From: an uncultured Acidobacteriota bacterium
GTDB taxonomy: Bacteria > Acidobacteriota > Thermoanaerobaculia > Multivoradales > JAHEKO01
Length of the DNA: 64,000 nucleotides
Reading direction: 5' to 3'
Assembly (NCBI GenBank): GCA_963713825.1
Contig: CAVQNG010000004.1
Span: forward strand, 224,001 to 288,000
The notes below the pieces were generated by a model. That model saw nothing but the letters and a program-made list of their open reading frames with translations, did no database searches and was not told where the DNA came from. Within the stretch, counting starts at the first letter, position 1, and every line of letters begins with the position of its first letter. Shown piece by piece: positions 1 to 64,000 of this stretch. The position numbers and the translations under genes were made by a program.

Positions 1-681
1 GGACAGGCCCTTCTATTGCTCGCCGTTTCGGACCCGGCTCTGTCCCCTGTCGCGACCGTCCTGGCCGAGCGGCCCCAGGCCAACGTGGCCCTGCACACCG
101 CCGGTGCTCTCGACGCCTCCGTGCTCGCGCCGCTGCAAGTCGCCGGGGCCAGCATCGGATCCTTGCACCCACTGATGGCCTTTCCGAGAGTTCTCACCGA
201 CCCAGCCCAGGCCGCGGGGATGGTCTTCGCCCTCGACGGCGACCCGCTGGCGCGGGATCTGGCAGAGAAGATCGTCCTTTCCTGGGACGGAATCCCGGCG
301 CTGGTGACAGCAGAGGCAAGACCTATCTACCACTTGGGGGCATCCATTGCGGCGGGTGGCGTTGTGACCCTGCTTGCCGCGGCCTTCGAGATGGCCTCCC
401 GACAGGGACTACCCTCCGAGATCATGCAGGGCTATCTCACCCTGGCCCGAGGTGCCCTCGATCAGGCCTCTCGATCGATTCGTGTCGCCGACGCCATCAC
501 CGGTCCTGTGGCGAGAGGCGACGTGGAGACGTTTCAGCGCCAGATCGAGAGCCTCGAAAAGCTCGATCCGAGCCTGACGCGGGCGGTGCTCGGTCTCGCC
601 GACCTGACCCGTCGATTCACTGCAAACGAAGGCGATTCCGACACCCAATCCGAAGAGCGAGCCCGGGCGCTGAAACCATAG
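1..681 (+). CDS. Rossmann-like/DUF2520 domain oxidoreductase (PanG-like), 5'-truncated by the window edge
   Basis: Motifs LHTAGA, SLHPLMAF, YHLGASIA, ITGPVARGD; frame is open to position 1. Confidence 0.8.
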   Translation, partial: GQALLLLAVSDPALSPVATVLAERPQANVALHTAGALDASVLAPLQVAGASIGSLHPLMAFPRVLTDPAQAAGMVFALDGDPLARDLAEKIVLSWDGIPALVTAEARPIYHLGASIAAGGVVTLLAAAFEMASRQGLPSEIMQGYLTLARGALDQASRSIRVADAITGPVARGDVETFQRQIESLEKLDPSLTRAVLGLADLTRRFTANEGDSDTQSEERARALKP

Positions 682-753
682 AGGAACCGGTCACTTTCAC
701 CCCTGGAACCTGATGGTAAGATCCAGCCCAGCGCGAGGCAGAGCCCTATAGCT

Positions 754-1845
754 ATGGCCACATTCAACTTCAGCACCATGCAGATGACGGTCAAGGTCGT
801 CTACTACGGCCCGGGCCTCTGCGGCAAGACGACAAATCTACAGTTCATCTACGGCCATACGACGCCGAACTCACGGGGTGAGATGGTCTCTCTGGAGACC
901 AAAGCGGATCGAACCCTGTTCTTCGATCTGCTGCCGATCGAAGTGGGGACGATCGCCGGCTTCAAGACCAAGATCCAGCTCTATACGGTGCCCGGGCAGG
1001 TGTTCTACAACACCACTCGCAAGCTCGTATTGAAAGGCGTCGACGGAATCGTCTTCGTGGCCGATACTCAACGCCCCATGCTGCAATCGAACGTCGAGTC
1101 CCTCAGCAACCTGAAGACCAACCTGGCGGAGCTGGGCATCGTCATCGACACGGTTCCCATGGTGTTCCAGTACAACAAACGGGACCTTCAGGACGTCTGC
1201 ACCGTGCAGGAGCTCGACAAGACACTGAACAGCAGGGAGGTGCCGCGAGTCGAGGCGGCGGCACTGACGGGAATGGGGGTCTTCGAGACCCTGCGAGCCA
1301 TCTCGAAGCTCACTCTCGGTGCACTCAAGAAGCAACTCGAAGAGGGTTCGCCTTCCTCGGCGAGAGTCCCGCTGCCGCTACAGCCCAAGGTTCCTGCGGC
1401 AGCGGCGACCAAGAAGGCGGCGACCAGCGCCCCGCCCATCGTTCCTCCCCAGGCCAGACCCGCTGCCAGCCCGCAACCGCAAGCGAGTCAGGCGGCGGCC
1501 AGCGCGGCACCGGCCGCGAGCCCGGCAGAAGCTCGTCCGGCGCCAGTGAGAGCTACCGCGCCAAAGCCGTCACCAGTAGCTGCTCCGGCTTCTACTCCTC
1601 CCAGGCCACGTCCGACACCGCCAGCCGCCAAACGGGAGACAGGCCGGACCAGTCGCAATCTATTGCTCCGTCTGGACCAACCGGATCTCGAACGAACTCA
1701 CCGAGTCACCCTGAGCTTGAGGCTCGAGGACGCCGATCAGAGACTGGTTCAAGAGGTGCGAAACGTGCAGTTGGACCTGGATCGTTCCGAGTCGTCCGAC
1801 GACTTGCAGCTGCAACTCAATATTCGCCTCCACCCCAAGTCTTGA
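754..1845 (+). CDS. mglA: MglA-family small GTPase with Pro/Ala-rich linker and C-terminal extension
   Basis: KVVYYGPGLCGKTTN, DRTLFFD, TVPGQ and NKRD motifs in the first ~190 aa. Confidence 0.85.
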   Translation: MATFNFSTMQMTVKVVYYGPGLCGKTTNLQFIYGHTTPNSRGEMVSLETKADRTLFFDLLPIEVGTIAGFKTKIQLYTVPGQVFYNTTRKLVLKGVDGIVFVADTQRPMLQSNVESLSNLKTNLAELGIVIDTVPMVFQYNKRDLQDVCTVQELDKTLNSREVPRVEAAALTGMGVFETLRAISKLTLGALKKQLEEGSPSSARVPLPLQPKVPAAAATKKAATSAPPIVPPQARPAASPQPQASQAAASAAPAASPAEARPAPVRATAPKPSPVAAPASTPPRPRPTPPAAKRETGRTSRNLLLRLDQPDLERTHRVTLSLRLEDADQRLVQEVRNVQLDLDRSESSDDLQLQLNIRLHPKS

Positions 1846-1899
1846 TCGAACCAGCCCGGCGACATCGAGAGCCAGGTTCTCCCCTGGAAGCGACAACAC

Positions 1900-2358
1900 A
1901 TGAGATGTCCGTTCTGCACCGAAAACAACGATCGGGTGGTGGACTCCCGAGAGAATCGCCACGGCATGACCATTCGGCGACGGCGGGAGTGCCTGGAATG
2001 CGGACGTCGGTTCACCTCCTACGAGCGGATCGAAGAGATCCCCTACATGGTGATCAAGCGCGACGGCAGCCGGGTCGAATTCGATCGGGCCAAGCTGCTG
2101 GCCGGCCTTCACAAGGCCTGCGAGAAACGACCCGTACCAGCCAAGCGGTTGGAGGAGATGGTCGATCTCGTCGAGCAGCAACTCCAGGACCGGGAGGACC
2201 ACGAGATCACGACGCAGGAGATCGGCCAGTTCGTCATGGACCAGCTACGAGAGCTGGATCAGGTCTCCTACGTCCGCTTCGCTTCCGTCTACCGCAAGTT
2301 CGAAGACATCGACGCCTTCATGTCGGAGCTCAAGAATCTCCTTGACCAACGTCGTTGA
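1900..2358 (+). CDS. nrdR: Transcriptional repressor NrdR
   Basis: MRCPFC...VVDSR...IRRRRECLECGRRFTSYE zinc ribbon; ATP cone ending YVRFASVYR. Confidence 0.97.
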   Translation: MRCPFCTENNDRVVDSRENRHGMTIRRRRECLECGRRFTSYERIEEIPYMVIKRDGSRVEFDRAKLLAGLHKACEKRPVPAKRLEEMVDLVEQQLQDREDHEITTQEIGQFVMDQLRELDQVSYVRFASVYRKFEDIDAFMSELKNLLDQRR

Positions 2359-2378
2359 CTATCAAGAGCCCTCGAACC

Positions 2379-4766
2379 ATGACCACGACACCCACAATGA
2401 CCGACGAAACCCTCGACGGCAGCATGAAGCTGCCCGACGTCCTGCCCGTCCTGCCGTTGAAGGACACGGTGATTTTTCCCTACATCATCCTGCCCCTCTC
2501 CGTCGGGCGCGACAAGAGCGTCCTCGCAGTCGATCAGGCCCTGGCCGAAAACCGGATCATCATGCTGGTGACCCAGAAAGACGCCTCGGTCGAGGATCCC
2601 GGTGAGGAGGATCTGCACGAGTTCGGCACGGCGGCACTGATCATGCGCATGTTGAAGCTGCCTGACGGCCGCATCCGCATTCTCGTCCAGGGCCTGAGTC
2701 GCGCCCGAATCGCCCACATCGGCCAGACCGAGCCGCATCTCAAGGCCAAGATCGAGCAGTTGGACGAGCCTCTCTTCGGTGACCAGGATCTGGCGGTGGA
2801 GGCCCTTGTCCGTACCGTCAAGGAGGGCCTCGACACTGTCGTCAACCTCGGCAAGACGATCTCTCCCGAGGTGATGATCATCGCGGCCAATCTCGAAGAC
2901 CCCGGGCGCCTCGCGGACCTGGCGGCAGGCAATCTCGAGCTCAAGGCCGAGGATGCACAGGAAATCCTGCGCACCATCTCGCCTCTGGAGCGATTGCGCA
3001 AGGTCAGCGACCTGCTCCTGAGGGAGATCCAGCTGCTCAAGATGCAGCAGGAGATCTCGCTACAGGCGCGGGGAGAGATGGACAAGGGACAGCGAGAGTA
3101 CTTCTTGCGGCAGCAGCTCAAGGCGATTCAACAGGAGCTCGGCGAAGGGGACGAGCTCGACGAGGAGATCACCGATTTCCGTCGTATCGGCAAAGAGAAG
3201 CAACTCCCCGAGGAGGCTCTCGAGGAGCTCGAACGTCAGATCCAGAGGCTGGAGCGCGGCCATCCCGACAGCGCCGAGACCGCCATCACCCGGACATACC
3301 TCGAGTGGCTGACGGGGCTTCCGTGGGAGACGCAGAGCGAAGATCTCCTGGACCTGGTACGCGCCCGCAAGATTCTCGACGAAGATCACTACGATCTGGA
3401 GAAGGTCAAAGAGAGAATCCTCGAGTACCTTGCGGTTCGCAAACTCAAGGACGACACCAAGGGGCCGATCCTCTGCTTTGTCGGACCGCCTGGAGTCGGC
3501 AAAACTTCGCTCGGACGCTCGATCGCCAGGGCCCTGGGACGAGAGTTTGTTCGCATCTCTCTGGGAGGCGTGCGCGACGAGGCCGAGATCCGCGGTCATC
3601 GGCGAACCTACGTCGGCGCCATGCCGGGCAGGATCATCCAGGGAATCAACCAGGCCGGAACCAGCAACCCGGTCTTCATGCTGGACGAGATCGACAAGGT
3701 GGGAGCGGATTTCCGAGGGGATCCCTCCTCCGCTCTGCTGGAGGTCCTGGATCCGGAGCAGAACTTCAGCTTCCGCGATCACTATCTGAGCGTCGCCTAC
3801 GACCTGTCTCGGGTCATGTTCATCACCACCGCCAACCTCCTCGAGCCGATTCAGCCCGCCTTCCTCGACCGCATGGAGGTCATCCGGCTGAGTGGCTACA
3901 CCGGCCAGGAGAAGCTCCAGATTGCCCAGCGTCACCTGATTCCAAAGCAGGTCGAGCAGCACGGGCTGAAGTCCAACCAGATCTCTTTCACGACGGCGGC
4001 TATCCGCAAGATCGTCAAGGACTACACGAAAGAAGCTGGACTGCGCAATCTCGAGAGAGAGCTGGCGGCGATCTGCCGCAAGGTAGCGGTGCAGGTAGCA
4101 GGGGGTAAGAAGGGCAAGACCCCCGTATCCCTCGCCCGGGTCGAAGAGCTTCTGGGTCCCGCCAAGCACTTCAGCGAAGAGCTCTTGACCATCAACCGGG
4201 TCGGAGTCGCAACGGGCCTGGCGTGGACCGCTGCCGGCGGCGATCTACTGTTCATTGAGACCGTGGCCCTGCCAGGCAAGGGTCGACTGGTCCTCACGGG
4301 GCAGCTCGGAGAGGTCATGAAGGAGTCCGCGCAGGCCGCCTTGAGCTTTTCTCGCTCGTACTGTGCCGACTCTGACCTGCCGGCCGGTTTCTTCACCACC
4401 CACGACTTCCATATTCACGTTCCAGCCGGCTCCATCCCCAAAGACGGTCCTTCGGCCGGCATCACCATCGCCGCAGCCATCGTCTCCGTCCTGCTGGGCA
4501 GACCGATCAACCGAAGACTCGCCATGACAGGTGAGATCACGCTGCGAGGCGACATCCTGCCCATCGGCGGACTGAAGGAGAAGGTCCTGGCGGCCAAGGC
4601 GGCAGGCGTCAAGAGAATCGTGCTGCCCCGACTCAACGAGAGAGATCTCCACGAAGTCCAGCCAGAGCACCGCAAGGGTCTGACGTTCCACTTTGCCGAG
4701 GACATGCGCGAAGTGTTGGACATCGCCCTGATGAAGAAGCCGAGAGCTCGCCGCAAGGCGAGTTGA
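2379..4766 (+). CDS. lon: ATP-dependent Lon protease
   Basis: LON N-domain, GPPGVGKTS Walker A, LDEIDK, PKDGPSAG catalytic Ser, IGGLKEK; start could be 2355, 2379 or 2397. Confidence 0.97.
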   Translation: MTTTPTMTDETLDGSMKLPDVLPVLPLKDTVIFPYIILPLSVGRDKSVLAVDQALAENRIIMLVTQKDASVEDPGEEDLHEFGTAALIMRMLKLPDGRIRILVQGLSRARIAHIGQTEPHLKAKIEQLDEPLFGDQDLAVEALVRTVKEGLDTVVNLGKTISPEVMIIAANLEDPGRLADLAAGNLELKAEDAQEILRTISPLERLRKVSDLLLREIQLLKMQQEISLQARGEMDKGQREYFLRQQLKAIQQELGEGDELDEEITDFRRIGKEKQLPEEALEELERQIQRLERGHPDSAETAITRTYLEWLTGLPWETQSEDLLDLVRARKILDEDHYDLEKVKERILEYLAVRKLKDDTKGPILCFVGPPGVGKTSLGRSIARALGREFVRISLGGVRDEAEIRGHRRTYVGAMPGRIIQGINQAGTSNPVFMLDEIDKVGADFRGDPSSALLEVLDPEQNFSFRDHYLSVAYDLSRVMFITTANLLEPIQPAFLDRMEVIRLSGYTGQEKLQIAQRHLIPKQVEQHGLKSNQISFTTAAIRKIVKDYTKEAGLRNLERELAAICRKVAVQVAGGKKGKTPVSLARVEELLGPAKHFSEELLTINRVGVATGLAWTAAGGDLLFIETVALPGKGRLVLTGQLGEVMKESAQAALSFSRSYCADSDLPAGFFTTHDFHIHVPAGSIPKDGPSAGITIAAAIVSVLLGRPINRRLAMTGEITLRGDILPIGGLKEKVLAAKAAGVKRIVLPRLNERDLHEVQPEHRKGLTFHFAEDMREVLDIALMKKPRARRKAS

Positions 4767-4791
4767 GGATTGCCCACCTGAGCGTCGGCCT

Positions 4792-5784
4792 ATGAGCTCG
4801 AGCCGAGAGGACCGTCTTCTAGATTGGCTGCGGGAGCAGCTGCGCCGAGACGGCAGCGACAGAATCGGCGACGACGCGGCCCTGCTGCCGAAAGCCGAGT
4901 CCGCGATCACGGTGGATCATCAGATCGCCGGCGTCCATTTCCCGGCTGATCTCGACCCGCGAGTCGTGGCGGGACGACTTCTGGCGGTGAACCTCTCCGA
5001 CCTGGCCGCCATGGGAGCCGTACCGCGGTACGCGTTCCTCGCACTGAGCTCTCCCGCCGATCAAAACGTCAAGAGCTTCCTCAGGGCTCTGCTGAAGGCC
5101 TGCCGACAGGCTGACGTCGAGTTGGCCGGCGGAGACTTGGCACGGGGACCCGTTCTTTCGGCAACGTTGACACTTGTCGGAGGCAAGGCCTCTGGCGGCA
5201 GATGGGTCCGACGCAGCAACGGCCAGCCAGGCGATCGACTCTGGCTGGGTGGCCCGGTTGGCGAGTCCGCCCTCGGCCGCCATCTACTGGCCGGTGGCGC
5301 CTCATTTCGGCAGTCCCGCATCCAACTTCCTGCAGCGCTCACCTCGCACACCGGACTGACGACTTCCGCCAGGCAAGCCATCCGGAGGCATCTGTTCCCT
5401 GAACCCCAGATCGACCTGGGTCTGTGGCTGGCACGACGCCGCAGAGCCGCGGCCATCGACATCTCCGATGGACTGTCCCTGGATCTGCATCGCTTGTGCA
5501 AAGAGAGTGGTGTCGGCGCACGACTGCACGCCGAGAGGCTGCCAGTTTCGAAGCGTTTCCTGGAACTGTGTGCTTGGCAGAAACTGGAGCCTGAAGAGTT
5601 GATGCTCGCAGGCGGTGAAGACTACTGCCTCCTGTTCAGCCTACCGGCATCGATCCGACCGCCCAGCCGCTACGACTGCACCCGCATCGGGGAGCTCACT
5701 CGAGACCGTTCGATTCGTTGGATCGAGGGCGGGCGTGAGAGCCCTCTGGAGCCGCAGGGCTGGGATCATCTGAAGGCCGTCTAG
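4792..5784 (+). CDS. thiL: Thiamine-monophosphate kinase
   Basis: IGDDAA, GVHF, NLSDLAAMGA, GGDL, IDISDGL, GGEDY. Confidence 0.93.
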   Translation: MSSSREDRLLDWLREQLRRDGSDRIGDDAALLPKAESAITVDHQIAGVHFPADLDPRVVAGRLLAVNLSDLAAMGAVPRYAFLALSSPADQNVKSFLRALLKACRQADVELAGGDLARGPVLSATLTLVGGKASGGRWVRRSNGQPGDRLWLGGPVGESALGRHLLAGGASFRQSRIQLPAALTSHTGLTTSARQAIRRHLFPEPQIDLGLWLARRRRAAAIDISDGLSLDLHRLCKESGVGARLHAERLPVSKRFLELCAWQKLEPEELMLAGGEDYCLLFSLPASIRPPSRYDCTRIGELTRDRSIRWIEGGRESPLEPQGWDHLKAV

Positions 5785-5792
5785 AATCCTCG

Positions 5793-6269
5793 ATGATGAG
5801 CAAGACCGATCTCTACCAACAGGCCGAGTCGCGGATCGCCGAGCTGGTCCGCGATCTGGACGATCCCATCGCCGCGATGGCGAGCACGGCATCCGTGCTT
5901 CATGAGCTGCTCCCAGCTGCCAGCTGGACCGGCTTCTACCGCGTCGTGGCTCCCGAGCTGCTGCGTGTGGGCCCCTATCAGGGACCGGTGGGGTGTCTAG
6001 AAATTGCCTTTGGCCGCGGTGTTTGCGGCGCCGCGGCCCGCCTTCGGCAGTCCCAGGTCGTCGAAGACGTTCACGACTTCGAAGGTCACATCGCCTGTGA
6101 CGCGCTGGCCCGCTCCGAGGTGGTCGTGCCGGTCTTCGATGGTCAGAACACCGTGGTAGCAGTCCTCGATATCGACTCCCATGAACCGGCAGCCTTCGAC
6201 GACACCGACCGGGCAGCGTTGGAGAGAATCGTCGAGTTGCTACGCCCCTGCTTCGACACCCCCGACTAG
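5793..6269 (+). CDS. msrC: GAF-domain free methionine-R-sulfoxide reductase
   Basis: WTGFY, GPYQGPVGC, GRGVCG, GHIACD, SEVVVP, LDIDS. Confidence 0.85.
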   Translation: MMSKTDLYQQAESRIAELVRDLDDPIAAMASTASVLHELLPAASWTGFYRVVAPELLRVGPYQGPVGCLEIAFGRGVCGAAARLRQSQVVEDVHDFEGHIACDALARSEVVVPVFDGQNTVVAVLDIDSHEPAAFDDTDRAALERIVELLRPCFDTPD

Positions 6270-6281
6270 CATGGGCCTTGA

Positions 6282-7169
6282 TCAAGGGATGGCCAGGCTG
6301 CGAACCAGATAGGAGAGGGCCTGGCGGCTCAAGCCGAGACTTCTCGCCGCTTCGGCTCGATTCCCACCACTGGCATTCAGGGCTTCCCGAACCAGCTCCC
6401 GACGGAACTCTCTCACCTGCTCGTGGTAGCCAACCGCGGCGCAACGATCGGAGTCCGGCAGCTCCAGGTGCTCGGAGCGGATGACGTAGTCGTCCGCCAG
6501 AGCTTTGGCGACTTCCAGGGTATTGCGCAACTCCCGAACATTGCCGGGCCATGGGTAGGAGCGCAGTCGCTGTCTGGCTTCCGAGCTCAACTGATAGCCC
6601 TCACGGACCAGAAAATGCTCTCCCAGAAGCAATACGTCCTGGCCCCGCTCCCGCAGCGGCGGTAGAACGACGCTGCCGACCTTGAGTCGATAAAAGAGAT
6701 CGCGGCGGAACTCCCCGTCATTCACCATCGAGATGAGGCTGCGGTGTGTCGCCGCGACGATTCGGACATCCACTTTGCGGGGCAGACTCTCACCCAGTCT
6801 GCGGACTTCTCTCTCCTGCAGCACGCGGAGAAGCTTCCCCTGGGCTGGCAGCGGCAGGTCTCCGATCTCGTCCAGAAAGACCGTCCCTCCACGACTGGCC
6901 TCGAAGATCCCCGCCCGATCCCGATCGGCCCCCGTGAACGAGCCTTTGACGTGGCCGAAGAGATCCGACAGCAACAGCGAATCCGGCAGAGCCGCGCAGT
7001 TGACCGCCAGGAACGGCAGGGTCGCCCGGGCACTGAGCCGGTGGATCCGTCGAGCTGCCAACTCTTTGCCGGTACCGGTCTCGCCCAGAATCAGTATCGC
7101 CAGATCCGAAGGAGCCAGCAGAGCCAGGCGTTCCAGCGCCGAACGCAGCCGCGGACTCTCACCCAGCAT
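6282..7169 (-). CDS. Sigma-54 enhancer-binding protein (AAA+ and Fis-HTH only, no sensory domain)
   Basis: GETGTGKE, GSFTGA, FLDEIG, FRRDLFYRL, WPGNVREL, C-terminal HTH. Confidence 0.9.
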   Translation of the reverse strand: MLGESPRLRSALERLALLAPSDLAILILGETGTGKELAARRIHRLSARATLPFLAVNCAALPDSLLLSDLFGHVKGSFTGADRDRAGIFEASRGGTVFLDEIGDLPLPAQGKLLRVLQEREVRRLGESLPRKVDVRIVAATHRSLISMVNDGEFRRDLFYRLKVGSVVLPPLRERGQDVLLLGEHFLVREGYQLSSEARQRLRSYPWPGNVRELRNTLEVAKALADDYVIRSEHLELPDSDRCAAVGYHEQVREFRRELVREALNASGGNRAEAARSLGLSRQALSYLVRSLAIP

Positions 7170-7208
7170 CGGATTGGATCAAGCGGAGTCGCGAGGTTGG
7201 CGAGCTGT

Positions 7209-8507
7209 TCATCCCTCGATCAGCCCATCCAGATCGCGCCAAAACTCGGGATAGGACTTGGCAACCACGGCCGGCTCCATCACGGCGACTCCGGGACGTC
7301 GCAGACCGCAGACAGCCAAGCTCATGGCGATGCGATGATCACCATAGGTCTCGACCTGCACCTCGTTCGACGGCACAGGCCCCTTGGCCCAACTGCCGGT
7401 CACCTTCAACCCTGCCGGCAATTCATCGAGCTCGGCACCGAGGCGCCTGAGCTCCGTCGCCATGGCTGCCAATCGGTCGCTTTCTTTGAGTCTCAGATGA
7501 GGCACGTTGTCGATGGTCGTGGTACCCACGGCAAAGGGTGCGAGGGCGGCGAGTGTCGGCACCTGATCCGGCATATCCGAGAAATCCACATCGACCGATT
7601 GAAGTCTCGACGAGCCGGTAACCTGTAGGATCCCGGCAAGCCACTCCACACGAGCACCCATTCGGGCCAGCACCTCCATGAATCTTCGGTCACCTTGCTT
7701 CGACTGGGGCGATACCCCCTCGATGCGAACTCTCCCCGCAGTCAAGGCTGCAGCAGCGGCCGGATAGGCGGCGGCCGAGAAGTCGCCTTCCATCGTCCAT
7801 CGCCCGCCCTGCAGGCGGCCCGGCAAGATCTCCCAGGTTTCAACGCCAAGAGACTCGACTCTGGCCTGGAAGTGACCGAGGGTGTCCAGGGTGAGATCGA
7901 AATAGGGAGCCGAAGTCAAGGACCGGACTCGCAGCTCCACGGCCTGCCTGGCGGCCGTCGCTGCCATCAAGATCGCCGAAGCGAACTGGCTCGAGAGCCC
8001 CGCGTCGATCTCCGTCCGCCCACCCTCCAGACTGCCTCCCTGAATCCGCAAAGGAGCCAACCCCTTCTCTTCGAGGTATTCGATCTGCGCTCCCAACTGG
8101 CGGAGAGCCTCGACCAGAGGGCCCAAAGGCCTCTTCCTGAGTCGGTCGCTACCATCGAGTTGCCAGACACCTGGAATGGTCGTGAGGCTCGCGGTCAGGA
8201 ATCGCAGCATCGTTCCGTTGTTGCCACAGAACAGCTCGCCGCTGGCCGGAATGGGGCCCGGTCCAATCTCCACAGAATCCTCACGAAGCGTCACTTCGTA
8301 CCCGGTTCGACTCAGAGCCGTCGCGAACAGCTCGGTGTCTTCTGACCGCAGTGGGTCCTCGAGGACAACAGGTTGTCGGGCTAGAAGGGCGAGATTCAAG
8401 AAACGCTGAGTCAGGCTCTTCGACGGCGGGACCTTAACGGTGCCTCGAATAGCTGCGCCGCTCGGGATCGAGCAAGGTCCGCGACTGGAGGCGAGGGAAC
8501 GGTTCAT
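7209..8507 (-). CDS. aroA: 3-phosphoshikimate 1-carboxyvinyltransferase
   Basis: PPSKS, GNNGTMLRF, SSQF, RLKESDR, DHRIAM, KSYPEFW. Confidence 0.95.
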   Translation of the reverse strand: MNRSLASSRGPCSIPSGAAIRGTVKVPPSKSLTQRFLNLALLARQPVVLEDPLRSEDTELFATALSRTGYEVTLREDSVEIGPGPIPASGELFCGNNGTMLRFLTASLTTIPGVWQLDGSDRLRKRPLGPLVEALRQLGAQIEYLEEKGLAPLRIQGGSLEGGRTEIDAGLSSQFASAILMAATAARQAVELRVRSLTSAPYFDLTLDTLGHFQARVESLGVETWEILPGRLQGGRWTMEGDFSAAAYPAAAAALTAGRVRIEGVSPQSKQGDRRFMEVLARMGARVEWLAGILQVTGSSRLQSVDVDFSDMPDQVPTLAALAPFAVGTTTIDNVPHLRLKESDRLAAMATELRRLGAELDELPAGLKVTGSWAKGPVPSNEVQVETYGDHRIAMSLAVCGLRRPGVAVMEPAVVAKSYPEFWRDLDGLIEG

Positions 8508-8543
8508 GCGCTTCTCCTGCCGCTCGGAGGGTTCGACCTCGGA

Positions 8544-9245
8544 TCAATCCCCGGCTGACAACCACTCGATCCGCCGGCTGTTGAACCAGGCATCGAGCAA
8601 GCGGACCTCGCCACCTTCGACCTGCCACGAGTGAGCCTCATGGAAATGGCCCAACAAGAGAACATCGTAGTCTGGGGCGAGTCTTCGATCGGCATAGCGT
8701 GAGATGACCTCTCGCGGAATCCGGTTCTTGTGTTTGAAGTTAGTCTTGGAAAGCTGTCCTTCCGTTACGTGCACCAGCTTCTGGGCCAGCCCGGCTGGCA
8801 GATTCAGCATGAAGAACCGACTCGGGGGGCTCTTCGAAAGCCAACGCCAAAACCGGTAGGAACGGTCCTCGGCATTCAACCCGTCGCCATGGACTGCCAG
8901 GTACGACCGTCCGCCGACCCGAATGGAGAGCTCATTGGAAACGCTGTCGAATACCTCTCGATACGGTCCTTCGGCGATAAAGAAGTCACGATTGCCCTCG
9001 ATGTAGTCGATCCTCCAGCCGGCACCCCGCAAATCGGCGAGCGCCGCCACGACCTGACGAATCTCGGGCGTCTCGTAGCTTCGCTGGCCAACCCAGACAT
9101 GGAAGAGATCTCCCATCAGGACCAGGTGGCCCGGTACGCCCGACGCCAGCTCTTCGAGCTGCTCGACCAACGGTTCCGCCGGTCCGCCGGGCCCACCGAT
9201 GTGGGCGTCGGCGATAACGGCTACGGGCAAGTTCTGTGGCTCCAC
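8544..9245 (-). CDS. lpxH: UDP-2,3-diacylglucosamine diphosphatase
   Basis: Calcineurin-like motifs ADAH, GDLFHVW, GNRDF, HGD, GHFH. Confidence 0.8.
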   Translation of the reverse strand: MEPQNLPVAVIADAHIGGPGGPAEPLVEQLEELASGVPGHLVLMGDLFHVWVGQRSYETPEIRQVVAALADLRGAGWRIDYIEGNRDFFIAEGPYREVFDSVSNELSIRVGGRSYLAVHGDGLNAEDRSYRFWRWLSKSPPSRFFMLNLPAGLAQKLVHVTEGQLSKTNFKHKNRIPREVISRYADRRLAPDYDVLLLGHFHEAHSWQVEGGEVRLLDAWFNSRRIEWLSAGD

Positions 9246-9284
9246 CTGGGAACTCCTGGCACTTCTTGCACTGGCAGGCCGATG

Positions 9285-10361
9285 CTAGAAGATCGACAGC
9301 TTGCTGGCCTGTCGCTTGCTGACCTCCACCACGACCGCCTCGGCCACGGCCCTGAACGAATCCGCATGGGCGCCTTCGGGCTCGGAGATAGCGATCGGTA
9401 CGCCGGCGTCGCCACCTTCCACGATGGCTGGGTCGAGCGGTATCCGTCCCAGGAACGAGCACCCCAGAAGCTCGGCAGTCCGCTCTCCCCCACCCCGCTT
9501 GAAAATGTCGGTCTCCTCGCCGCAATGAGGACAGACAAAGGTCGACATGTTCTCGATGATTCCGACGACAGGCACGTTGACCTTCTGGAACATCGCCAGA
9601 CCCTTGCGCGCATCGATCAGGGAGATGTCTTGAGGCGTGGTGACGATCACGGCACCCGAAAGTGGCACCTTCTGACTGATGGTCAGCTGCGCGTCTCCGG
9701 TGCCAGGCGGCAGATCGACGATCAGGTAGTCCAGCGGTCCCCACTCGACGTCGGAAAGGAGCTGCTCGATGGCTCGCATGACCATCGGCCCCCGCCAGAT
9801 CACGGGCGTGTCGTCGTCGAGGACAAAGCCCAACGACATCAGCCGAACGCCGTACTTTTCAAAGGGGATCAGGCGCTCGCGCTCGACGAGCGGCTGCTCA
9901 TCGATGCCGAACATCATGGGCATCGATGGCCCGTATATGTCCGCATCCAGAAGCCCTACCCTGTAGCCGGCCTGGGCAAGGGCGATGGAGAGATTGGCGG
10001 AAACGGTCGACTTGCCGACGCCGCCTTTGCCACTGGCGACAGCAACGACATGTTTGACTTCTGGAATCAGGCCCGGGTCCTGGGCAACCGCGTCCTGAGC
10101 CGTCGAGGGTGGAGTCGCCGCTTGCAGGGACACCTCCACCTCCTCGGCAATCTCGGCCTCGCGCAGCATCGCTTCCACCTCGTCCCGAACCTGATCGGCC
10201 CGGTCCCGATGGTGCGTCGAGATCGCCAGATCGACCTGCAGGGTGCCATCGGACACCGCTACCCGATCGACAAAGCCGAACGAAACGATGTCGCGGCTCA
10301 TGCCGGGAAAAGTGATGCCCTTCAAAAGGTCCCACGCCTTGTTTTCGATCTCCTTCGACAT
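9285..10361 (-). CDS. apbC: Mrp/ApbC/NBP35 Fe-S cluster carrier ATPase
   Basis: N-terminal DUF59-like domain, ASGKGGVGKST, WRGPM, DLPPGTGD, ENMS..CPHC. Confidence 0.93.
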   Translation of the reverse strand: MSKEIENKAWDLLKGITFPGMSRDIVSFGFVDRVAVSDGTLQVDLAISTHHRDRADQVRDEVEAMLREAEIAEEVEVSLQAATPPSTAQDAVAQDPGLIPEVKHVVAVASGKGGVGKSTVSANLSIALAQAGYRVGLLDADIYGPSMPMMFGIDEQPLVERERLIPFEKYGVRLMSLGFVLDDDTPVIWRGPMVMRAIEQLLSDVEWGPLDYLIVDLPPGTGDAQLTISQKVPLSGAVIVTTPQDISLIDARKGLAMFQKVNVPVVGIIENMSTFVCPHCGEETDIFKRGGGERTAELLGCSFLGRIPLDPAIVEGGDAGVPIAISEPEGAHADSFRAVAEAVVVEVSKRQASKLSIF

Positions 10362-10455
10362 TTGGGCTCCTAGAATTGCAGTCTGTCTTGCATGGAAGTT
10401 TTTGATTGATTCTCAGGCCAGGGGCCGCTTCGAGCCAGAACCGCACCTGTTCACG

Positions 10456-11220
10456 TCAGTGTTCGATGCCTGCCAGCTCGGCGATACCTTCTCGGACCCG
10501 CTGTGTCAGCTCGCGCTTGCCCCGGACTCCGAAGTCTTCGACCTTCAGCGGCCGACCGTAACGAACGGTGATTCTACCTGGCCGCACCACATAGGTTCCG
10601 CGTCTGCGGATGGCCATGCTGCCGATCACACCGACCGGCACGATGGGCAGACCGCTCTTGAGCGCCAGCAGAAACCCACCGCGCTCGAAAGGCTGCAGTC
10701 TGCCGTCCAGGGAGCGAGTCCCTTCGGGGAAGACAAGGGTCGAGCTGCCTTCCCTGAGTCGCAACACCGCCGCATCGAAGCTCTCCTTCGCCTTGCTCCG
10801 ATTCTTGCGATCAATACTGATGAAGCCACCCGCCTTCATCGCCCAGCCGAAGATCGGAATCCGGAACAGGCTCTGCTTGGCGAGCAGGCGGGTCTGCCCG
10901 GGTAGCGAAACGATCAGAGCCGGGATGTCGAAAAGGCTCTGGTGGTTCGACATGTAGATGCAGCACTGATTCGAGGACAAGGGCTCCACGTAGTCGACGT
11001 CGAGACGAACCCCGCTGAAGAACAGGAGGCCATGGCTCCACAGACGGGCCATCTGAAACACCCAGTTGCCCCGCGGCGGAATCCACGCGCCCAGAATGGA
11101 GAGGACACTGAAGAGCAGGCTTCCTAGAATCAGATAGGTATTACCCGAGACCGTCGCCACGGCCGTAGCCAGACTCCTCGAGAAGGAACCAGGCTGTCTC
11201 GTTGCATTGGTCTCGACCAT
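10456..11220 (-). CDS. plsC: 1-acyl-sn-glycerol-3-phosphate acyltransferase
   Basis: NHQSLFD, ISIDR, FPEGTRS. Confidence 0.88.
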   Translation of the reverse strand: MVETNATRQPGSFSRSLATAVATVSGNTYLILGSLLFSVLSILGAWIPPRGNWVFQMARLWSHGLLFFSGVRLDVDYVEPLSSNQCCIYMSNHQSLFDIPALIVSLPGQTRLLAKQSLFRIPIFGWAMKAGGFISIDRKNRSKAKESFDAAVLRLREGSSTLVFPEGTRSLDGRLQPFERGGFLLALKSGLPIVPVGVIGSMAIRRRGTYVVRPGRITVRYGRPLKVEDFGVRGKRELTQRVREGIAELAGIEH

Positions 11221-11261
11221 GAGGTAAGGCTCGGGCCTCCCCTTGCTACAATCCGCTTCTG

Positions 11262-11666
11262 ATGCTGACTCCGGCCTACTTTGCGTGGCGATTCCGATGC
11301 CTCAAGTGGCTGCGAGCGAGCCTGATCGGCGGTGCGGCTCTCAGCCTGATTCTGGCTTACTCGCTCGCCTTTCGACCGCGATCGACGACCCCGCTGCTTG
11401 GAATCGGCTCGCCGGAGAGCCCATTCTACCTCTGGCTGCCAGCCGTGCTTCTGGCCGCTGTCGGAATCGTCTACTTGCTGGCCAGCTCGGATGTCCGGCG
11501 ATTCAGCTCGATCATCGCCGTCGGCATCGGGGTGCAGCTCACCCTGGCCCTGACACTCTACGCAGCCGCCCAGGGCCCGGGGACGGAGAACCTGATCCGC
11601 CTCGCAGGCGCCGAGCTGCTGATCGGTCTGGGTCTTCTCGCCTTCTGGTGGCCGGTGCGCTCATGA
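11262..11666 (+). CDS. Hypothetical 4-TM membrane protein
   Basis: Four hydrophobic segments; its stop overlaps the mlaE ATG (ATGA at 11663-11666). Confidence 0.6.
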   Translation: MLTPAYFAWRFRCLKWLRASLIGGAALSLILAYSLAFRPRSTTPLLGIGSPESPFYLWLPAVLLAAVGIVYLLASSDVRRFSSIIAVGIGVQLTLALTLYAAAQGPGTENLIRLAGAELLIGLGLLAFWWPVRS

Positions 11667-12427
11667 AGTCCCGCCTGCCGTTCGCTCATGCCCTCGACGA
11701 AGCCGGCCGCATGGCCAGCCTCGGAGTTCAGGCTCTCGGCGAGATGCTGACGCGTCCCTTCGAAGGGCGTCTCTGGATCCGCGAAATGGAACAGATCGGG
11801 GTGCGCTCTCTCGGAGTGGCGGCCATCGCCACCATCTTCACCGGCATGGTGCTGGCCCTGCAGACAGCCTACAGCCTGCCAGGCCTCGGGGTGAAGTACT
11901 ACATCGGCACCGTCGTTTCGAAATCCGTCATTCGAGAGCTGGGCCCCGTTTTGATCGCGCTGGTGGTCGGCGGCAGAATCGCCGCGGGCATGACTGCCGA
12001 GCTCGGGACCATGAAGGTGACCGAGCAGATCGATGCCCTTCGTGCCATGGCGGCCAACCCTGTCAAGAAGCTGGTGGTGCCGAAACTGATCGCTGCCCTG
12101 GTGATGCTGCCCCTGCTGACCATCATCGGCGATCTCCTGGGGGTCCTGGGTGGCATGATCATCGGCGTCTATCAGCTCGATCTGACGCCCGGCTTCTACA
12201 TCAACGACGTGCTCACCGACCTGACGCTGGAAGACATCTTCAGTGGCATCGGCAAATCGTTCTTTTTCGCCTTCTGGATCACAATCGTCGGCTGTTACAA
12301 TGGCTTGACCGCGCGAGGTGGCGCCGACGGTGTCGGCAGAGCAACGACAAATACGGTCGTGGTCGCCGCAATTCTGGTCTTGGTGACCGACTTCTTTCTG
12401 ACCAAGCTCTTCCACGTCCTGGCCTGA
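11663..12427 (+). CDS. mlaE: MlaE-family ABC permease
   Basis: [32 protein letters not shown]; true start at ATG 11663 rather than 11243. Confidence 0.92.
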
Positions 12428-12449
12428 TTGCGAAGCCGAGGACACGCCT

Positions 12450-13205
12450 ATGTCGACACCAATCTTCAGCGTGCGGGGCCTGGTCAAGGACTACGACGAC
12501 AAAACGGTCCTACGGGGGCTGGACTTCGACGTCCAACGAGGAGAGTCTCTGGTGATTCTCGGCCGGTCCGGCTCCGGCAAGAGTGTGACGCTGCGGCAAC
12601 TGAATGGACTGGAAAAGCCCGACGCCGGAACGGTTGCCTTCGATGGGACCGAGATCTCTTCGATGCAAGAGAAAGACCTCTACCCAATTCGCCGGCGGAT
12701 CGGCATGCTCTTCCAGGGCGGAGCGCTATTCGACTCGATGACTGTCGAAGAGAACGTCTCTTTCCCCCTGAGAGAGCACCTCACGATGGACGAAGACGAA
12801 ATCCGCGAACGGGTTCGCTTGAAGCTCTCCCTGGTCGGCTTGAAGGGGGTCGAGGACGTGATGCCCTCAGAGCTCTCTGGTGGCATGAAGAAGAGGGTGG
12901 CACTCGCCCGCTCGCTGGCGATGGATCCGGAGGTCGTCCTCTTCGACGAGCCTTCCACCGGCTTGGATCCTATGACGTCGGCCCTCATCGCGCACCTGAT
13001 TCGACGGTCGCAAGCCAGCCTCGCCACCACTTCCGTCGTCGTCACGCACGACATTGCTCTGGCCCGGCACGTCGGCGACCGGGTAGCTTTTCTGTGCGAG
13101 GGTACTTTCAGCTTTCTGGGCACCTGGGAGGAAGCGGACCGAACCGCGGACCGGGTATTTGGCGATTTCCTGGCCGGGCGCATGGGAGATGAAGATGCAG
13201 CGTGA
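12450..13205 (+). CDS. mlaF: MlaF-family ABC ATPase
   Basis: [47 protein letters not shown]. Confidence 0.92.
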
Positions 13206-14346
13206 GGTCAAGGTCGGCCTGCTGGTGGTGGCGGCGTTCGTCATCCTGGGAGTCGCTGTCTTCCTGGTCAGCGAGAGACGCAATTTCTTCGCGCTCAAGA
13301 ACCGCTACTACATTCAGTTCGAGACCGTTCTCGGCCTCGCCCCGGGTAGCCCTGCTCAGCTCAACGGCGTCACCGTCGGCAGCGTGAAGAGAGTCGTCCT
13401 GCCAGAGAGTGTCGACGAGGAGATGCTGACAGTTTGGATCAACGTCGACCGGCGGTATGGCGACCGGGTGCGTGAGGACTCGACAGCACGGATCAAGACG
13501 CTGGGCCTGCTGGGCGACAAGTTCATCGAGATCTCCTCGGGGTCCGCAGACTCACCGATGATCCCTTCGGGTGGGTACATTCCGGCGGCGGCCCCCACAG
13601 ACGTGGAGAAGCTCCTCGCCACGGGTGGAGACGCGGTCCAGAACACCGTGGCCATCTCGTATTCGCTGCGCAACATCCTGGCCCGCATGGAAGCTGGCGA
13701 GGGGCTCCTTGGCGAGCTGCTCACCGACTCCGAGGCAGGGCGTACGGCGAAGCAGGGCCTGGTGGCCATCATGGAGGCCGTCAGAGACATCACGCTGCAG
13801 ATTCACAGCGGTCAGGGCACCGTGGGGCAGCTCATCATGGACGACGACTTGGCCGTTCAACTCACGGCCTCCGTCAACCGGTTCAACACTGTTCTGACAA
13901 GCCTCGAGGGCGGTGAAGGTCTGGTTGCAGACCTGCTGCACAACCCAGAGACCCGGGATCGGGTCCAGACCCTCCTGGCCAATCTGGACAAGACCACGGA
14001 GTCGCTGTCTGCTGCGGCCGAACAGCTCGATTCGGGCAAGGGACTCCTGCCAGCGATGTTGAACGACGAGGCAATGGCGGGCCAGATCCTCGGAGACCTG
14101 CAGCAGATGCTGGAGAACCTGAACCTGGTGTCGGAGAAACTGGCTTCGGGCGATGGAACCCTGGGGCGGTTGATCGAGGATCCGGAGATCTACGAAGCGC
14201 TCAACGACATCGTCGTCGGCGTCAACGAGTCGAAGATGCTGCGCTGGCTGATACGAAATCGACAGAAATCCGGCATCGAGGTGCGCTACGATTCGGAAGT
14301 CGAGAGACTCGAAGCAGAATCCCAGAACGCAGTTGACGAGAAATAG
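13195..14346 (+). CDS. mlaD: MCE/MlaD-family protein with long helical tail
   Basis: EVKVGL N-terminal [26 protein letters not shown]; five GxGxLGxLxxD-like repeats. Confidence 0.88.
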
Positions 14347-14361
14347 GCGGAGCTTGACGAT

Positions 14362-15318
14362 ATGACCAAACACATCCTCGTAACCGGCGGCGCCGGTTTC
14401 ATCGGTAGCCACCTGACCCGACGCCTGCTGGAGCGCGGGGACCAGATCACGGTCCTCGACGACTTCAACGATTTCTACGACCCGGCGCGGAAGCGCGTCA
14501 ACGTAGCGCCGTTCCTGGAGAATCCCGCATACAGGCTGGTCGAGGGCGATATCCGGGACGCAGAGCTCGTCGATGAGCTGTTTCGCGACAGCGGCTTCGA
14601 CGGCGTCGTGCACTTGGCCGCCCGAGCCGGCGTCAGACCCAGCCTCCAGGAGCCGATTCTCTACGAGGACACGAACTGCATCGGGACCCTGAGACTGCTC
14701 GAGGCCGCTCGGGCCCATGGCCCGGAGACCTTCATCTTCGGCTCCTCGTCGTCGGTCTACGGCATCAACAAGAAGGTACCCTTCTCCGAGGCGGACGAGG
14801 TCAATCAGCCGATCAGCCCCTACGCCACCACCAAGCGGGCCGGCGAGCTGCTCTGTTTCAACTACGCGCATCTCTATGGTCTGCGCACGGCCTGTTTGCG
14901 GTTCTTCACCGTCTACGGACCCGCCCAGCGACCCGAGATGGCGATCCACAAGTTCACCGACCTGCTGGCCCGTGGGCAGACCATCCCACTCTTCGGGGAC
15001 GGCGCCAGTCAGCGCGACTACACGTTCGTCGACGACATCATCGATGGTGTCGTGGCCACCCTGGACCTGGCACCCCAGTTCGAGATCCTCAACCTGGGTG
15101 GCGCCGAGACCACAGCTCTCAGCGATCTGGTGCAGTGGCTCGCCGACGAGCTTGGCGTCGAGCCGAATATCGAGTATCTTCCCGATCAGCCGGGAGATGT
15201 TCCCATAACCTATGCCGACGTCAGCAAGGCCAATGCTCTGGTCGGCTACTCACCCAAAGTACCCATCCGAGAGGGTTTGAAGCGATTCGTCGACTGGTAT
15301 CGGGACAGCCAAGCCTGA
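14362..15318 (+). CDS. NAD-dependent epimerase, probably UDP-glucuronate 4-epimerase
   Basis: TGGAGFIG, HLAARAGVRPS, SSSSVYG, YATTK, RFFTVYGP..RPEMA, QPGDV. Confidence 0.85.
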   Translation: MTKHILVTGGAGFIGSHLTRRLLERGDQITVLDDFNDFYDPARKRVNVAPFLENPAYRLVEGDIRDAELVDELFRDSGFDGVVHLAARAGVRPSLQEPILYEDTNCIGTLRLLEAARAHGPETFIFGSSSSVYGINKKVPFSEADEVNQPISPYATTKRAGELLCFNYAHLYGLRTACLRFFTVYGPAQRPEMAIHKFTDLLARGQTIPLFGDGASQRDYTFVDDIIDGVVATLDLAPQFEILNLGGAETTALSDLVQWLADELGVEPNIEYLPDQPGDVPITYADVSKANALVGYSPKVPIREGLKRFVDWYRDSQA

Positions 15319-15383
15319 GCCCGGAAACTCCGCGTATCTTCGACTAGAACCTCTCGCTATACCGACAACCAGGAGCGGAAATC

Positions 15384-16718
15384 ATGAGAATCTGCGTAGT
15401 AGGAAGCGGATATGTAGGTCTTGTCACCGGCGCCTGCCTGGCCGATTTCGGCATGAACGTTGTCGGTGTCGACAAAGACGCCGCCAAAGTCGAGGCGCTG
15501 CAGCGCTGCGAGATTCCGATCTACGAGCCCGGTCTCGCAACGGTGGTGCGCACCAACATGGACGAGGGGCGCCTACATTTCACGACCGAGCTGGGGCCGG
15601 CCATCGAAGAAGCTGACGCCATTTTCATTGCCGTGGGAACCCCTTCCCGCCCGGACGGTTCTGCGGATCTGAGCTTCGTCGAGCAGGTCGCCACTTCGAT
15701 CGGTGAGCACCTGAACGGATTCAAGATCGTCATCACCAAGAGCACGGTGCCGATCGGCACCGGGCAGCGAATCGACAAGATCATTCGAGAAGTGCAGACC
15801 GGTGAGCATGAGTTCGCCGTCGTCAGCAATCCAGAATTCTTGCGAGAAGGCTCTGCCATTGGCGATTTTCGGAACCCGGACAGGGTGGTCATCGGCAGCG
15901 TCGACCAGCGCGCCATCGACATGATGCTCGACATCTACTCACCTTTGCGCGTCGCGGATGTGCCGTTCGTCATCACCAACGTGGAGAGCGCCGAATTGAT
16001 CAAGTACGCCTCCAACGGCTTCCTGGCCACCAAGATCTCCTTCATCAACGAGGTAGCCCATCTCTGCGAGAGGCTCGGTGCCGATGTCGAGACGGTGGCC
16101 CGCGGCATGGGTCTCGATTCGAGGATCGGCCCCCAGTTTCTGCACCCCGGCCCCGGCTTCGGTGGCTCCTGCTTCCCCAAGGACTCGCGAGCCGTCGTCC
16201 AGATCGCCCTCGAGCACGGCATGCATTTCCAGATCATGGAATCGGTCATGGCGGTCAATCAGGCCACCAAAGAGCGCATGGTCGACAAGATCTCGCAGGC
16301 CTTCAATGGTGAGATCACGGGCAAGACCATCGCGGTTCTGGGTCTGTCGTTCAAGCCCGACACCGATGACATCCGAGAGTCTCCGGCAATCGAGATCGTC
16401 AAGGGCCTACTGGAGGCCGGAGCGTCGGTGCGAGCCTTCGACCCGGCGGCTATGGAGGCCTTTCGAGAAGATTGGCCGCAAGTCGAGTACTGCGAGCACT
16501 CCTACGATGCCGCCGACGGCGCGGACGGCATCGTCATCGCGACCGAATGGAACCAGTTCAAGGCCTTGGAGCTACGGCGTCTGAAGCAGCTTCTCAAGCG
16601 GCCCTTGATCGTCGACCTGAGGAACATCTACGAACCAGCAAAGATTCGGGCCGCCGGCTTCGACTACTTCTCGGTCGGGCGGCAGAAGGCCCAGCAGGAG
16701 CAAAGACAAGAGGCATGA
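15384..16718 (+). CDS. ugd: UDP-glucose 6-dehydrogenase
   Basis: [40 protein letters not shown]. Confidence 0.95.
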
Positions 16719-17659
16719 CTACTTCTCTGGTGACAGGCGGGGCGGGGTTTCTGGGTTCGCATCTATGCGAGCGGCTGCTGCAGGAGGGACACAAGGTGGT
16801 TTGTGTCGACAACCTCCTGACGGGCAAGCTCGAGAACATCGAGTCATTGCTGGATCGTGACGACTTCCAATTCATCGAGCACGACGTCACCCGGCCGTTC
16901 GAAGTCAACGTGCCTCTCGACAACGTGCTTCACTTCGCTTCCCCAGCCAGTCCGATGGACTACCTGGAGCTGCCGATTCAAACTCTCAAGGTCGGCTCTC
17001 TCGGAACCCACAATACCCTCGGCCTGGCCATGGCAAAGGAGGCCCGCTACCTGTTGGCTTCAACGTCCGAAGTCTACGGTGATCCATTGGTCCATCCTCA
17101 GCCGGAGACCTACTGGGGCAACGTGAATCCGGTCGGCCCGCGCGGTGTCTACGACGAGGCTAAGCGCTTCGCCGAAGCCATGGTCATGGCCTACCACCGT
17201 TACCACGGCCTCGAAACTCGCATCGTAAGGATCTTCAACACCTACGGGCCTCGAATGCGCCCCAAGGATGGCCGGGTCGTCCCTGCCTTCATCCAGCAGG
17301 CTCTTCTCGGAGAACCCTTGACGGTTTTCGGCGACGGCTCGCAGACGCGCTCCTTCTGCTACGTCGACGACGAGGTCGAAGGGATCTGGCGCCTGCTGAA
17401 CAGCAACACCTCGGACCCGGTCAACATCGGCAATCCCCACGAAATGACGATTCTGGAGTTCGGCCAACGCATCATCGAGGCGATCGGCAGCAAGAGCGAG
17501 ATCTCTTTTGTCGAGCTGCCTATTGACGACCCCAAGACCCGCCAACCCGACATCACGCGGGCGAGGGAAATACTTGGCTGGTCACCCCAGGTCGAGCTGC
17601 AGGACGGCCTCGGCACCACGATCGACTACTTCCGATCGTTACTGGAAGGCAGCAGCTAG
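16715..17659 (+). CDS. uxs: UDP-glucuronate decarboxylase (UDP-xylose synthase)
   Basis: [42 protein letters not shown]; ATG overlaps the ugd stop. Confidence 0.9.
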
Positions 17660-17668
17660 GAGCTCGGA

Positions 17669-17935
17669 ATGGAGGATCTAGTCAGGAAGTTGCAGTTCGC
17701 TCTCGACAAGTACCCTCAGCAGGTCGAGTTGGTGGAGGTGGCCGACTTGCTGCTCGACAGCGCTCGTCAGAACGAGAAGCGGCCGGCCTTCGTGAAGCTG
17801 GCTTTGGCCGATGAGCTGGTCAAGAGCCTGCGCGGCCAGCGCCAGCAGAAGGACGTGCTCCTTCTGGTCCGCGTCCCCGGCGAAGTGCTAGAGCGGTCGG
17901 AGAGCCGAATCGTGCTCCCGGGAGAGGTGGAATGA
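17669..17935 (+). CDS. Hypothetical protein (88 aa)
   Basis: RBS-like GGAG upstream; its stop overlaps the next ATG; typical codon usage. Confidence 0.65.
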   Translation: MEDLVRKLQFALDKYPQQVELVEVADLLLDSARQNEKRPAFVKLALADELVKSLRGQRQQKDVLLLVRVPGEVLERSESRIVLPGEVE

Positions 17936-18201
17936 ACGCAACTACCGAGCCCACCCAGATCCTCTGCGCCCGCTGTGGCGAGACTGCTCCAGGGGTGGCA
18001 AGCCCGCCATATCCCGGCGAATTGGGCGAAGAGCTGAAGTCTCGCGTTTGCCAGAATTGCTGGACGGAGTGGCTGAAGGTCGAAGTCATGGTCATCAACG
18101 AGCTGCAGCTGAATTTCATGGATCCCAAAGCGCTGGAGGTCCTGGTGGGCCACATGCGCGAGTTCCTTTGCTTTGACAACGCGGCCGACTCCGGCGAGTG
18201 A
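17932..18201 (+). CDS. yggX: Fe(II)-trafficking/oxidative damage protection protein
   Basis: PPYPGELG...VCQNCW.EW....MVINE..LNFMDP...L..HM.EFL. Confidence 0.85.
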   Translation: MNATTEPTQILCARCGETAPGVASPPYPGELGEELKSRVCQNCWTEWLKVEVMVINELQLNFMDPKALEVLVGHMREFLCFDNAADSGE

Positions 18202-18953
18202 CCCGGATGTCCTCCAGCTCCCGCGGGCAAGACAACGACTCACTGCCAGCCCTCAAGAGGCTGCGGTCCATCCCGCGTGGAGCGGTGATCCGGTTCGCTC
18301 TCCTAATCGCGCTACTGGCCGTGGCCTTCGCCCTGTTTCGCTGGACGCCGCTCAACGAATACCTCACGAAGGACAAGATGGTGGCGCTGATGATGGATCT
18401 GCGCAGCGCCTGGTGGGCCCCAGTGGCTCTGCTGGCACTCTACCTTGTGCTATCGCCGACAGGTCTTCCAGTCAGTCCCCTGATTTTCGCTGGCGGCGTC
18501 GTCTTCGGGGTGAAGATGGGGTGGCTCTACAATTTCCTGGGCACGATGATCGGAGCGACGGCCAGCTACCTGCTGGCACGGGCTCTCGGCTACGAGCTGG
18601 TCTCCCATGTGGTCCCGACGGGGCTGCTGCAGCGCGCCGAGAAGATCCTGGAAAAGCACGGGTTTTGGACGATCGTGCGGGTCCGTTTCCTGCCGATCCC
18701 CTTCGCCGTCATCAACTATGGCGCGGCGCTGGCTGGAGTTCGATTCCCGCAGTTTCTGGCTGCCACGGCGATCGGCCTGATCCCCTCGATGCTGATCTAC
18801 ACCTACTTCGGGCATGCGCTCTTCAACGCCGCCACAGCCGATCGGCAGACCGTGATCCGCAATCTGGCCGGAGTTCTCGTACTGGTGATGTTGCTGACCT
18901 TCCTGGTCCCCCTGCGCAAGATGTGGAAAAAGCGCCGCTACAAGAAGGGTTGA
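18198..18953 (+). CDS. TVP38/TMEM64 (DedA superfamily) membrane protein
   Basis: GGVVFG, GATASYLLAR, RFLPIPFAVINYGA, ATAIGLIP. Confidence 0.88.
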   Translation: MTRMSSSSRGQDNDSLPALKRLRSIPRGAVIRFALLIALLAVAFALFRWTPLNEYLTKDKMVALMMDLRSAWWAPVALLALYLVLSPTGLPVSPLIFAGGVVFGVKMGWLYNFLGTMIGATASYLLARALGYELVSHVVPTGLLQRAEKILEKHGFWTIVRVRFLPIPFAVINYGAALAGVRFPQFLAATAIGLIPSMLIYTYFGHALFNAATADRQTVIRNLAGVLVLVMLLTFLVPLRKMWKKRRYKKG

Positions 18954-19004
18954 ACCGGCCGTCGCACCTCCGGCCGGCCTTTGATCGGCTTGGGGGTTGA
19001 AGCG
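18950..19004 (+). repeat. Copy 1 of a ~55-bp dispersed repeat with a GC hairpin
   Basis: TTGAACCGGCCGTCGCACCTCCGGCCGGCCTTTGATCGGCTTGGGGGTTGAAGCG; near-identical to the reverse complement of 31229-31282. Confidence 0.8.
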
Positions 19005-19062
19005 AATAGGCTTCGCCATTTCGATCTGTGAGGCAGTGGGGGGCCCTTGAGCCGATAGACCC

Positions 19063-20252
19063 CTAGAAAACCGCGCTGGCGATCCACTTGAGGAGCTCGG
19101 TCAGGGGTACCTGCGTCGCAACCACCGCCAGCAAAGGTACTCCCGCGGCGGTCAGCAGCTGCACCACCGCCAGCTTGTCGACAGGGACAATCCTCTGGCC
19201 CCGCACGGCCTCGACGATGAGCGTTCAGATCCGCAGCCGAGGAGACATCGCCGCGGTCCAGGAGCTCGGCGCCATTTCTTCCCTCCTCGATCCAGGTTCG
19301 GTGGAACGCGAGATGTAGCTGGTTGGCCAGGCAACCGTACTCGAGATATGCCCTCTCGCGCACGTCGTAGAGCGTGCGACTGAACACCACCAGAGGGGCC
19401 GAAAAACAGCACCAGGCAGACCACCAACCACCCTCCCAGTGCGAACCAGACTGTCTGAGTACTGTGCTGCTGAAGGCTGAGGTCCTTCATCATGGTTGAA
19501 GCGACCACACAACTCAGCGCGAAGACGAATCCACCGAAGATGCTCGGATAGATCGCCAGAAAACCGAGTCCAGCCGAGCGGTCCGGGTGCAGAGGGGTCA
19601 GCTCTAACGGCAGTCGGGAGACGCGAAAGAGCAGCGCGCTCCACAGGAGAAAGCGCCAGATCCAACGGAAGGTCAGGAAGAGAAACAGGGGATTGCTCAC
19701 CAAGAGGGCTGCCATGCCAGCCCAGGACAACCCGACACCATTCGCGGCTGCCTTTCCCTCCCAACTCGAGCCGGCAAGCTCGACGGCGAATCTCGCGCTG
19801 AGGCCCGACCAGATCAGGGCTACAGCACCGAGAACCACTTCGGCGAGGGTAGAGCTCGAGTAACGATCGGCTGAGGCGAGAGCGGCCCTGAAAGCGGGTA
19901 GCCCGTCGTCCGTGACCAGCCCCGCTGTTCGGAACTGGCGAGCCAGCAACTCGAGACGACCGTCGGCGTACCGCTCGGTCGCGACCATGACCCCGATCGC
20001 GATCAAATAGCGCGAATAGACCGTCAGATCCTTGAAGAACCCCCAGCCCGAATACCCGCTGTCGACGAAACTCTGAAGGACGACGAGCAGGGCCGGGAGC
20101 AGCCAAGCGAGAACGGTCAGGCCGACGGCGGCCCCCTGCGTCGGCAGCAGGTCTTCCCCAATCAACCCGAGGCGCCGGAGGAAGCCATGAAAGGGGCCAC
20201 CGGCTACCACGGAGAAACGCTCACCGTGGTCACCCGATTGAAGCGAAACCAT
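19063..20252 (-). pseudogene. Multi-TM membrane protein with two +1 frameshifts (pseudogene or sequencing errors)
   Basis: GGAGG RBS and ATG at 20252; reading ...LFFGP|LVVFSRTLY...DVSSAADLNA|IVEAVRGQRIVPV...WIASAVF* requires removing one base at ~19395-19398 and one at ~19219. Confidence 0.75.
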
Positions 20253-20310
20253 TGGCCGCCTCCCGCACTGCACCATTCACATTCCGACCCTCGCCGCCGA
20301 CTGATTGCGA

Positions 20311-22860
20311 TCACTCACTCGACTTGTTGTTCCTTTGCGCGGCCTCCAGTTTCTGGATGTCCGCAGGCGAAAGCTGCGGACGGTCCACCTTGATCGTCAG
20401 CTTGTCGAGCTTGGCGGTCAGTGCGAATGGCGGCTTGTAATCCGCGTCGTTGATTCCCGTCAGAGTGTCGGAACCGACATCGAACGCCTCGTCCCACTGC
20501 AGGATCATCGGCAGGGTCTTTTCCATCTTCTGGGTCTGTACCGTCTTGCCGTCAACCTTGAGCGTACCTGTACCGCCACGGCCCAGCCCACTCATGTTGT
20601 TGTAGAACAGGGTGCCCACACCGAGGCCGTCGTATTTGAAATCGAATTCGACAGTGTGCTTGCCGGGCGTGAGCGCGTCAGGGCCTTCCCACTTGATGCG
20701 TTTCATGTCGACCATGTTCCACAAGAACACCGGCTTGCCCTCGAGCAGGTAGAAGCCGTAACCGCCAAAGCGCCCACCCGAGGTGAGGATCATGCCTTCC
20801 GCACCACCCTCCGGCACGTCGATGTCGGCGGTGATGGTGTAGGAGGTATTCAGCAGTAGCGGCGAGTCACCCTGTGGCAGGCCGGTCATGGGCATGGTGT
20901 AGACGAACTCCTTGCGGCCCGCCGTGATATTCGGTCGTGGAGCGACGAGGCGCGCCGCGACTGAGGCATCCATCGGGAAGACCTGGTACTTCTTGCCCTC
21001 CTCGATGAACAGCTCCTTCAGCTGCTTCACCTTGTCCGGATGCTTGTCGGCGATGTTCTGCGACTGGCTGAAGTCCTTGTTCAGGTCGTAGAGTTCGAGG
21101 ACCTGGTTGTTGAGCGGGTCCGGATTGGCGGCACCGAACGCCTCCCAGGGCGCGCGATTCACCTTGGTGCTGAGCAGCCAGCCCTCGTGGTAGAGGGCCC
21201 ACTGTCCCATCATCTCAAAGTACTGAGTGGTGTGGCGCGACGGCGCCTCGGCATAGGCGGGGTCGAAGGTGTAGGCGAAGCTCGTGCCCTCGACAGGAGC
21301 CTGCTTGATGCCGTCGAGATACTCCGGCGCCGGGATGCCGGTCACCTCGAGGATCGTCGGCACTACGTCGATGACGTGCATGAACTGCTCGCGCAGGCCG
21401 CCCGTTTCGCCGATATGGCCCGGCCAGGAAACCGCCATGCATTGGCGGACTCCGCCCAGCTTGGAGGCGTTCTGCTTGAACCAGGTGAACGGCGTATCGA
21501 AGGCCCAGGACCAGCCCGCCGACATGTGGTTGTAGGTCTCCTCGGTGCCCCAGACGTCGTACCACTTCATCTGTTCTTCGATCGGCATCATGTTGACACC
21601 GTTGAAGAACGCAACCTCGTTCGGCGTGCCGACGGGGCCACCCTCGGCACTGGTGCCGTTGTCGCCGTTGATGTAGATGATGAGGGTGTTGTCGAGCTTG
21701 CCCATGTCCTCGACCGCCTGGATCACGCGGCCTATCTCGTGATCGACATACGCCTCATAGGCAGCGAAGATCTCCACCTGGCGGATGAAGAGCTTCTGCT
21801 CCTCGGGTTTGAGGTCGTCCCAGTTCTTGAGGACATCGGTTGGCCAGGGCTCGAGCTGGGTGTCGGCCGGGATCACGCCGAGGCGCTTCTGGTTCTCGAA
21901 GATCGTCTCGCGCAGCTTGTTCCAACCGTCGTCGAACAGATGCATCGCCTGGATCTTGTCGACCCACTCCTTGGTCGGATGATGCGGCGCGTGGGTGGCC
22001 CCGGGCACGTAGTGCATGAAGAACGGCTTGTCCGGGCTGATCTGATTGAGACGGTTCAGATAGCCGATAGCGTCGTCGGCCATGCCGGTAATCAGATTCC
22101 ACTCGGGCTTTCCGTCGAAGGGGTATATCTGCGTCGTGTTGCGAAACAGGTTGGGCTGCCACTGATTCGCGTCACCACCGACGAAGCCGTAGAAGTATTC
22201 GAAGCCCATTCCAATCGGCCAATGGTTGAACGGGCCCGCCTGACTGGCCTCGAAGGCCGGTACGTTGTGGTCCTTGCCGAACCAGGAGGTGGCGTAGCCG
22301 TTCTCCTTGAGGATCCGGCCAATCGTCGCCTTGTCCTTGGCGATGATGCTGTCGTAGCCGGGGAAACCGGTCGACTGCTCCGAGATGACGCCGAAGCCAA
22401 CGGAGTGGTGATTGCGCCCGGTGATCAGTGCAGCGCGGGTCGGCGAACAGAGCGCCGTCGAGTGGATGTTGTTGAAGCGCAGACCATCGGCCGCAATCCG
22501 GTCCATGGTCGGCGTCGGAATGACCCCGCCGAAGGTGCTCGGCACTCCGAAGCCCGAGTCGTCGGTCATGATCAGCACAATATTGGGTGCCTCTTTGGGT
22601 GGCACGATTCGCGGCGCCCACCACGGCTTGGAATTCAGCGCATCCGGCTTGATCGCGCCACCGAATTCGGGATCCGGTGCCGGGAGTTGGTCACCGGGGA
22701 TCGTCGTCGTCGCGCCTGGCGAGCCCAGCTCACCGGTGACTTCGGGTTGGGCGCTGTAGCTGGCCTGCTGACTCGCGATCGAGCCGACCAGGATAAGGAC
22801 TGCAATCAGCCCCCACGGTCGACCTTGCAAAGTGGACAGGTAGAGTCGTATCTGTTTCAC
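20311..22860 (-). CDS. Secreted Cys-type arylsulfatase (family S1)
   Basis: Signal-like N-terminus, PNIVLIMTDD, LCSPTRAALITGRNHH, FGKDH, GDNG. Confidence 0.93.
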   Translation of the reverse strand: MKQIRLYLSTLQGRPWGLIAVLILVGSIASQQASYSAQPEVTGELGSPGATTTIPGDQLPAPDPEFGGAIKPDALNSKPWWAPRIVPPKEAPNIVLIMTDDSGFGVPSTFGGVIPTPTMDRIAADGLRFNNIHSTALCSPTRAALITGRNHHSVGFGVISEQSTGFPGYDSIIAKDKATIGRILKENGYATSWFGKDHNVPAFEASQAGPFNHWPIGMGFEYFYGFVGGDANQWQPNLFRNTTQIYPFDGKPEWNLITGMADDAIGYLNRLNQISPDKPFFMHYVPGATHAPHHPTKEWVDKIQAMHLFDDGWNKLRETIFENQKRLGVIPADTQLEPWPTDVLKNWDDLKPEEQKLFIRQVEIFAAYEAYVDHEIGRVIQAVEDMGKLDNTLIIYINGDNGTSAEGGPVGTPNEVAFFNGVNMMPIEEQMKWYDVWGTEETYNHMSAGWSWAFDTPFTWFKQNASKLGGVRQCMAVSWPGHIGETGGLREQFMHVIDVVPTILEVTGIPAPEYLDGIKQAPVEGTSFAYTFDPAYAEAPSRHTTQYFEMMGQWALYHEGWLLSTKVNRAPWEAFGAANPDPLNNQVLELYDLNKDFSQSQNIADKHPDKVKQLKELFIEEGKKYQVFPMDASVAARLVAPRPNITAGRKEFVYTMPMTGLPQGDSPLLLNTSYTITADIDVPEGGAEGMILTSGGRFGGYGFYLLEGKPVFLWNMVDMKRIKWEGPDALTPGKHTVEFDFKYDGLGVGTLFYNNMSGLGRGGTGTLKVDGKTVQTQKMEKTLPMILQWDEAFDVGSDTLTGINDADYKPPFALTAKLDKLTIKVDRPQLSPADIQKLEAAQRNNKSSE

Positions 22861-22959
22861 TGGTTCGCTCCTCTCTCGGAATTCATTCAGCGCAACGCCG
22901 GCATCCGTCCTCTGGGTCCACGGATGCCCGTTCCCTCGAACGGAAGCCGGTCCGCCAAT

Positions 22960-23499
22960 CTACTCGCCCTTCTTTTCCTGCTTACGCAGCTTGTGGAACT
23001 CCTCCTGCAGCATCCGAGCGTGATCGCACTCGAAGTAGCCGATGTTGGCCGTCTTCGAGGGCTCCACGACGAGCTCGTCGTAGGCTACGGCGAACTTCCC
23101 GTCGGAGACCCACCCTTCAGCCAGTCCTGCCCAGCCGAAATCGGCTTCCTTGGCGTCCAACTTGAGGGTGCATCCACGACTCAAATGCCGACCATCCGAA
23201 GTGACGACATCGCTGTTGGAGATGACATTGACGTTGTTGATGGCAGCGATGGGAACGCTGTAGACCGACTTCATCGTGGGGTCGAAATTCTCTCCGTCGA
23301 CTGTGGCGAAGTACAGGACGTCATCAGTCTCATCGTATGCCACTGCCAGGAAGGAATAGTCGACACCCTTGATGATCTTCGCATCGACCATGTTGTCCAT
23401 GACAACTCCCAAGTCCGGTGGCTGGGCCACGGCAGCCACCGCGACCAGGCAAGCGACCATCAAAATGGCGGATACTGCACAATGCTTCGGATTGTTCAT
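22960..23499 (-). CDS. Hypothetical exported protein
   Basis: GGAGG RBS before ATG 23499; signal peptide ...VAVAAVAQ. Confidence 0.65.
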   Translation of the reverse strand: MNNPKHCAVSAILMVACLVAVAAVAQPPDLGVVMDNMVDAKIIKGVDYSFLAVAYDETDDVLYFATVDGENFDPTMKSVYSVPIAAINNVNVISNSDVVTSDGRHLSRGCTLKLDAKEADFGWAGLAEGWVSDGKFAVAYDELVVEPSKTANIGYFECDHARMLQEEFHKLRKQEKKGE

Positions 23500-23582
23500 T
23501 CCTCCATCTCCTCTCTGTCGTTGGGTCCAGCTATACCTACAAGGTGAGAAGGGTCTGCCTTCCACCCCATCCACGCCTGTCT

Positions 23583-24170
23583 TCACTTCTTTCCCTTCAC
23601 CTTCAAGGGTTTGACCGTCGTGAACTTGATCGGCTCCCTACCCAGGGTCTCGATCTCGAACTTGCCGGTCTTCTTGTTGACGCCGAAGTCGGCTCCGACG
23701 ATCATCTCGCCGGTCCCCTCTCCGGTCTCGGGATCGAGCTCCAGAAAGACCAGTGAGATGTTGTTCTCCTGACTCATCGACCCTCTCATCACCTCGCCCA
23801 TGGCGATGGGGCGATTGGTGGCGAGGGTGATCATGCGCTTGCCATTGCTCTCGGACTGGAAGGCATAGCGCATCTGATAGCCGAGAGTCTGCGGCAACGA
23901 GACGAAAGCCATCTCTTCCTGCTTGTCCAGGAGGTCGTAGAGTGCTTTGTCACCCCCTTGCTGGAAGGCCGCGATGAGGGCCTCCCGATCCTGCTCGGTG
24001 CTCCAGCCGAAAATCCCGATGTCCATCATCGACGGTCGTCCTACCTCGAGGCTCATCGCGGCAGCCCGATAGCGCTCGATGACCTCCTTCTTCTCCTTGG
24101 CGAGGACCGCACCTCCGCCCAGGAGGAGCGCGCAAGACAAAGCGATGTAGCTCCTTGTGCAGCGGGTCAT
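23583..24170 (-). CDS. Hypothetical exported protein
   Basis: AGGAGG RBS; signal peptide ...GGAVLA; strong codon bias. Confidence 0.75.
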   Translation of the reverse strand: MTRCTRSYIALSCALLLGGGAVLAKEKKEVIERYRAAAMSLEVGRPSMMDIGIFGWSTEQDREALIAAFQQGGDKALYDLLDKQEEMAFVSLPQTLGYQMRYAFQSESNGKRMITLATNRPIAMGEVMRGSMSQENNISLVFLELDPETGEGTGEMIVGADFGVNKKTGKFEIETLGREPIKFTTVKPLKVKGKK

Positions 24171-24272
24171 GAAGACCTCCTTTCTATGGACTTGTCCAGT
24201 CCACTCCTAATCCCTGTCGCCGCGGAGAGCCGAGCCCGAGGCGCGGCAGGGATCAGGTAATCCATCCTCGAG

Positions 24273-24830
24273 CTAGCGGACCACACCGGGGCCACGACGG
24301 CCAACACCGACGCCGTGGTAGCCCACCCCAACGCCGCCGCCGACTCCGATCCGGTCGATGAAGAGCGCAGTTTCGCCTCCTTCGGCAGGCAGCGAACCTT
24401 CGATGATCTTGAAGTCGTAGATGAGGTCCTTGCCCTCGACGACCGGGTGACTGATCTCGACGACGACCAATGTGGTGTCGGGTTGTCCCGGTTCGTAAAC
24501 CGACAGCGTGGCATTCGGCGGGTTGGCGCCGAGATTGTCCTTCCCGGCCTTCTCAGTCCATTCCTCGAGATACTCGGCCATCGTGAGATGCCCTGCTAGA
24601 CGGTAGGGTCGATCCGAGAAGTAAATCGTCTGCGGGTTGACATTCACCAGCCGGAAGGTACTCGTCGCAGAGTCGACAACGAGATCTTCGGAGCTCTGCA
24701 CGAAGAGCAGCTCGATAGGCTCCTCAGAAGTGTCCGCCGTCACGCTACCGGTGGCTAGAAAAGCCAGAACGCCCGCCAGTAGGAACGCCCGCTTTGCGCC
24801 ATTGGGTATGACAAAGGTAGTTCTAGGCAC
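24273..24830 (-). CDS. Hypothetical exported protein (LFVQ / FSDRPYR / NPPNATL motifs) with Gly/Val/Arg-rich tail
   Basis: GAGGA RBS before GTG 24830; signal peptide ...GSVTA. Confidence 0.7.
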   Translation of the reverse strand: MPRTTFVIPNGAKRAFLLAGVLAFLATGSVTADTSEEPIELLFVQSSEDLVVDSATSTFRLVNVNPQTIYFSDRPYRLAGHLTMAEYLEEWTEKAGKDNLGANPPNATLSVYEPGQPDTTLVVVEISHPVVEGKDLIYDFKIIEGSLPAEGGETALFIDRIGVGGGVGVGYHGVGVGRRGPGVVR

Positions 24831-25025
24831 GTCCTCTCTCCTTGGGTTCACTGAAACCCACGACACACACCGCTCCCTAGAAGAACTATCGCCGGGGGCG
24901 ATTCGCGGATCATTCATTCGTTGTGCTACGCCTTCATCGATGTTCACCACACAGCCTCAGGGCTGGGCAGTGACCTAAACGAGCTGACTCCCCATCCTCT
25001 GCCGCCTATTTCTTGTTGCCAACTC

Positions 25026-25826
25026 CTAGAAACCGAATTTGAAGGCGCCGTAGAAGCCGCCCAGTCCAACTTCGGCTTCGACGTCGCTTCCTCGATCGGT
25101 TGTCTCCTTGAAATCGATCTGCATGTAGCGATAGCCGACCACGATCGCATGCTGTCGCTCGGCGCCGTAGGCCCACCCCACCCCGGCCAGGGCGGTCCAG
25201 GCCAGGTCGGTACCAGCGGCACTCGCATCGACCTTGAAGTCGTACAGCCAGCGATCCGAGAACTCGCCGACGTAGCGCACCCCGATGAGAGCATCCCACA
25301 ACGCCTTGTTCACATCGTAGTTTCGACCCTCTGTGGATCCGTCATCGAAGTCGTAGTCCGCATCGACCCCCAAATCCAGGTCGAACATGCGGGCTCCGTA
25401 AAGGACGGACAGACCCTTACCGGTCCCACTAGGGTTGTAGAGGCCTCCTACCTCGAAGATGGTCGCCGCCAGCTCGCCCTGAACCACAACCTCTCCCGGA
25501 ATCGAGCCGGCCAGATCGTAGCTCTTATCGTCTCCCTTGAAGTCGACGAAGTAGACATCCGCGAACAGACCATTCCTGCCGCGCTGGCCTTCCAGGTGGG
25601 CCGCGAAGGCGAACTCGAGCGCATCGATCACGTCGGCCATGTCGACCTGTTGTCCACCGCCCACATCCTGGTCATTGACCTCGAGGCTGAGGTTCATGCT
25701 CGGGGCCCAGAGATAGGGCGTGATACTCCACATCCAATCGCTGGCCTGCGCAACTCTAGCTCCTGGCATGGCCGCGAAAAGGAACCCCGCGACGACCGTC
25801 GTGAGATACCGCGAATACCGACTCAT
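25026..25826 (-). CDS. Outer-membrane beta-barrel protein
   Basis: Signal peptide, ITPYLW, alternating beta-strands, GYRY, C-terminal Phe (FKFGF). Confidence 0.8.
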   Translation of the reverse strand: MSRYSRYLTTVVAGFLFAAMPGARVAQASDWMWSITPYLWAPSMNLSLEVNDQDVGGGQQVDMADVIDALEFAFAAHLEGQRGRNGLFADVYFVDFKGDDKSYDLAGSIPGEVVVQGELAATIFEVGGLYNPSGTGKGLSVLYGARMFDLDLGVDADYDFDDGSTEGRNYDVNKALWDALIGVRYVGEFSDRWLYDFKVDASAAGTDLAWTALAGVGWAYGAERQHAIVVGYRYMQIDFKETTDRGSDVEAEVGLGGFYGAFKFGF

Positions 25827-26259
25827 TTCCTATCCTCCTTGCCGTTTCTTCGTCTGCAGCCAACTCGAGAATCTGGTTGCCCGCAAGCCTCGAGGGAGGC
25901 TTCATCGATAAGCGATCCCATCCATCGATGCCGTCGAGTCCAAACAGTCAAGAATGAGGCGTTGAAAGCCTCTTACTTATCCAGCGGAGATCGACGTCCG
26001 ACAAGTGCAATCCTGTCTGCGGGCCGCAGGACCTGTCTATCCGAATCAGGCCGCGAGACGCGTCTGCTCTGGCACTTCCCGAAGCCATCTCGGCCAGCTA
26101 TGCCATCGGTCAAGCACCGCACTTACAACCCATAAAACCATGAAAAAAAGAGACTTAAAGCCCCCACCCCAGAGCCCTTGACTCGTCACCAAGGAGGAGC
26201 CAGAATACTGAAAGACTATCCACATCAGGACATTCTGATTCTTCCGTTCGTGCTGCTGA

Positions 26260-27195
26260 ATGAGTACCTTCAACCGACATCGCGAGTTCTCCAACACCCG
26301 AGAGATGGAGCAGGCGGTCGCCACCTACGGCTGGGATGTTTCCTACACCCGGCTCGGGCCAGGCAAACTCGGGGTGGCTTCGTGGGAAACCCGGGTTGGC
26401 GATCTTCTTCTCTACCGCGAGCATTTCGAGTTTCCAATGCTGGCCTGCGGCCTTTCGCCAGCGGATGCCTACAGCGTGATGACCGTCCAGGCGGGCAGCA
26501 TGAGAGTTTTCGGGTCACAACTCTCCCCTCAGAAAGTCTGCTTGTTACCGCTTGGAGCCGAGATTGATGCCTCTGCGGCCGTTGGCCTCTCCACATTCCA
26601 TATCCAGGTTTCAAACGATCGGCTGGCTGCTTGGGCCAAGGAGGCTGGGGTCGATCTGATTCAGGAAGGCAACGTCATTTGCGTTGCCCCCGGGGCCGAC
26701 CGGATCCGACATCTGAAATGCGCCATGCAGCAGGCGAGCGAAGCACACGAAGAGGGTGATGTCGAAACCTGGAAGACCTCGGAGGAGGACCTTCTGAACC
26801 TTCTCACAGCCGTCTTCGACAAAGAGGCGATTTCACAACTCGGGTTTCGAGAGCTAGTCGGGCCCGCCGGCGAGCATGCCGTTGCAGTCCGGCGCCACAT
26901 CCACTCCAGTCCGCTGACTGAACTGGATATCCCCGGTTTTGCCGCTGCCCTGGGTATCAGTCACCGCCATTTGAATCGCTGCTTCAAGCAGCACTATGGG
27001 GTCAGCATCAAGGACTTCATCCGTTATCGCCGCCTCCAGGAAGCACGCAACCTCCTGCATGAGGATGCAGCCGGACTCAGCGTGACTGAAGCTGCCTACT
27101 CCTGCGGATTCAGGCATTTGGGTCGGTTTTCCACCGAGTACAAGCAACTCTTCGGCGAATCACCTCGCGAGACGCTCCTCCAACCGAGCCCCTAG
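26260..27195 (+). CDS. AraC-family transcriptional regulator (EutR-like)
   Basis: C-terminal double HTH with SVTEAAYSCGFRHLGRFSTEYKQLFGESPRETL. Confidence 0.9.
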   Translation: MSTFNRHREFSNTREMEQAVATYGWDVSYTRLGPGKLGVASWETRVGDLLLYREHFEFPMLACGLSPADAYSVMTVQAGSMRVFGSQLSPQKVCLLPLGAEIDASAAVGLSTFHIQVSNDRLAAWAKEAGVDLIQEGNVICVAPGADRIRHLKCAMQQASEAHEEGDVETWKTSEEDLLNLLTAVFDKEAISQLGFRELVGPAGEHAVAVRRHIHSSPLTELDIPGFAAALGISHRHLNRCFKQHYGVSIKDFIRYRRLQEARNLLHEDAAGLSVTEAAYSCGFRHLGRFSTEYKQLFGESPRETLLQPSP

Positions 27196-27226
27196 ATAAG
27201 GGGGACACAATACACAAAAGAAGGGA

Positions 27227-27868
27227 CTAGGACGGAGGATCGTCCAGCAGCTCCTGATACCGCTCCAGAAACTGCCCGACTTCGAGTCCATCCATCAGGG
27301 CGTGGTGGGCCTCGATCGAGATGGGCATGAGGCGGACGCCGTCACGCAAGTGGTGCTTGCCAAAGACGATCTTCGGCACCGAGTCCTCAGCAGGGACCCT
27401 CCGGGCGTGTAGCAGGCCGGTGAACCTCACCCAGGGGATCACCGAATAGTGGATCAGGTCATCCTTGTCCGGTTGCGGATCGAGCTCCCCCGTCTCGGTC
27501 CGCGCCGCTGCCAGGGCTTGGGAACCCTCCTCCGAGAACCGCCGAAAGTCCGCAGAGAAGTCGAAATAGGCAAAGCCGAACGTTCCGTCGTCCCTTGCCA
27601 CTGTCGAGCTGCCGTGGATCTGGTCGTACACCAGGACCGCGTCGTCACGCAAGCGGTAGCGGAAAGCGTCGATCTCGTTCGAGGCCTGGATGGAGAGATA
27701 GAGACAAGTCAAGAAGAAGGACGATGCCGGCCCCTGGCTGGACTGCTCATAGAGCGCCGAGACATCCAGGTCGGTGCACAGGCCGAAGAACGGCTGCTCG
27801 AAGTCCTTGAAAAAATGGAAGTGACTCCTTCGATTCCAAGAGTCGATGTCGAGGAAGTGGGACATCAC
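27227..27868 (-). CDS. cat: CatA-type chloramphenicol acetyltransferase-family protein
   Basis: W.RRSHFHFF, SVIPWVRFT, SVPKIVFGK, MPISIEAHHALMDG. Confidence 0.85.
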   Translation of the reverse strand: MMSHFLDIDSWNRRSHFHFFKDFEQPFFGLCTDLDVSALYEQSSQGPASSFFLTCLYLSIQASNEIDAFRYRLRDDAVLVYDQIHGSSTVARDDGTFGFAYFDFSADFRRFSEEGSQALAAARTETGELDPQPDKDDLIHYSVIPWVRFTGLLHARRVPAEDSVPKIVFGKHHLRDGVRLMPISIEAHHALMDGLEVGQFLERYQELLDDPPS

Positions 27869-27884
27869 GAAGACTGAGCGACGA

Positions 27885-28970
27885 TCACCGCAAGCCCTGC
27901 TGGCCGGTCAGAGCCTCCTCCACCTCGTCCAAATCGACAATCACAGTTCCGTCGGTCGCGAAACGCTGGGGTTCGAACTCGTAGCTCCGCATCACCCGGC
28001 GGAAGACCTCTTTGAGGGCCCGTGCCCCCAGTCTGGGTTGCCGCGTCGCTTCGGCCGCAATGCGTCGCGCCGCTGCCGGCGACATCGCCAGCTCCAAACC
28101 CATGGCCTCGAAGTAGGCCCTCGCCTGATGCAACCCGGAGTCCTCGCCCTCCAGGAAGATCTTCAACAGCTCGTCCTCCCCGAGATCATTGAGCAGGACC
28201 AGCGCATCGAAGCGCGACAGAAACTGGGGGGTGAGGCCGTAGTCGAAGAGATCTTCGTACCGCAGCCAGTCACGGAGCGCGAAGTTGAGCTCCTCGTGCA
28301 CTTTGCCCTCACCCATGACACTGACCGATTGCAGCGACCCGCGATCGGCGCCAATCGTCACTCGATCGTAGACGCTGTCGTAGAGCCCCTCGAAGGCACC
28401 CGCGGCCACGAACAACAGGCCGCTCGCATCGAGAGTCACCGTCTTGCCACCAGCCCATGCGGGCAGGGTAAACGGCACGGCCTCGTTCTCGATCAGCGTC
28501 AGGAGCGCTTCCTGGGCCCGAATTCCGGGCACGTTCGGCTGGCCACCGACGACCGAGCGAATCTTGTCGATCTCGTCGACGAACACGACGGCCTGCGACG
28601 CCCGGGCGAGGACAGCTTCCATCGGCGCATCATCCCCGAGCTGTTCCCGAGCCCTGTCGAGGATCCGGGTCAGCAGCACCTCACCCGCCCGCCCCTCCAC
28701 CGTCTGCTCGGCCAACACGTTGGCGTGAACCCGGACTAGCGTCGAGTGCTTGGCCAGCGCCGGATCCGCCGCCAGGAAGAGCTCGACCGCCCGCATCAGG
28801 CTGGTCTTGCCGGTACCGGAGGAGCCGATCATCAAGATGTTGCCGGTCACCAAACCAGCTAGTCGCTTGGCAACGGCAATGGAGACTTCACGGACAGCGT
28901 CCTCCTGGCCGAGAACTCGCTGGCTCAGCGCCTCTGAAATCTCCGTCGGCTGCGGTGTCGAACTGGGCAT
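27885..28970 (-). CDS. ClpX-like AAA+ ATPase lacking the zinc-binding domain
   Basis: VLGQEDA, GSSGTGKT, VFVDEIDKI, QEALL, FVAAGAFEGL, DL..YGL.P.F..RF, LGARAL. Confidence 0.85.
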   Translation of the reverse strand: MPSSTPQPTEISEALSQRVLGQEDAVREVSIAVAKRLAGLVTGNILMIGSSGTGKTSLMRAVELFLAADPALAKHSTLVRVHANVLAEQTVEGRAGEVLLTRILDRAREQLGDDAPMEAVLARASQAVVFVDEIDKIRSVVGGQPNVPGIRAQEALLTLIENEAVPFTLPAWAGGKTVTLDASGLLFVAAGAFEGLYDSVYDRVTIGADRGSLQSVSVMGEGKVHEELNFALRDWLRYEDLFDYGLTPQFLSRFDALVLLNDLGEDELLKIFLEGEDSGLHQARAYFEAMGLELAMSPAAARRIAAEATRQPRLGARALKEVFRRVMRSYEFEPQRFATDGTVIVDLDEVEEALTGQQGLR

Positions 28971-29105
28971 TGGCCTATTGTAGTCCGCGCCAGCCCTGGA
29001 TCGACATTGATTCGATCACACCACAGAATCGGGTCCCTGGCGCCAGGCCAACTGTGAAGTTCGCTCTTGAATCAGCCTGGGTCGGTGCAATACATTCGTT
29101 TCGAT

Positions 29106-30128
29106 ATGCAAACTCACGCATGGCAGTCTCCCGGTTGTGCCCGGTTCGACAGCGTGCAGTTGCTAGCCGTCGCCTTGATGATTCTGCTGTTACCAATCTC
29201 GACGATGGCGGCTGACAAACACCTCGAGCAGTTGGCGCAGGCCCAGGAGCTGGTCGATGCCGGCGATGCCGACGAAGCCATCAAGCTCCTCAACAAAACA
29301 GTCAAGGCGAAGCCTCCCCTGGCCGAGGCCTTCCTGCTGCGGAGCACCGCGAATTTCATGGTGGGAGATCTGCAAACCGGTCGTAGTGACCTCGAGAAAG
29401 CTCTCGAGATCGATCCGACGATACGCCAGGCGTGGCTCAATCGCGCCGCCCTCGATCTGTCAGAAAGCGACTACGACGCTGCTCTGGAGGCCCTGACCCG
29501 GGCGAGAGATCTCGAGCCGACGGCTCTCGACAACGATCTGAATCTGGGGGTCGTCCTGGTTTTGAAAGGCGACGTCGAACCTGCCAGCCAGCACTTTGCG
29601 ACGCATATTCAACGCAGTGGTGGCACCGCCGAGGCCTACTACGTGGTCGCCAGCAACTACGGCATGGCTGGGCTCGCAGGACCGGCCATCGAGCACCTCA
29701 AGCAGGCGATCCAAATCGACGAGAGGGTTCGCCTGCAGGCTCGCACCGACCCCAACTTCCAGGATCTGGAGTCGAATCAACGCTTCCAAGACCTGCTGCT
29801 GACCGACTCCTTCCGTCCGGAGCCAGGCTCCTACACGGCCGCCCAGCATTTCGACACGCCGTTCGGCGGTGCCGACGGTCCGCTCGTGAGCGCCACCCTC
29901 GACGCGCTGCAATTCTCGGGTCAGCCCTTCGACCCTCGGGTCGAAGTGACTCCCGACTGGGCCCTGATCTGGAGCGAGTACCGCATCAAGATCACCAGCG
30001 GCGCCGATGGCCGAGGCGAGGTTCAGCTCACTGCTCCACCGAATAGCTTCACTCCTGCCGAGTGGAAGCGCCGCAGCGAGGATCTGTTCCGCCAGATTAC
30101 GGTCCGCCTGCTTTCGCGTCAGCGATAG
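29106..30128 (+). CDS. Exported TPR-repeat protein
   Basis: Signal peptide followed by TPR-like helices (ALEIDP, AWLNRA, NLGVVL, AIQID); start could be 29067. Confidence 0.75.
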   Translation: MQTHAWQSPGCARFDSVQLLAVALMILLLPISTMAADKHLEQLAQAQELVDAGDADEAIKLLNKTVKAKPPLAEAFLLRSTANFMVGDLQTGRSDLEKALEIDPTIRQAWLNRAALDLSESDYDAALEALTRARDLEPTALDNDLNLGVVLVLKGDVEPASQHFATHIQRSGGTAEAYYVVASNYGMAGLAGPAIEHLKQAIQIDERVRLQARTDPNFQDLESNQRFQDLLLTDSFRPEPGSYTAAQHFDTPFGGADGPLVSATLDALQFSGQPFDPRVEVTPDWALIWSEYRIKITSGADGRGEVQLTAPPNSFTPAEWKRRSEDLFRQITVRLLSRQR

Positions 30129-30503
30129 CCCGGCCAACCGCAATCGACTTGAGATTCATCCGGGTGGTCCTCTGGTGTTCGGCCGAAAGACATCTGGCCG
30201 TTGCGGAAGGGTCCGACGCGGGGCCCCCAGGGGGCTATCCTCCCTTCCACAGCAACCAACCCCCTGGAGGTCCCCACGCCGAACCCTCACCCGCTGGAGA
30301 CACCTCGCACGCGACCTTGCACACCTGAGACGACAGGAATCTCCCCCTACGCCCCTACAGCCCTAACTCCTTATGGCCCTGCCGGTGCCCGAGGTTCGTT
30401 CGGGTGGTTCGACAGGGGGTGCCGAGTCGAGCGCAGCGCAAGGGCCACGAACGAGCACAACCGATGAGGCGCGATGACGAGACAAGGTGGCGGCCCACCT
30501 GGA

Positions 30504-30557
30504 TGTAGGGGAGGGGCTTGCCCCCTCCCGCGGGAGCCCGCAAGGGGCTCCCCTACA
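30504..30557. repeat. Inverted doublet of GTAG-type REP elements
   Basis: TGTAG-GGGAGGGG-CTTGC-CCCCTCCC-G followed by the inverted TGTAG-GGGAGCCC-CTTGC-GGGCTCCC-G. Confidence 0.85.
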
Positions 30558-30688
30558 ATGCCGACGCCGTCCCCCGGCGAACCACCCGGACGGACCTCTT
30601 CGAGAAAATGATCTTCCGCTTAGGACGGAATCTGGGAGCCAAGGTGCAGTTATGGGATCGGCCTGCCTCGGATCCAGAAAGCTCCTTC

Positions 30689-30694
30689 TATAAT
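30689..30694 (+). promoter_or_regulatory. Putative sigma-70 -10 box for the SpoIIAA-like gene
   Basis: Perfect TATAAT ~85 nt upstream of ATG 30778; no clear -35. Confidence 0.3.
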
Positions 30695-30777
30695 CGGGTG
30701 GAATCGGTTCCTGGTAGAAGAGCTCAGTCGATACTCGAACCGCGGTTTCATACCATTTCACAAAGACGGGAGATTTC

Positions 30778-31131
30778 ATGCTATCTGCAGACTATCGGGG
30801 CAAGATCCTCGTGCTGAAACTGATGGGTGAGTTGAAGAAGGAACATATCGCCGAGGCTGACGAGCTCATCGACGACAAGCTCGACGAGAGGGAGAGCCCG
30901 CCGATCCTGCTCGACCTGCGCCGCTACGAAGGGGCCGAGGATTTGAGCACAGCCTGGCAGGAGCTCAAGCTGCTCACAACGCACGGCGACAGAGTCGAGA
31001 AGATCGCCGTCGTCGGTTCCCTCGACTGGCAGAAGCTCGCAACCTTCCTGGTGAGTCCCTTCACGAAGGCAACCGAGCGCTTCTACGAGCCCGGCGAAAT
31101 TCAAGACGCGCTCGATTGGCTGAGAGAGTAG
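30778..31131 (+). CDS. STAS/SEC14 (SpoIIAA-like) domain protein
   Basis: GEL..E, ILLDL..YEG, AWQEL, KIAVVG..DWQ, RFYEP.E..DALDWL. Confidence 0.8.
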   Translation: MLSADYRGKILVLKLMGELKKEHIAEADELIDDKLDERESPPILLDLRRYEGAEDLSTAWQELKLLTTHGDRVEKIAVVGSLDWQKLATFLVSPFTKATERFYEPGEIQDALDWLRE

Positions 31132-31163
31132 AAGATCACGGCCCGTAGTTCTGAACCCGATCT

Positions 31164-31190
31164 CGGGAGGGCGCAAGGCCCTCCCCTACA
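31164..31190 (-). repeat. Single GTAG-type REP element
   Basis: Reverse complement is TGTAG-GGGAGGGC-CTTGC-GCCCTCCC-G. Confidence 0.8.
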
Positions 31191-31228
31191 TCTCTCACTG
31201 CATGAGAACGGCCGGCAGGGGCGCCGGC

Positions 31229-31282
31229 CGCTTCAAGCCCCAAGCCCTCAAAGGCCGACCGGAGGTACGACGGACGGTTCAA
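31229..31282 (-). repeat. Copy 2 of the ~55-bp dispersed repeat
   Basis: Reverse complement is TTGAACCGTCCGTCGTACCTCCGGTCGGCCTTTGAGGGCTTGGGGCTTGAAGCG; about 5 substitutions and 1 indel versus 18950-19004. Confidence 0.8.
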
Positions 31283-31313
31283 ACCCCAAGCCCAAGGGGC
31301 TAGCCGGTCACGG

Positions 31314-32387
31314 CTAGACCCGCATCAACACCGAGCCCCAGTGGAGGCCAGCACCGAGGGCGGTGAAGGCGACCAGGGAGCCTTCGGGGGCCTTGCCAGC
31401 TTCGCGGGCCTCGTGGAAGCAGAGGGGAAGCGTGGCTGAGGTCGTGTTGCCGTACTTCTGAATGTTGTTATGGACTTTCTCGTCGGGCAGCTTCATGGCG
31501 CGCTGAGCCGCCTCGTTGATGCGCAGATTCGCCTGGTGCATGATCAGTAGGTCCAGGTCTTCGAGCGTCAGTCCATTCTTCTCGAGGACCTCCATGGTGA
31601 CTCTCGGCATCCGCGTCACCGCCAGCTTGAAGACCTGACGCCCATCCATCACGGGCACGGTCTCCCCGGAAAGCACTTGTTTCACATCCACCCACGGCCG
31701 CCTACCCGACCCGGCTCCCGGAACGTACAGAATGTCTTTCTTTCTACCGTCTCCGTAGAGGACCGACCCGAGAATTCCCCGGCCGTCGTCCTCTTCGTGG
31801 GCGCGAAAGACCATGGCGCCAGCGGCGTCTCCGAAGAGCACCACGAGATGACGGAAGCGCGAGTTCCACTCGAGGATCTCCGGCGACAAAGGACCTTCCT
31901 CGCGACCGTACAAAACCTCCCAACTCTCTGGCCCGACTGGCATCAGAGAAGTGTGCACATCGCAGCCCACAAGTAAGACCGTTCGGGCGATGCCGCTGCG
32001 GATCAGGGCATCGACGGTCTGCAGACCATAGGCGTAGCCGGCGCACTGTTGGCGGATGTCGAGGGCCGGGAGCTTGCCGAGTCCGAGTCGCTCCTGGATC
32101 AGGGTACCGGCGCCTGGAAAGTAATGATCGGGCGTCATCGTCGCACAGACGATGTAGTCGATCTCCTCGGCATCGATCCCTGAATCTGCTATAGCAGCTT
32201 GTGCCGCCGCAGCCCCGAGGTCCGACGAGCTCACACCGGGCTCGACGTAGTAGCGGGTCTCGATACCACTACGCTCCCGGATCCACTCGTCTGTGGTGTC
32301 CATGATGCGGGCCAGCATCGAATTGTCCACCCGGATGGACGGAACCTCTGTGCCGCATCCCAGCATTAGGGCTCGTGGCTGATTCAT
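31314..32387 (-). CDS. fabH: 3-oxoacyl-ACP synthase III
   Basis: WIRERSGI.TR, catalytic C (QQCAGY), FGDAAGA, H (HQANLRI), N (YGNTTSA). Confidence 0.9.
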   Translation of the reverse strand: MNQPRALMLGCGTEVPSIRVDNSMLARIMDTTDEWIRERSGIETRYYVEPGVSSSDLGAAAAQAAIADSGIDAEEIDYIVCATMTPDHYFPGAGTLIQERLGLGKLPALDIRQQCAGYAYGLQTVDALIRSGIARTVLLVGCDVHTSLMPVGPESWEVLYGREEGPLSPEILEWNSRFRHLVVLFGDAAGAMVFRAHEEDDGRGILGSVLYGDGRKKDILYVPGAGSGRRPWVDVKQVLSGETVPVMDGRQVFKLAVTRMPRVTMEVLEKNGLTLEDLDLLIMHQANLRINEAAQRAMKLPDEKVHNNIQKYGNTTSATLPLCFHEAREAGKAPEGSLVAFTALGAGLHWGSVLMRV

Positions 32388-32432
32388 CGCTGGCTCCTTT
32401 CTCCCCCGATCAGGCTACTAGGACACAACCTA

Positions 32433-33050
32433 TCAGTCGAAACCGCCGGGGGGGATCTGCGTCGGTCCCCTTCGGCGAATCGCGCCACGGTACTCGACAG
32501 TCAGGTCACCTTGCTTGATGAACAGGTAGAAATTCTTGGGACGCTTGTCGTCGAGGCCAGCTTCGGCGCTCCCGGAATAGGTCCAGAGCTCCACATTCTG
32601 ACTCCTGACCTGGGCTGACTGCTCGAATCGGGTATCGTCAGGGGGGCCGTAAAGCACATAGGTCGTACCGCGATCCGTTTGCCGGCCAAGATGGGTCCCT
32701 TCGTCGTACAGCCGATCCGCCTCGGCCGAGCGCTCCTCGAAGAGTTGCCGCTTGCCCTTCTTCGGCCACACCGTGTCAGGCCCTCGCTGGGCCCAGAACT
32801 CGTCGATGAATCGAGAGGCTGCCTCGTCGTTGGTCAGGGCCAGGTAGGCGGCGATCTCCTCCTGGGTCGCGATCCTGGAGATCGCCCCGACCAACCACTG
32901 GGAATGCTCGGGCGACAGCAGGAAGTTGGTGACATCCTCCGGCCCCGGCGCCTTGCGCTTCTTCTTGGCGCTCGCCTCCGGTGCCGAGACAGCCCACAGG
33001 ACCACCAGGCACAGGCTAAGAGCGACGTAGGAGATCGAGGAATTCTTCAC
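32433..33050 (-). CDS. GWxTD-domain exported protein
   Basis: Signal peptide; FIDEFW..R, R..EADRLY, GRQTDRG..YVLYGPPD, ELWTY. Confidence 0.8.
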   Translation of the reverse strand: MKNSSISYVALSLCLVVLWAVSAPEASAKKKRKAPGPEDVTNFLLSPEHSQWLVGAISRIATQEEIAAYLALTNDEAASRFIDEFWAQRGPDTVWPKKGKRQLFEERSAEADRLYDEGTHLGRQTDRGTTYVLYGPPDDTRFEQSAQVRSQNVELWTYSGSAEAGLDDKRPKNFYLFIKQGDLTVEYRGAIRRRGPTQIPPGGFD

Positions 33051-33651
33051 GGACGGGTCGTTGATGAAATGCGCCTCGAATGGCCGAGGTCACGGTCAGG
33101 GCACCGGGCTTCTTGACGCCACGCATCTCGACACACAGGTGTCGAGCTTCGATGACCACCATGGCGCCCAGGGGGTGGAGTTTCTCCTCCAGAAACCCCA
33201 CAACCTGCTCTGTCAATCGCTCCTGCAATTGAGGGCGCTTGGCGTAGAACTCCAGAATGCGGGCGAACTTCGACAAACCGATGATGCGATCGGCTGGAAT
33301 GTAGGCGATGTGGGCCTTCCCATAGAACGGCACCAGGTGGTGCGAACACATCGAATAGAACGGGATGTCCCGCTCCATGACCATGTGGGAGTACTCCTCC
33401 TCATTGGGAAAGGTCGTCACCGCGGGCTCGGCCCCTTCCTTGAGGCCATGGAACATCTCGTCGTACATCTTGGCGACGCGAACGTCGGTCTCCTGCAAAT
33501 TGTGATCCGTCATGTCGAGCCCCAACTCGACGAGAATGGCCCGCACGTGGGAAGCGATCCTCTGGATCTGCTCTGGGTCGGTCTCGACAGTCTTGTCCGC
33601 CGTCTTTGCGGCTTTGTCGCCATCGTGGGCGGGTTTCTGATCTCGATTCAT
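33016..33651 (-). CDS. folE: GTP cyclohydrolase I
   Basis: FYSMCSHHLVPF.G, GLSKFAR, RPQLQERLT, HLCVEMRGV. Confidence 0.96.
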   Translation of the reverse strand: MNRDQKPAHDGDKAAKTADKTVETDPEQIQRIASHVRAILVELGLDMTDHNLQETDVRVAKMYDEMFHGLKEGAEPAVTTFPNEEEYSHMVMERDIPFYSMCSHHLVPFYGKAHIAYIPADRIIGLSKFARILEFYAKRPQLQERLTEQVVGFLEEKLHPLGAMVVIEARHLCVEMRGVKKPGALTVTSAIRGAFHQRPVREEFLDLLRRS

Positions 33652-33766
33652 TGCATCATTCTCCGAGGAATCAAGGTCTCCGCTTGGGGAGCCTTGCCAC
33701 TGAACGGTTGATTCTATCCCACCCCCTCGGTCGCACCCTCGACCAGTCGGAGACCCGCCTGTCGTC

Positions 33767-33772
33767 TATAAT
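33767..33772 (+). promoter_or_regulatory. Putative -10 box for the selenoprotein gene
   Basis: TATAAT ~20 nt upstream of the ATG, followed by a GGAG RBS. Confidence 0.45.
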
Positions 33773-33791
33773 CCGCTGGCGGAGAGAAAAA

Positions 33792-34025
33792 ATGCCCGAT
33801 TTGACGATCGAATACTGCGTCGTTTGAAACTACTACCCCCGTGCCGCCGGTCTGGCGGACGAGATCAAGAGTCTCTACGGTGTCAGCCCAGAGCTGATCA
33901 AGGGACGAGACGGCGTGTTCGAAGTTCGGCTCGAAGACGAGACGATCTACTCGAAACGAGCCACCGGGAGATTTCCCACACCGGGTGAGGTCGAAGGCCT
34001 GCTCGAAGGCAAGCTCGAGTCCTAA
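33792..34025 (+). CDS. SelT/SelW/SelH (Rdx-family) selenoprotein, 77 aa, Sec at UGA 33825-33827
   Basis: MPDLTIEYCVV-U-NYYPRAAGLADEIKSLYGVSPELIKGRDGVFEVRLEDETIYSKRATGRFPTPGEVEGLLEGKLES*; CxxU motif; Rdx motifs continue in frame after TGA. Confidence 0.9.
33840..33861 (+). promoter_or_regulatory. Bacterial SECIS-like hairpin
   Basis: CGT-G-CCGCC-GGTCT-GGCGG-ACG starting 12 nt after the UGA, with a GGUC apical motif. Confidence 0.7.
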
Positions 34026-35284
34026 GCACCTTCCCGCAGCACCAACTGCGCGACGACTTCCATGTGTCCGGTCTGTGGAAACAGATCCAGCAGCACCAGT
34101 TCCTCGATCGCGTACAGTGTACCGAGCTCCCGCAGGTCCCGAGCCAAAGTTCCTGCGTGGCACGAAACATAGGTCAGACGGAGGGGAGGTTTGCTGTGAA
34201 GCGCGGCCCTGACCGGCTTGGAGAGTCCGCTGCGCGGCGGATCGACAATGACCCTCTCGGCCTTCTCCGGTAGCTCCCCGATCCAACCTTCGACGGCTCG
34301 CGACACCACTTCGAGCTGCTTGAAGCGATGCTCCCGAGCGTTGCGGCGGGCAAATCGTGCCGCCACCCTGTCTCCTTCTACCGCGGTCACCCGCTGGTAG
34401 TGGCGGGCGAGCGGCAGGCTGAAGAAACCGACACCAGCGTAGAGATCGAACGCTTCTTCTCCACTCCAGCTTCCAACCGCGGCTTCGACCAGCGTCGGTA
34501 GCAGCTGCCGGTGGGCCTGGAAGAAGCAGCGCGCATCGAGCCAGTAGTCGAGGTCGCCGACCTGCAACTTGACCTCGCCATGCGGCAGGCCGGGTACCAC
34601 AGGAGCCGAGCTCAGCGCCTCGTCTTCCCCTACGAGAAGATCCAGACGGCGGGGGCCTTCTTCGCTCAAGTAGGCCGTCACGGGGCGCAAGAGCCCCTCC
34701 AACTCGGGGACCAGCACGGGGCAGCTGTCCACGGCGACGACTTCCGTGCTGCGCCGCGAGTGGTAGCCGATCACCATCGCCCCTTCCCTCGATGCAGTGT
34801 GCAGTTGGGTGCGAATGCGATAGCCCCACGGTTGACCGGCTACGGTCCTGATGGGGATCTCGTCACTCAGGCCGCCGATCCGGCGCAGGGTCTCCTCCAC
34901 CGCCGCAGCCTTGAGCTCGGCCTGAATGTCGTCCTCCAGATGCTGCAGATCACAGCCGCCGCAGCTCCCGAAGAAAGGACATGGCGGCTCGCGCCGTCCC
35001 GGGCCGGCCTGCAGAATCTCCACGATCTCGGCCCTTCCATAGTCGGGCCGCCGATCCACCAACCGAACTCGAAGTCGATCCCCGGGTGCGGAACGGGGAA
35101 TGAAGAGTGGGATGCCTTCGAAGCGGGCCAGCCCATCGCCCCCAGCTACCAGCTTCTCGACTTCGACTTCGACCTCGTCCAACTTGGCGAGCCGGGCCGC
35201 CGCCTGACCCCTGAGAGAGTCACGACGACCGGCAGGGGTGGGGCCATTCGGGTGTTTGGTTCGTTCGGGCATGAGAGTCGTCAA
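34022..35284 (-). CDS. rlmD: 23S rRNA m5U methyltransferase (RlmD/TrmA family, TRAM domain)
   Basis: CPFFGSCGGCDLQH, FFQ, DLYAGVG, DPPRSG, YVSC, DLFPQTGHME. Confidence 0.85.
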   Translation of the reverse strand: MTTLMPERTKHPNGPTPAGRRDSLRGQAAARLAKLDEVEVEVEKLVAGGDGLARFEGIPLFIPRSAPGDRLRVRLVDRRPDYGRAEIVEILQAGPGRREPPCPFFGSCGGCDLQHLEDDIQAELKAAAVEETLRRIGGLSDEIPIRTVAGQPWGYRIRTQLHTASREGAMVIGYHSRRSTEVVAVDSCPVLVPELEGLLRPVTAYLSEEGPRRLDLLVGEDEALSSAPVVPGLPHGEVKLQVGDLDYWLDARCFFQAHRQLLPTLVEAAVGSWSGEEAFDLYAGVGFFSLPLARHYQRVTAVEGDRVAARFARRNAREHRFKQLEVVSRAVEGWIGELPEKAERVIVDPPRSGLSKPVRAALHSKPPLRLTYVSCHAGTLARDLRELGTLYAIEELVLLDLFPQTGHMEVVAQLVLREGA

Positions 35285-35309
35285 GCCGCTCGAATGAGCG
35301 CAGTTTAGG

Positions 35310-36131
35310 TCAATCCATTAGCAGATGGATACGAGCCGACACTTCACCGAGTTGTCGCTCGACCGCGGCTTGAATCTCCTTCCTTTCGTAACGCCGGCTC
35401 GCATGGTGGAGGACCAGGTCCTGGTTGTGGAACCGGCTCGCTCTGTCGACGAGATCGGACAGATGAAGGTGCTTGAATTGTCGGCCGCGATCGCGGCCGG
35501 CGTCGTCGAAGAAGGTGCATTCGAGCAGCAGCACCGTCGCCTCGAACAGCCGCGGCTCGAGATCGAAGACGCCGGCACCCGTATCGCCACAATAGGTCAC
35601 CCAGAGCTCCTGGGTCCGATCCTCGATCTCCGTCCCACCCTTTCTGAGGATCGCGAGGTCCGCAGCTGCCAGGCCACGATACTGGCCCTTGAGGTGTCTT
35701 CGATCGCGCCGCAGGTGGTAGCCCAGGCTCGGAACCGTGTGATCGGTCGCGAAGGCCTCGACGCTCAAGTCGCGACCCACCTTCACCTCGTCTCCGGGCT
35801 CGAGGCCTTGCAACTCGTAGTGATAGCTGACTTGCTCGATGCTCTCGGCCGCTGCGATCAGCCGCTGGAGACCCGCCGCGGTTTCGATCGGGCAAAAGAC
35901 CCGCGTCGAGCTCTCTGCCTGCATTGCCCGCAACGAGAGGACGAACGGTAGACCGAGAGCGTGATCGAGGTGGCCGTGGGTCAGGAAGATCTCGTCGGCC
36001 CCAGCCAGGGCCAGCGACCCCCTCCCGACGTCGAAGGCGAGCCCAGGCGGATGCACCCGGAACCAACTCGCATCGCCAGCTCGCGAGGAGCCCTCGATTC
36101 GCAGATTCTGAAACTGAAGACTGACGCTCAT
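35310..36131 (-). CDS. MBL-fold hydrolase, RNase Z-like
   Basis: THGHLDH, HTVPSLGY, GDT, ECTF, HLH, HASRRY. Confidence 0.75.
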   Translation of the reverse strand: MSVSLQFQNLRIEGSSRAGDASWFRVHPPGLAFDVGRGSLALAGADEIFLTHGHLDHALGLPFVLSLRAMQAESSTRVFCPIETAAGLQRLIAAAESIEQVSYHYELQGLEPGDEVKVGRDLSVEAFATDHTVPSLGYHLRRDRRHLKGQYRGLAAADLAILRKGGTEIEDRTQELWVTYCGDTGAGVFDLEPRLFEATVLLLECTFFDDAGRDRGRQFKHLHLSDLVDRASRFHNQDLVLHHASRRYERKEIQAAVERQLGEVSARIHLLMD

Positions 36132-36203
36132 GCCCAGAGAACCTCGCCGCCGGATCCCGGAGATCCCCGGGGAGATGGGCGCCTTCCCCATCGGTCGATC
36201 GAA

Positions 36204-37268
36204 CTAGATTTCCTGATACACCCAGCGGCGCAGCGGCTCCAACCGCTCGGCGACGGAATCCCAGCTGGGATCCATCATCCAGAGAGTCGCGGCCACCGAC
36301 GAAAGGAGCGAATTACCGTCCTGGGGTGTGAAACAGAATCCGTAGAGTTCTCTGTTGTCCCGGACCACCAGGGTCGGTAGCACGACAACCGCCTGAGAGA
36401 GGATGCGGCCGTAGTAGCCGTGGTCACGCCCGAAGCTGAAAATGAGATTCGCCTCCCGCTTGGCCGTCGTTGCCACGCGGTGGTTGTTTTGAAATCTCTC
36501 GACTGCCTCTGCCAGGTCCATGTCCCGCGTCAACCGAATCTGGAACCACATGGAGTGCATGTACTGGGTGTTCAGCTTGACGGCGCTCGAAAACAGATTG
36601 AGTTCCAGATCCATGGTCTGGAACACGCCGAAGGCATCGCGCGCATGGTGGGTACCGAACTGGGCATCGTCGTGCTTGCCGACACTCGGCGCCGGAACGA
36701 ACTTCTCCACCTGGGTGACATCGTTGGCGCGGCGCATGCAAACGAAATTGGCACGATCCAGGCAGAACCCCGCGTCACCGTCATCGCAGACGGTCTTGAC
36801 CAGTGTGGTGATGTTGTGGGTGTTGCAGGAGACGATCTGGACGAACTTGTCCTCGCCTGCCACCAGCGACTCTTCGTTGATGCCGCGGGCGAAGGGCTTG
36901 CCGAAACCGAACTCACTCCCTTGCGCCAGGTAGCCCTTCGGCCCTTTCAGCTTGGTGTAAAAGTCCTCCTTGTTCTGGTTGCCTGCCGGTGTACAGTCGA
37001 CAACCACGGTGGCCCTCTCCAGGGCCTCTTCGGAGGTGTAGCTGACAGTATGACCCATGTTCTCGTACGAATTCACCCGATCCGGATCGGTCGCCAGCTT
37101 GGCTCCGCGCGCCATCAGATGGCCGATGCGGGCTTTGTCCGACTCCAAAGGAGTCCGCTTGTGGAAGGTCACTTCATCGATACCCATCCGATCGCTAAAG
37201 TCGGTAAAAAGGCCGATGAGTGGCTCACCGATCGTGCCGGTTCCGACAACATGAACGACTTGTTTCAT
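36204..37268 (-). CDS. Class II (archaeal-type) GAPDH-like dehydrogenase
   Basis: GTGTIG, VVDCTP, AQG.E, IVSCNT, RRAND, HHA.D, AVK..T..MH. Confidence 0.75.
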   Translation of the reverse strand: MKQVVHVVGTGTIGEPLIGLFTDFSDRMGIDEVTFHKRTPLESDKARIGHLMARGAKLATDPDRVNSYENMGHTVSYTSEEALERATVVVDCTPAGNQNKEDFYTKLKGPKGYLAQGSEFGFGKPFARGINEESLVAGEDKFVQIVSCNTHNITTLVKTVCDDGDAGFCLDRANFVCMRRANDVTQVEKFVPAPSVGKHDDAQFGTHHARDAFGVFQTMDLELNLFSSAVKLNTQYMHSMWFQIRLTRDMDLAEAVERFQNNHRVATTAKREANLIFSFGRDHGYYGRILSQAVVVLPTLVVRDNRELYGFCFTPQDGNSLLSSVAATLWMMDPSWDSVAERLEPLRRWVYQEI

Positions 37269-37399
37269 GGCTCCCTCGCTCTTGTTTTCAGGCGGTTGTT
37301 TGCAATGGAATCACCCACTGCGGGCTAGCTCTCAAGTCCACGACAGGGTAACACAACCTCACGGACCCTAAGAAGCGAATACTGCTATGCAAATGCGGC

Positions 37400-37621
37400 T
37401 CATTCCTCTCCGTGGCGCCACTCCGGATCACGCTTTGCGAACTCGTCGAGATCCCGTGGAACCTCGACCAGCGTTCGCGTCACGCTCGGCTCACACGAGT
37501 CGTTCTCGCACTCGTAGGTGTAGACGTTCCGCTCCTCACCGGGTTGGAAACCGAGGAGGGTTTGATAGGTTTGGCACTGACCACACTTGATCGAGATATT
37601 TCGGATATTGATCCTATTCAT
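37400..37621 (-). CDS. Small Cys-rich, zinc-ribbon-like hypothetical protein (73 aa)
   Basis: MNRINIRNISIKCGQC...YECENDSC; CxxC and CxxxxC pairs. Confidence 0.6.
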   Translation of the reverse strand: MNRINIRNISIKCGQCQTYQTLLGFQPGEERNVYTYECENDSCEPSVTRTLVEVPRDLDEFAKRDPEWRHGEE

Positions 37622-37673
37622 AAGGAATTCTTCTGCCCCTAACGGGTGAGGCCAGCACAACCTCACGGTCCAT

Positions 37674-38681
37674 ATGAGAATCTCTTGCGGCACCCTCGAG
37701 GTTACCAGACGGCTGTCTGTCTCCTGTCGATGGTCGGCGTGGCTGACGGTGGTCGCCCTGAGCCTGACCACGGTCCTCGCTCAGGACACTCCCAACCCCG
37801 GAGGTGGGTTTCAAGAGGAGGTCTCGGTAGGTTATGTCCTGGTGCCGATCGTGGCGCGCCTGGCCAAAGGCGGCTACGCCACCGACTTGAAACCCGAGGA
37901 CTTTCGCCTTCTGGTCAACGGTCAGGTCGTCGATTTCGAGAGCTTCGAGCAGGGAGACCGAGCACCGGTCAGTGTCATGTTTCTGCAGGATCTCTCTGGC
38001 AGCATGGCCAATAGCAACAAGATCACTCTGAGCCGTACGGTCCTGGACCGCCTGGTCATGCAGAGTCGTCCGGGCGACAACTGGGGTTTGACTTCGTTCG
38101 CCAGCAACCGCGTGACGGTCGATGTACCGTTCACGGACGACATCGGGCAGTTGCGCGGGTCGGCAGACACATGGCACCCGTACGGCACCACGGCCCTGCA
38201 CGACGCCGTTGCCTGGCTACCAGACCTCACCGCTCACGTGCTCAGTGCTCGACGAGCCGCAATCGTCATCACCGACGGCGTCGACAATGCGAGCCAGATC
38301 GACCCCTACGCCGCGCGCGAGAAGGTGCGACAGGCGGAGCTTCCGGTCTACGTCCTGGGGTTGTCGACCGGCGACATCGAGTCCCTGGACCGCGACGGGG
38401 GGAAGGTCTATCGCTATGCCGACGTGCTGAATCTGCTGTCGCACATGACGGGCGGTCAGTACTTCCCCGTCATCAGCCAGAGCGACGCGATGCTGGCCTG
38501 CAACGAGATCCTGAGCGAGATCCGCAATCAGTACGTCATCGGCTTCCCAACGAGCGCCCTCGGAACGCCCACCTACCACCAGATCGAGGTGCAGGCACGC
38601 AACAAGAAGAAGCTCAAGCTCACCTTCCGCCAGGGCTATTCCGGCACGCTGCCGAAGGCCCTCGTCCCGTCAGGTCAATGA
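37674..38681 (+). CDS. Acidobacterial VWA-domain exported protein
   Basis: DLKPEDF, MIDAS DLSGSM, TALHDA, ITDGVDNAS, TGG.YF, QYVIGF. Confidence 0.85.
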   Translation: MRISCGTLEVTRRLSVSCRWSAWLTVVALSLTTVLAQDTPNPGGGFQEEVSVGYVLVPIVARLAKGGYATDLKPEDFRLLVNGQVVDFESFEQGDRAPVSVMFLQDLSGSMANSNKITLSRTVLDRLVMQSRPGDNWGLTSFASNRVTVDVPFTDDIGQLRGSADTWHPYGTTALHDAVAWLPDLTAHVLSARRAAIVITDGVDNASQIDPYAAREKVRQAELPVYVLGLSTGDIESLDRDGGKVYRYADVLNLLSHMTGGQYFPVISQSDAMLACNEILSEIRNQYVIGFPTSALGTPTYHQIEVQARNKKKLKLTFRQGYSGTLPKALVPSGQ

Positions 38682-38741
38682 GATCTCAGGGACGAGCGAT
38701 CGCTGACTCCAGGGAGATTTGGAACACTAGGAGCAGAACCT

Positions 38742-39023
38742 ATGCAACTTCTCGCGAATCTCCTCGTCCAGAAGCCAATCAACATACTCGTCGTAGCGGC
38801 GGTCTTTGCCGCCGCCTACCTGGTTCTTCGATTCACATCGCTGGGCGCTGGAAAACACCCTTCCGCACTGCTCGTTCCTATAGTGGGCTGGGCACTCTAT
38901 GCTGCGTGGGAATGCCTGGTCCTCTCAAGGACGCCCGAAGCGAACATCCGGGTCGACCTTCTCGTGATCTGGCCGGTGCTGCTCGTCCTTTCGGTGGTGT
39001 CCAGCATCCGGGCCTGGCGCTGA
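38742..39023 (+). CDS. Small 3-TM membrane protein
   Basis: AGGAG RBS; hydrophobic segments; ANIRVDLL.I.P motif. Confidence 0.7.
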   Translation: MQLLANLLVQKPINILVVAAVFAAAYLVLRFTSLGAGKHPSALLVPIVGWALYAAWECLVLSRTPEANIRVDLLVIWPVLLVLSVVSSIRAWR

Positions 39024-39077
39024 GCGGACGAGCACGACTCAACCGATTCCGCATCTTGGAGACCCGGCACCTACGGC

Positions 39078-39851
39078 TCAGTAGGGGTTGTCGCCGAGGA
39101 ACACCACGTCGGGAATCTCGAAGCGCTCCTCGCCAATGCGAACCTGAAACAAGTCGGATTCCTTGCCGACGGCCATCTCCACTCCCCCGTCCGCCTCGCT
39201 GCTGTCAAACGACATCGGCGTGCCGTCTTCGTAGAAAATGACTCGCTTGCCGCCCTCCGGCCACGAAACCTCGAGGGTGCCAGAGCCCTGGCCTTCACGA
39301 ATGACACCGAACTCGCACTGGCCCATCGGCTGACCCGCCGCGCGGGCACACGGGATCGAGCCGGTGGCGTGGTACTTGGTGCCAGGCACCATGGCGTCGC
39401 CCACCGCTCCCGACGAGGCGCCAGCCGATTCTGGCGATGTGATCTCGATCTGGAGCGTGTAGCTGGCCGTTTCATTACGCCGGGCGGCACTGCGCATCTG
39501 GTAGACGCGGATTGTGTAGTCGCCACTGTCTGGGAGGCTGCCGACAAACGAGTTCTCGCCCATCGACCCATTGAAGAAGGCGACCTCGGTCTCTCCGGGG
39601 GCCATCAGGTTGAAGTAGTTGGCACCGCTGTCGGTCGTCATGGTGACGACCATCCTCTGGCCCGACTGCGCGCCGAGCTTGTAGTCGACGATCTCGTAGC
39701 CGCTGATGCTCCCTTCGATAGACGTCCCGGTGGAACCGGCGGCGAATTGGACACGTTCCGTGCGGATATCGCTTGCTTGAGCGAAAGCCACGGACCCGAG
39801 AAGGAGCGCTGTAGCAAAGGCTATGGCTGGGCTGAATTTTCCTGTAGGCAT
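39078..39851 (-). CDS. Exported protein with a PliG-like N-terminal domain and a Cys-pair C-terminal domain
   Basis: Signal peptide ...VAFA; VQFAAG...GYE.VDY...GQ...LP.SGDY.IRVYQMRSAARRNE resembles the g-type lysozyme inhibitor PliG. Confidence 0.65.
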   Translation of the reverse strand: MPTGKFSPAIAFATALLLGSVAFAQASDIRTERVQFAAGSTGTSIEGSISGYEIVDYKLGAQSGQRMVVTMTTDSGANYFNLMAPGETEVAFFNGSMGENSFVGSLPDSGDYTIRVYQMRSAARRNETASYTLQIEITSPESAGASSGAVGDAMVPGTKYHATGSIPCARAAGQPMGQCEFGVIREGQGSGTLEVSWPEGGKRVIFYEDGTPMSFDSSEADGGVEMAVGKESDLFQVRIGEERFEIPDVVFLGDNPY

Positions 39852-39864
39852 GAAATCTATCCTT

Positions 39865-39906
39865 TCTATTCGGCGGCCTGGACACTCTATTCGACGGCCT
39901 GGACAC
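39865..39906. repeat. Tandem 21-bp direct repeat (2 copies, 1 mismatch)
   Basis: TCTATTCGGCGGCCTGGACAC / TCTATTCGACGGCCTGGACAC. Confidence 0.85.
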
Positions 39907-40316
39907 GGTTGCACTGAGCTGGTCAAATCCATCGCACTGCAACCCATCGGGCGCCAGGCGCCGATTCTTGGAGCGCGACTATAGCGCTGCGCTCGATTGC
40001 CTCGCAAGTAGCGCCGAAGTTCTGACAAGGAGGCGGTCCATACGGGTAGTCCGCCAAGGGCGATTAGCCACACGCAGCAGAACACGTCCTCAGATCAGTT
40101 CCACAGGGAAGTACGGAGCTCTCGATGATCGACGGCCAATGCTGCCGCGCTACGACGAGGAAGCGCGTTATGATCGGCACCGCCAATCGAGGAATCCTCT
40201 CACTCGGAAGGCTGATCGGGAAAGAGGTACGGGCTTGTGTGACCCGTTCGCAATCGAGTCGAGGTGAGGGGACCCAGTTCAACCTATCCTGTCGTCAACC
40301 GGAGAGGCAGCCATTG

Positions 40317-42659
40317 ATGGCAGCAGGGCCCCGTCAAGGCAGGCCGGATCGCATGGTGACCAACAGCTCTGAGCTCGCCGCTCCCAAGAACGCTGGCCTC
40401 GACAGGGAGCTTCCAGCTGCCGATCCCCCGACGTCGCACAGACGACTCAGCCTGCTGTTGCCGTATTTGGCACTCGTCTTCCTCCACCTGCTCTCTGGCC
40501 TGCAGATGGAGCAGCCGCTCATCTTGGCCGACGAGCTCGGCTATCTCGGGAATGCTCGCTACCTTGCCGGGGCATCTCACCTGCCTGATATGCGGCACAG
40601 CCAGTTCTACCATTTCGGATATTCGCTGATCCTGATACCCGCCTTCTGGCTGTTCACCGATCCGGTCGCGATCTACAAGGCAGCGATGGTCATCAACGCG
40701 CTGCTGATGAGCGCACTCTTCTTCCCGGTGTACTCGATCCTGAGCTCGTTCCTCGAGGTCCCCAAAAGGACCGCGATCTGGATCAGTTTCGCTTGCAGTC
40801 TCTATCCGGCTGCGATGCTGTATTCGAACTTCGCCTGGGCGGAGAACGCTTTCATCCCGTTCTATGCCCTGACTGTGGCACTGATTGGGAGGTACCTTCG
40901 CTCCGGGTCCTGGCCCGATGTGACCATTTTCAGCTGCTGTGCCGCGTTCCTATACACCATTCATCCCAGAGGACTACCCGTCGTCGTCATCGTCGTCGTC
41001 TATCTTCTCGTTCTAGCGACCCTGAAAGTCGTCTCGAAGCGACAGGCACTACTGAGCGTCACGACCATCGGGTTGATCTTCGCAGCGACCCGAGTCGTCA
41101 ACGAGCATCTCAAGGCGATTGGCTGGAGGGGTACAGGTGAGTTCTCACTGACCCGATTGGGTGGAAGGCTCGTCCCGGGCAGCGACCTCCTCGTGTTGGT
41201 GCAGAGGGCCTTGGGCCAGCTCCTCTACCTGTCCCAGGCTACGTATGGACTGTTCCTCGTGGGTCTCGTGGCGGCGATCGGCTATGTCCTCAAGAAGATG
41301 GTCTCCGGCTCTCCAAGGCAGGCCATGTCGGACCCCAGAACCGGAGTGGCGGTCTTCTTGTTGATCACTGCCCCTGGCATCTTCCTTGCCTCACTGACCG
41401 TCAAGCTCTACAGCGTTTTCGGACCGGATGGCATTCGAGGGGCCGGCTTCATTCCCGGACGGTACAACGAAGCGTTTGCCGTCCTGTTTGTCGCCTTCGC
41501 CTTGGCGGAGCTTTGTCGGACTCAAACCGAAACTTCAAGAGCCGTCAAGCGTGCGATTGGCGTGACAGCTACGATGCTGGGCTTGACTGTGCTGACTATG
41601 GTCCACGTCAATACCTTCCTACAGAAGCTGGGCTCGGATTTGCCGGCAGATACGACCAGAAGGACAATCCCCGCGGCCCTGGTAGACACGCTGGATGTGC
41701 CGGGAGTCTTCCCCGTCATCGACCTGATTGGAGAGCTGAACCTCTACCTTGTGTCACTCGTTGCGATTGCCTTGTACCTCGCCACAACGATCACGACGAG
41801 GTATTCGTTACGCGCCGGAGCCGTCCTGCTGATGCTTGTCTTCTCTCAGTTCTCTCTCTACAACTATCGCCATTTCCTGCGACCGATCAAAGAAGATGCC
41901 GAGCCGCGACTCACCTTCGTTTCGCAGTTGTCTGGACTCGACCCGATCCCGGCCCTGAGCTACGACGATGGGTACTTCGATGCTCAGACTTTTTATGGAC
42001 TTCAGCACCTGCTACAGCGAACCGTGTTCGATCGATTCCACAGTCGCCGCGGAGAGACACCCCGATCCGAAGCGGTCATCAGCGCCAACCAGTGGCCGCA
42101 GGCGCCGAGAATCGGAGCCGAGTACTTTCTCAAGATCAGCAGCGTGGACAACGCCTTGTGGATTCTTCCAGGCGAGCTCCAGTCTCGACTTCCGGTCATG
42201 GCCTACGATGGCATGACGTTGGGAGCGGAACCAGCGATTCGCGTTCGGGAGCTCGGATTCCATGATCTTGAATGGGTCGCAGGAGTCCCGGCTCGTTGGA
42301 CCAATGGAGCCGCGAGCTTGAGAGTGTCATTGGATCCCGAGAACCCACCGCAGAGGGTCGAGGTCGAGATTCTCGCCTCCGGCCGCAGGGCGGGAGCCGA
42401 TCTCCAGATACTCACGAATGGTGTCGAGCTGTGGCGTGCACGGATTCCGGCCAATGAGTGGTCGAAGACGCTCAGCCTGAAACAGGTACCCATGGGCAAT
42501 GCACTACTCATCGAGCTCAACAGTGACACTTCGACCCCCGCTGCGAGCCTCGAGGGCTCTGCAGATTCGCGCCGCCTCGGCGTCATGGTCAAGGCCATTC
42601 GGTTGCAGACATCCGTCAGCGCCGATGGGCCGAGGGCAGTGAACAACAAGTCTCAATAG
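40317..42659 (+). CDS. Large polytopic GT-C-fold glycosyltransferase-like protein with C-terminal extracytoplasmic domain
   Basis: ADELGY acidic motif after TM1, WAEN, HPRG, about 12-13 TM segments, C-terminal RWTNG...DSRRLG; GGAGAGG RBS before ATG 40317. Confidence 0.65.
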   Translation: MAAGPRQGRPDRMVTNSSELAAPKNAGLDRELPAADPPTSHRRLSLLLPYLALVFLHLLSGLQMEQPLILADELGYLGNARYLAGASHLPDMRHSQFYHFGYSLILIPAFWLFTDPVAIYKAAMVINALLMSALFFPVYSILSSFLEVPKRTAIWISFACSLYPAAMLYSNFAWAENAFIPFYALTVALIGRYLRSGSWPDVTIFSCCAAFLYTIHPRGLPVVVIVVVYLLVLATLKVVSKRQALLSVTTIGLIFAATRVVNEHLKAIGWRGTGEFSLTRLGGRLVPGSDLLVLVQRALGQLLYLSQATYGLFLVGLVAAIGYVLKKMVSGSPRQAMSDPRTGVAVFLLITAPGIFLASLTVKLYSVFGPDGIRGAGFIPGRYNEAFAVLFVAFALAELCRTQTETSRAVKRAIGVTATMLGLTVLTMVHVNTFLQKLGSDLPADTTRRTIPAALVDTLDVPGVFPVIDLIGELNLYLVSLVAIALYLATTITTRYSLRAGAVLLMLVFSQFSLYNYRHFLRPIKEDAEPRLTFVSQLSGLDPIPALSYDDGYFDAQTFYGLQHLLQRTVFDRFHSRRGETPRSEAVISANQWPQAPRIGAEYFLKISSVDNALWILPGELQSRLPVMAYDGMTLGAEPAIRVRELGFHDLEWVAGVPARWTNGAASLRVSLDPENPPQRVEVEILASGRRAGADLQILTNGVELWRARIPANEWSKTLSLKQVPMGNALLIELNSDTSTPAASLEGSADSRRLGVMVKAIRLQTSVSADGPRAVNNKSQ

Positions 42660-42790
42660 CGCCAGATCCTGTGCCTCGAATCCGTACCATTCGGCTTCGT
42701 ATACCATGCGCTCTAGTAGATTCACCGACCGACGGGGTCTTTCAACGAGACGGTTTTCTTCACCCACCTCACGGCGAAACGCGCAGAAAG

Positions 42791-43546
42791 ATGCCGGCCC
42801 ACCGGATTCATTGCTCGTACCATAAGTGTCTGACGGTGTTGTACCGTCGCGTCATGGATGCGGTGATGAATCGGTGCCAACCCTGGGGCGCCGGCTATCG
42901 CCACTACAACAGCCATTTAGAGGACTTCTACCGCGGCTTTCGAAGGGACCGCGTCGCCTCGGTGAACAACCGGGCGCTCGATCTCGAGCGCCTTGGCGAC
43001 TTCCGGATCTCACGCTTCATCCGCGATCCGCGCGATCTCGTGGTTTCGGGCTACTTCTACCACAGGCGCGGGGCCGAAGCCTGGACAACGATCGAATCAC
43101 CAACTCCTGCCGACTGGTACTTCGCCAATGGTGTCATCCCCGAGGGCCTGCAGGCCGCGGGCAAATCCTTCGCGCAGTATTTGCAGTCGCTGCCGGAAGA
43201 GGAAGGGTTGTTGGCAGAATTGGAGTTTCGGGCCCTCCACTTCGAATCGATGGCCTGTTGGCCAACCGATCGCGCCGACATCGTCACCTATCGCTACGAA
43301 GAAATCCTAGGGCACGAGAGGGAGCTCTTCCAAGAGCTCTTCGAGTTCTACCAGCTGTCGCCTATCGAGCGCCGAATAGGCGGCTGGTTCGCCAACCGCT
43401 ACTCGATCGGGAGACGACGCACCGACCCTCACATTCGCAACCCGGCCTCCGGGCAATGGAGGAAACACTTCACGCCGAGGGTGAGGCAGGCCTTCGATTC
43501 CAGGTACGCGGCATTGGTCCGACAACTTGACTACCCGGCTTACTGA
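42791..43546 (+). CDS. PAPS-dependent sulfotransferase-domain protein
   Basis: SYHKCLT (PSB-like), IRDPRDLVVSGY, RYEE, HIR....GQWRKHFT. Confidence 0.8.
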   Translation: MPAHRIHCSYHKCLTVLYRRVMDAVMNRCQPWGAGYRHYNSHLEDFYRGFRRDRVASVNNRALDLERLGDFRISRFIRDPRDLVVSGYFYHRRGAEAWTTIESPTPADWYFANGVIPEGLQAAGKSFAQYLQSLPEEEGLLAELEFRALHFESMACWPTDRADIVTYRYEEILGHERELFQELFEFYQLSPIERRIGGWFANRYSIGRRRTDPHIRNPASGQWRKHFTPRVRQAFDSRYAALVRQLDYPAY

Positions 43547-43580
43547 GGACTGCAGCAACCCTGAAGATCATGCAGCACCA

Positions 43581-45026
43581 ATGGTTGACCTGATGGCTAC
43601 CACAACACGGAATCGGCAAGGCATGGCGGGTACCATTCTGATCGCAACGGCTGGTCGGAGCGGCATTCTCTACTCGAGCCTGGAGCTCGGGCGTCGCCTT
43701 GCCGCCGCCGACCACAAAGTCGTCTATGCCGGTCCGGACAACACTCGCCAGCTCGTCGACCATCATGGTCTCGGCTTCCTTGCACTGGAACCGAGCCGCT
43801 ATGACCGCTTCCTCGAAGCGGATACCGACGCCAGCGTCCGCCACCGGCTCGTGCACCTGCGCAGCCGCCGACAACGCGCCGCAGCGTCCACGGCCGTGAG
43901 CGGCTTCGTCGCGGCCGTGATGGCTCTGAATCCGCAGCTCGTGCTCCTCGACGGCGAGATGCACGAGCACATCATCGCGACGTCGGGTACAGGCGTACCG
44001 ATGGCCCTGCTCAACACCTTCGCCTCGATCTGGAAACAGCCGGGACTGCCACCTGCGCACCATCTGGTCCGTCCCGGCGTCGGATGGAAAGGATCCCGAG
44101 TCGGTATCTCGATGCTGTGGCTCGCGCTGCGGCTCCGAAAGTGGCGCACCGCCACCTCACAGACGGTTCGGCGGATCGGCTGCGACCGCCTGTCGATTCT
44201 GCGTCATCTGTCCCGCGAGGCTGGCTTCGATCTAAGCCGCGAAACCGACGACAGTCAGTGGCTGATCCCTTTCACCTACCGACGATTGCCAGTGCTGAGC
44301 TTGCACGCCCTGGAGTTCGAGTTTCCCCACCGTCCACCCGACCGGGTGCACTATGTCGGCCCAATGGTGCTCGAAGACCGCATCGACCGCCCGATGTCGA
44401 ACGAGGGCCGAGCCGAGCTCGACGATCTCTTGGCGAGGCGACGACGGGCCGAGGGTCGCCGAAAGATGATCTATGCCGGTTTCGGCTCGGTCTTTTCCAC
44501 CGATCTGGATCTCCTGAAACGCCTCGTTCAGGCCGTCGCGGATCGTCGCGATTGGGATCTGGTGATCACTCTCAGCGATCGGGTATCGCGCGGCGCGCTG
44601 GGCAAGCTGCCCGATACGGTTCTTGCGCTGCCCTGGGTTCCCCAGCTGCGAGTCTTGCGGGATGCCGACGTTTGTGTGACTCATGGCGGCATCAACACCA
44701 TCGACGAGTGCGTCTCTTTTGGAGTGCCGATGCTCGTCTACTGCGGCCACGAAACAGACATGGCGGGCAACACCGCCCGCGTCGTCCATCACGGCATCGG
44801 ACTCGCGGGTGATCGGAGACGAGACGACCCGGCGATGATCCGCCATCGGATCGAGCGCTTGCTGACCGAGCCGCACTTTGGCACCAGCCTGAGTCAGCTG
44901 CGTCGACGTTATGAGGCGTATGCCGAGAACCGAGTGGCGGAGCGGACCATCGAGTCCCTGCTTGGTCTCGAGACTGGAACCCCAGCCGCCATCCGCACCC
45001 AGACTCCAGGTGGTGCTCGCTCGTGA
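43581..45026 (+). CDS. GT1-family (MGT/UDPGT-like) glycosyltransferase
   Basis: VHYVGP, YAGFGS, WVPQL.VL..AD..VTHGGINT..E....GVPM; start uncertain (43581/43593/43623). Confidence 0.85.
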   Translation: MVDLMATTTRNRQGMAGTILIATAGRSGILYSSLELGRRLAAADHKVVYAGPDNTRQLVDHHGLGFLALEPSRYDRFLEADTDASVRHRLVHLRSRRQRAAASTAVSGFVAAVMALNPQLVLLDGEMHEHIIATSGTGVPMALLNTFASIWKQPGLPPAHHLVRPGVGWKGSRVGISMLWLALRLRKWRTATSQTVRRIGCDRLSILRHLSREAGFDLSRETDDSQWLIPFTYRRLPVLSLHALEFEFPHRPPDRVHYVGPMVLEDRIDRPMSNEGRAELDDLLARRRRAEGRRKMIYAGFGSVFSTDLDLLKRLVQAVADRRDWDLVITLSDRVSRGALGKLPDTVLALPWVPQLRVLRDADVCVTHGGINTIDECVSFGVPMLVYCGHETDMAGNTARVVHHGIGLAGDRRRDDPAMIRHRIERLLTEPHFGTSLSQLRRRYEAYAENRVAERTIESLLGLETGTPAAIRTQTPGGARS

Positions 45027-46480
45027 GCGACACCGCACGAAGGGTGGCCGCGGGGGCCGGTTGGCTCTATGGCTACCGATGGATCGAGAGGCTGCTCGAC
45101 TTCGTCTCGATCGTGGTGCTGGCGCGCATCCTGGCACCCGAGGACTTCGGCCTCGTCGCCATTGCGGCCTCCTTCGTGGCCATCATCGAAGGGCTGAGCG
45201 CATTCGACGTCAACAAAGCACTGATCCGAACACGCGACGAGCATCGATCGCTCTACGACAGTGCGTGGACCCTGTCTGCGCTGAGGGGCTTCGCAACTGC
45301 GCTGATCATGCTGGCGATCGCACCCTTCGTGACCGATGCTCGAATCAGCGCAGTGCTCGCGGTGCTCGCCCTCAGCCCGCTGATGACCGGGCTCTCCAAC
45401 CCTCGGTTCGTCATGTTCGAACGCGACCTGGTCTATTCCAAGCTCGCCATTCTGACGCTCGGGGCCAAAGTCGTCTCCTTCACGGTCACCCTGGTGCTCG
45501 CGTTGCTCTACCACAGCTACTGGTCGCTCGTGATCGGTCTGCTCGTCGGCGGTCTGATCACCATGATTCTGAGCTATGTCCTGAAGCCCTATCGTCCGAC
45601 TGTCTCGTTCTCCCGGTTCTCCGACATCTTCGCCTTCAGCGGATGGCTGTCGCTGACCAGCATCGTGACCACGCTGTCGATGGAGACCGACAAGCTCATC
45701 GTCGGCCGTTTGCTCGGAGTCGCCGACGCCGGCCTCTACTTCATGACCCAAAGAGTCGGAGTCCTCCCCACTCGAGAGCTGATCAGCCCGCTGCAGCGCA
45801 TTCTGCTGCCCTCGTTCAGCGAGCTGACCCACGACAGGCAACGGCTTCGTCGGGTGGCCTGCGAGTCGATCAACATCCTGGGTAGCCTCAGCATCCCGGC
45901 CGGCTTCGGGTTTGCCCTCATCGCCGCCGACTTCGTGCCGCTCACCCTGGGTGATCAATGGACTTCGATCGTGCCACTGCTGACGATCCTCGTTCCCTAT
46001 CTCGGCCTTCGGGCGACGCTGTCGATGACCTTGCCGTGCGTCATGGCGCTCGGCAAGACAAAGCTGCTGTTCTGGGTCAGTCTCGCCTACGCCTTCGTCC
46101 ATCTCCCCGCATTCATCGGTGGAACGGCCTGGTTCGGTCTGACCGGTGCCATCGTGAGCATCGTGCTGGCCGGAGTGCTGTACTCGTACTTGAACGCCTG
46201 GATGTTGAATCGAACGCTCGATATCTCTCTCCGCGAGATCCTGTCTCGAATCAAGAGGCCACTCCTGGCATCGCTGCTGATGGTAGGTGCCGTCTTGCTG
46301 CTCGACTGGCTCTTACCCACCGAGAGCCCTTCCGAGAGTGGATCCTGGCTGGCGCTTTTGCTCAAGATCGTCGTCGGAGGCGTAGCCTACAGTTCCGCCC
46401 TGTACGGGATGTGGCGTCTCGATGATCGACCCGAGGGCATCGAAAGACGTCTCCTGCAGCTGTTGGATCGCACTGACTAG
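45023..46480 (+). CDS. wzx: Wzx/PST-family oligosaccharide flippase
   Basis: VLARILAPEDFGLVA, SYWSLV, DKLIVGRLLG...GLY, LGDQW; about 12 TM segments. Confidence 0.85.
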   Translation: MSDTARRVAAGAGWLYGYRWIERLLDFVSIVVLARILAPEDFGLVAIAASFVAIIEGLSAFDVNKALIRTRDEHRSLYDSAWTLSALRGFATALIMLAIAPFVTDARISAVLAVLALSPLMTGLSNPRFVMFERDLVYSKLAILTLGAKVVSFTVTLVLALLYHSYWSLVIGLLVGGLITMILSYVLKPYRPTVSFSRFSDIFAFSGWLSLTSIVTTLSMETDKLIVGRLLGVADAGLYFMTQRVGVLPTRELISPLQRILLPSFSELTHDRQRLRRVACESINILGSLSIPAGFGFALIAADFVPLTLGDQWTSIVPLLTILVPYLGLRATLSMTLPCVMALGKTKLLFWVSLAYAFVHLPAFIGGTAWFGLTGAIVSIVLAGVLYSYLNAWMLNRTLDISLREILSRIKRPLLASLLMVGAVLLLDWLLPTESPSESGSWLALLLKIVVGGVAYSSALYGMWRLDDRPEGIERRLLQLLDRTD

Positions 46481-47646
46481 CGCTCGGCAAGAGCGGCGAA
46501 GGCACTCTCGGTCCGAGCCGCAATCGACGGCCAGGTGTGCTGTTCAGCGATCCGACGGCCGCCCTGAGCGAGTCGCGCTCGCAGCTCGCCATCGCCGAGT
46601 ACTTCGCACAAGGCTCTGGCCAGCGCCGTCGGCGAGTCGGGGGGAATGAGCCGGGCGCTGTCACCATCTCGAAGGGTACCGGGTAGTGCTCCGACGGTGG
46701 TGGCCACGACAGGCACACCCAGCGACAACGCCAGGTAGAGGACCCCGGACTGGCTGATGTGCCGATAGGGCATCGCCAGCACGTCGGCGGCCGCAAAGTA
46801 GCGCGACACCTCGGTGAAAGGGATGTACTCGAAGCGGTGAATCGCCCCGATTCGCTGCGCCCAGGAAGACAGCTCGTGGCGCCGAGCCTGACTCAGCCGA
46901 CCGGCATCGCCGGCGACGACCAGCCGTGCTCTGGGACGTGCTTCGACCACGTCCGGCCAGGCTTCGAGCAGGATATCCAAGCCCTTGTACTCACGAATGT
47001 AGCCGAAGAACAGGACCACCTCGTGGTCTTCGTCGAGGCCGAGGCTCTGTCGGGCCGAATCGCGAGCCAAGGGTCCGCCGTCGGGATTGAAGAATCCATA
47101 CTCCCCATGGGGGATCACCACCACCCGTTCAGGTTCGAGGGAGATCTCCTCGAGCAGTCTTTGCCGGTCGAAGTCGGAGTGAGCGACGACCAGTCGGCTG
47201 AGTCGATGCACGCGCCGAAAGAGGGCGTCGCGGAAAGGACGACGCTCGTGCGGGGTGACCACATGCGCCGTGGTCACGACCGGGGCCCCCACCAGCCGCA
47301 GGAGTGCGACAAAGAGCAGTGCGCTGCTATTTGTGCTGTGGACGTGGATCACGTCCGGTCGCAGGCGGCGCGCAAACGCGGCAACCGAGATAACATCGAA
47401 GACCGCCTCGACGCTGGTGGCCAGCTCCAGACTGCGCTGCGGCATCGCCCTACGATGCCGATGGGTGAAGCGTGCAAGCGTCTTGACCAGACGTAGATTC
47501 GACGGCAAGCTCCGGTCTTCGAGCTCGTAGGCGGCTGCCGTCACCAGGGTGACCTCATGACCGCGCTCAGCCAGCGCGCAGGAGAGATTGAAGGTGTAGT
47601 GGGTCAGTCCGCCGCGGCCAAAAGTCTCGATCTCGAGTATCCGCAT
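46477..47646 (-). CDS. GT4-family glycosyltransferase
   Basis: GHEVTLVT, VIPHG, FFGYIREYKGLD, PYRHISQSGV; start at ATG 47646. Confidence 0.88.
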   Translation of the reverse strand: MRILEIETFGRGGLTHYTFNLSCALAERGHEVTLVTAAAYELEDRSLPSNLRLVKTLARFTHRHRRAMPQRSLELATSVEAVFDVISVAAFARRLRPDVIHVHSTNSSALLFVALLRLVGAPVVTTAHVVTPHERRPFRDALFRRVHRLSRLVVAHSDFDRQRLLEEISLEPERVVVIPHGEYGFFNPDGGPLARDSARQSLGLDEDHEVVLFFGYIREYKGLDILLEAWPDVVEARPRARLVVAGDAGRLSQARRHELSSWAQRIGAIHRFEYIPFTEVSRYFAAADVLAMPYRHISQSGVLYLALSLGVPVVATTVGALPGTLRDGDSARLIPPDSPTALARALCEVLGDGELRARLAQGGRRIAEQHTWPSIAARTESAFAALAER

Positions 47647-47796
47647 CTGGCAACTCGCAGCGCTGTTGCGAACCGTGACCGCAGTTCTGCGCCACTCGGC
47701 TCTACCGCCGGATCGTACCATCGCCGCGGGAGGTGCCGAAAAGAGTCGCGCTCGATAGACTGGAACCGATTCTCGACCAGATCGCAGATCCGTCCC

Positions 47797-50700
47797 ATGA
47801 CAACCCGCCAACCCAACGACCGTGCCGCGTTGCTCGAGCAGGCTATCCGTCGCAAGAGAGCCGCAGCCGGATCAGACACTCCGACCATGATGCCGCGGCC
47901 GGCCGACCAGCCGGCCTGTCTCAGCGACATCCAGCGCGGCCTCTGGCTGCTGCACCAAATGGATCCGCGCTCGCCGGCCTACAACCTCACGAGTGCCTTT
48001 CGGGTCGAGGGTGCCCTCGATCCAGAGAAGCTCGAGCGGGCGCTCAACGAGGTGGTCTCGAGACACCGCATCCTGCGCTCGACCTTTCGACGCCAGGGAG
48101 AAACCGTGCTCCAGGTCGTGCATCCCCACTCGCCTCTGGCCTTGGAGGTCGTCGAAGCGGAAGACGGTGAGGGACTGGCGGCGACAGTCGACGAAGCCAG
48201 CAAGCCCTTCGATCTCGAGACAGGACCGTTGATACGGCTGCAGCTCGTCGAAGAGAGCTCCAAGGAGACTCGCTACTTGCTCCTCGTCTTGCACCACATC
48301 CTGGCTGACGAGAAGTCACTAGCTCTTCTCTGGGAAGAGCTGGGCGAGGCCTATCGTAGTCGACAGGGCGCTACCGAGCCGGCTGTCCAGTACGACGATT
48401 ACGTGTACTCGCTGAGCCTCCGGGAGCCGGCCGAACGGGACCGCCAACTCGAAGACTGGCGGCGACGCCTTGAGCCGCTCCCCGACGACCTGCGGTTCCC
48501 GTTCGAGCGGTCGCCCTCAGAAGGGCTTGCAGGGCGAGGACGACTCCTCAGTCGCGCTCTGCCTGAGCCGGTGCTGGAAGGGCTCCGGAACCTCGCATCC
48601 TCGAGCGGTGCCACACCCTTCTTGGTGGCCGCTTGTGCGTTCAGGCTCTTGCTGCAGCGCTACACGGACAACCAGCGCGTCGCTTTCGCCACACCGGTGT
48701 CGACGCGCTCGCACCCGGCGACCGCTCGCATGATCGGGTACTTCACCAATCCCGTGGTGATCCCCACTCACCTCGATGAACAGCAGCCCGTGCTGGAAGC
48801 GGTTCAAGGCTTCAGCCGGCAGCTACGAGCTCTGCTCGTGCAAGCATCACTGCCGTTCCAGTCGCTCGCCGAGGCCCTCTCTCCACGACGACAACGCGAC
48901 CGCCACCCGATCTTCCAGATCATGTTCGTGCACCAGGAGAGTATCGCTCCACCCGAGCTGGGAGAAGCCCGACTGCAGCCGCTGGCCCTCGACCTGGGGG
49001 CATCGAAATTCGATCTCACCCTCTTTGTTACGGAGGGCCAACGCGAACTCGAGATCGCCCTCGAATATCGCGTCGATCGCTACGCCCAGACCTGGATGGA
49101 GCGCCTACTCGACCACTACGGGACCCTGCTGGAGCAGCTGCCGACCGATCCGAACAGAACCGTTGCCAAGGTATCGATGCTCGGCACCGAGGAGCAGCGC
49201 AGCCTTCTTGCTTTGGCAAAGGGGACTGAGCTCGATGCTGACAAGATGACCCTCTTACCGCGGCAGATCCTCGATCGAGTGAGTCGCTCGCCCCAATCTC
49301 CCGCCCTCTCCTGTGGTGACTCCAGACGGAGCTATGGCGAACTGGAAGCCTCCGCGAGAAGAATCGCGACAAAGCTCGTGGATTGCGGCGTCAACGTTGG
49401 CGACCGCGTCGGTGTCTTTCTGAACCGCTCGGTCGAGATGGTCGAAGCGGTTCTCGGCGTCCATCTGGCCGGCGCGGCCTACGTCCCCCTCGATCCGACG
49501 TATCCGGAGTCGAGGAACCGCACAGTTCTCGAGGACGCCGATGTTGCCGCGGTGCTGACGACTGCCTCGCGGGGCGACGAGCTCTGGCGCGGTCCATGGG
49601 CGACTATCGAGGTCGATCGCATCGATACTGATGTCGCCCGAGGCGCAGTGCTGCCCGGACCATCGGCCGACTCCCCTGCGTACATTTTGTACACCTCGGG
49701 TTCTAGCGGTCGCCCAAAGGGGGTGGTCGTGACGCAGGCGAATCTGCGCGCCTCCACAGCGGCGCGCCTGCAGGTCTACGAAAAGCCCCCCCGTCGGTTC
49801 CTACTCTTGCCGAGTATCGCATTCGACAGTTCCGTCGCCGGTCTCTTCTGGACACTGGCGATGGGTGGCTGCCTGGTGATTCCAAGCGATGAGGAGGCTC
49901 TGGATCCTCGTCGTCTGGCAGGGCTCGTGGCCCGGGAACGAGTGAGCTCTCTACTCTGTGTCCCGTCCCTCTACGCTCAGCTGCTGAGGGCTGACGGCGG
50001 ACTGCTCGATGGCCTGGAGACGGTCATCGTAGCCGGAGAGAGCTGCACTCCGTCGTTGGTGAACGAGCACTTTCGAACCCTGCCGAAGACCAGCCTCTAC
50101 AACGAGTACGGCCCCACCGAAGCGACGGTCTGGGCGACGGTGCATCCGTTGGAGATCGGTGCTGCCGGCTCTTCCGTGGCCATTGGCCGGCCGATTCCGG
50201 GTGTGCGAGTCGATGTGCTCGACAGACTCGGCCGCCCGGTTCCAGTCGGTATCCCCGGTGAAGCCTGGATCACGGGACCGACTGTAGCCCAAGGCTACTG
50301 GCGGCAGCCGACCCTTACCGCGGAGCGCTTCGTCATCGACGCAGAGTCAGCGCGCGGCGAGAACCGGTATCGAACGGGTGACCAGGTGGCGTGGACGGCA
50401 GCCGGGCACCTGCTCTTCCTGGGTCGAGAGGACGAACAGATCAAGATTCGTGGCTTTCGAATCGAGCCAGGTGAGGTCGAGGCTGCGCTGCTCGAATCCG
50501 AGAAGATCCAAAATGCGGCCGTCATCGCCCGGCCGCTCGGTTCGCCGACGACCATGGCCTCAGAGACCAGCGACCATCAGCTGGTCGCTTTCGTCGAGAC
50601 GGCTTCCCCTGACGCCAGAGCAGGTTGGCGGAAAGACCTGTCCGCGCGCCTGCCCGAGCACATGATTCCGAACCGCCTGGTCGTGCTGCCCGAGCTGCCT

Positions 50701-51846
50701 CGCCTTCCCAATGGCAAGGTCGATCGACAACGACTCCAAACGATACCGCTGCAGCCCGAGGCACCCTCTGCAGAACGGCGAGCGGTCCTGGACTCTCGTA
50801 TGGAAGCTCTGCTCTCACTCTGGGAGGGCCTCCTGGGACGCTTCGGTATCGGAGTGGACGACAATTTCTTCGAGCTTGGCGGTCACTCCCTACTCGTGCT
50901 CGAAATGGCACTGGCGATCGAGCGGGACTTCGAAGTCACCCTGAGTGTCGCCGAGGTCTTCGAGAATCCTACGGTCCGTCAACTGGCCGACAAGATCGCG
51001 CAGCAGCGGGGATCGGCTACCGGATACCAACATCTGTTTCCCATCCAACCGACGGGCCAGGGGGCGCCCTTCATCGTCGCCGTTCCCCATTTCTTCACCG
51101 CGATGTTCGCGCAGCGCTTTCGGAATGAACGGCCGGTTTATGGGCTGCGGGGCGTCAGCCTCCGACCCGAGGGCAACCTGGGCCGCTGGCGGACCATGAC
51201 CGAGCTCGGGGAAGATCTCGTCGACGAGATCCATCACAGGTTCGGGGCATCGAGCTGCATCATGGTGGGCTACTCTTTCGGTGCCTCGATGGCCTTCGAA
51301 GCGGTACGAATCATGGAGGAGCGTGGCCTTGCGGTGCGTTCTCTCTACCTGATCGCACCGATGCCGTTGGACTTCTTCCCTCTCGGGCCCTTCCGCCTGC
51401 AGCTCGACGGCCTCAGTCGACCAGTGCAGGACCTCTCGGCGGGTGAGGCTCTTTTCCGCTACGCACGCAGTCACAACCCGCTGACTCTGCGGCCTTATCA
51501 GCGGGCCAAGCGACGGCTCGTCATCGAACCCTGGCGCCGGATGCTGTGCGCCACTGGCAGATTGCGCCAAGGCCTCGGACTGCCGCTGACACCACGAATC
51601 CTCTATGCCGACGTCCGTGTCGACCGATTTCGATTGCATGCCGCCTATCAACCACGACCGATCCGTACGCCGACGGTTCTCTTCAATGCCCGAGAGACCG
51701 TTACCGACGCCGCCGCCACCTGGCGCCCATTCTTCCGCGGACCTTTCACCGTCGTGCCGACGCCCGACCCCCACCTCGACGACGACTCCATCGAAGCGGC
51801 TCGACGGGTCATCCTCGATCATCTGCGCGATCTGAAGGGAGACTGA
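47797..51846 (+). CDS. NRPS C-A-T-TE (A domain code DSALIAEVWK, His-like)
   Basis: C: HHILADEKS; A: YTSGSSGRPKG, NEYGPTE, YRTGD, PNGKVDR; T: FFELGGHSL; TE: GYSFG. Confidence 0.92.
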   Translation: MTTRQPNDRAALLEQAIRRKRAAAGSDTPTMMPRPADQPACLSDIQRGLWLLHQMDPRSPAYNLTSAFRVEGALDPEKLERALNEVVSRHRILRSTFRRQGETVLQVVHPHSPLALEVVEAEDGEGLAATVDEASKPFDLETGPLIRLQLVEESSKETRYLLLVLHHILADEKSLALLWEELGEAYRSRQGATEPAVQYDDYVYSLSLREPAERDRQLEDWRRRLEPLPDDLRFPFERSPSEGLAGRGRLLSRALPEPVLEGLRNLASSSGATPFLVAACAFRLLLQRYTDNQRVAFATPVSTRSHPATARMIGYFTNPVVIPTHLDEQQPVLEAVQGFSRQLRALLVQASLPFQSLAEALSPRRQRDRHPIFQIMFVHQESIAPPELGEARLQPLALDLGASKFDLTLFVTEGQRELEIALEYRVDRYAQTWMERLLDHYGTLLEQLPTDPNRTVAKVSMLGTEEQRSLLALAKGTELDADKMTLLPRQILDRVSRSPQSPALSCGDSRRSYGELEASARRIATKLVDCGVNVGDRVGVFLNRSVEMVEAVLGVHLAGAAYVPLDPTYPESRNRTVLEDADVAAVLTTASRGDELWRGPWATIEVDRIDTDVARGAVLPGPSADSPAYILYTSGSSGRPKGVVVTQANLRASTAARLQVYEKPPRRFLLLPSIAFDSSVAGLFWTLAMGGCLVIPSDEEALDPRRLAGLVARERVSSLLCVPSLYAQLLRADGGLLDGLETVIVAGESCTPSLVNEHFRTLPKTSLYNEYGPTEATVWATVHPLEIGAAGSSVAIGRPIPGVRVDVLDRLGRPVPVGIPGEAWITGPTVAQGYWRQPTLTAERFVIDAESARGENRYRTGDQVAWTAAGHLLFLGREDEQIKIRGFRIEPGEVEAALLESEKIQNAAVIARPLGSPTTMASETSDHQLVAFVETASPDARAGWRKDLSARLPEHMIPNRLVVLPELPRLPNGKVDRQRLQTIPLQPEAPSAERRAVLDSRMEALLSLWEGLLGRFGIGVDDNFFELGGHSLLVLEMALAIERDFEVTLSVAEVFENPTVRQLADKIAQQRGSATGYQHLFPIQPTGQGAPFIVAVPHFFTAMFAQRFRNERPVYGLRGVSLRPEGNLGRWRTMTELGEDLVDEIHHRFGASSCIMVGYSFGASMAFEAVRIMEERGLAVRSLYLIAPMPLDFFPLGPFRLQLDGLSRPVQDLSAGEALFRYARSHNPLTLRPYQRAKRRLVIEPWRRMLCATGRLRQGLGLPLTPRILYADVRVDRFRLHAAYQPRPIRTPTVLFNARETVTDAAATWRPFFRGPFTVVPTPDPHLDDDSIEAARRVILDHLRDLKGD

Positions 51847-51847
51847 C

Positions 51848-52702
51848 GTGCCAAGAGCGCCCCAGGTCATCTCGAGGCAGGCCGAAACGAAACGCCCGGC
51901 AGCGCAACATCTCGATCTCATCGACCGCATGGGCACCGAGATCCACCCAGACGATCCGAAACTCGAAGAGTGGTTCTCTCGGTACCTTCGGCAGCACCGC
52001 CGGCGACTGGCCCTGGACCTCGACATGATCACTCGAGAGGCAAATACCGAGGCCAGTGTCTTGGAGTATGGCGCCATACCTCTTTTGCTCACCGGTGCAC
52101 TGGCGGCCCGCGGCTACAGGATCAGCGCGGTCGACCTCGACCCGCGCCGTTTCGCCGCCACCATTGCCGCCCTGGGCCTAGACGTCAGGCGCTGCGATGT
52201 CGAAGCGGAGGCGGTACCGTTCGAGGCGGAAACCTTCGATGTCGTGCTGTTCAACGAGCTCCTCGAGCATCTTCGTATGAATCCGATCTTCACGCTCGGT
52301 GAGGTGCATCGGGTCCTGAAGCCCGGCGGCGCGCTACTGCTTTCCACACCCAACCTCAGGTCGTTTCGCGGTATCCGAAATCTGCTCGTCAGAAACCAGG
52401 GCCACGCTGTCTCCCCCGGCATCTACGAGCAATACGAGAAGCTCGAAACCCTCGGACACATGGGACACGTCCGGGAGTACACGACGACAGAGGTCTCGGA
52501 TCTTCTCAGCCGCATCGGGTTTCGAGTCGACAAGATTGTCTTCAGGGGAGGACATGGGCGGGGTGTGGTCGGAGTGGCTGAACGACTGGCTCCATCATGG
52601 CGGCCGTTCTTCACACTGCGGGCTTTGAAGTCGGACCCTCCCCAAGCCGTCGCAGAGGCGCAACCCAGGGCAGCGGGCAATGATCGACTCGACCCTCCAT
52701 AA
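51848..52702 (+). CDS. Class I SAM-dependent methyltransferase
   Basis: VLEYG, AVDL, FDVVLFNELLEHL, LKPGG.LLLSTPN, HVREYT. Confidence 0.82.
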   Translation: MPRAPQVISRQAETKRPAAQHLDLIDRMGTEIHPDDPKLEEWFSRYLRQHRRRLALDLDMITREANTEASVLEYGAIPLLLTGALAARGYRISAVDLDPRRFAATIAALGLDVRRCDVEAEAVPFEAETFDVVLFNELLEHLRMNPIFTLGEVHRVLKPGGALLLSTPNLRSFRGIRNLLVRNQGHAVSPGIYEQYEKLETLGHMGHVREYTTTEVSDLLSRIGFRVDKIVFRGGHGRGVVGVAERLAPSWRPFFTLRALKSDPPQAVAEAQPRAAGNDRLDPP

Positions 52703-53591
52703 GCGCATCTTCGTCGTCGGAGCGCCTCGATCTGGCACGACGCTGGTGCAGAGTCTGCTGGCGGCAAACAGCGCGTCGACTTCCTTCACCGAGAGTCACT
52801 TCTTCGACGCTCACTTCTCACGCCTGCCCGGCACCTCGACTGCGATCCTGACCAGAGATCCCGGGGTCAGAGTGCACAGATTTCTGGCCGAGAACGGCGA
52901 AGAGCCGGTGGCAGCGGCCCAGGGGTTTCGCGAAGGGAACCGTCGGGTGCTGGCCGCCAGATTTCTGCTGCCCTTCTATTCCCGAACGGTTGCCATCCGG
53001 CTACTGCAGATTCTCGACGAGCTGGCGCTGCGCAGAGGCGCGCAAAACTGGATCGAGAAGACGCCACGGCACCTACGTTACGTTCCGTTTCTCGAGAGAG
53101 TCTGCTCCGGGTTCGGTCCTCCGGCTCACTTCGTGCACGTGATCCGAGACGGACTGGAGGTAGTCGCGTCGCTGCACGAGGCCTCCAAGAGCTGGGAGCG
53201 CCCCTACGATCTGGAGACCTGCATCGAACGCTGGAACCGAGACGTGACCTTTTCCCTCAGCCGGATCGCAGCGCCGCGCGACCACTTCGTCTTCTACGAG
53301 GAGCTCGCCTCACGACCCGAGCCGATCCTGGAGCGGCTGGTCACGCAGCTCGGCATGGTGTGGGAGCCCGACATTCTCGAACGGTATGGTCACACGAGCA
53401 ATCGGCTCGTGACACCCGAAGAGTCCTGGAAAGCAGGCGTCGACCGCCCGATTCGGCAGGCCGCGTCCTCGGATCGGGTGCTCGACGCTGCGCAGCGGGA
53501 TCGCATCAGGCAAACGTTGCGGCACGATCTCTACCGCCAGCTCGCAGCTGGCGTTCAGCAACGCACGGGCCTCCCTGCCAATAGCGGTTGA
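52680..53591 (+). CDS. Sulfotransferase (Sulfotransfer_3-like)
   Basis: IFVVGAPRSGTTL, EKTPRH, HVIRDG..VVAS, FYEEL. Confidence 0.88.
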   Translation: MIDSTLHKRIFVVGAPRSGTTLVQSLLAANSASTSFTESHFFDAHFSRLPGTSTAILTRDPGVRVHRFLAENGEEPVAAAQGFREGNRRVLAARFLLPFYSRTVAIRLLQILDELALRRGAQNWIEKTPRHLRYVPFLERVCSGFGPPAHFVHVIRDGLEVVASLHEASKSWERPYDLETCIERWNRDVTFSLSRIAAPRDHFVFYEELASRPEPILERLVTQLGMVWEPDILERYGHTSNRLVTPEESWKAGVDRPIRQAASSDRVLDAAQRDRIRQTLRHDLYRQLAAGVQQRTGLPANSG

Positions 53592-53601
53592 TACCCTTAC
53601 G

Positions 53602-54375
53602 GTGTCCATGAGCGATCGTCCGAGTGTCTCCGTCGTCGTCCCGTTCTTCGCCAATGAGCTCACGTTGGCCGCCTGCATCGAATCGCTGCTGAACCAGGGC
53701 GCTGTCGAGGGCGGCTACGAGGTCATCCTGATCAACAATGGCTCAACGGACCGTTCCCCGTCGATAGCCGCTCACTACCCCGAGGTGACGGTGCTGGAGG
53801 AGGCAAACCTGGGCGCCTACGCTGCCCGCAACACTGGTATTCGCAAAGCCCGAGCTCCGGTGATCGCCTTCACCGACGCCGATTGTGTGGCCGCGGATGA
53901 CTGGCTGCAATCGATCCTCGACGGCTTTTTTGATCCGGCGATCGCGATCCTCCTGGGACACTTTCGCTATCCCGCCAGCTCGAACTGGACTCTGCGCCTC
54001 CTTGGCGCCTATGAGAACGCCAAGGCCGACTACGTGCTGCATCGCTGCGGGCCGGCCTATTACTTCGGCTATGCGAACAATATGGCGGTTCGGGCTTCAG
54101 TCTTCGCGGAGCTCGGACTCTTCAAGGAATGGCAACGGGCCGCCGACAGCGAGTTGGTTCATCGTTTGGCGGCCCGCCGCCCCGACCTGGAATTGGCCTA
54201 TCGGCCATCGATGAGGGTCACGCACCTGGAGTTTCTACACACTCGAGACCGCGTCCGACGAATGTCCATGTACACCAAGACCAATACACAGATCAGTACC
54301 TTCCGGGAGCTCGGACCCCGGCAACGCGCAGGTGTGTTGGTAAGGCTGATTCGAGGTTGGCGGGGCTATCACTAG
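53602..54375 (+). CDS. GT2-family glycosyltransferase
   Basis: VSVVVP, INNGSTD, AARNTG, FTDADC (DxD). Confidence 0.88.
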   Translation: MSMSDRPSVSVVVPFFANELTLAACIESLLNQGAVEGGYEVILINNGSTDRSPSIAAHYPEVTVLEEANLGAYAARNTGIRKARAPVIAFTDADCVAADDWLQSILDGFFDPAIAILLGHFRYPASSNWTLRLLGAYENAKADYVLHRCGPAYYFGYANNMAVRASVFAELGLFKEWQRAADSELVHRLAARRPDLELAYRPSMRVTHLEFLHTRDRVRRMSMYTKTNTQISTFRELGPRQRAGVLVRLIRGWRGYH

Positions 54376-54381
54376 CCGACC

Positions 54382-57300
54382 TCAAGCGGGCGGCTCGACC
54401 CCTTCTGCAATTCGTCCGCCGTCGTCCTCGGTCAGCTCCGCGACATCAGCGAGGATCTTCTCTTCCGCAATCCGGGCTAGCCTTCCCAGCGTCGTATGCG
54501 AGAACAAGGACTCCAAGGGAAGGTCGATGTCGAACTCACGACAGAGCTGGAGCATGACCTGCATGGCGGCCAGAGAGGTACCACCGAGCTCGAAGAAATC
54601 ATCGTCGGCCCCCACAGTGTCGACTTCCAGCTCCTGCTGCCAAGCTTGGCCCAGAAACTCCTCCACCGGACCTTCGAGCTCTCGGAACGGCTTTTCCCTA
54701 GGCCTTTGATAGACCTCCGATCGAAGCGCTTCCTCGTCGACCTTGCCGCTCGCCGTCAAGGGGATGGTGTCGACACGCTGAAGATGGGTGGGGATCAGAT
54801 AGGGCGGTAAGCGCTCACCGAGCTGGCTCGAGATCGTGTCGACGGATATGTCCTCAGCGCAGACAACGAAGGCCTCGAGAGCGACCTGATCGGAATGCGT
54901 CGAGAGTCGCTCGACGTCATATCCAATCTCCCTCAGCATCGTCTTCACGTCATTGACGTCGATGTCGTCGTCGAGCTCGGCGAGAGCCGCCGCTCGGGTC
55001 TTGTGCCCCAGACGAACGTCCCAGCTGTAGGGCAGAGCGTAGTTGTGGAAGCCGCGCTCACGGCGATGGACGTAGATCCCCACGTCATTGATCAGGCAGT
55101 TGGTCGAGCGTCCCGTGTCCTCAGGGCGCACCCAGGGCACCTTCTGCCGCAGGTAGGCGTACATCTCGTCCAGACCGACATCCACATAGCGGAAGAAATC
55201 AACGAACTGGACCGCCCGGAAGACCTCGTCATCCTCGAACACCGCAGTACCGAGTGCGCGCGTCACCTCGTCACGAACCCTGTGGTAGACCTTGCGCGCC
55301 GCCAGCACAGCTGCATCGACCTCGTCCGGACTGCGAAGCCCGTCGCGAAACATGTCCTCGACGAGTCGCGTCTCGAACATCTGTCCCCTCGACAGACCAG
55401 TGACAATGATCGGAATTCCCAGCTCACGCGCTCGCTTCATGCTCAAGGTGTAGATCGTCTTGAAGCAGCCGTTGCAGACATTCGAGAATCGCATCAGACT
55501 GTCGCGAAAGATCGCGTTCATCGCTCGGGTCGTGGCGAGCTCGACTGGAACACCGAGCTGCTGGGTCACCCTTCGGACGTTGTCCTTGGCGCCTTCGGAA
55601 ATGAACCCATTGTCGAGGCTGAAGGCATAGACCGAAAGCCCCATGTCCACCAGCCGACACAGAGCGTAGGTGCTGTCCTTCCCACCGCTGTAGAGCATCA
55701 AGCAGTCGTAGGGCGCGTCATGTTGTCGGGCCGACTCCTCGAAGATTCGACTCAGGTCCTCTTCACTCTTGAAGTAGGCCTGAGCGTGCTCCTTGATCGA
55801 CTCGTAGGAGCGGCAGATGCTGCAGACGCCCGCCTCGTCGAGAGCTGCTCGAGGGTAGTTCGACGGCAGACCGCAGCGCACACAGTGGCGCAGCTGCTGA
55901 TCCAACTCGAGCGTCACGACAGGATGGCGACGCGCCACGACGGCACATTCGTCGATCCCTGCAATCGAGAGCAGTGCCGTTTCGATCTCCCCAGGCTCGA
56001 CGCGGAAGCCCGACACCTTGAGTTGGCGGTCGAATCGACCGAGATACTCGAGCTTGCCGTCGTCGAGCATTCGAACCTGATCGCCGGTTCGATAGCGGCG
56101 CTGCGCCGGATGCGCCGGATGCTCCTGGAAGCGTTGCTGGGTAATCTCGTCCGGGCCGTGGTAGCCGCGCGCCAGACCGTAACGGGAGATCCACAACTCA
56201 CCCGGAACCCCGACCGGCACCGCGGTCAATGCTTCGTTCAAGACCTCCACGGTGACATGGTCTGCAGGAACGCCGATGGGAACGCTCAGGCCTCTATCGC
56301 TCGAGGAATCGTAGCGGTGGGCCACGCAACCGACGACGGCCTCCGTAGGGCCGTACTCGTTGTAGAGCTCGACTCGATCCTGGAGCCCGGCGACCAGCCG
56401 CGCTGCGAGCTCCGTTCTCAGGTTCTCTCCACCGGCGACGATGCGACGAACCCGAGAACCTTCAAGACCCATGCTTTCGAGCAGTGACAGATGCGACGGC
56501 GTCAACTTGATGAAATCGACCGCGTTGGTCTCGACGACGTCCTGTAGCGCGGTGTCCACTGGCCCATCCGGTTCCGGGTAGATCTCGAGGCAACCCCCCG
56601 TGATCAGCGGTAGAAAAAGGCTGGTGACCGTCAGATCGAACGCCATCGAGGTGACGAGCGGGAAGGTGAAACGCTCACCCCGCACATACTGGCGGTCCGC
56701 CCAGCAGAGATAGTCCACCAGGCCGCCATGCTCGATGAGGACACCCTTCGGCTTGCCGGTGGATCCCGAGGTGTACATCAGGTAGGCCAACTCGTCGAGG
56801 CCTGGGACTTCTCGATCCAGGGGTGTCCCGCTCCCGGAGCCCAGCGCCTCGGCGATCGACAGCTGGTCGGCTCCGGAGACCTGGGGCTCGACCCCTCCGA
56901 GATCGCCGAGCAGCAGGAGTCGAGCGCCAGAGTCCGCGACAATCTGGTCCAATCGTGCCTGTGGGGTTCTGGCCTCGATGGGCACGTAGGCGGCTCTTGC
57001 ACGCAAGGTAGCGAGAATCGCGACCACGGCCAGAGACGACCTCCGACTCAAGATGGCGACACGGTCTCCCGGTTCGACGCCTCCTGCGACGAGGACCGCG
57101 GCGAGTTCTTCCATCTGGTCACGGAGGCCGGCGTAGGTCGTTTCGACTCCTCCCTGGCGTAGTGCCACCCGGCCGGGGTGGCGCTCCGCCTGGGCTTCGA
57201 ACATCTCGATCACCGATCGTTCAGGCAGCGGCTGCGAATCGGTGGCATTGAGAGTGGCCAGTACCTGTCGCTCTTCAGCGACTAGCAGGTCGACCTCGGC

Positions 57301-58617
57301 GATCGGCCGATCCGGATCCTCCAGCAGCGCCGCCAACAGAATCTCGAAGTGCTCGAGGCTGCGGCGACGCAGTCGCTCAGGCAGCGCCCTCTCGTTGTAG
57401 TCGAAATGCAGCGTGTAACCGCCAGTCCCCGAGAAATCGTGCACCTGGACTCGGAGGGCATGTACGCTGTCACCATGCCCCGGATGCACCCAGTCGACTT
57501 CGACCGGACAACCTGCGAAATCGCTGAACGCCGACGGAAAGTAGTTGAGTACCACGTTGCTCGCCGCGGCACTGGAGGGAGCGCTGCTCCCGGGTAAGGC
57601 GTGAACCAGGAATCGCCGGGCTTCCTCGAGACAGCGGGCTCCGAGTGAGAGGAACGTGTCGCCCGACTCGACTCGCGCCGCAAAGGGAAACAGTTCGATG
57701 AACAGACCCAGAGAGCGCTTGGCGTCCGGCGTCGGGCGACCGGCGATCGGGGCATCGAAACTCAGTTCCTGCCATCCGCTGATCCGGTGGAGCCAGCTCA
57801 CCAGGAGCGTGGCGAAAAGTGCGAATCGAGAAATCTCCGCCGACAGGCTCGAAAAACCGTCCTGCTCGCAGAGTCGATCGAGAGCCCTCGACCGCCCCTC
57901 GCCGAGCTCGAGGCTCAACCGTCGACTGACCGTGCCGACCGGGCGCCCGTCACGACCGTAGAAGGACACCGAACGCCCAGCACGTTCACTGCGGGCTGCC
58001 CAATGCTCTTCGGCCTCGGATCGGGTCTCCGCCGAACCGCGTTGCAGAGAGTCAGCGGTCGGATAGTAGTCGGCGAGACTGGCGCGCTCGGCTGGCACAT
58101 CACCACCGCTCCGCGACTGGTACTCGGCCCCGACCTCGCGAAACAAAAGCTGCGTCGACCAGGCGTCGGTGATGAGATGGTGTTGATTCAGGTACCACCC
58201 GGTGCGGCCCTTTCCCAGACGGACTAGGACGCTGTCGATAAGTGCGCCCTCGAGCGACAGTGCTTTGGCGCAGCGCTGGTGGCACCAACTCTTGAACTCG
58301 TCGAGCGGTTCGGACCGCGAGGTGAAGTCGAGCACCTCAGTGGGCGTCGTGTGCTCTGCGAGCTGGATTCGTACTCCTCCACCTTCCTGCTCGACCAACC
58401 GAGTCCGCAACGCGTCGCTGCGTTCCACGACGCGTCGCCAGGCTTCACAAAACAGCTCCGTCTCGAGCTCCGCAGGAAAAACGAACGCGAAGGCCATGTT
58501 GTACAGCGGACTGCCCGGATTGAGCCTTTGTCCAAGCCATATCTGTGTTTGGCTGTGGGTCAGCTCAATACTGGCGGCTCCGAGATCGCCCATTTCGCTG
58601 TTGGTGGTGGCTGTCAA
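54382..58617 (-). CDS. NRPS C-A-T with Asn-type A domain (DLTKVGEVGK) interrupted by an AANH/PP-loop (AlbIV/CysH AMDH-like) domain
   Basis: C: HHLITDAWS; A: YTSGSTGKPKG, FDLTVT, NEYGPTE, YRTGD; ~335-aa insert with CVRC, CSIC, SGGKDS, CNGC, STNC; A10 ASGKVD; T: FFELGGTSL; start TTG 58617 after AAGGAG (alternative ATG 58593). Confidence 0.9.
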   Translation of the reverse strand: MTATTNSEMGDLGAASIELTHSQTQIWLGQRLNPGSPLYNMAFAFVFPAELETELFCEAWRRVVERSDALRTRLVEQEGGGVRIQLAEHTTPTEVLDFTSRSEPLDEFKSWCHQRCAKALSLEGALIDSVLVRLGKGRTGWYLNQHHLITDAWSTQLLFREVGAEYQSRSGGDVPAERASLADYYPTADSLQRGSAETRSEAEEHWAARSERAGRSVSFYGRDGRPVGTVSRRLSLELGEGRSRALDRLCEQDGFSSLSAEISRFALFATLLVSWLHRISGWQELSFDAPIAGRPTPDAKRSLGLFIELFPFAARVESGDTFLSLGARCLEEARRFLVHALPGSSAPSSAAASNVVLNYFPSAFSDFAGCPVEVDWVHPGHGDSVHALRVQVHDFSGTGGYTLHFDYNERALPERLRRRSLEHFEILLAALLEDPDRPIAEVDLLVAEERQVLATLNATDSQPLPERSVIEMFEAQAERHPGRVALRQGGVETTYAGLRDQMEELAAVLVAGGVEPGDRVAILSRRSSLAVVAILATLRARAAYVPIEARTPQARLDQIVADSGARLLLLGDLGGVEPQVSGADQLSIAEALGSGSGTPLDREVPGLDELAYLMYTSGSTGKPKGVLIEHGGLVDYLCWADRQYVRGERFTFPLVTSMAFDLTVTSLFLPLITGGCLEIYPEPDGPVDTALQDVVETNAVDFIKLTPSHLSLLESMGLEGSRVRRIVAGGENLRTELAARLVAGLQDRVELYNEYGPTEAVVGCVAHRYDSSSDRGLSVPIGVPADHVTVEVLNEALTAVPVGVPGELWISRYGLARGYHGPDEITQQRFQEHPAHPAQRRYRTGDQVRMLDDGKLEYLGRFDRQLKVSGFRVEPGEIETALLSIAGIDECAVVARRHPVVTLELDQQLRHCVRCGLPSNYPRAALDEAGVCSICRSYESIKEHAQAYFKSEEDLSRIFEESARQHDAPYDCLMLYSGGKDSTYALCRLVDMGLSVYAFSLDNGFISEGAKDNVRRVTQQLGVPVELATTRAMNAIFRDSLMRFSNVCNGCFKTIYTLSMKRARELGIPIIVTGLSRGQMFETRLVEDMFRDGLRSPDEVDAAVLAARKVYHRVRDEVTRALGTAVFEDDEVFRAVQFVDFFRYVDVGLDEMYAYLRQKVPWVRPEDTGRSTNCLINDVGIYVHRRERGFHNYALPYSWDVRLGHKTRAAALAELDDDIDVNDVKTMLREIGYDVERLSTHSDQVALEAFVVCAEDISVDTISSQLGERLPPYLIPTHLQRVDTIPLTASGKVDEEALRSEVYQRPREKPFRELEGPVEEFLGQAWQQELEVDTVGADDDFFELGGTSLAAMQVMLQLCREFDIDLPLESLFSHTTLGRLARIAEEKILADVAELTEDDGGRIAEGVEPPA

Positions 58618-58624
58618 CGGCGAT

Positions 58625-58930
58625 TCACTCCTTGAGGCCGGCTGGGGTGCTCTGCTCAGCAGACTCGACGCTGCCACGGACATAGTCAGCGAGCACTGCG
58701 ACGCTCTGGAAGTTCTCGACGACGAAGCCCGAAGACTGCAGGTCGACCTGGAACTCCTTCTCGACGAAGGCCGCCAGACGCAGCGCGCCGATCGAGTCGA
58801 GCACTTCCCCCGTCAAGAGGTCGTCATCGCGCTCGATCGTCGTTTCCGGGGCCAGCAACTCGCGCCGCAGGAACTCGAGTATCCTGACCTCGATGTCTCC
58901 AATCGACAGCCCAGCTTCGCTCTCAGTCAT
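58625..58930 (-). CDS. Stand-alone carrier protein (PltL-like PCP/ACP)
   Basis: DDDLL.GEVLDSIG...FVEKEF...ENFQSV. Confidence 0.88.
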   Translation of the reverse strand: MTESEAGLSIGDIEVRILEFLRRELLAPETTIERDDDLLTGEVLDSIGALRLAAFVEKEFQVDLQSSGFVVENFQSVAVLADYVRGSVESAEQSTPAGLKE

Positions 58931-60515
58931 CCTGTTGCCCTTCCTTCTGCGCCAATCGCTGTCGCAGGGCATTGCGGTCAATCTTGCCGGTCGGCGTCCG
59001 CGGCATGGCCTCGACGACCGTGATGTCCTCCGGCAAGCTGTGTTGAGGCAGAACGCTCTTCAATCGAGAGAGGACGTCACGGCGTCCGGGCCACCCGCGG
59101 TCCGCGACCACCACCACCGACTGAAGAGCCCAGCTTCCCTCTCCGTCCGGGACGGTGAAAGCAGCGGCCTCCTCGACCGGATCGAGTGTCAGCAGCGCCA
59201 TCTCGATCTCCTCGAGCTCCACACGGTGTCCCCGAATCTTGACCTGGCGATCGGCCCGTGTGACAAACGTCAGATTGCCATCTGCGCGCACCCGGACCCT
59301 GTCCCCGGTGCGGAAGTAGATCTCTTCGAGGTCGCCACCGACCGGCCGCCGAATCAGGACTTCGCGGCTGCGCTGCGGTTCGCCCCAATAGCCCGACATG
59401 ACCGTCGAACCGCGGACAAGCAACTCCCCCACCTCGCCATCGGGTACCGAACGAAGCTCGCTATCGACAACCGCGGTGCTCGAAGTCCAGCACGCCTTAC
59501 CGATGGGAACCGGGTTCTCGAACGACTCCCCCTCGGGCAGATGGTAGTAGGTACAGACATTGACCTCGGTCGAACCGTAGACGTGACTGAAACGAGCCTC
59601 CGGCAGCTGTCTTTTGATCCGGCGTAGGTGCTTGTTGGGAAAAATCTCACCGGCGAAAAGGACCCATCGCAGGCAGGACAAGTCTCTCGCCTCGAGATCG
59701 CCGCGCACCGACAGCTGAACGAGGGCGGTGGGCACCGAGTACCACACCGAGACTCGCTCCTTTTCGAGCCCGGCCGAGAGGCTGCCGGGCATCATCAGCA
59801 TGGCCGGCGTCAAGATCACGGTGGTAGCGCCGGCACGGGCAGCGGCGTAGTAGTCGAAGGTGGCGAAGCAGGTGTGATGCGACGAGTGGTTGCTAAGGCG
59901 ATCGTCACCGTTCAATGAATACTCATCGACAGCCCAGTCGACGAAGCTCATCGCGCTCCGATGCGTGTGGAGAATCAGCTTCGGGGTGCCAGTCGTGCCC
60001 GAGGTATGAAGGATGTAGGACGGATCCATGTCGATGACCTCGACGCCGGGTGGCCGGTCGGTGGCCGCCTCGGAGACGTCCGACCATGGATGGCATCGTC
60101 GAGGCCTGTCGGTCTCGGCCGCCTCCAACCCCACTACATGTTCCACCCATGGACAGCGCTCGAGTACATTGACCACGAGCTGTTGCTTGCCCGGTTCCGT
60201 GACGAGATACCTGGCTCCGGTAGCCCGCAAGATCCGAGCGACCCTCTCGACTGGAGATCGGGGATCAATCGGCACCAGGACTCCGCCCGCCGCGAGCACC
60301 CCGTAAAAGCCCACGGGCACCTTCAGTCCTTTACTGAGCAGGACCGCGACGCGGTTCCGGCGCTGCAGTCCGGCCTCCAATAGGACTCCTGCAAGGCCGT
60401 TCGAGTGCCGGGCCAGCTGCTCGTAGCTCAAGGCCTCGCCATCACAGCGGACGGCGCAAGCGTCGGGATGACGCAGTGCGGCCTCGTCGATCATGCGGTG
60501 GACCAGCATTACCAT
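58923..60515 (-). CDS. Stand-alone adenylation enzyme, PltF/RedM-like, with altered pocket (CFFYLAVVCK)
   Basis: YILHTSGTTGTPK, SFVDWA, VWYSVPTAL, VLFAGE.FP, TEVNVCTYY, FRTGD, PTGKIDR; GGAGG RBS before ATG 60515. Confidence 0.85.
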   Translation of the reverse strand: MVMLVHRMIDEAALRHPDACAVRCDGEALSYEQLARHSNGLAGVLLEAGLQRRNRVAVLLSKGLKVPVGFYGVLAAGGVLVPIDPRSPVERVARILRATGARYLVTEPGKQQLVVNVLERCPWVEHVVGLEAAETDRPRRCHPWSDVSEAATDRPPGVEVIDMDPSYILHTSGTTGTPKLILHTHRSAMSFVDWAVDEYSLNGDDRLSNHSSHHTCFATFDYYAAARAGATTVILTPAMLMMPGSLSAGLEKERVSVWYSVPTALVQLSVRGDLEARDLSCLRWVLFAGEIFPNKHLRRIKRQLPEARFSHVYGSTEVNVCTYYHLPEGESFENPVPIGKACWTSSTAVVDSELRSVPDGEVGELLVRGSTVMSGYWGEPQRSREVLIRRPVGGDLEEIYFRTGDRVRVRADGNLTFVTRADRQVKIRGHRVELEEIEMALLTLDPVEEAAAFTVPDGEGSWALQSVVVVADRGWPGRRDVLSRLKSVLPQHSLPEDITVVEAMPRTPTGKIDRNALRQRLAQKEGQQDD

Positions 60516-60648
60516 CTGTCGCTTTCCGACCTCCCGTCCACGGGATCGGCCAGCGAGCAGCACACCGTGGCAGTCACTGCCAGGCGCGATCCTTCGAGAC
60601 AACACCACCCGGTCGAGGACGACCGAACTAGGGCCGCAAGAGAAGCGT

Positions 60649-61923
60649 TCATGGACTCACCGTTCGGAGCAGCGATTTCACCCGCTTGGTCAAATGGAAG
60701 TCGAGGCCGAAAGCCCGTTCGACCATCCAAACACAAGACACCAGAATCATCACGATGGCGGCCACCGGCAAGACCAGATTGCGGTAGATGGCCACCCTCC
60801 GTATCAGAAACAGCGCCGGGAACAACACTGCCACGATGAAGAGGACACCAACTCCGATTCCCAGATCGAACGCGAAGAGAGACAGGCCGAAGTTCTCGCC
60901 GAGGACGCCGAGACCCGAGATCGCAGCAGCGAAACCGAAACCATGAAACCAGCCGCAGACCAAGACGACGATCCACTTCCGACTTCGAAACAGTGGGATC
61001 AGGATGTTGGCCGCTGCCAGTGCCACCGTCAAGGCAATGGCCACCTCGACCAGACGCTCCGGCAGACGGAGCGCTCCCAGCGCAGCGAGGGCCAGCGTCA
61101 GGCTGTAACCGACGATGTAGGCGACAACCAGCTTGGCGAGATCGAGAAACGCCGGCTTGAACTCATCCACCGGCTGCCATGCTCCGTCGGTCCCGCGGAC
61201 CAGCACTGCCGGCAACAGCAATGCGATCAGGAACAGAGCGTGGTCGAAGCCGAACAGCATGTGCTCGAGCCCCAGGACCAGAACCGCGATGAATCCACGC
61301 AGTCGACCCGAGGAAGTCAAATCGAGCTGCTGACGTCGACCGCCAGAGCTGAAGACCAACGCAATCTGGTTCTCGTTCGCGAACGTCCCTGTTGCCCAGT
61401 TGTGCTCGATCAGCAGGTAGCCGCGGTGGTCGGGATCCTCATCCAAGAGGACCGAATAGTCGACGGTCAGAACGTCGGGAACGTCGTCGAAGCCACTGAG
61501 GTCGAAGGAGAGCAGGGCAAAACCATCGTGGGCCTGGAGATACTCGTGGGTGGTGAATTCGATGGCCAGAGGTCCCTGCTCTGAGGACAGCTTCACGTGT
61601 TCGAGGTAGTAGTCGTGCAGAAAGCCGATTCTCGCGTCGAGGTTGTCCTCCGTGATCTCGCCCTCAGTACCCGAAAACCCGAGCGCCGGATTCAGGTCCG
61701 AGAGCGCTATCTCGAAGCGTCCGCCCAGGCTTTCCGGGTAGACCTGGAGATAGAGGTAGCTCTCGCCCGTGTTGTGAGCACCCATCGGACCCGTCGAAAA
61801 GGCGATCAACGCGATGCAGAGCATCCACCGCAAGGCCTTACCGACCGGTGTCGAAGCGGTTGGAGCTATGCGGCGTTCTGCTGCCGTCGGCTTGGTTCTG
61901 TAAAACAGTTCGAGTCCGCTCAT
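60649..61923 (-). CDS. HupE/UreJ-like membrane protein with N-terminal extracytoplasmic domain
   Basis: Signal ...GAH, LGLEHMLFGFDH.LF, SLTL.LA, VE.AIA, HGFGFA, F.LG; its ATG overlaps the upstream stop. Confidence 0.78.
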   Translation of the reverse strand: MSGLELFYRTKPTAAERRIAPTASTPVGKALRWMLCIALIAFSTGPMGAHNTGESYLYLQVYPESLGGRFEIALSDLNPALGFSGTEGEITEDNLDARIGFLHDYYLEHVKLSSEQGPLAIEFTTHEYLQAHDGFALLSFDLSGFDDVPDVLTVDYSVLLDEDPDHRGYLLIEHNWATGTFANENQIALVFSSGGRRQQLDLTSSGRLRGFIAVLVLGLEHMLFGFDHALFLIALLLPAVLVRGTDGAWQPVDEFKPAFLDLAKLVVAYIVGYSLTLALAALGALRLPERLVEVAIALTVALAAANILIPLFRSRKWIVVLVCGWFHGFGFAAAISGLGVLGENFGLSLFAFDLGIGVGVLFIVAVLFPALFLIRRVAIYRNLVLPVAAIVMILVSCVWMVERAFGLDFHLTKRVKSLLRTVSP

Positions 61924-63065
61924 CCGAGCCCCCTGAGTCCAGCAATCAGATTTCGTTGGATCTCGGAAGTACCGACGTAGAGTGTCGTGGCGAGGGCGTC
62001 ACGCAGCTCTCGCTCCAGTTCGTAGTCGACCATGTATCCGTAGCCTCCGAAGATCTGCACCGCACTGCGACAGATCGCCACGTACGCCTCGCTAGTGGCG
62101 AGTTTGGCGAGGGCCGACTCCCGGGCCGCAATACCGTGAGCCGACCGATGCCAGGCGGCCCGGTACAGCAAGAGACGAGCCGACTCCAGCTGTAGCTCCA
62201 TATCGGCGATGCAGTGGGCAATCGACTGATGGCTGCCGATCGGAACCGAGCCTGCAGTTCGCTGGCGAGCATGATCGACACAGCGCTCCAAGATCCGCTG
62301 CATCACCCCGACAGCCGGAGCCATCACCAGTATCCGCTCCACATCCATCGTATGGTTGAAGATCATCATCCCGGAACCGATCTGCCCCACGACTGCCGAG
62401 CCCGAAACGCGAGAATTCTCCAGAAAGAGTTGTGACATCGGACTGGTTCGCAGTCCCATCTTCTCGATCGGTTCTCCCACCGTCAGCCCTGCGGTGTCCC
62501 TGGGGATCAGGAAGCAGCTGAGACCAGCCAAACCGCTGCCTCCCGTCCGAGCGTAGATGATGAAGAGATCCGCTACCGGAGCGTTGGTGACAAACGTTTT
62601 CGATCCGTTCAGGATCCAGTCTCCATTCTCCTCGACCGCCGTGGTCTCGAGCGCGAATGCGTCCGAACCCGAGTTCGGTTCCGTGATTCCGGTGGCACCG
62701 ATCGCAGTGCCCGATGCCAACCGTGGCAGCCACTCGTCCTTTTGCGCGTCACTTCCGAACGCACAGAGCGGGCCGGCACACGACGCGGCATGCGCGGTGA
62801 CCGAGAAGACCAGTCCGTTGTCCAGAGCCCCATACCCGGCGCCCTCGAGCACAGCGACAGCGGTCAGCAGATCGTGCCCCGTGCCCTGCCATTGCTCGGG
62901 GATCATGATGCCCTGCAAGCCGAACTCGGCGCACGCATCCCACAGCTCTCGAGAGAACCGGCCGGCGCGATCGCGCTCGATCACTGCGTCGACCAGGCGA
63001 CTCGAGGCAAACTCCACGGCGCCGCGGTTTAGCCTCGTTTGGTCATCGGTCCAGTCGAACTCCAC
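61920..63065 (-). CDS. Acyl-CoA dehydrogenase family, prolyl-PCP dehydrogenase-like (PltE/RedW/AnaB)
   Basis: GYGALDNGLVFS..AH...C..P...FG, TEPNSGSDA, KMGLRTSP, M..ER, GGYGY, GTSEIQR; GGAGG RBS. Confidence 0.85.
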   Translation of the reverse strand: MEFDWTDDQTRLNRGAVEFASSRLVDAVIERDRAGRFSRELWDACAEFGLQGIMIPEQWQGTGHDLLTAVAVLEGAGYGALDNGLVFSVTAHAASCAGPLCAFGSDAQKDEWLPRLASGTAIGATGITEPNSGSDAFALETTAVEENGDWILNGSKTFVTNAPVADLFIIYARTGGSGLAGLSCFLIPRDTAGLTVGEPIEKMGLRTSPMSQLFLENSRVSGSAVVGQIGSGMMIFNHTMDVERILVMAPAVGVMQRILERCVDHARQRTAGSVPIGSHQSIAHCIADMELQLESARLLLYRAAWHRSAHGIAARESALAKLATSEAYVAICRSAVQIFGGYGYMVDYELERELRDALATTLYVGTSEIQRNLIAGLRGLG

Positions 63066-63201
63066 TTGTCCTCCGATCCGAGATTCGGCCTGTGCTCAGA
63101 CTCTCTGTGCCGGGCCCTTCTGCGTTTCGCCCCTACCGCCGTGCGCCAGGCGCGCTCGATTCCTGCGCAGCCCTGACGCTGTGGGCCCGAATCGAATTAG
63201 G

Positions 63202-63210
63202 ATTATGACA
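63202..63210 (-). promoter_or_regulatory. Putative extended -10 promoter (TGtCATAAT) for the starter/NRPS operon
   Basis: TG-N-CATAAT on the minus strand ~135 nt upstream of GTG 63065. Confidence 0.35.
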
Positions 63211-63237
63211 CCACTCGTGCGGCATGGCGGGGGTGGC

Positions 63238-63999
63238 TCAAGGCGGCTTCAATGGCCCTTCGAGGCCTACCGTTCTCGGGGTCCAGTCCCGCAGGCTGAT
63301 GGTCGCATCCGGCTGAGTCACGGCCAAAGCCGCTGCGAAGCCCGGGGCGACTCTCAAGCGGTGCACGAAGCCCTTCGTCTCTGAGTCGCGGGGGTCCACC
63401 CCTACGACCTCGGCGTGGGTGTCATCGGAAACGAGACGGATCTCGAAGCGGCTGAGCGGCACGGACAGACCTCCACCTCGAGCCTTGACCCAGGCTTCTT
63501 TGCACGTCCAGTAGTCGAAGAACAGTAGGGATCGGACCTCGGGTAGCGCCGCGGCGATCGCGGCGGCCTCGGCTGGCGTGAAGTACCTCGAGGCAATCTC
63601 GGTGTGGTCCATGTCGTCTCGGATCTTCTCCAGATCGATACCCAATTCCCGGCGCACGGCGACTGCGAGCAGAGCCATCCCATGGGAATGACTCGTATTG
63701 AAGCCGAGGTCCTCCCATGCCCTCTTGCCGACCAACCGAGGCTTGTCCTGAGGACCGTAATCGAAGCGAAGATTCCGCGGATTCTCCTGCAGGTAGAGGG
63801 CGAGCACGGTGCGGAGCTGTCCCCGACGCACGATGAAGTGCCGACGAAGCTCCTGGAACGAGAATCGCGACGCCCTGTGCAGCTCGTCTTCACTCAACAG
63901 CGACCTCAGGGAATGCACGACCCCATCGGACACGCTCAGAGAGGCGCGCCAGACGTGCACCTGGGTGTCGGTCAGATCAGGGCTGGAGGATTCGCTCAA
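63238..63999 (-). CDS. Sfp-type 4'-phosphopantetheinyl transferase (5' end at window edge)
   Basis: LSEDE..RA.RF, FNTSHS, LGIDLE, FF..WTCKEA.VKA.G.GL. Confidence 0.92.
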   Translation of the reverse strand: MSESSSPDLTDTQVHVWRASLSVSDGVVHSLRSLLSEDELHRASRFSFQELRRHFIVRRGQLRTVLALYLQENPRNLRFDYGPQDKPRLVGKRAWEDLGFNTSHSHGMALLAVAVRRELGIDLEKIRDDMDHTEIASRYFTPAEAAAIAAALPEVRSLLFFDYWTCKEAWVKARGGGLSVPLSRFEIRLVSDDTHAEVVGVDPRDSETKGFVHRLRVAPGFAAALAVTQPDATISLRDWTPRTVGLEGPLKPP

Positions 64000-64000
64000 A

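Follow-up and report, generated by a model that had tools for sequence, protein, structure and literature searches.

A conserved block of genes in some uncultured Acidobacteria may direct the synthesis of a metal-catching molecule that is coated with sugars, a type of compound that has yet to be isolated. Within the window, which is the whole 64,000 nucleotide stretch of DNA analysed, the product of this block is predicted to be a metal-binding tripeptide that carries sugars and, optionally, sulfate and methyl groups and that is exported by a flippase, a reading given a probability of about 0.45. It is supported by the inheritance of the genes as one unit, by the small-molecule type of the GT1 glycosyltransferase and by the HupE/TonB context of the locus. 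All 15 ORFs proposed in the first-pass annotation are present in the window, stop-free and in the order claimed, and encode the following:

40353..42659, + strand, accessory GT-C-fold membrane glycosyltransferase (structure model and Foldseek)
42791..43546, + strand, sulfotransferase ST1, of an optional trio with ST2 and MT (PF00685 above cut-off)
43581..45026, + strand, GT1 glycosyltransferase of natural-product type (PF06722)
45023..46480, + strand, Wzx/MOP flippase (PF13440, E 1.5e-67)
46477..47646, - strand, GT4 glycosyltransferase (PF00534, PF13439)
47797..51846, + strand, NRPS C-A(His)-T-TE, last module (Pfam domains, A-domain code)
51848..52702, + strand, class I SAM methyltransferase (MT), optional and coupled to NRPS-His (PF13489)
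52680..53591, + strand, sulfotransferase ST2, optional (PF13469, E 1.7e-25)
53608..54375, + strand, soluble GT2 glycosyltransferase (PF00535)
54382..58617, - strand, NRPS C-A(Asn)-T, middle module (Pfam domains, A-domain code)
54913..55890 (bounds approximate), - strand, AMDH insert within the Asn A domain (motifs; TIGR03573 match below cut-off)
58625..58930, - strand, stand-alone carrier protein (PF00550)
58923..60512, - strand, stand-alone A domain with PltF-like pocket, Asp235 replaced by Cys (pocket comparison)
60649..61923, - strand, HupE/UreJ_2 membrane protein with an N-terminal soluble domain, putative Ni/Co-type permease (PF13795)
61920..63065, - strand, PltE/PigA/RedW-like acyl-carrier dehydrogenase (NCBIfam PigA/RedW, below cut-off)
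63238..63999, - strand, Sfp-type PPTase, loosely attached (PF01648)

Fourteen of the 15 gene labels are backed by Pfam, and that of the GT-C-like gene, which has no Pfam or NCBIfam match, is carried by the structure model. The tight junctions claimed for NRPS-MT-ST-GT2 and GT1-wzx agree with the ORF coordinates: NRPS-His ends at 51846 and MT starts at 51848, MT and ST2 overlap by 23 bp, ST2 and GT2 are spaced by 10–16 bp, and GT1 and wzx overlap by 4 bp. NRPS-His is coupled in this way to MT-ST2-GT2, and the 15 genes as a whole form four blocks of alternating direction rather than one operon. The PPTase ORF possibly starts outside the window, at the contig position equal to window 64044. The cluster had been suspected to run on past the window edge; it ends at the PPTase, and the genes beyond encode a redoxin, a Lys/Ala-rich basic protein and a class II ribonucleotide reductase. 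No RNA element was matched in Rfam, and a simple 8-mer and palindrome scan gave no shared regulator box upstream of the ACAD gene (16 sequences) or NRPS-His (nine sequences).

The order and content of the genes are repeated across 18 extended loci, and four further loci of this kind comprise three that were fetched again and one that is new and truncated. Among 301 genomes of the class, the starter A domain with Cys235 and the Wzx orthologue (64–100% identical) occupy the identical seven genomes and no others; these represent five families and are patchily spread. The Cys235 loci form one clade with 99% support in the tree, from which five of 87 loci were left out. Four loci (L108, L110, L128, L130) were dropped as wrong contigs, and two (L010, L071) were dropped from the starter-A comparison as they are NRPS pieces and not starter A domains. 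The co-occurrence counts are not independent, because the clade is a single evolutionary event. The claim that the NRPS and glycan genes are inherited together as a unit is borne out by these seven genomes and 18 loci, and chance adjacency of the 15 genes is ruled out by the recurring order and content together with the co-occurrence of the starter A domain and Wzx. The NRPS genes do occur elsewhere, in many phyla, without Wzx, GT2, GT4 and the sulfotransferases, but not within the Cys235 clade, where no locus on a long enough contig lacks the glycan genes. In most cases this widespread core retains HupE/UreJ, and it is often accompanied by GT1 or a TonB receptor. Transfer of the glycan-coupled clade across phyla is not claimed; locus L021, titled Deltaproteobacteria, falls in the window's own order (G315), and the clade also includes records with Pseudomonadota and Actinomycetota titles. 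In genome G287 the A/carrier/ACAD set lacks an NRPS in its vicinity and belongs to a different system.

The A-domain codes agree with the residue order starter-Asn*-His proposed earlier, and the assembly line is predicted to read X-Asn*-His-TE, with Asn* bearing the known AMDH insert. The His module has the code DSALIAEVW, which is listed for His (PMC12283262) and was found in 36 modules. The Asn module has the code DLTKVGEVG, and the HH and D of its C domain are invariant in 13 rows. Late in this A domain is the insert of approximately 340 residues, with a Zn-ribbon, an SGGKD PP-loop and a CxxC motif. The SGGKD and other CysH core motifs are invariant in 13 rows (compared with CysH by eye, with no scored alignment). 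These CysH/AlbIV motifs identify the insert as AMDH and rule it out as a new domain. It is the most conserved domain (73%), and mean pairwise identity is 60% for the TE and 50% for the C domain. The TE diverges from known TEs yet is conserved within the clade to the same degree as the A domain, with Ser1160 and His1326 invariant in 12 rows.

The pocket region of the starter A domain has PltF (6o6e) as its best PDB match and is equal to it at residues 278, 299, 301, 330 and 331. It differs from PltF in having Cys in place of Asp235 (codon at about 59868–59870), Phe at 236 and 239, and Val at 322. Cys occupies this amine-binding position in the window and in 119 of 120 homologues, the other being unparsed, and the code CFFYLAVVC is found in 115 of the 120. 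The structure model confirms the fold only and is silent on the substrate. The dehydrogenase is present in 16 of the 18 extended loci and best matches PigA (357 bits) and RedW (349 bits) in NCBIfam, both below cut-off, and the stand-alone carrier is present in 15. For the pyrrolyl-type starter of the first-pass annotation, the triad of stand-alone A domain, carrier and dehydrogenase is complete, as in the PltF/PltL/PltE and PigI/PigG/PigA pyrrolyl-2-carboxyl triads, but a plain pyrrolyl starter is doubtful because Asp235 of the PltF-like proline pocket is Cys throughout the clade. In McyG, one of the exceptions to the Asp235 rule, an amino acid is bound even without Asp (PMC11253843). An oxygen ring acid, pyroglutamate and a sugar-derived acid are speculative candidates for the starter. 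The PPTase is found in two of the 18 extended loci and also beside the cluster in genomes G279 and G031.

The GT1 protein has Kcn28, OleD and CalG as its best PDB matches, which are of small-molecule type. Its gene is present in 17 of the 18 extended loci and 12 of 44 Asp235-clade loci, and it occupies the same 10 of 301 genomes as HupE. Wzx and GT2 are also present in 17 extended loci, GT4 in 15, ST1 in 12 (orthologues 63–76% identical), and MT and ST2 in 11 each. Of the features of a Wzx/Wzy-dependent surface-glycan locus, the Wzx flippase and the glycosyltransferases are present. No initiating phosphoglycosyltransferase, polymerase or ligase was found in the 15 genes or in the scanned recurring flank families, of which f27 matches only EpsG (E 0.04), and neither an initiating transferase nor a ligase is a conserved part of the cluster. 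Elsewhere in the genome there are nine PF02397 phosphoglycosyltransferase matches.

The GT-C fold assigned to the first gene product agrees with its structure model (pLDDT 92), for which the best Foldseek matches are EmbA/B/C, ArnT, AglB, PglB and AftD (top E 5e-9 to 3e-4); TM scores are 0.3–0.42 for Emb, ArnT and OST alike. Atlas gave 0.99 to PMT_2/GT39 clusters, and a PDB sequence search with the GT-C profile returned only spurious K-channel matches. The protein is predicted to carry a DE motif in the first external loop after TM1 and a C-terminal beta domain, and in 90 rows D60 is invariant and E61 nearly so. The suggestion that it is the core attaching enzyme is not supported, as an orthologue is present in only five of 18 loci and PMT_2 is in any case matched 22 times in the genome. 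Twelve of 26 genomes have a GT-C match, nine of them strong (E 1e-169 or better). Other large membrane genes, some PMT_2 or DUF2142, occupy the GT-C flanking slot in relatives. Flank families f27, f35, f51, f52 and f30 do not match the GT-C profile, and the first four have no Pfam match above cut-off. A PRK07208 oxidoreductase is found in 13 of the 18 loci, a 2-TM protein in 12 and a second GT2 in 12; the case for the oxidoreductase as a specific cluster part is weakened by its presence in 48 of 301 genomes.

Of the accessory genes, HupE/UreJ is the most constant, and the first-pass annotation made no use of it. HupE/UreJ_2 accompanies 57 of 82 loci. Only 10 of 301 genomes contain it; nine of these have the NRPS starter A domain, and in the tenth it lies beside GT1. 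Locus L080 has a PF04955 HupE/UreJ near the cluster instead. One TonB receptor family is located near eight of the 18 clade loci and 12 of 44 other loci, and is unlinked to the cluster in the window's own genome (C3). The uptake genes expected of an NRPS metallophore are represented by linked HupE and, in some loci, by a linked TonB receptor. Locus L041 carries an OEP/HlyD/AcrB efflux set. Xaa-Xaa-His is a Cu/Ni site (ATCUN); an acylated N-terminus would lack the ATCUN amine, which counts against a metal-binding role. HupE could instead feed the metal-bearing AMDH domain. PMC4771312 describes HupE/UreJ as nickel transporters, a statement on the family at large and not on PF13795 as here.

For a glycosylated, metal-binding product of acyl-dipeptide type, the stand-alone A domain would load X, a small ring acid with no charged alpha-amine, onto the free carrier, where the PltE-like enzyme would oxidise it. 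The Asn module, as its code indicates, would add Asn, and by homology the AMDH domain would give beta-cyanoalanine or isoasparagine. The His module, again by its code, would add His, and X-Asn*-His would be released or transferred by the TE. GT1 would then place the first sugar on the peptide, GT2 and GT4 would extend it, and the optional ST1/ST2/MT trio would decorate it. Export of the glycoconjugate from the cytoplasm would fall to the dedicated Wzx, possibly with a lipid carrier that genes elsewhere prime, and GT-C enzymes may add optional late sugars. Outside, gene context suggests that the X-Xaa-His core binds Ni, Cu or Co and that HupE/UreJ and the TonB receptor import the metal. Wzx normally requires a lipid-linked substrate, which counts against this reading, as the 15 genes lack an initiating transferase. 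An unlikely variant is a cell-anchored metallophore in one Thermoanaerobaculia clade, with the otherwise widespread X-Asn*-His ligand grafted by the conserved TE or GT1 onto a lipid-linked sulfated oligosaccharide and flipped by Wzx, so that an envelope glycan would trap metal and feed HupE/UreJ. The Asp235Cys switch became fixed on the branch that also carries the glycan genes and, if this variant were true, would mark a new non-amino starter oxidised by a PltE-type enzyme.

A structural or recognition role is rather unlikely; here, as in the model of the first-pass annotation, the tripeptide would be a substituent of a lipid-linked oligosaccharide, which the conserved, atypical TE would acylate, Wzx flip and GT-C transfer to a surface protein, lipid or polysaccharide. 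The dedicated Wzx, a TE as conserved as the A domain, the nine phosphoglycosyltransferase matches and the inclusion of oligosaccharyltransferases in the GT-C fold are consistent with it, as are the large membrane genes in the flanking slot (some PMT_2 or DUF2142) and the accompanying oxidoreductase, 2-TM protein and second GT2. Unrelated Wzx genes also follow the NRPS in four of 44 other loci, and L082 has Wza/Wzc/Wzy_C. However, the GT-C orthologue is scarce within the loci (5/18, with any match in 12/26 genomes) while GT-C genes abound in the genome, families f27, f35, f51 and f52 match neither the GT-C profile nor Pfam above cut-off, and PRK07208 is common in the class (48/301). GT1 is moreover of small-molecule type, HupE is left unexplained, and the closest precedents, Ram29 and carenaemin, give free glycopeptides.

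It is likewise doubtful that the product is a glycopeptide released freely as an antibiotic or signal, in the manner of carenaemin or ramoplanin, and unconnected with metal capture, for which Wzx would be the exporter and HupE would feed metal to a biosynthetic enzyme. The patchy spread (7/301) fits such a product, and there are published parallels: carenaemin is diffusible though it needs an O-antigen-like locus with Wzx (PMC8313283), Ram29 is a membrane enzyme that uses a polyprenyl-phosphosugar to modify a secreted NRPS product (PMC4635501), and AMDH is known from antibiotics, with a brown CysH protein that suggests a metal cofactor (PMC7966384). The recurring TonB receptor and the terminal His, invariant across phyla, are unexplained by it, and no recurring resistance gene is seen in the flanks. 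Far less probable is an island in which an NRPS operon and a surface-glycan operon lie side by side as separate modules with no product in common. The four blocks on alternating strands, the core in many phyla without most glycan genes, and the halves separated by other genes in L011, L029, L040 and G279 point that way; against this, NRPS-His lies inside the glycan half coupled to MT-ST2-GT2, the Cys235 A domain and the Wzx orthologue are never without each other in 301 genomes, and GT1 tracks the NRPS family beyond the clade.

A metal-binding glycopeptide would tie an orphan NRPS family of many phyla to a testable function, the capture of Ni, Cu or Co, and would connect one of its branches to glycan export by a flippase, which has to date been proposed only for carenaemin. 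Within a pocket of proline type, the Cys235 starter departs from the A-domain code in a fixed manner, and the domain lends itself to assay on its own. As the Asp235 core is carried by cultured strains (Neolewinella xylanilytica DSM 29526, Agaribacillus aureus BMA12 and Roseovarius pelagicus HL-MP18), the core product can be sought now.

Literature searches for clusters of this 15-gene composition gave no description, in line with the earlier statement that no such cluster is known. Mycobacterial glycopeptidolipids also contain a short NRPS peptide that is GT1-glycosylated, methylated and surface-located, but start from a fatty-acyl unit and are exported by MmpL. Salmochelin is a metallophore glycosylated by a GT1 enzyme (IroB) and is a catecholate iron carrier. 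Neither is known to use Wzx, AMDH or HupE/UreJ. The AMDH domains of CysH (cystobactamid) and AlbIV (albicidin) are likewise inserted in an Asn-specific A domain and share SGGKD and downstream motifs (PMC7966384); theirs lie in a stand-alone donor module, whereas that of the window belongs to an elongation module (C-A-T) within a tripeptide line, and the 15 genes include no CysJ-like hydroxylase. Ramoplanin likewise has a membrane glycosyltransferase, Ram29, within its NRPS cluster, which uses a polyprenyl-phosphosugar (PMC4635501); the product there is a large secreted actinomycete lipopeptide, and the accessible text mentions no Wzx, GT1/GT2/GT4 set or sulfation. The carenaemin loci of Collimonas arenae Cal35 share a three-residue NRPS core with Wzx, production requires the O-antigen-like locus, and the authors propose that the peptide is joined to a sugar repeat and then flipped by Wzx (PMC8313283). 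That system differs in its two unlinked loci, hybrid PKS/NRPS, Gln/Ser/Leu residues, pyruvylation, initiating transferase and Wzy; the portion of the report available leaves the structure of carenaemin unresolved and mentions no AMDH, HupE, GT1 triad or sulfation. Carenaemin and Ram29 may thus be regarded as partial precedents for the cluster described here.

All 15 genes proposed in the first-pass annotation are present and intact at about 40.3 to 64.0 kb of the window, and the tight gene junctions it named were borne out. The source genome is 96% complete, and Pfam labels were assigned to 14 of the 15 genes. The genes do not all run in one direction and form four strand blocks, listed here with neighbouring features:

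Block 1, + strand: GT-C glycosyltransferase, first sulfotransferase (ST1), GT1 glycosyltransferase, wzx
Block 2, - strand: GT4 glycosyltransferase
Block 3, + strand: NRPS-His (C-A-T-TE), methyltransferase (MT), second sulfotransferase (ST2), GT2 glycosyltransferase
Block 4, - strand: PPTase, PltE/PigA/RedW-like dehydrogenase (ACAD), HupE, stand-alone starter A domain, carrier, NRPS-Asn (C-A-T)
Window 36204-37268, - strand: archaeal-type (type II) GAPDH-like gene, NCBIfam score under the cut-off
Window 39078-40085, - strand: secreted protein without a Pfam or NCBIfam match, divergent from the GT-C gene
Locus L001, 4648-5280, - strand, just past the window: basic repeat protein of 210 residues, Lys/Ala-rich and histone-like by eye

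Past the PPTase come a redoxin gene, then that of the basic repeat protein, then one for a ribonucleotide reductase; the PPTase is therefore the end of the cluster, which does not continue beyond the window edge as had been suggested. The secreted protein is not conserved next to the cluster in relatives.

The peptide line runs from the carrier-bound starter to the Asn module and then the His module, since a C domain opens both NRPSs and a TE closes only one. This starter-(modified Asn)-His order, put forward earlier, is also supported by the A-domain codes DLTKVGEVG (NRPS-Asn) and DSALIAEVW (NRPS-His). The His entry in PMC12283262 is DSALIAEVWK, and DLTKIGEVGK, a one-residue variant of the Asn-module code, appears there as cyanoalanine-compatible. 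A 330-residue insert within the Asn A domain is the most conserved domain of the peptide line (73%), and its motifs agree, compared by eye, with those of the AMDH of CysH, whose sequence is given in the PMC7966384 supplement. The AMDH products shown in that paper are beta-cyanoalanine or isoasparagine, and it describes many orphan homologues. The C-domain His and Asp, the carrier serines and the TE Ser and His are all invariant (12 and 13 orthologues aligned). The TE is distant from solved TEs (best match E 2e-4); within the clade its conservation equals that of the A domain.

The best PDB match of the starter A pocket region is PltF, with which it shares positions 278, 299, 301, 330 and 331, while Asp235 is replaced by Cys. 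Among the 120 best homologues, 115 carry the code CFFYLAVVC and 119 have Cys at 235; the 60 starter A rows from loci comprise 24 Cys, 34 Asp and two misassigned. A cyclodeaminase gene occurs in 23 loci, none of them Cys-type. Asp235 is the alpha-amine ligand and is exchanged in hydroxy- and aryl-acid domains (PMC11253843). Because a fixed Cys takes its place, the starter (X) is likely a non-amino or N-blocked ring acid, although McyG, cited in the same paper as Phe-binding without Asp235, is a counter-example. The pyrrolyl-type starter proposed earlier is thus doubtful, the pocket being PltF-like but not standard.

Scanning with the insert gave at least 401 relatives, of which the best 80 were taken, and 18 loci were lengthened to 36-54 kb for gene counts. 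NRPS-Asn is in 18/18 of these, A, GT2, NRPS-His, Wzx and GT1 each in 17, ACAD in 16, HupE, carrier and GT4 each in 15, ST1 in 12, ST2 and MT each in 11, the GT-C orthologue in five and the PPTase in two, some missing genes reflecting frameshifts or truncation in the assemblies. The trio of ST1, ST2 and MT is missing jointly from five loci (L016, L017, L018, L030 and L034), four of which form one tree branch, L018 lying outside the tree. Across 301 genomes drawn evenly from the class Thermoanaerobaculia, Cys-type A (73-100% identity) and Wzx orthologues (64-100%; remaining Wzx matches at most 30%) occur in the same seven genomes, five of the six non-self matches being loci already in the insert-scan set. 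HupE and GT1 share the same 10 genomes. Since the Cys/glycan loci form a single clade (99% support), the coupling is one fusion retained across five families rather than many independent events.

The core alone (ACAD, A, carrier, Asn-AMDH, His module and HupE) is more widespread, found in records whose titles name Bacteroidota, Cyanobacteria, Verrucomicrobiota, Actinomycetota, Pseudomonadota and other groups, and within a polysaccharide region on two roseobacter plasmids. Its Asp235 form is also present in cultured bacteria, namely Neolewinella xylanilytica, Agaribacillus aureus and Roseovarius pelagicus. The Roseovarius plasmid (L003:14360-29560) carries it in a capsule-type region, along with a flippase and with two modules fused in one synthetase, and the Pseudohalocynthiibacter cassette (L004) is near-identical. 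Among 44 wider-family core loci, GT1 was seen in 12, the TonB receptor family in 12 and an unrelated Wzx in four; as the flanks spanned only 10 kb, loci outside these counts do not necessarily lack the genes. The domain scan of unlabelled proteins covered 73 of 133. Wza/Wzc/Wzy_C are present at L082 and PF04955 HupE/UreJ at L080. A second, separate NRPS-glycan fusion exists within the same class in G303 (L148/L149) and G207 (L150/L151), where an Asp235-type core is followed by GT1, an epimerase, UDP-glucose dehydrogenase, an unrelated Wzx and GT2. G287, of the window's family, has a triad system of another kind (L152:6826-13870), in which genes for a membrane protein, a carrier, an A domain, an ACAD and sulfotransferase-like proteins lie together with no NRPS. 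One Asp235-type cluster contains two radical SAM genes, one B12-binding (L053:741-7231), and a protein of ~565 residues without a Pfam or NCBIfam match recurs in clusters of this type (L026:16637-18343; relatives in L025, L036, L042, L043, L077 and L084). An unannotated 220-260-residue gene splits the His module in L042, L068, L072, L076, L077 and L084.

The 768-residue GT-C protein gave a good structure model matching Emb, ArnT, AglB, PglB and AftD, and the acidic motif after TM1 is invariant. The GT-C assignment therefore holds as a fold, but the gene is accessory, given its few orthologues in the extended loci and any match at all in only 12 of 26 genomes. Flanks of relatives hold other large membrane genes, only some with GT-C-type Pfam matches and none matching the window GT-C profile. 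PMT_2 matches number 22 in the window's genome. The 15 genes include no initiating transferase, polymerase or ligase; PF02397 has nine matches elsewhere in the genome. A PRK07208 oxidoreductase (common, in 48/301 class genomes), a 2-TM protein and a second GT2 each accompany 12-13 of the 18 extended loci. In the window's genome these genes lie with a second Wzx-type flippase on another contig (C25:746189-751146; L137:8189-13146), three of the four adjoining the NRPS cluster in most relatives.

The analysis establishes what the cluster contains, how its modules are ordered, their codes, the co-inheritance of the genes and the folds, and we infer the rest of the mechanism. X-Asn*-His, Asn* being the AMDH-modified residue, would be glycosylated by the natural-product-type GT1, and GT2/GT4 would lengthen its sugar; with or without sulfation and methylation, it would then leave the cell through the cluster's own Wzx. 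Three features point to metal capture, namely that HupE/UreJ is constant, that a TonB receptor recurs and that the terminal His never varies, and we put the probability that the product is a metal-capturing glycosylated peptide at roughly 0.45. Against the metal reading, the TonB receptor of the window's genome (C3; L138:8503-10647), 83% identical to the cluster-adjacent receptor in L020, is unlinked to the cluster, and a simple scan for 8-mers and palindromes gave no shared regulator box.

A surface-attached peptide-glycan with no metal role, close to the earlier proposal, is rather unlikely, the GT-C gene being accessory and HupE left unexplained. A secreted bioactive glycopeptide, which would not account for the recurring TonB receptor or the invariant terminal His, is slightly less likely still, and an anchored metallophore is about as improbable. 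That NRPS and glycan genes are a mere island is very improbable. NRPS genes lying elsewhere without the glycan genes would, by the first-pass annotation, speak for chance adjacency; the core does occur in many phyla without most glycan genes, but across the 301 class genomes Cys-type A and the Wzx orthologue occur only together. Metal capture by a glycosylated peptide is our preferred reading.

The cluster is real and conserved. GPL, salmochelin and ATCUN offer further comparisons. As far as searched, the cluster is uncharacterised in the open-access literature, where no description of its composition was found. Partial precedents are carenaemin (PMC8313283) and Ram29 (PMC4635501), together with AMDH and the PltF triad. 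Among glycosylated NRPS systems the cluster is set apart by its unusual starter domain and by having a flippase of its own.

Follow-up and report, generated by a model that had tools for sequence, protein, structure and literature searches.

The window, by which we mean the whole 64,000-nucleotide stretch of Acidobacteriota DNA analysed here, carries two NRPS modules on opposite strands together with genes for a free carrier protein, a stand-alone adenylating enzyme, a flavoenzyme and a membrane protein of the HupE/UreJ-2 type. The genes of the region are as follows.

42671-43546, plus strand: sulfotransferase-like gene
43527-45026, plus strand: GT1-like gene
45023-46480, plus strand: MOP flippase
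46477-47811, minus strand: GT4
47557-51846, plus strand: second NRPS module, C-A-T-TE (Pfam), code DSALIAEVWK (His)
51848-52702, plus strand: methyltransferase (Pfam)
52680-53591, plus strand: sulfotransferase (Pfam)
53602-54375, plus strand: GT2 glycosyltransferase (Pfam)
54382-58683, minus strand: NRPS elongation module C-A(insert)-T (P0001, 1433 aa; stop-free translation, Pfam), called the Asn module below
58625-58981, minus strand: small stand-alone carrier protein (PF00550, E 6.6e-5, above cut-off)
58923-60608, minus strand: stand-alone adenylating enzyme, code DYAYLAVVCK (335.9 bits with TIGR01733, above its cut-off of 317.4)
60649-61923, minus strand: HupE/UreJ-2 membrane protein (PF13795 at residues 216-376, E 6.8e-30)
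61920-63065, minus strand: acyl-CoA-dehydrogenase-family flavoenzyme, closest to prolyl-ACP dehydrogenase (PDB 4irn)
63238-64000, minus strand: Sfp-type phosphopantetheinyl transferase (PF01648, PF22624), extending about 45 nt beyond the end of the window

The true start of the second NRPS module is probably near its residue 110, and that of the carrier protein probably lies downstream of the listed TTG. The phosphopantetheinyl transferase has a full reading frame of 268 aa (in L098); the B12-dependent ribonucleotide reductase and ABC system that follow it beyond the window were considered for a link and set aside as unrelated to the cluster. The methyltransferase, sulfotransferase and GT2 genes share one operon with the His module.

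The Asn module was resolved into domains and motifs, all on the minus strand.

57259-58569 (residues 39-475): Condensation domain (PF00668, E 1.6e-45)
55924-57201 (residues 495-920): adenylation core up to A8, code DLTKVGEVGK (Asn; PF00501 and TIGR01733)
55981-56040 (residues 882-901): A8 motif GRFDRQLKVSGFRVEPGEIE
54919-55911 (residues 925-1255): nested AMDH-like domain (TIGR03573, AF2 model, Foldseek)
55873-55884 (residues 934-937): CVRC
55813-55824 (residues 954-957): CSIC
55672-55689 (residues 999-1004): SGGKDS
55465-55476 (residues 1070-1073): CNGC
55096-55107 (residues 1193-1196): STNC
54709-54900 (residues 1262-1325): rest of the adenylation C-terminal subdomain, with A9 and A10 (PF13193, AMP-binding_C, at residues 1268-1314)
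54790-54810 (residues 1292-1298): A9 motif LPPYLIP
residues 1312-1318: A10 motif SGKVDEE
54472-54654 (residues 1344-1404): thiolation (carrier) domain (PF00550, PP-binding, E 1.3e-15), with the carrier serine motif GGTSL at residues 1367-1371

The adenylation core scored 368 bits with TIGR01733 (cut-off 317), and its AMP-binding Pfam match covered residues 495-842. Motifs A8 and A9 are separated by 390 residues, compared to about 57 (counted by eye) in the neighbouring ordinary module, and the insert is therefore about 330 aa long. A sequence-only reading of this DNA had placed an insert of about 335 aa between A8 and A9, at 54890-55900 (residues ~928-1265), and this observation is confirmed: some 330 aa (residues 925-1255) were found there, with every one of the motifs that it had reported (CVRC/CSIC, SGGKDS, CNGC and STNC). 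The ten specificity residues were again read as DLTKVGEVGK, an Asn code, at positions that we take to follow GrsA numbering and that were set against motifs A4-A5 and A10. The interpretation built on that observation is supported, each testable part of it having held. The insert had been described as lying in cis with a C domain, and a Condensation match was indeed obtained with Pfam; the HHxxxD motif of this domain (HHLITDAWS, residues 168-176) is intact, and the module thus elongates in cis. No p-aminobenzoate modules had been visible to that reading, and the sole other NRPS module of the cluster indeed has a His code and not one for p-aminobenzoate.

By modelling, the insert is a zinc-ribbon PP-loop domain with the fold of the N-acetyl-sugar amidotransferases (NASATs). 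Its AF2 model was confident (pLDDT 90.5, pTM 0.89), and the nearest solved fold found by Foldseek was the Legionella NASAT 8wex (E 7.9e-12, probability 1.00, TMq 0.64, TMt 0.57), with about 18% identity over the structural alignment; the same search also returned YcfA, TtuA, NcsA and LarE, with TMq values of 0.28 to 0.40 for the sulfur transferases. TIGR03573, the WbuX model, matched the insert alone with E 8.6e-31 and 107.6 bits (102.8 bits within the whole protein), under the curated cut-off of 203.2. The TtuA model, the other comparison suggested earlier, gave 18.8 bits against a cut-off of 450. At least 586 representative proteins matched the insert at E <= 1e-30, and together with the TIGR03573 and 8wex matches this shows that the resemblance is not due to chance.

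No other part of the Asn-module protein is as conserved as the insert, whose median identity over 63 loci is 63.3% compared to 38.7% for the C domain, 45.5% for the A core and 41.0% for the T domain. The NASAT hallmarks given in PMC10607449, CXXCXn[GN]XCXXC and an SGGXDS PP-loop, are present as C12-x2-C15...G30-V-C32-x2-C35 and S77GGKDS82 (insert numbering), and are kept without change in 53 of 53 sequences, as are C148, C151 and C274, which form a CxxC...C triad. This triad was considered as a novelty specific to AMDH domains and rejected as such, since four stand-alone relatives at 30-35% identity carry it. The insert resembles the NASATs WbuX, WbpG and LpNASAT (8wex) in fold, in the Zn-binding tetracysteine pattern and in an identical SGGKDS, and members of both groups presumably activate an amide with ATP. 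By contrast to the NASATs, which act on the N-acetyl group of a sugar, the insert is nested in an NRPS, where its substrate is presumably a carrier-bound amino acid, and its score lies below the family cut-off.

The closest functional parallel is the AMDH domain. To our knowledge, this domain has been studied in two antibiotic pathways only, both of which use a stand-alone loading module. In the published description of CysH (cystobactamid) and AlbIV (albicidin), a 38-kDa domain with an SGGKD ATP-binding motif, termed core region 1, and six further conserved core regions is nested in an Asn-activating A domain; Asn-loaded CysH displayed a -18 Da shift that was gone once the domain was deleted, and the deletion abolished both the isoAsn and cyanoAla products (PMC7966384). 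The CysH and AlbIV domains are 69% identical to each other. The insert agrees with this description in size (about 330 aa, compared to 330-340 aa), in its Asn-activating host domain and in SGGKDS, and the action on carrier-bound Asn described for CysH and AlbIV is the one that we propose here. In addition, DLTKIGEVGK, which the signature list of PMC12283262 gives as compatible with a 3-cyanoalanine ('Cya-3') moiety, is identical to the Asn-module code at 9 of 10 positions and to that of 41 of 80 loci (the best 80 of 405 relatives) at all ten. The pathway context differs. By their description, CysH and AlbIV are stand-alone modules that lack a C domain, and a shuttle protein hands their residue to a p-aminobenzoate line with participation of a hydroxylase and an O-methyltransferase, whereas the Asn module is an in-line C-A-T unit in a line of three units, the last of which is His. 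Among the neighbours of the Asn module, Pfam detected neither a hydroxylase nor a shuttle protein of the CysH type, and the reaction outcome may therefore differ in this cluster.

Most of the closest relatives found likewise carry the domain in what is, as judged from sequence, an in-line C-A-T module. The locus counts given out of 80 refer to the best 80 of 405 relatives in a genome-collection scan, and the record titles of these 80 come from about ten phyla. All were of the in-line type, with no AlbIV-like gene among them, and the same or nearly the same host code, DLTK[IV]GEVGK, was read at 70 of the 80 loci, with partial reads in addition. In most of the 150 best representative proteins, the start of the insert lies near residue 900; proteins of about 930 aa that were taken up as candidates of the AlbIV/CysH type turned out to be incomplete and to come from short contigs (MAG fragments). 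When 401 genomes were sampled evenly across the order of a Lysobacterales MAG, 4 carriers turned up, of which the two inspected (L088 and L089) had the same cassette and were not AlbIV-like. A further 401 genomes, drawn from the phylum to which a MAG titled Deltaproteobacteria belongs, contained the in-line form 7 times, along with 4 stand-alone genes of the amidotransferase-like kind, and no AlbIV or CysH. A search of protein-atlas clusters for AlbIV/CysH returned amidotransferase-like and PP-loop clusters only.

The Asn module recurs within a conserved cassette that consists of the adenylating enzyme, the carrier protein, the prolyl-ACP-dehydrogenase-like flavoenzyme, the Asn module, the His module and the HupE/UreJ-2 permease. 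Per 80 loci (the best of 405), acyl-CoA-dehydrogenase-family (ACAD) genes were found at 59, a second NRPS at 55, HupE/UreJ-2 at 53 and a carrier protein at 34. Within the same set, synteny was detected for the methyltransferase at 16 loci, the sulfotransferase (52680-53591) at 17 and the GT2 at 24; the genes at 42671-47811 are syntenic at 15-18 loci, all of the window's own clade, and are clade-specific accessory genes. The AMDH domain type is already known and the three-unit cassette is uncharacterised; literature searches found no description of the latter.

Trios of a stand-alone A enzyme, a small carrier protein and an ACAD-family dehydrogenase form the prolyl-carrier starter systems AnaB/AnaC/AnaD of anatoxin and PltE/PltF/PltL and PigA/PigI/PigG of pyrrole pathways. 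The cassette has the same trio, and its best solved relatives point to the same substrate. The best single-domain relative of the adenylating enzyme was 6o6e, L-proline-[prolyl carrier protein] ligase (245.6 bits), and the flavoenzyme matched 4irn, titled 'Prolyl-ACP dehydrogenase', with 344.6 bits (next match 294.8). Based on these similarities, proline or a comparable small acid is the probable substrate of the adenylating enzyme. An ornithine-cyclodeaminase-family gene at 22 of 80 loci (best 80 of 405) is further evidence on the starter. The flavoenzyme scored 357 and 349 bits on the PigA and RedW equivalog models, under both cut-offs, which sets it apart from the known systems. Against proline, the two cyclodeaminase-family genes of the window's own genome are on other contigs, and residue 235 of the adenylating enzyme, D in the window's clade, is G or E in many other clades, which weakens a simple proline assignment. 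A literature search with candidate code strings returned nothing in favour of proline specificity; there is no pyrrole producer among the 14 genomes that serve as controls in the genome search.

At the other end of the line, the code DSALIAEVWK is listed among the His-activating signatures in PMC12283262, and this code or a one-residue variant of it was read at 37 of the 43 loci with a His-module gene (among the best 80 of 405). The HupE/UreJ-2 protein has the 'anglerase' architecture outlined in PMC12537917 (signal peptide, His1, extracytoplasmic domain and PF13795 membrane domain): a signal peptide is followed by an N-terminal periplasmic domain of about 170 aa that starts at His50, a residue invariant in 53 of 53 sequences, with Ala just before it in 48 of 53 and HX5DH kept in 50-52 of 53. 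The terms 'NRPS', 'nonribosomal' and 'non-ribosomal' are absent from the main text of PMC12537917, which reports no NRPS among the neighbours, whereas an NRPS cassette adjoins the gene here.

From the domain anatomy, conservation, specificity codes and gene neighbourhood computed here, we infer that the insert is rather probably an AMDH-type domain at work in a three-unit line, where it would use ATP to activate the side-chain amide of carrier-bound Asn and give a nitrile or isoAsn. The stand-alone A enzyme would charge the free carrier protein with its substrate, a small imino acid or carboxylic acid and probably proline, and the AnaB-like flavoenzyme would dehydrogenate this starter unit on its carrier. 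In the Asn module, the predicted first elongation module of the line, Asn would be attached to the carrier domain of that same module and the nested domain would spend ATP on activating the side-chain carboxamide oxygen; loss of the activated oxygen would leave a nitrile (beta-cyanoalanine), or rearrangement would give isoasparagine, as for CysH. The C domain would then couple the starter to the modified Asn, and the C-A-T-TE module would add His and release a product that, in the window's genome, is probably next methylated, sulfated and glycosylated. Besides the points on the CysH partners and on proline given above, it speaks against this account that the insert scores under the TIGR03573 cut-off and that the C148/C151/C274 triad is superfluous for the published ATP-only dehydration and better suits a [4Fe-4S] site.

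An unlikely alternative is the thioamide formation also raised in the sequence-only reading, in which the triad would hold a [4Fe-4S] cluster and, after adenylation of the Asn side-chain or backbone amide, cluster-bound sulfide would be delivered to yield thioasparagine. The insert carries both parts of the signature by which PMC9283937 defines [4Fe-4S] PP-loop sulfur transferases, SGGXDS and a CXXC...C triad, and in that account the two together bind a tricoordinated [4Fe-4S] cluster needed for sulfur transfer by Thermotoga LarE, and likewise in TtuA. Triad spacing is comparable in TtuA, NcsA, YcfA and the Thermotoga and Methanococcus LarE enzymes, all of which are fold-search matches, and HMMER places the CNGC pair of the insert on the CxxC of 8cnz (PDB title 'mmLarE-[4Fe-4S]'). 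CysH was 'dark brown' on purification (PMC7966384), the cassette keeps a Cu/Ni-type permease, and thioasparagine would offer Cu or Ni a soft ligand. However, the insert falls outside the TtuA and LarE families at the sequence level (19.2 bits with the LarE model, cut-off 150, and the TtuA score above), its fold is far closer to 8wex than to those of the sulfur transferases, and the triad is shared by the four stand-alone amidotransferase-like relatives. Cluster scans revealed no sulfur-carrier or cysteine desulfurase gene as a sulfur donor. The characterised relatives described in PMC7966384 give sulfur-free products (-18 Da and isoAsn, not +16 Da), and neither cystobactamids nor albicidin are known to contain a thioamide.

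The NASAT fold itself suggests another outcome, since the closest family converts an acetamido to an acetamidino group: ammonia or an internal amine could be added to the activated carboxamide, and the resulting amidine might ring-close onto the dehydrogenated starter beside His. We regard this as improbable. The dehydrogenase that accompanies the module (59 of 80 loci, best of 405) would supply an electrophilic starter, and an amidine or heterocycle next to His would suit metal binding, but the heterocycle idea is without direct support, Pfam detected no glutaminase or ammonia-donor domain in or beside the Asn module, and the AMDH members characterised in PMC7966384 yield nitrile or isoAsn. 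That every PP-loop and cysteine motif is unchanged across the 53 of 53 sequences, that the AF2 model is confident and that conservation is the strongest in the protein leaves very little room for a degenerate insert, that is, a structural remnant in a module that incorporates plain Asn, even though its score is below the TIGR03573 cut-off and interrupted A domains with inactive inserts exist.

With the AMDH-type reading retained as preferred, the line may yield a small peptide that binds metal. We tentatively suggest, as a possibility and not as the expected outcome, that the cassette makes a new and widespread class of small Cu/Ni-binding peptides (a dehydroprolyl or pyrrolyl unit followed by modified Asn and then His), the metal or its complex being imported via HupE/UreJ-2. 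The X-X-His order would resemble the amino-terminal Cu/Ni-binding motif of proteins, and the group made by the AMDH domain (a nitrile, amidine or thioamide, or a ring formed from it) would tune or complete the metal site. Uptake would proceed through the co-conserved His1 permease, with adjacent TonB-dependent receptors as a further route in some Gram-negative carriers.

Record titles identify several of the carriers as cultured strains, among them Neolewinella xylanilytica DSM 29526, Agaribacillus aureus BMA12, Lewinella sp. IMCC34183 and Verrucomicrobiae bacterium DG1235, and the biology of the cassette is therefore approachable at the bench. The cassette provides a defined target for the chemistry of AMDH domains and, within it, for what the invariant cysteine triad does, and raises the question of a new family of small His-containing peptides tied to copper/nickel uptake.

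The gene at window positions 54382-58683 (minus strand), termed here the Asn module, has a stop-free translation of 1433 residues, and its domains were assigned by Pfam as follows.

Domains of the 1433-residue Asn-module protein
residues 39-475, condensation (C) domain
residues 495-842, AMP-binding domain
residues 1268-1314, tail of the adenylation C-terminal subdomain
residues 1344-1404, carrier (T) domain

Motifs A8 and A9, with A8 ending at residue 901 and A9 beginning at residue 1292, are much farther apart than the ~57 residues seen in the neighbouring ordinary module. Thus, ~330 extra residues are nested in the adenylation (A) domain. This spacing confirmed the insert between A8 and A9 described in the sequence-only reading, whose five motifs were all located at the sites reported; the same ten-residue specificity code, DLTKVGEVGK, was also read from the A domain, with the register taken from GrsA numbering.

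Homologues of the insert were found to be widespread. A word-indexed search (8000 scored candidates) detected 2169 proteins at E <= 0.001, the best 120 of which were 61-99% identical over the insert and mostly ~1400 aa with the same architecture. An exhaustive search of representative proteins gave 3017 matches at E <= 0.001, of which 1335 passed <= 1e-10 and 586 passed <= 1e-30. Among the best 150, most had the insert starting near residue 900, indicative of a C-A(insert)-T first module. Longer forms had an additional C/E-type domain or the next module fused, and one form was a fusion with the upstream A and carrier protein. By scan of species genomes, 405 relatives were confirmed, and the best 80 of these form the related-locus set used below. 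Titles of these 80, as deposited, included Acidobacteriota, Actinomycetota, Pseudomonadota, Planctomycetota and Verrucomicrobiota, as well as Cyanobacteria, Bacteroidota, Gemmatimonadota, Chloroflexota and Nitrospirota. The nested domain was sparse, present in 4/401 sampled genomes of one order and 7/401 of one phylum, with a single copy in the window's own genome. Among the 63 loci with a full-length match to the window protein, the nested domain (window 54919-55911) evolves slowest of all parts of the gene, with a median identity of 63.3% compared to 38.7% for C, 45.5% for the A core, 37.5% for the A9-A10 part and 41.0% for T. In four loci, L089 (G347:C28, 9052-13058), L013, L033 and L040, the module was split by a frame break in or near the insert (the G347 match breaks at approximately insert residue 205); these copies may be pseudogenes or assembly errors.

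When analyzed alone, the insert matched the N-acetyl sugar amidotransferase model TIGR03573 (E 8.6e-31) at 107.6 bits, under the curated cut-off of 203.2. An AlphaFold2 model generated with 53 homologues was confident (pLDDT 90.5, pTM 0.89). Its best solved neighbour was 8wex, an amidotransferase from Legionella (E 7.9e-12, TMq 0.64), followed by YcfA, TtuA, LarE, asparagine synthetase and NcsA (TMq 0.28-0.40). Four Zn-binding cysteines in the pattern CXXCXn[GN]XCXXC and the PP-loop SGGXDS, which is SGGKDS in the 8wex enzyme, are given as the defining features of the 8wex family (PMC10607449). Both elements are present in the insert and invariant in 53/53 aligned sequences, as are three more cysteines, two in CNGC and one in STNC. 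The CNGC pair aligned by HMMER with the CxxC of 8cnz, a [4Fe-4S] LarE; for Thermotoga LarE, SGGXDS and CXXC-C are reported to bind a three-cysteine [4Fe-4S] cluster required for sulfur transfer (PMC9283937). The cysteine triad was also found in four stand-alone relatives 30-35% identical to the insert and therefore predates insertion into the NRPS. These amidotransferase-like proteins of 352-411 aa (L094-L097, in genomes G510, G693, G425 and G570) retain the zinc tetracysteine as well, and the three scanned against NCBIfam all scored under the WbuX cut-off.

The insert resembles the domain of CysH (cystobactamid) and AlbIV (albicidin) in size, host domain, motif and code, as likened via published descriptions. 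CysH and AlbIV are described as stand-alone modules that activate Asn and contain, as an insertion, a 38-kDa domain with SGGKD; the two domains are 69% identical to one another (PMC7966384). According to the same report, a loss of 18 Da on Asn-loaded CysH was seen only with the domain present, domain deletion abolished the isoasparagine and cyanoalanine products, and purified CysH was dark brown. A survey of A-domain signatures gives DLTKIGEVGK as compatible with a 3-cyanoalanine unit (PMC12283262); this exact code occurs in 41/80 related loci and the window's DLTKVGEVGK in 29/80. Given this agreement in all four features, we class the insert as an AMDH-type domain, the type of CysH and AlbIV, on the basis of their descriptions.

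The genes around the Asn module were compared to the 80 loci by tblastn of the window's proteins (coverage >= 0.5), with counts affected by the many loci broken off by contig ends.

Cassette genes and loci with a homologue
upstream of the Asn module, minus strand, phosphopantetheinyl transferase
61920-63065, minus strand, upstream, acyl-CoA-dehydrogenase-family gene, 59/80
60649-61923, minus strand, upstream, HupE/UreJ-2 membrane protein, 53/80
58923-60608, minus strand, upstream, stand-alone adenylating enzyme, 78 matches including cross-hits to other A domains
58625-58981, minus strand, upstream, small carrier protein, 34/80
47557-51846, plus strand, second NRPS (C-A-T-TE), 55/80
GT2, 24/80
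46477-47811, minus strand, GT4, 18/80
sulfotransferase, 17/80
methyltransferase, 16/80
flippase, 16/80

The C-A-T-TE module is convergent with the minus-strand genes and is followed in the same operon by the methyltransferase, sulfotransferase and GT2. Within the 80 loci, tailoring and flippase genes were found only in the window's own acidobacterial clade. Immediately upstream of the accessory glycosyltransferase block is an 844-aa ORF (40125-42659, plus strand) with no match in Pfam or NCBIfam and a 40%-identical homologue in 1/80 loci (L019).

The closest solved relative of the dehydrogenase was 4irn, 'Prolyl-ACP dehydrogenase' (344.6 bits; second match 294.8), and the best single-domain relative of the stand-alone A enzyme was 6o6e, a proline-carrier-protein ligase (245.6 bits). 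The code of this enzyme is DYAYLAVVCK. Among homologues from 63 loci, its residue 235 is D in the window's clade and G or E in many others, co-varying with positions 301 (A/G) and 330 (V/Q). Proline is the likely substrate but, given the G or E of the other clades, is not secure, and different clades may use different starters. In 22/80 loci (L034:3459-4565, L041:2310-3398, L053:3249-4349 and 19 more), the HupE/UreJ-2 and dehydrogenase genes flank an ornithine-cyclodeaminase/mu-crystallin-family gene, which would supply proline or pipecolate; it is absent from the window's cluster, and the genome's two copies are on other contigs. The second module has the code DSALIAEVWK, listed among His-activating signatures (PMC12283262), and this code or a one-residue variant occurred in 37/43 loci with the second-module gene assigned. 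From its listed start, this gene shares ~255 nt (47557-47811) with the convergent GT4 gene, and its first ~120 residues match no domain; the true start is probably near residue 110. In two Xanthomonadales-order genomes (L088 6123-8813, L089 6934-8787), the post-Asn module is C-T(-TE) without its own A domain, and its carrier must therefore be loaded in trans.

A 2025 paper gives the name anglerases to proteins of the PF13795 family that combine a signal peptide and an invariant His1 with a Cu2+/Ni2+-binding periplasmic domain, and its main text mentions no NRPS neighbours (PMC12537917). The cassette HupE/UreJ-2 homologues are anglerase-like, with His50 invariant in 53/53 behind an Ala-x-Ala-type site and the membrane motifs HX5DH and FHGxGFA retained in 50-53/53. 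Of 102 further ORFs flanking the cassette in 19 diverse loci, 7 encode a TonB-receptor plug domain, and a TonB receptor also lies beside the cassette of L089. These HupE/UreJ-2 features and flanking receptors make a metal-related role of the cassette plausible.

By analogy to CysH, the best-supported reading is that the nested PP-loop domain would use ATP to activate the amide oxygen in the side chain of Asn bound to the carrier, giving a nitrile or isoAsn, within an assembly line ordered as dehydrogenated starter, modified Asn and His. Two less likely outcomes are cluster-dependent thioamide formation, in keeping with the invariant cysteine triad and with CysH being brown, and amidine formation, consistent with the amidotransferase ancestry of the insert. 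An inactive insert is very unlikely, because the nested domain is conserved.

The AMDH domain type is already known, and many orphan homologues were noted in a 2021 paper (PMC7966384). In the literature searched, we found no account of what holds for most of the nearest relatives recovered here, namely that the domain is part of an in-line module and that this module belongs to a single conserved three-unit cassette, nor of the coupling of this cassette to a His1 HupE/UreJ-2 permease.
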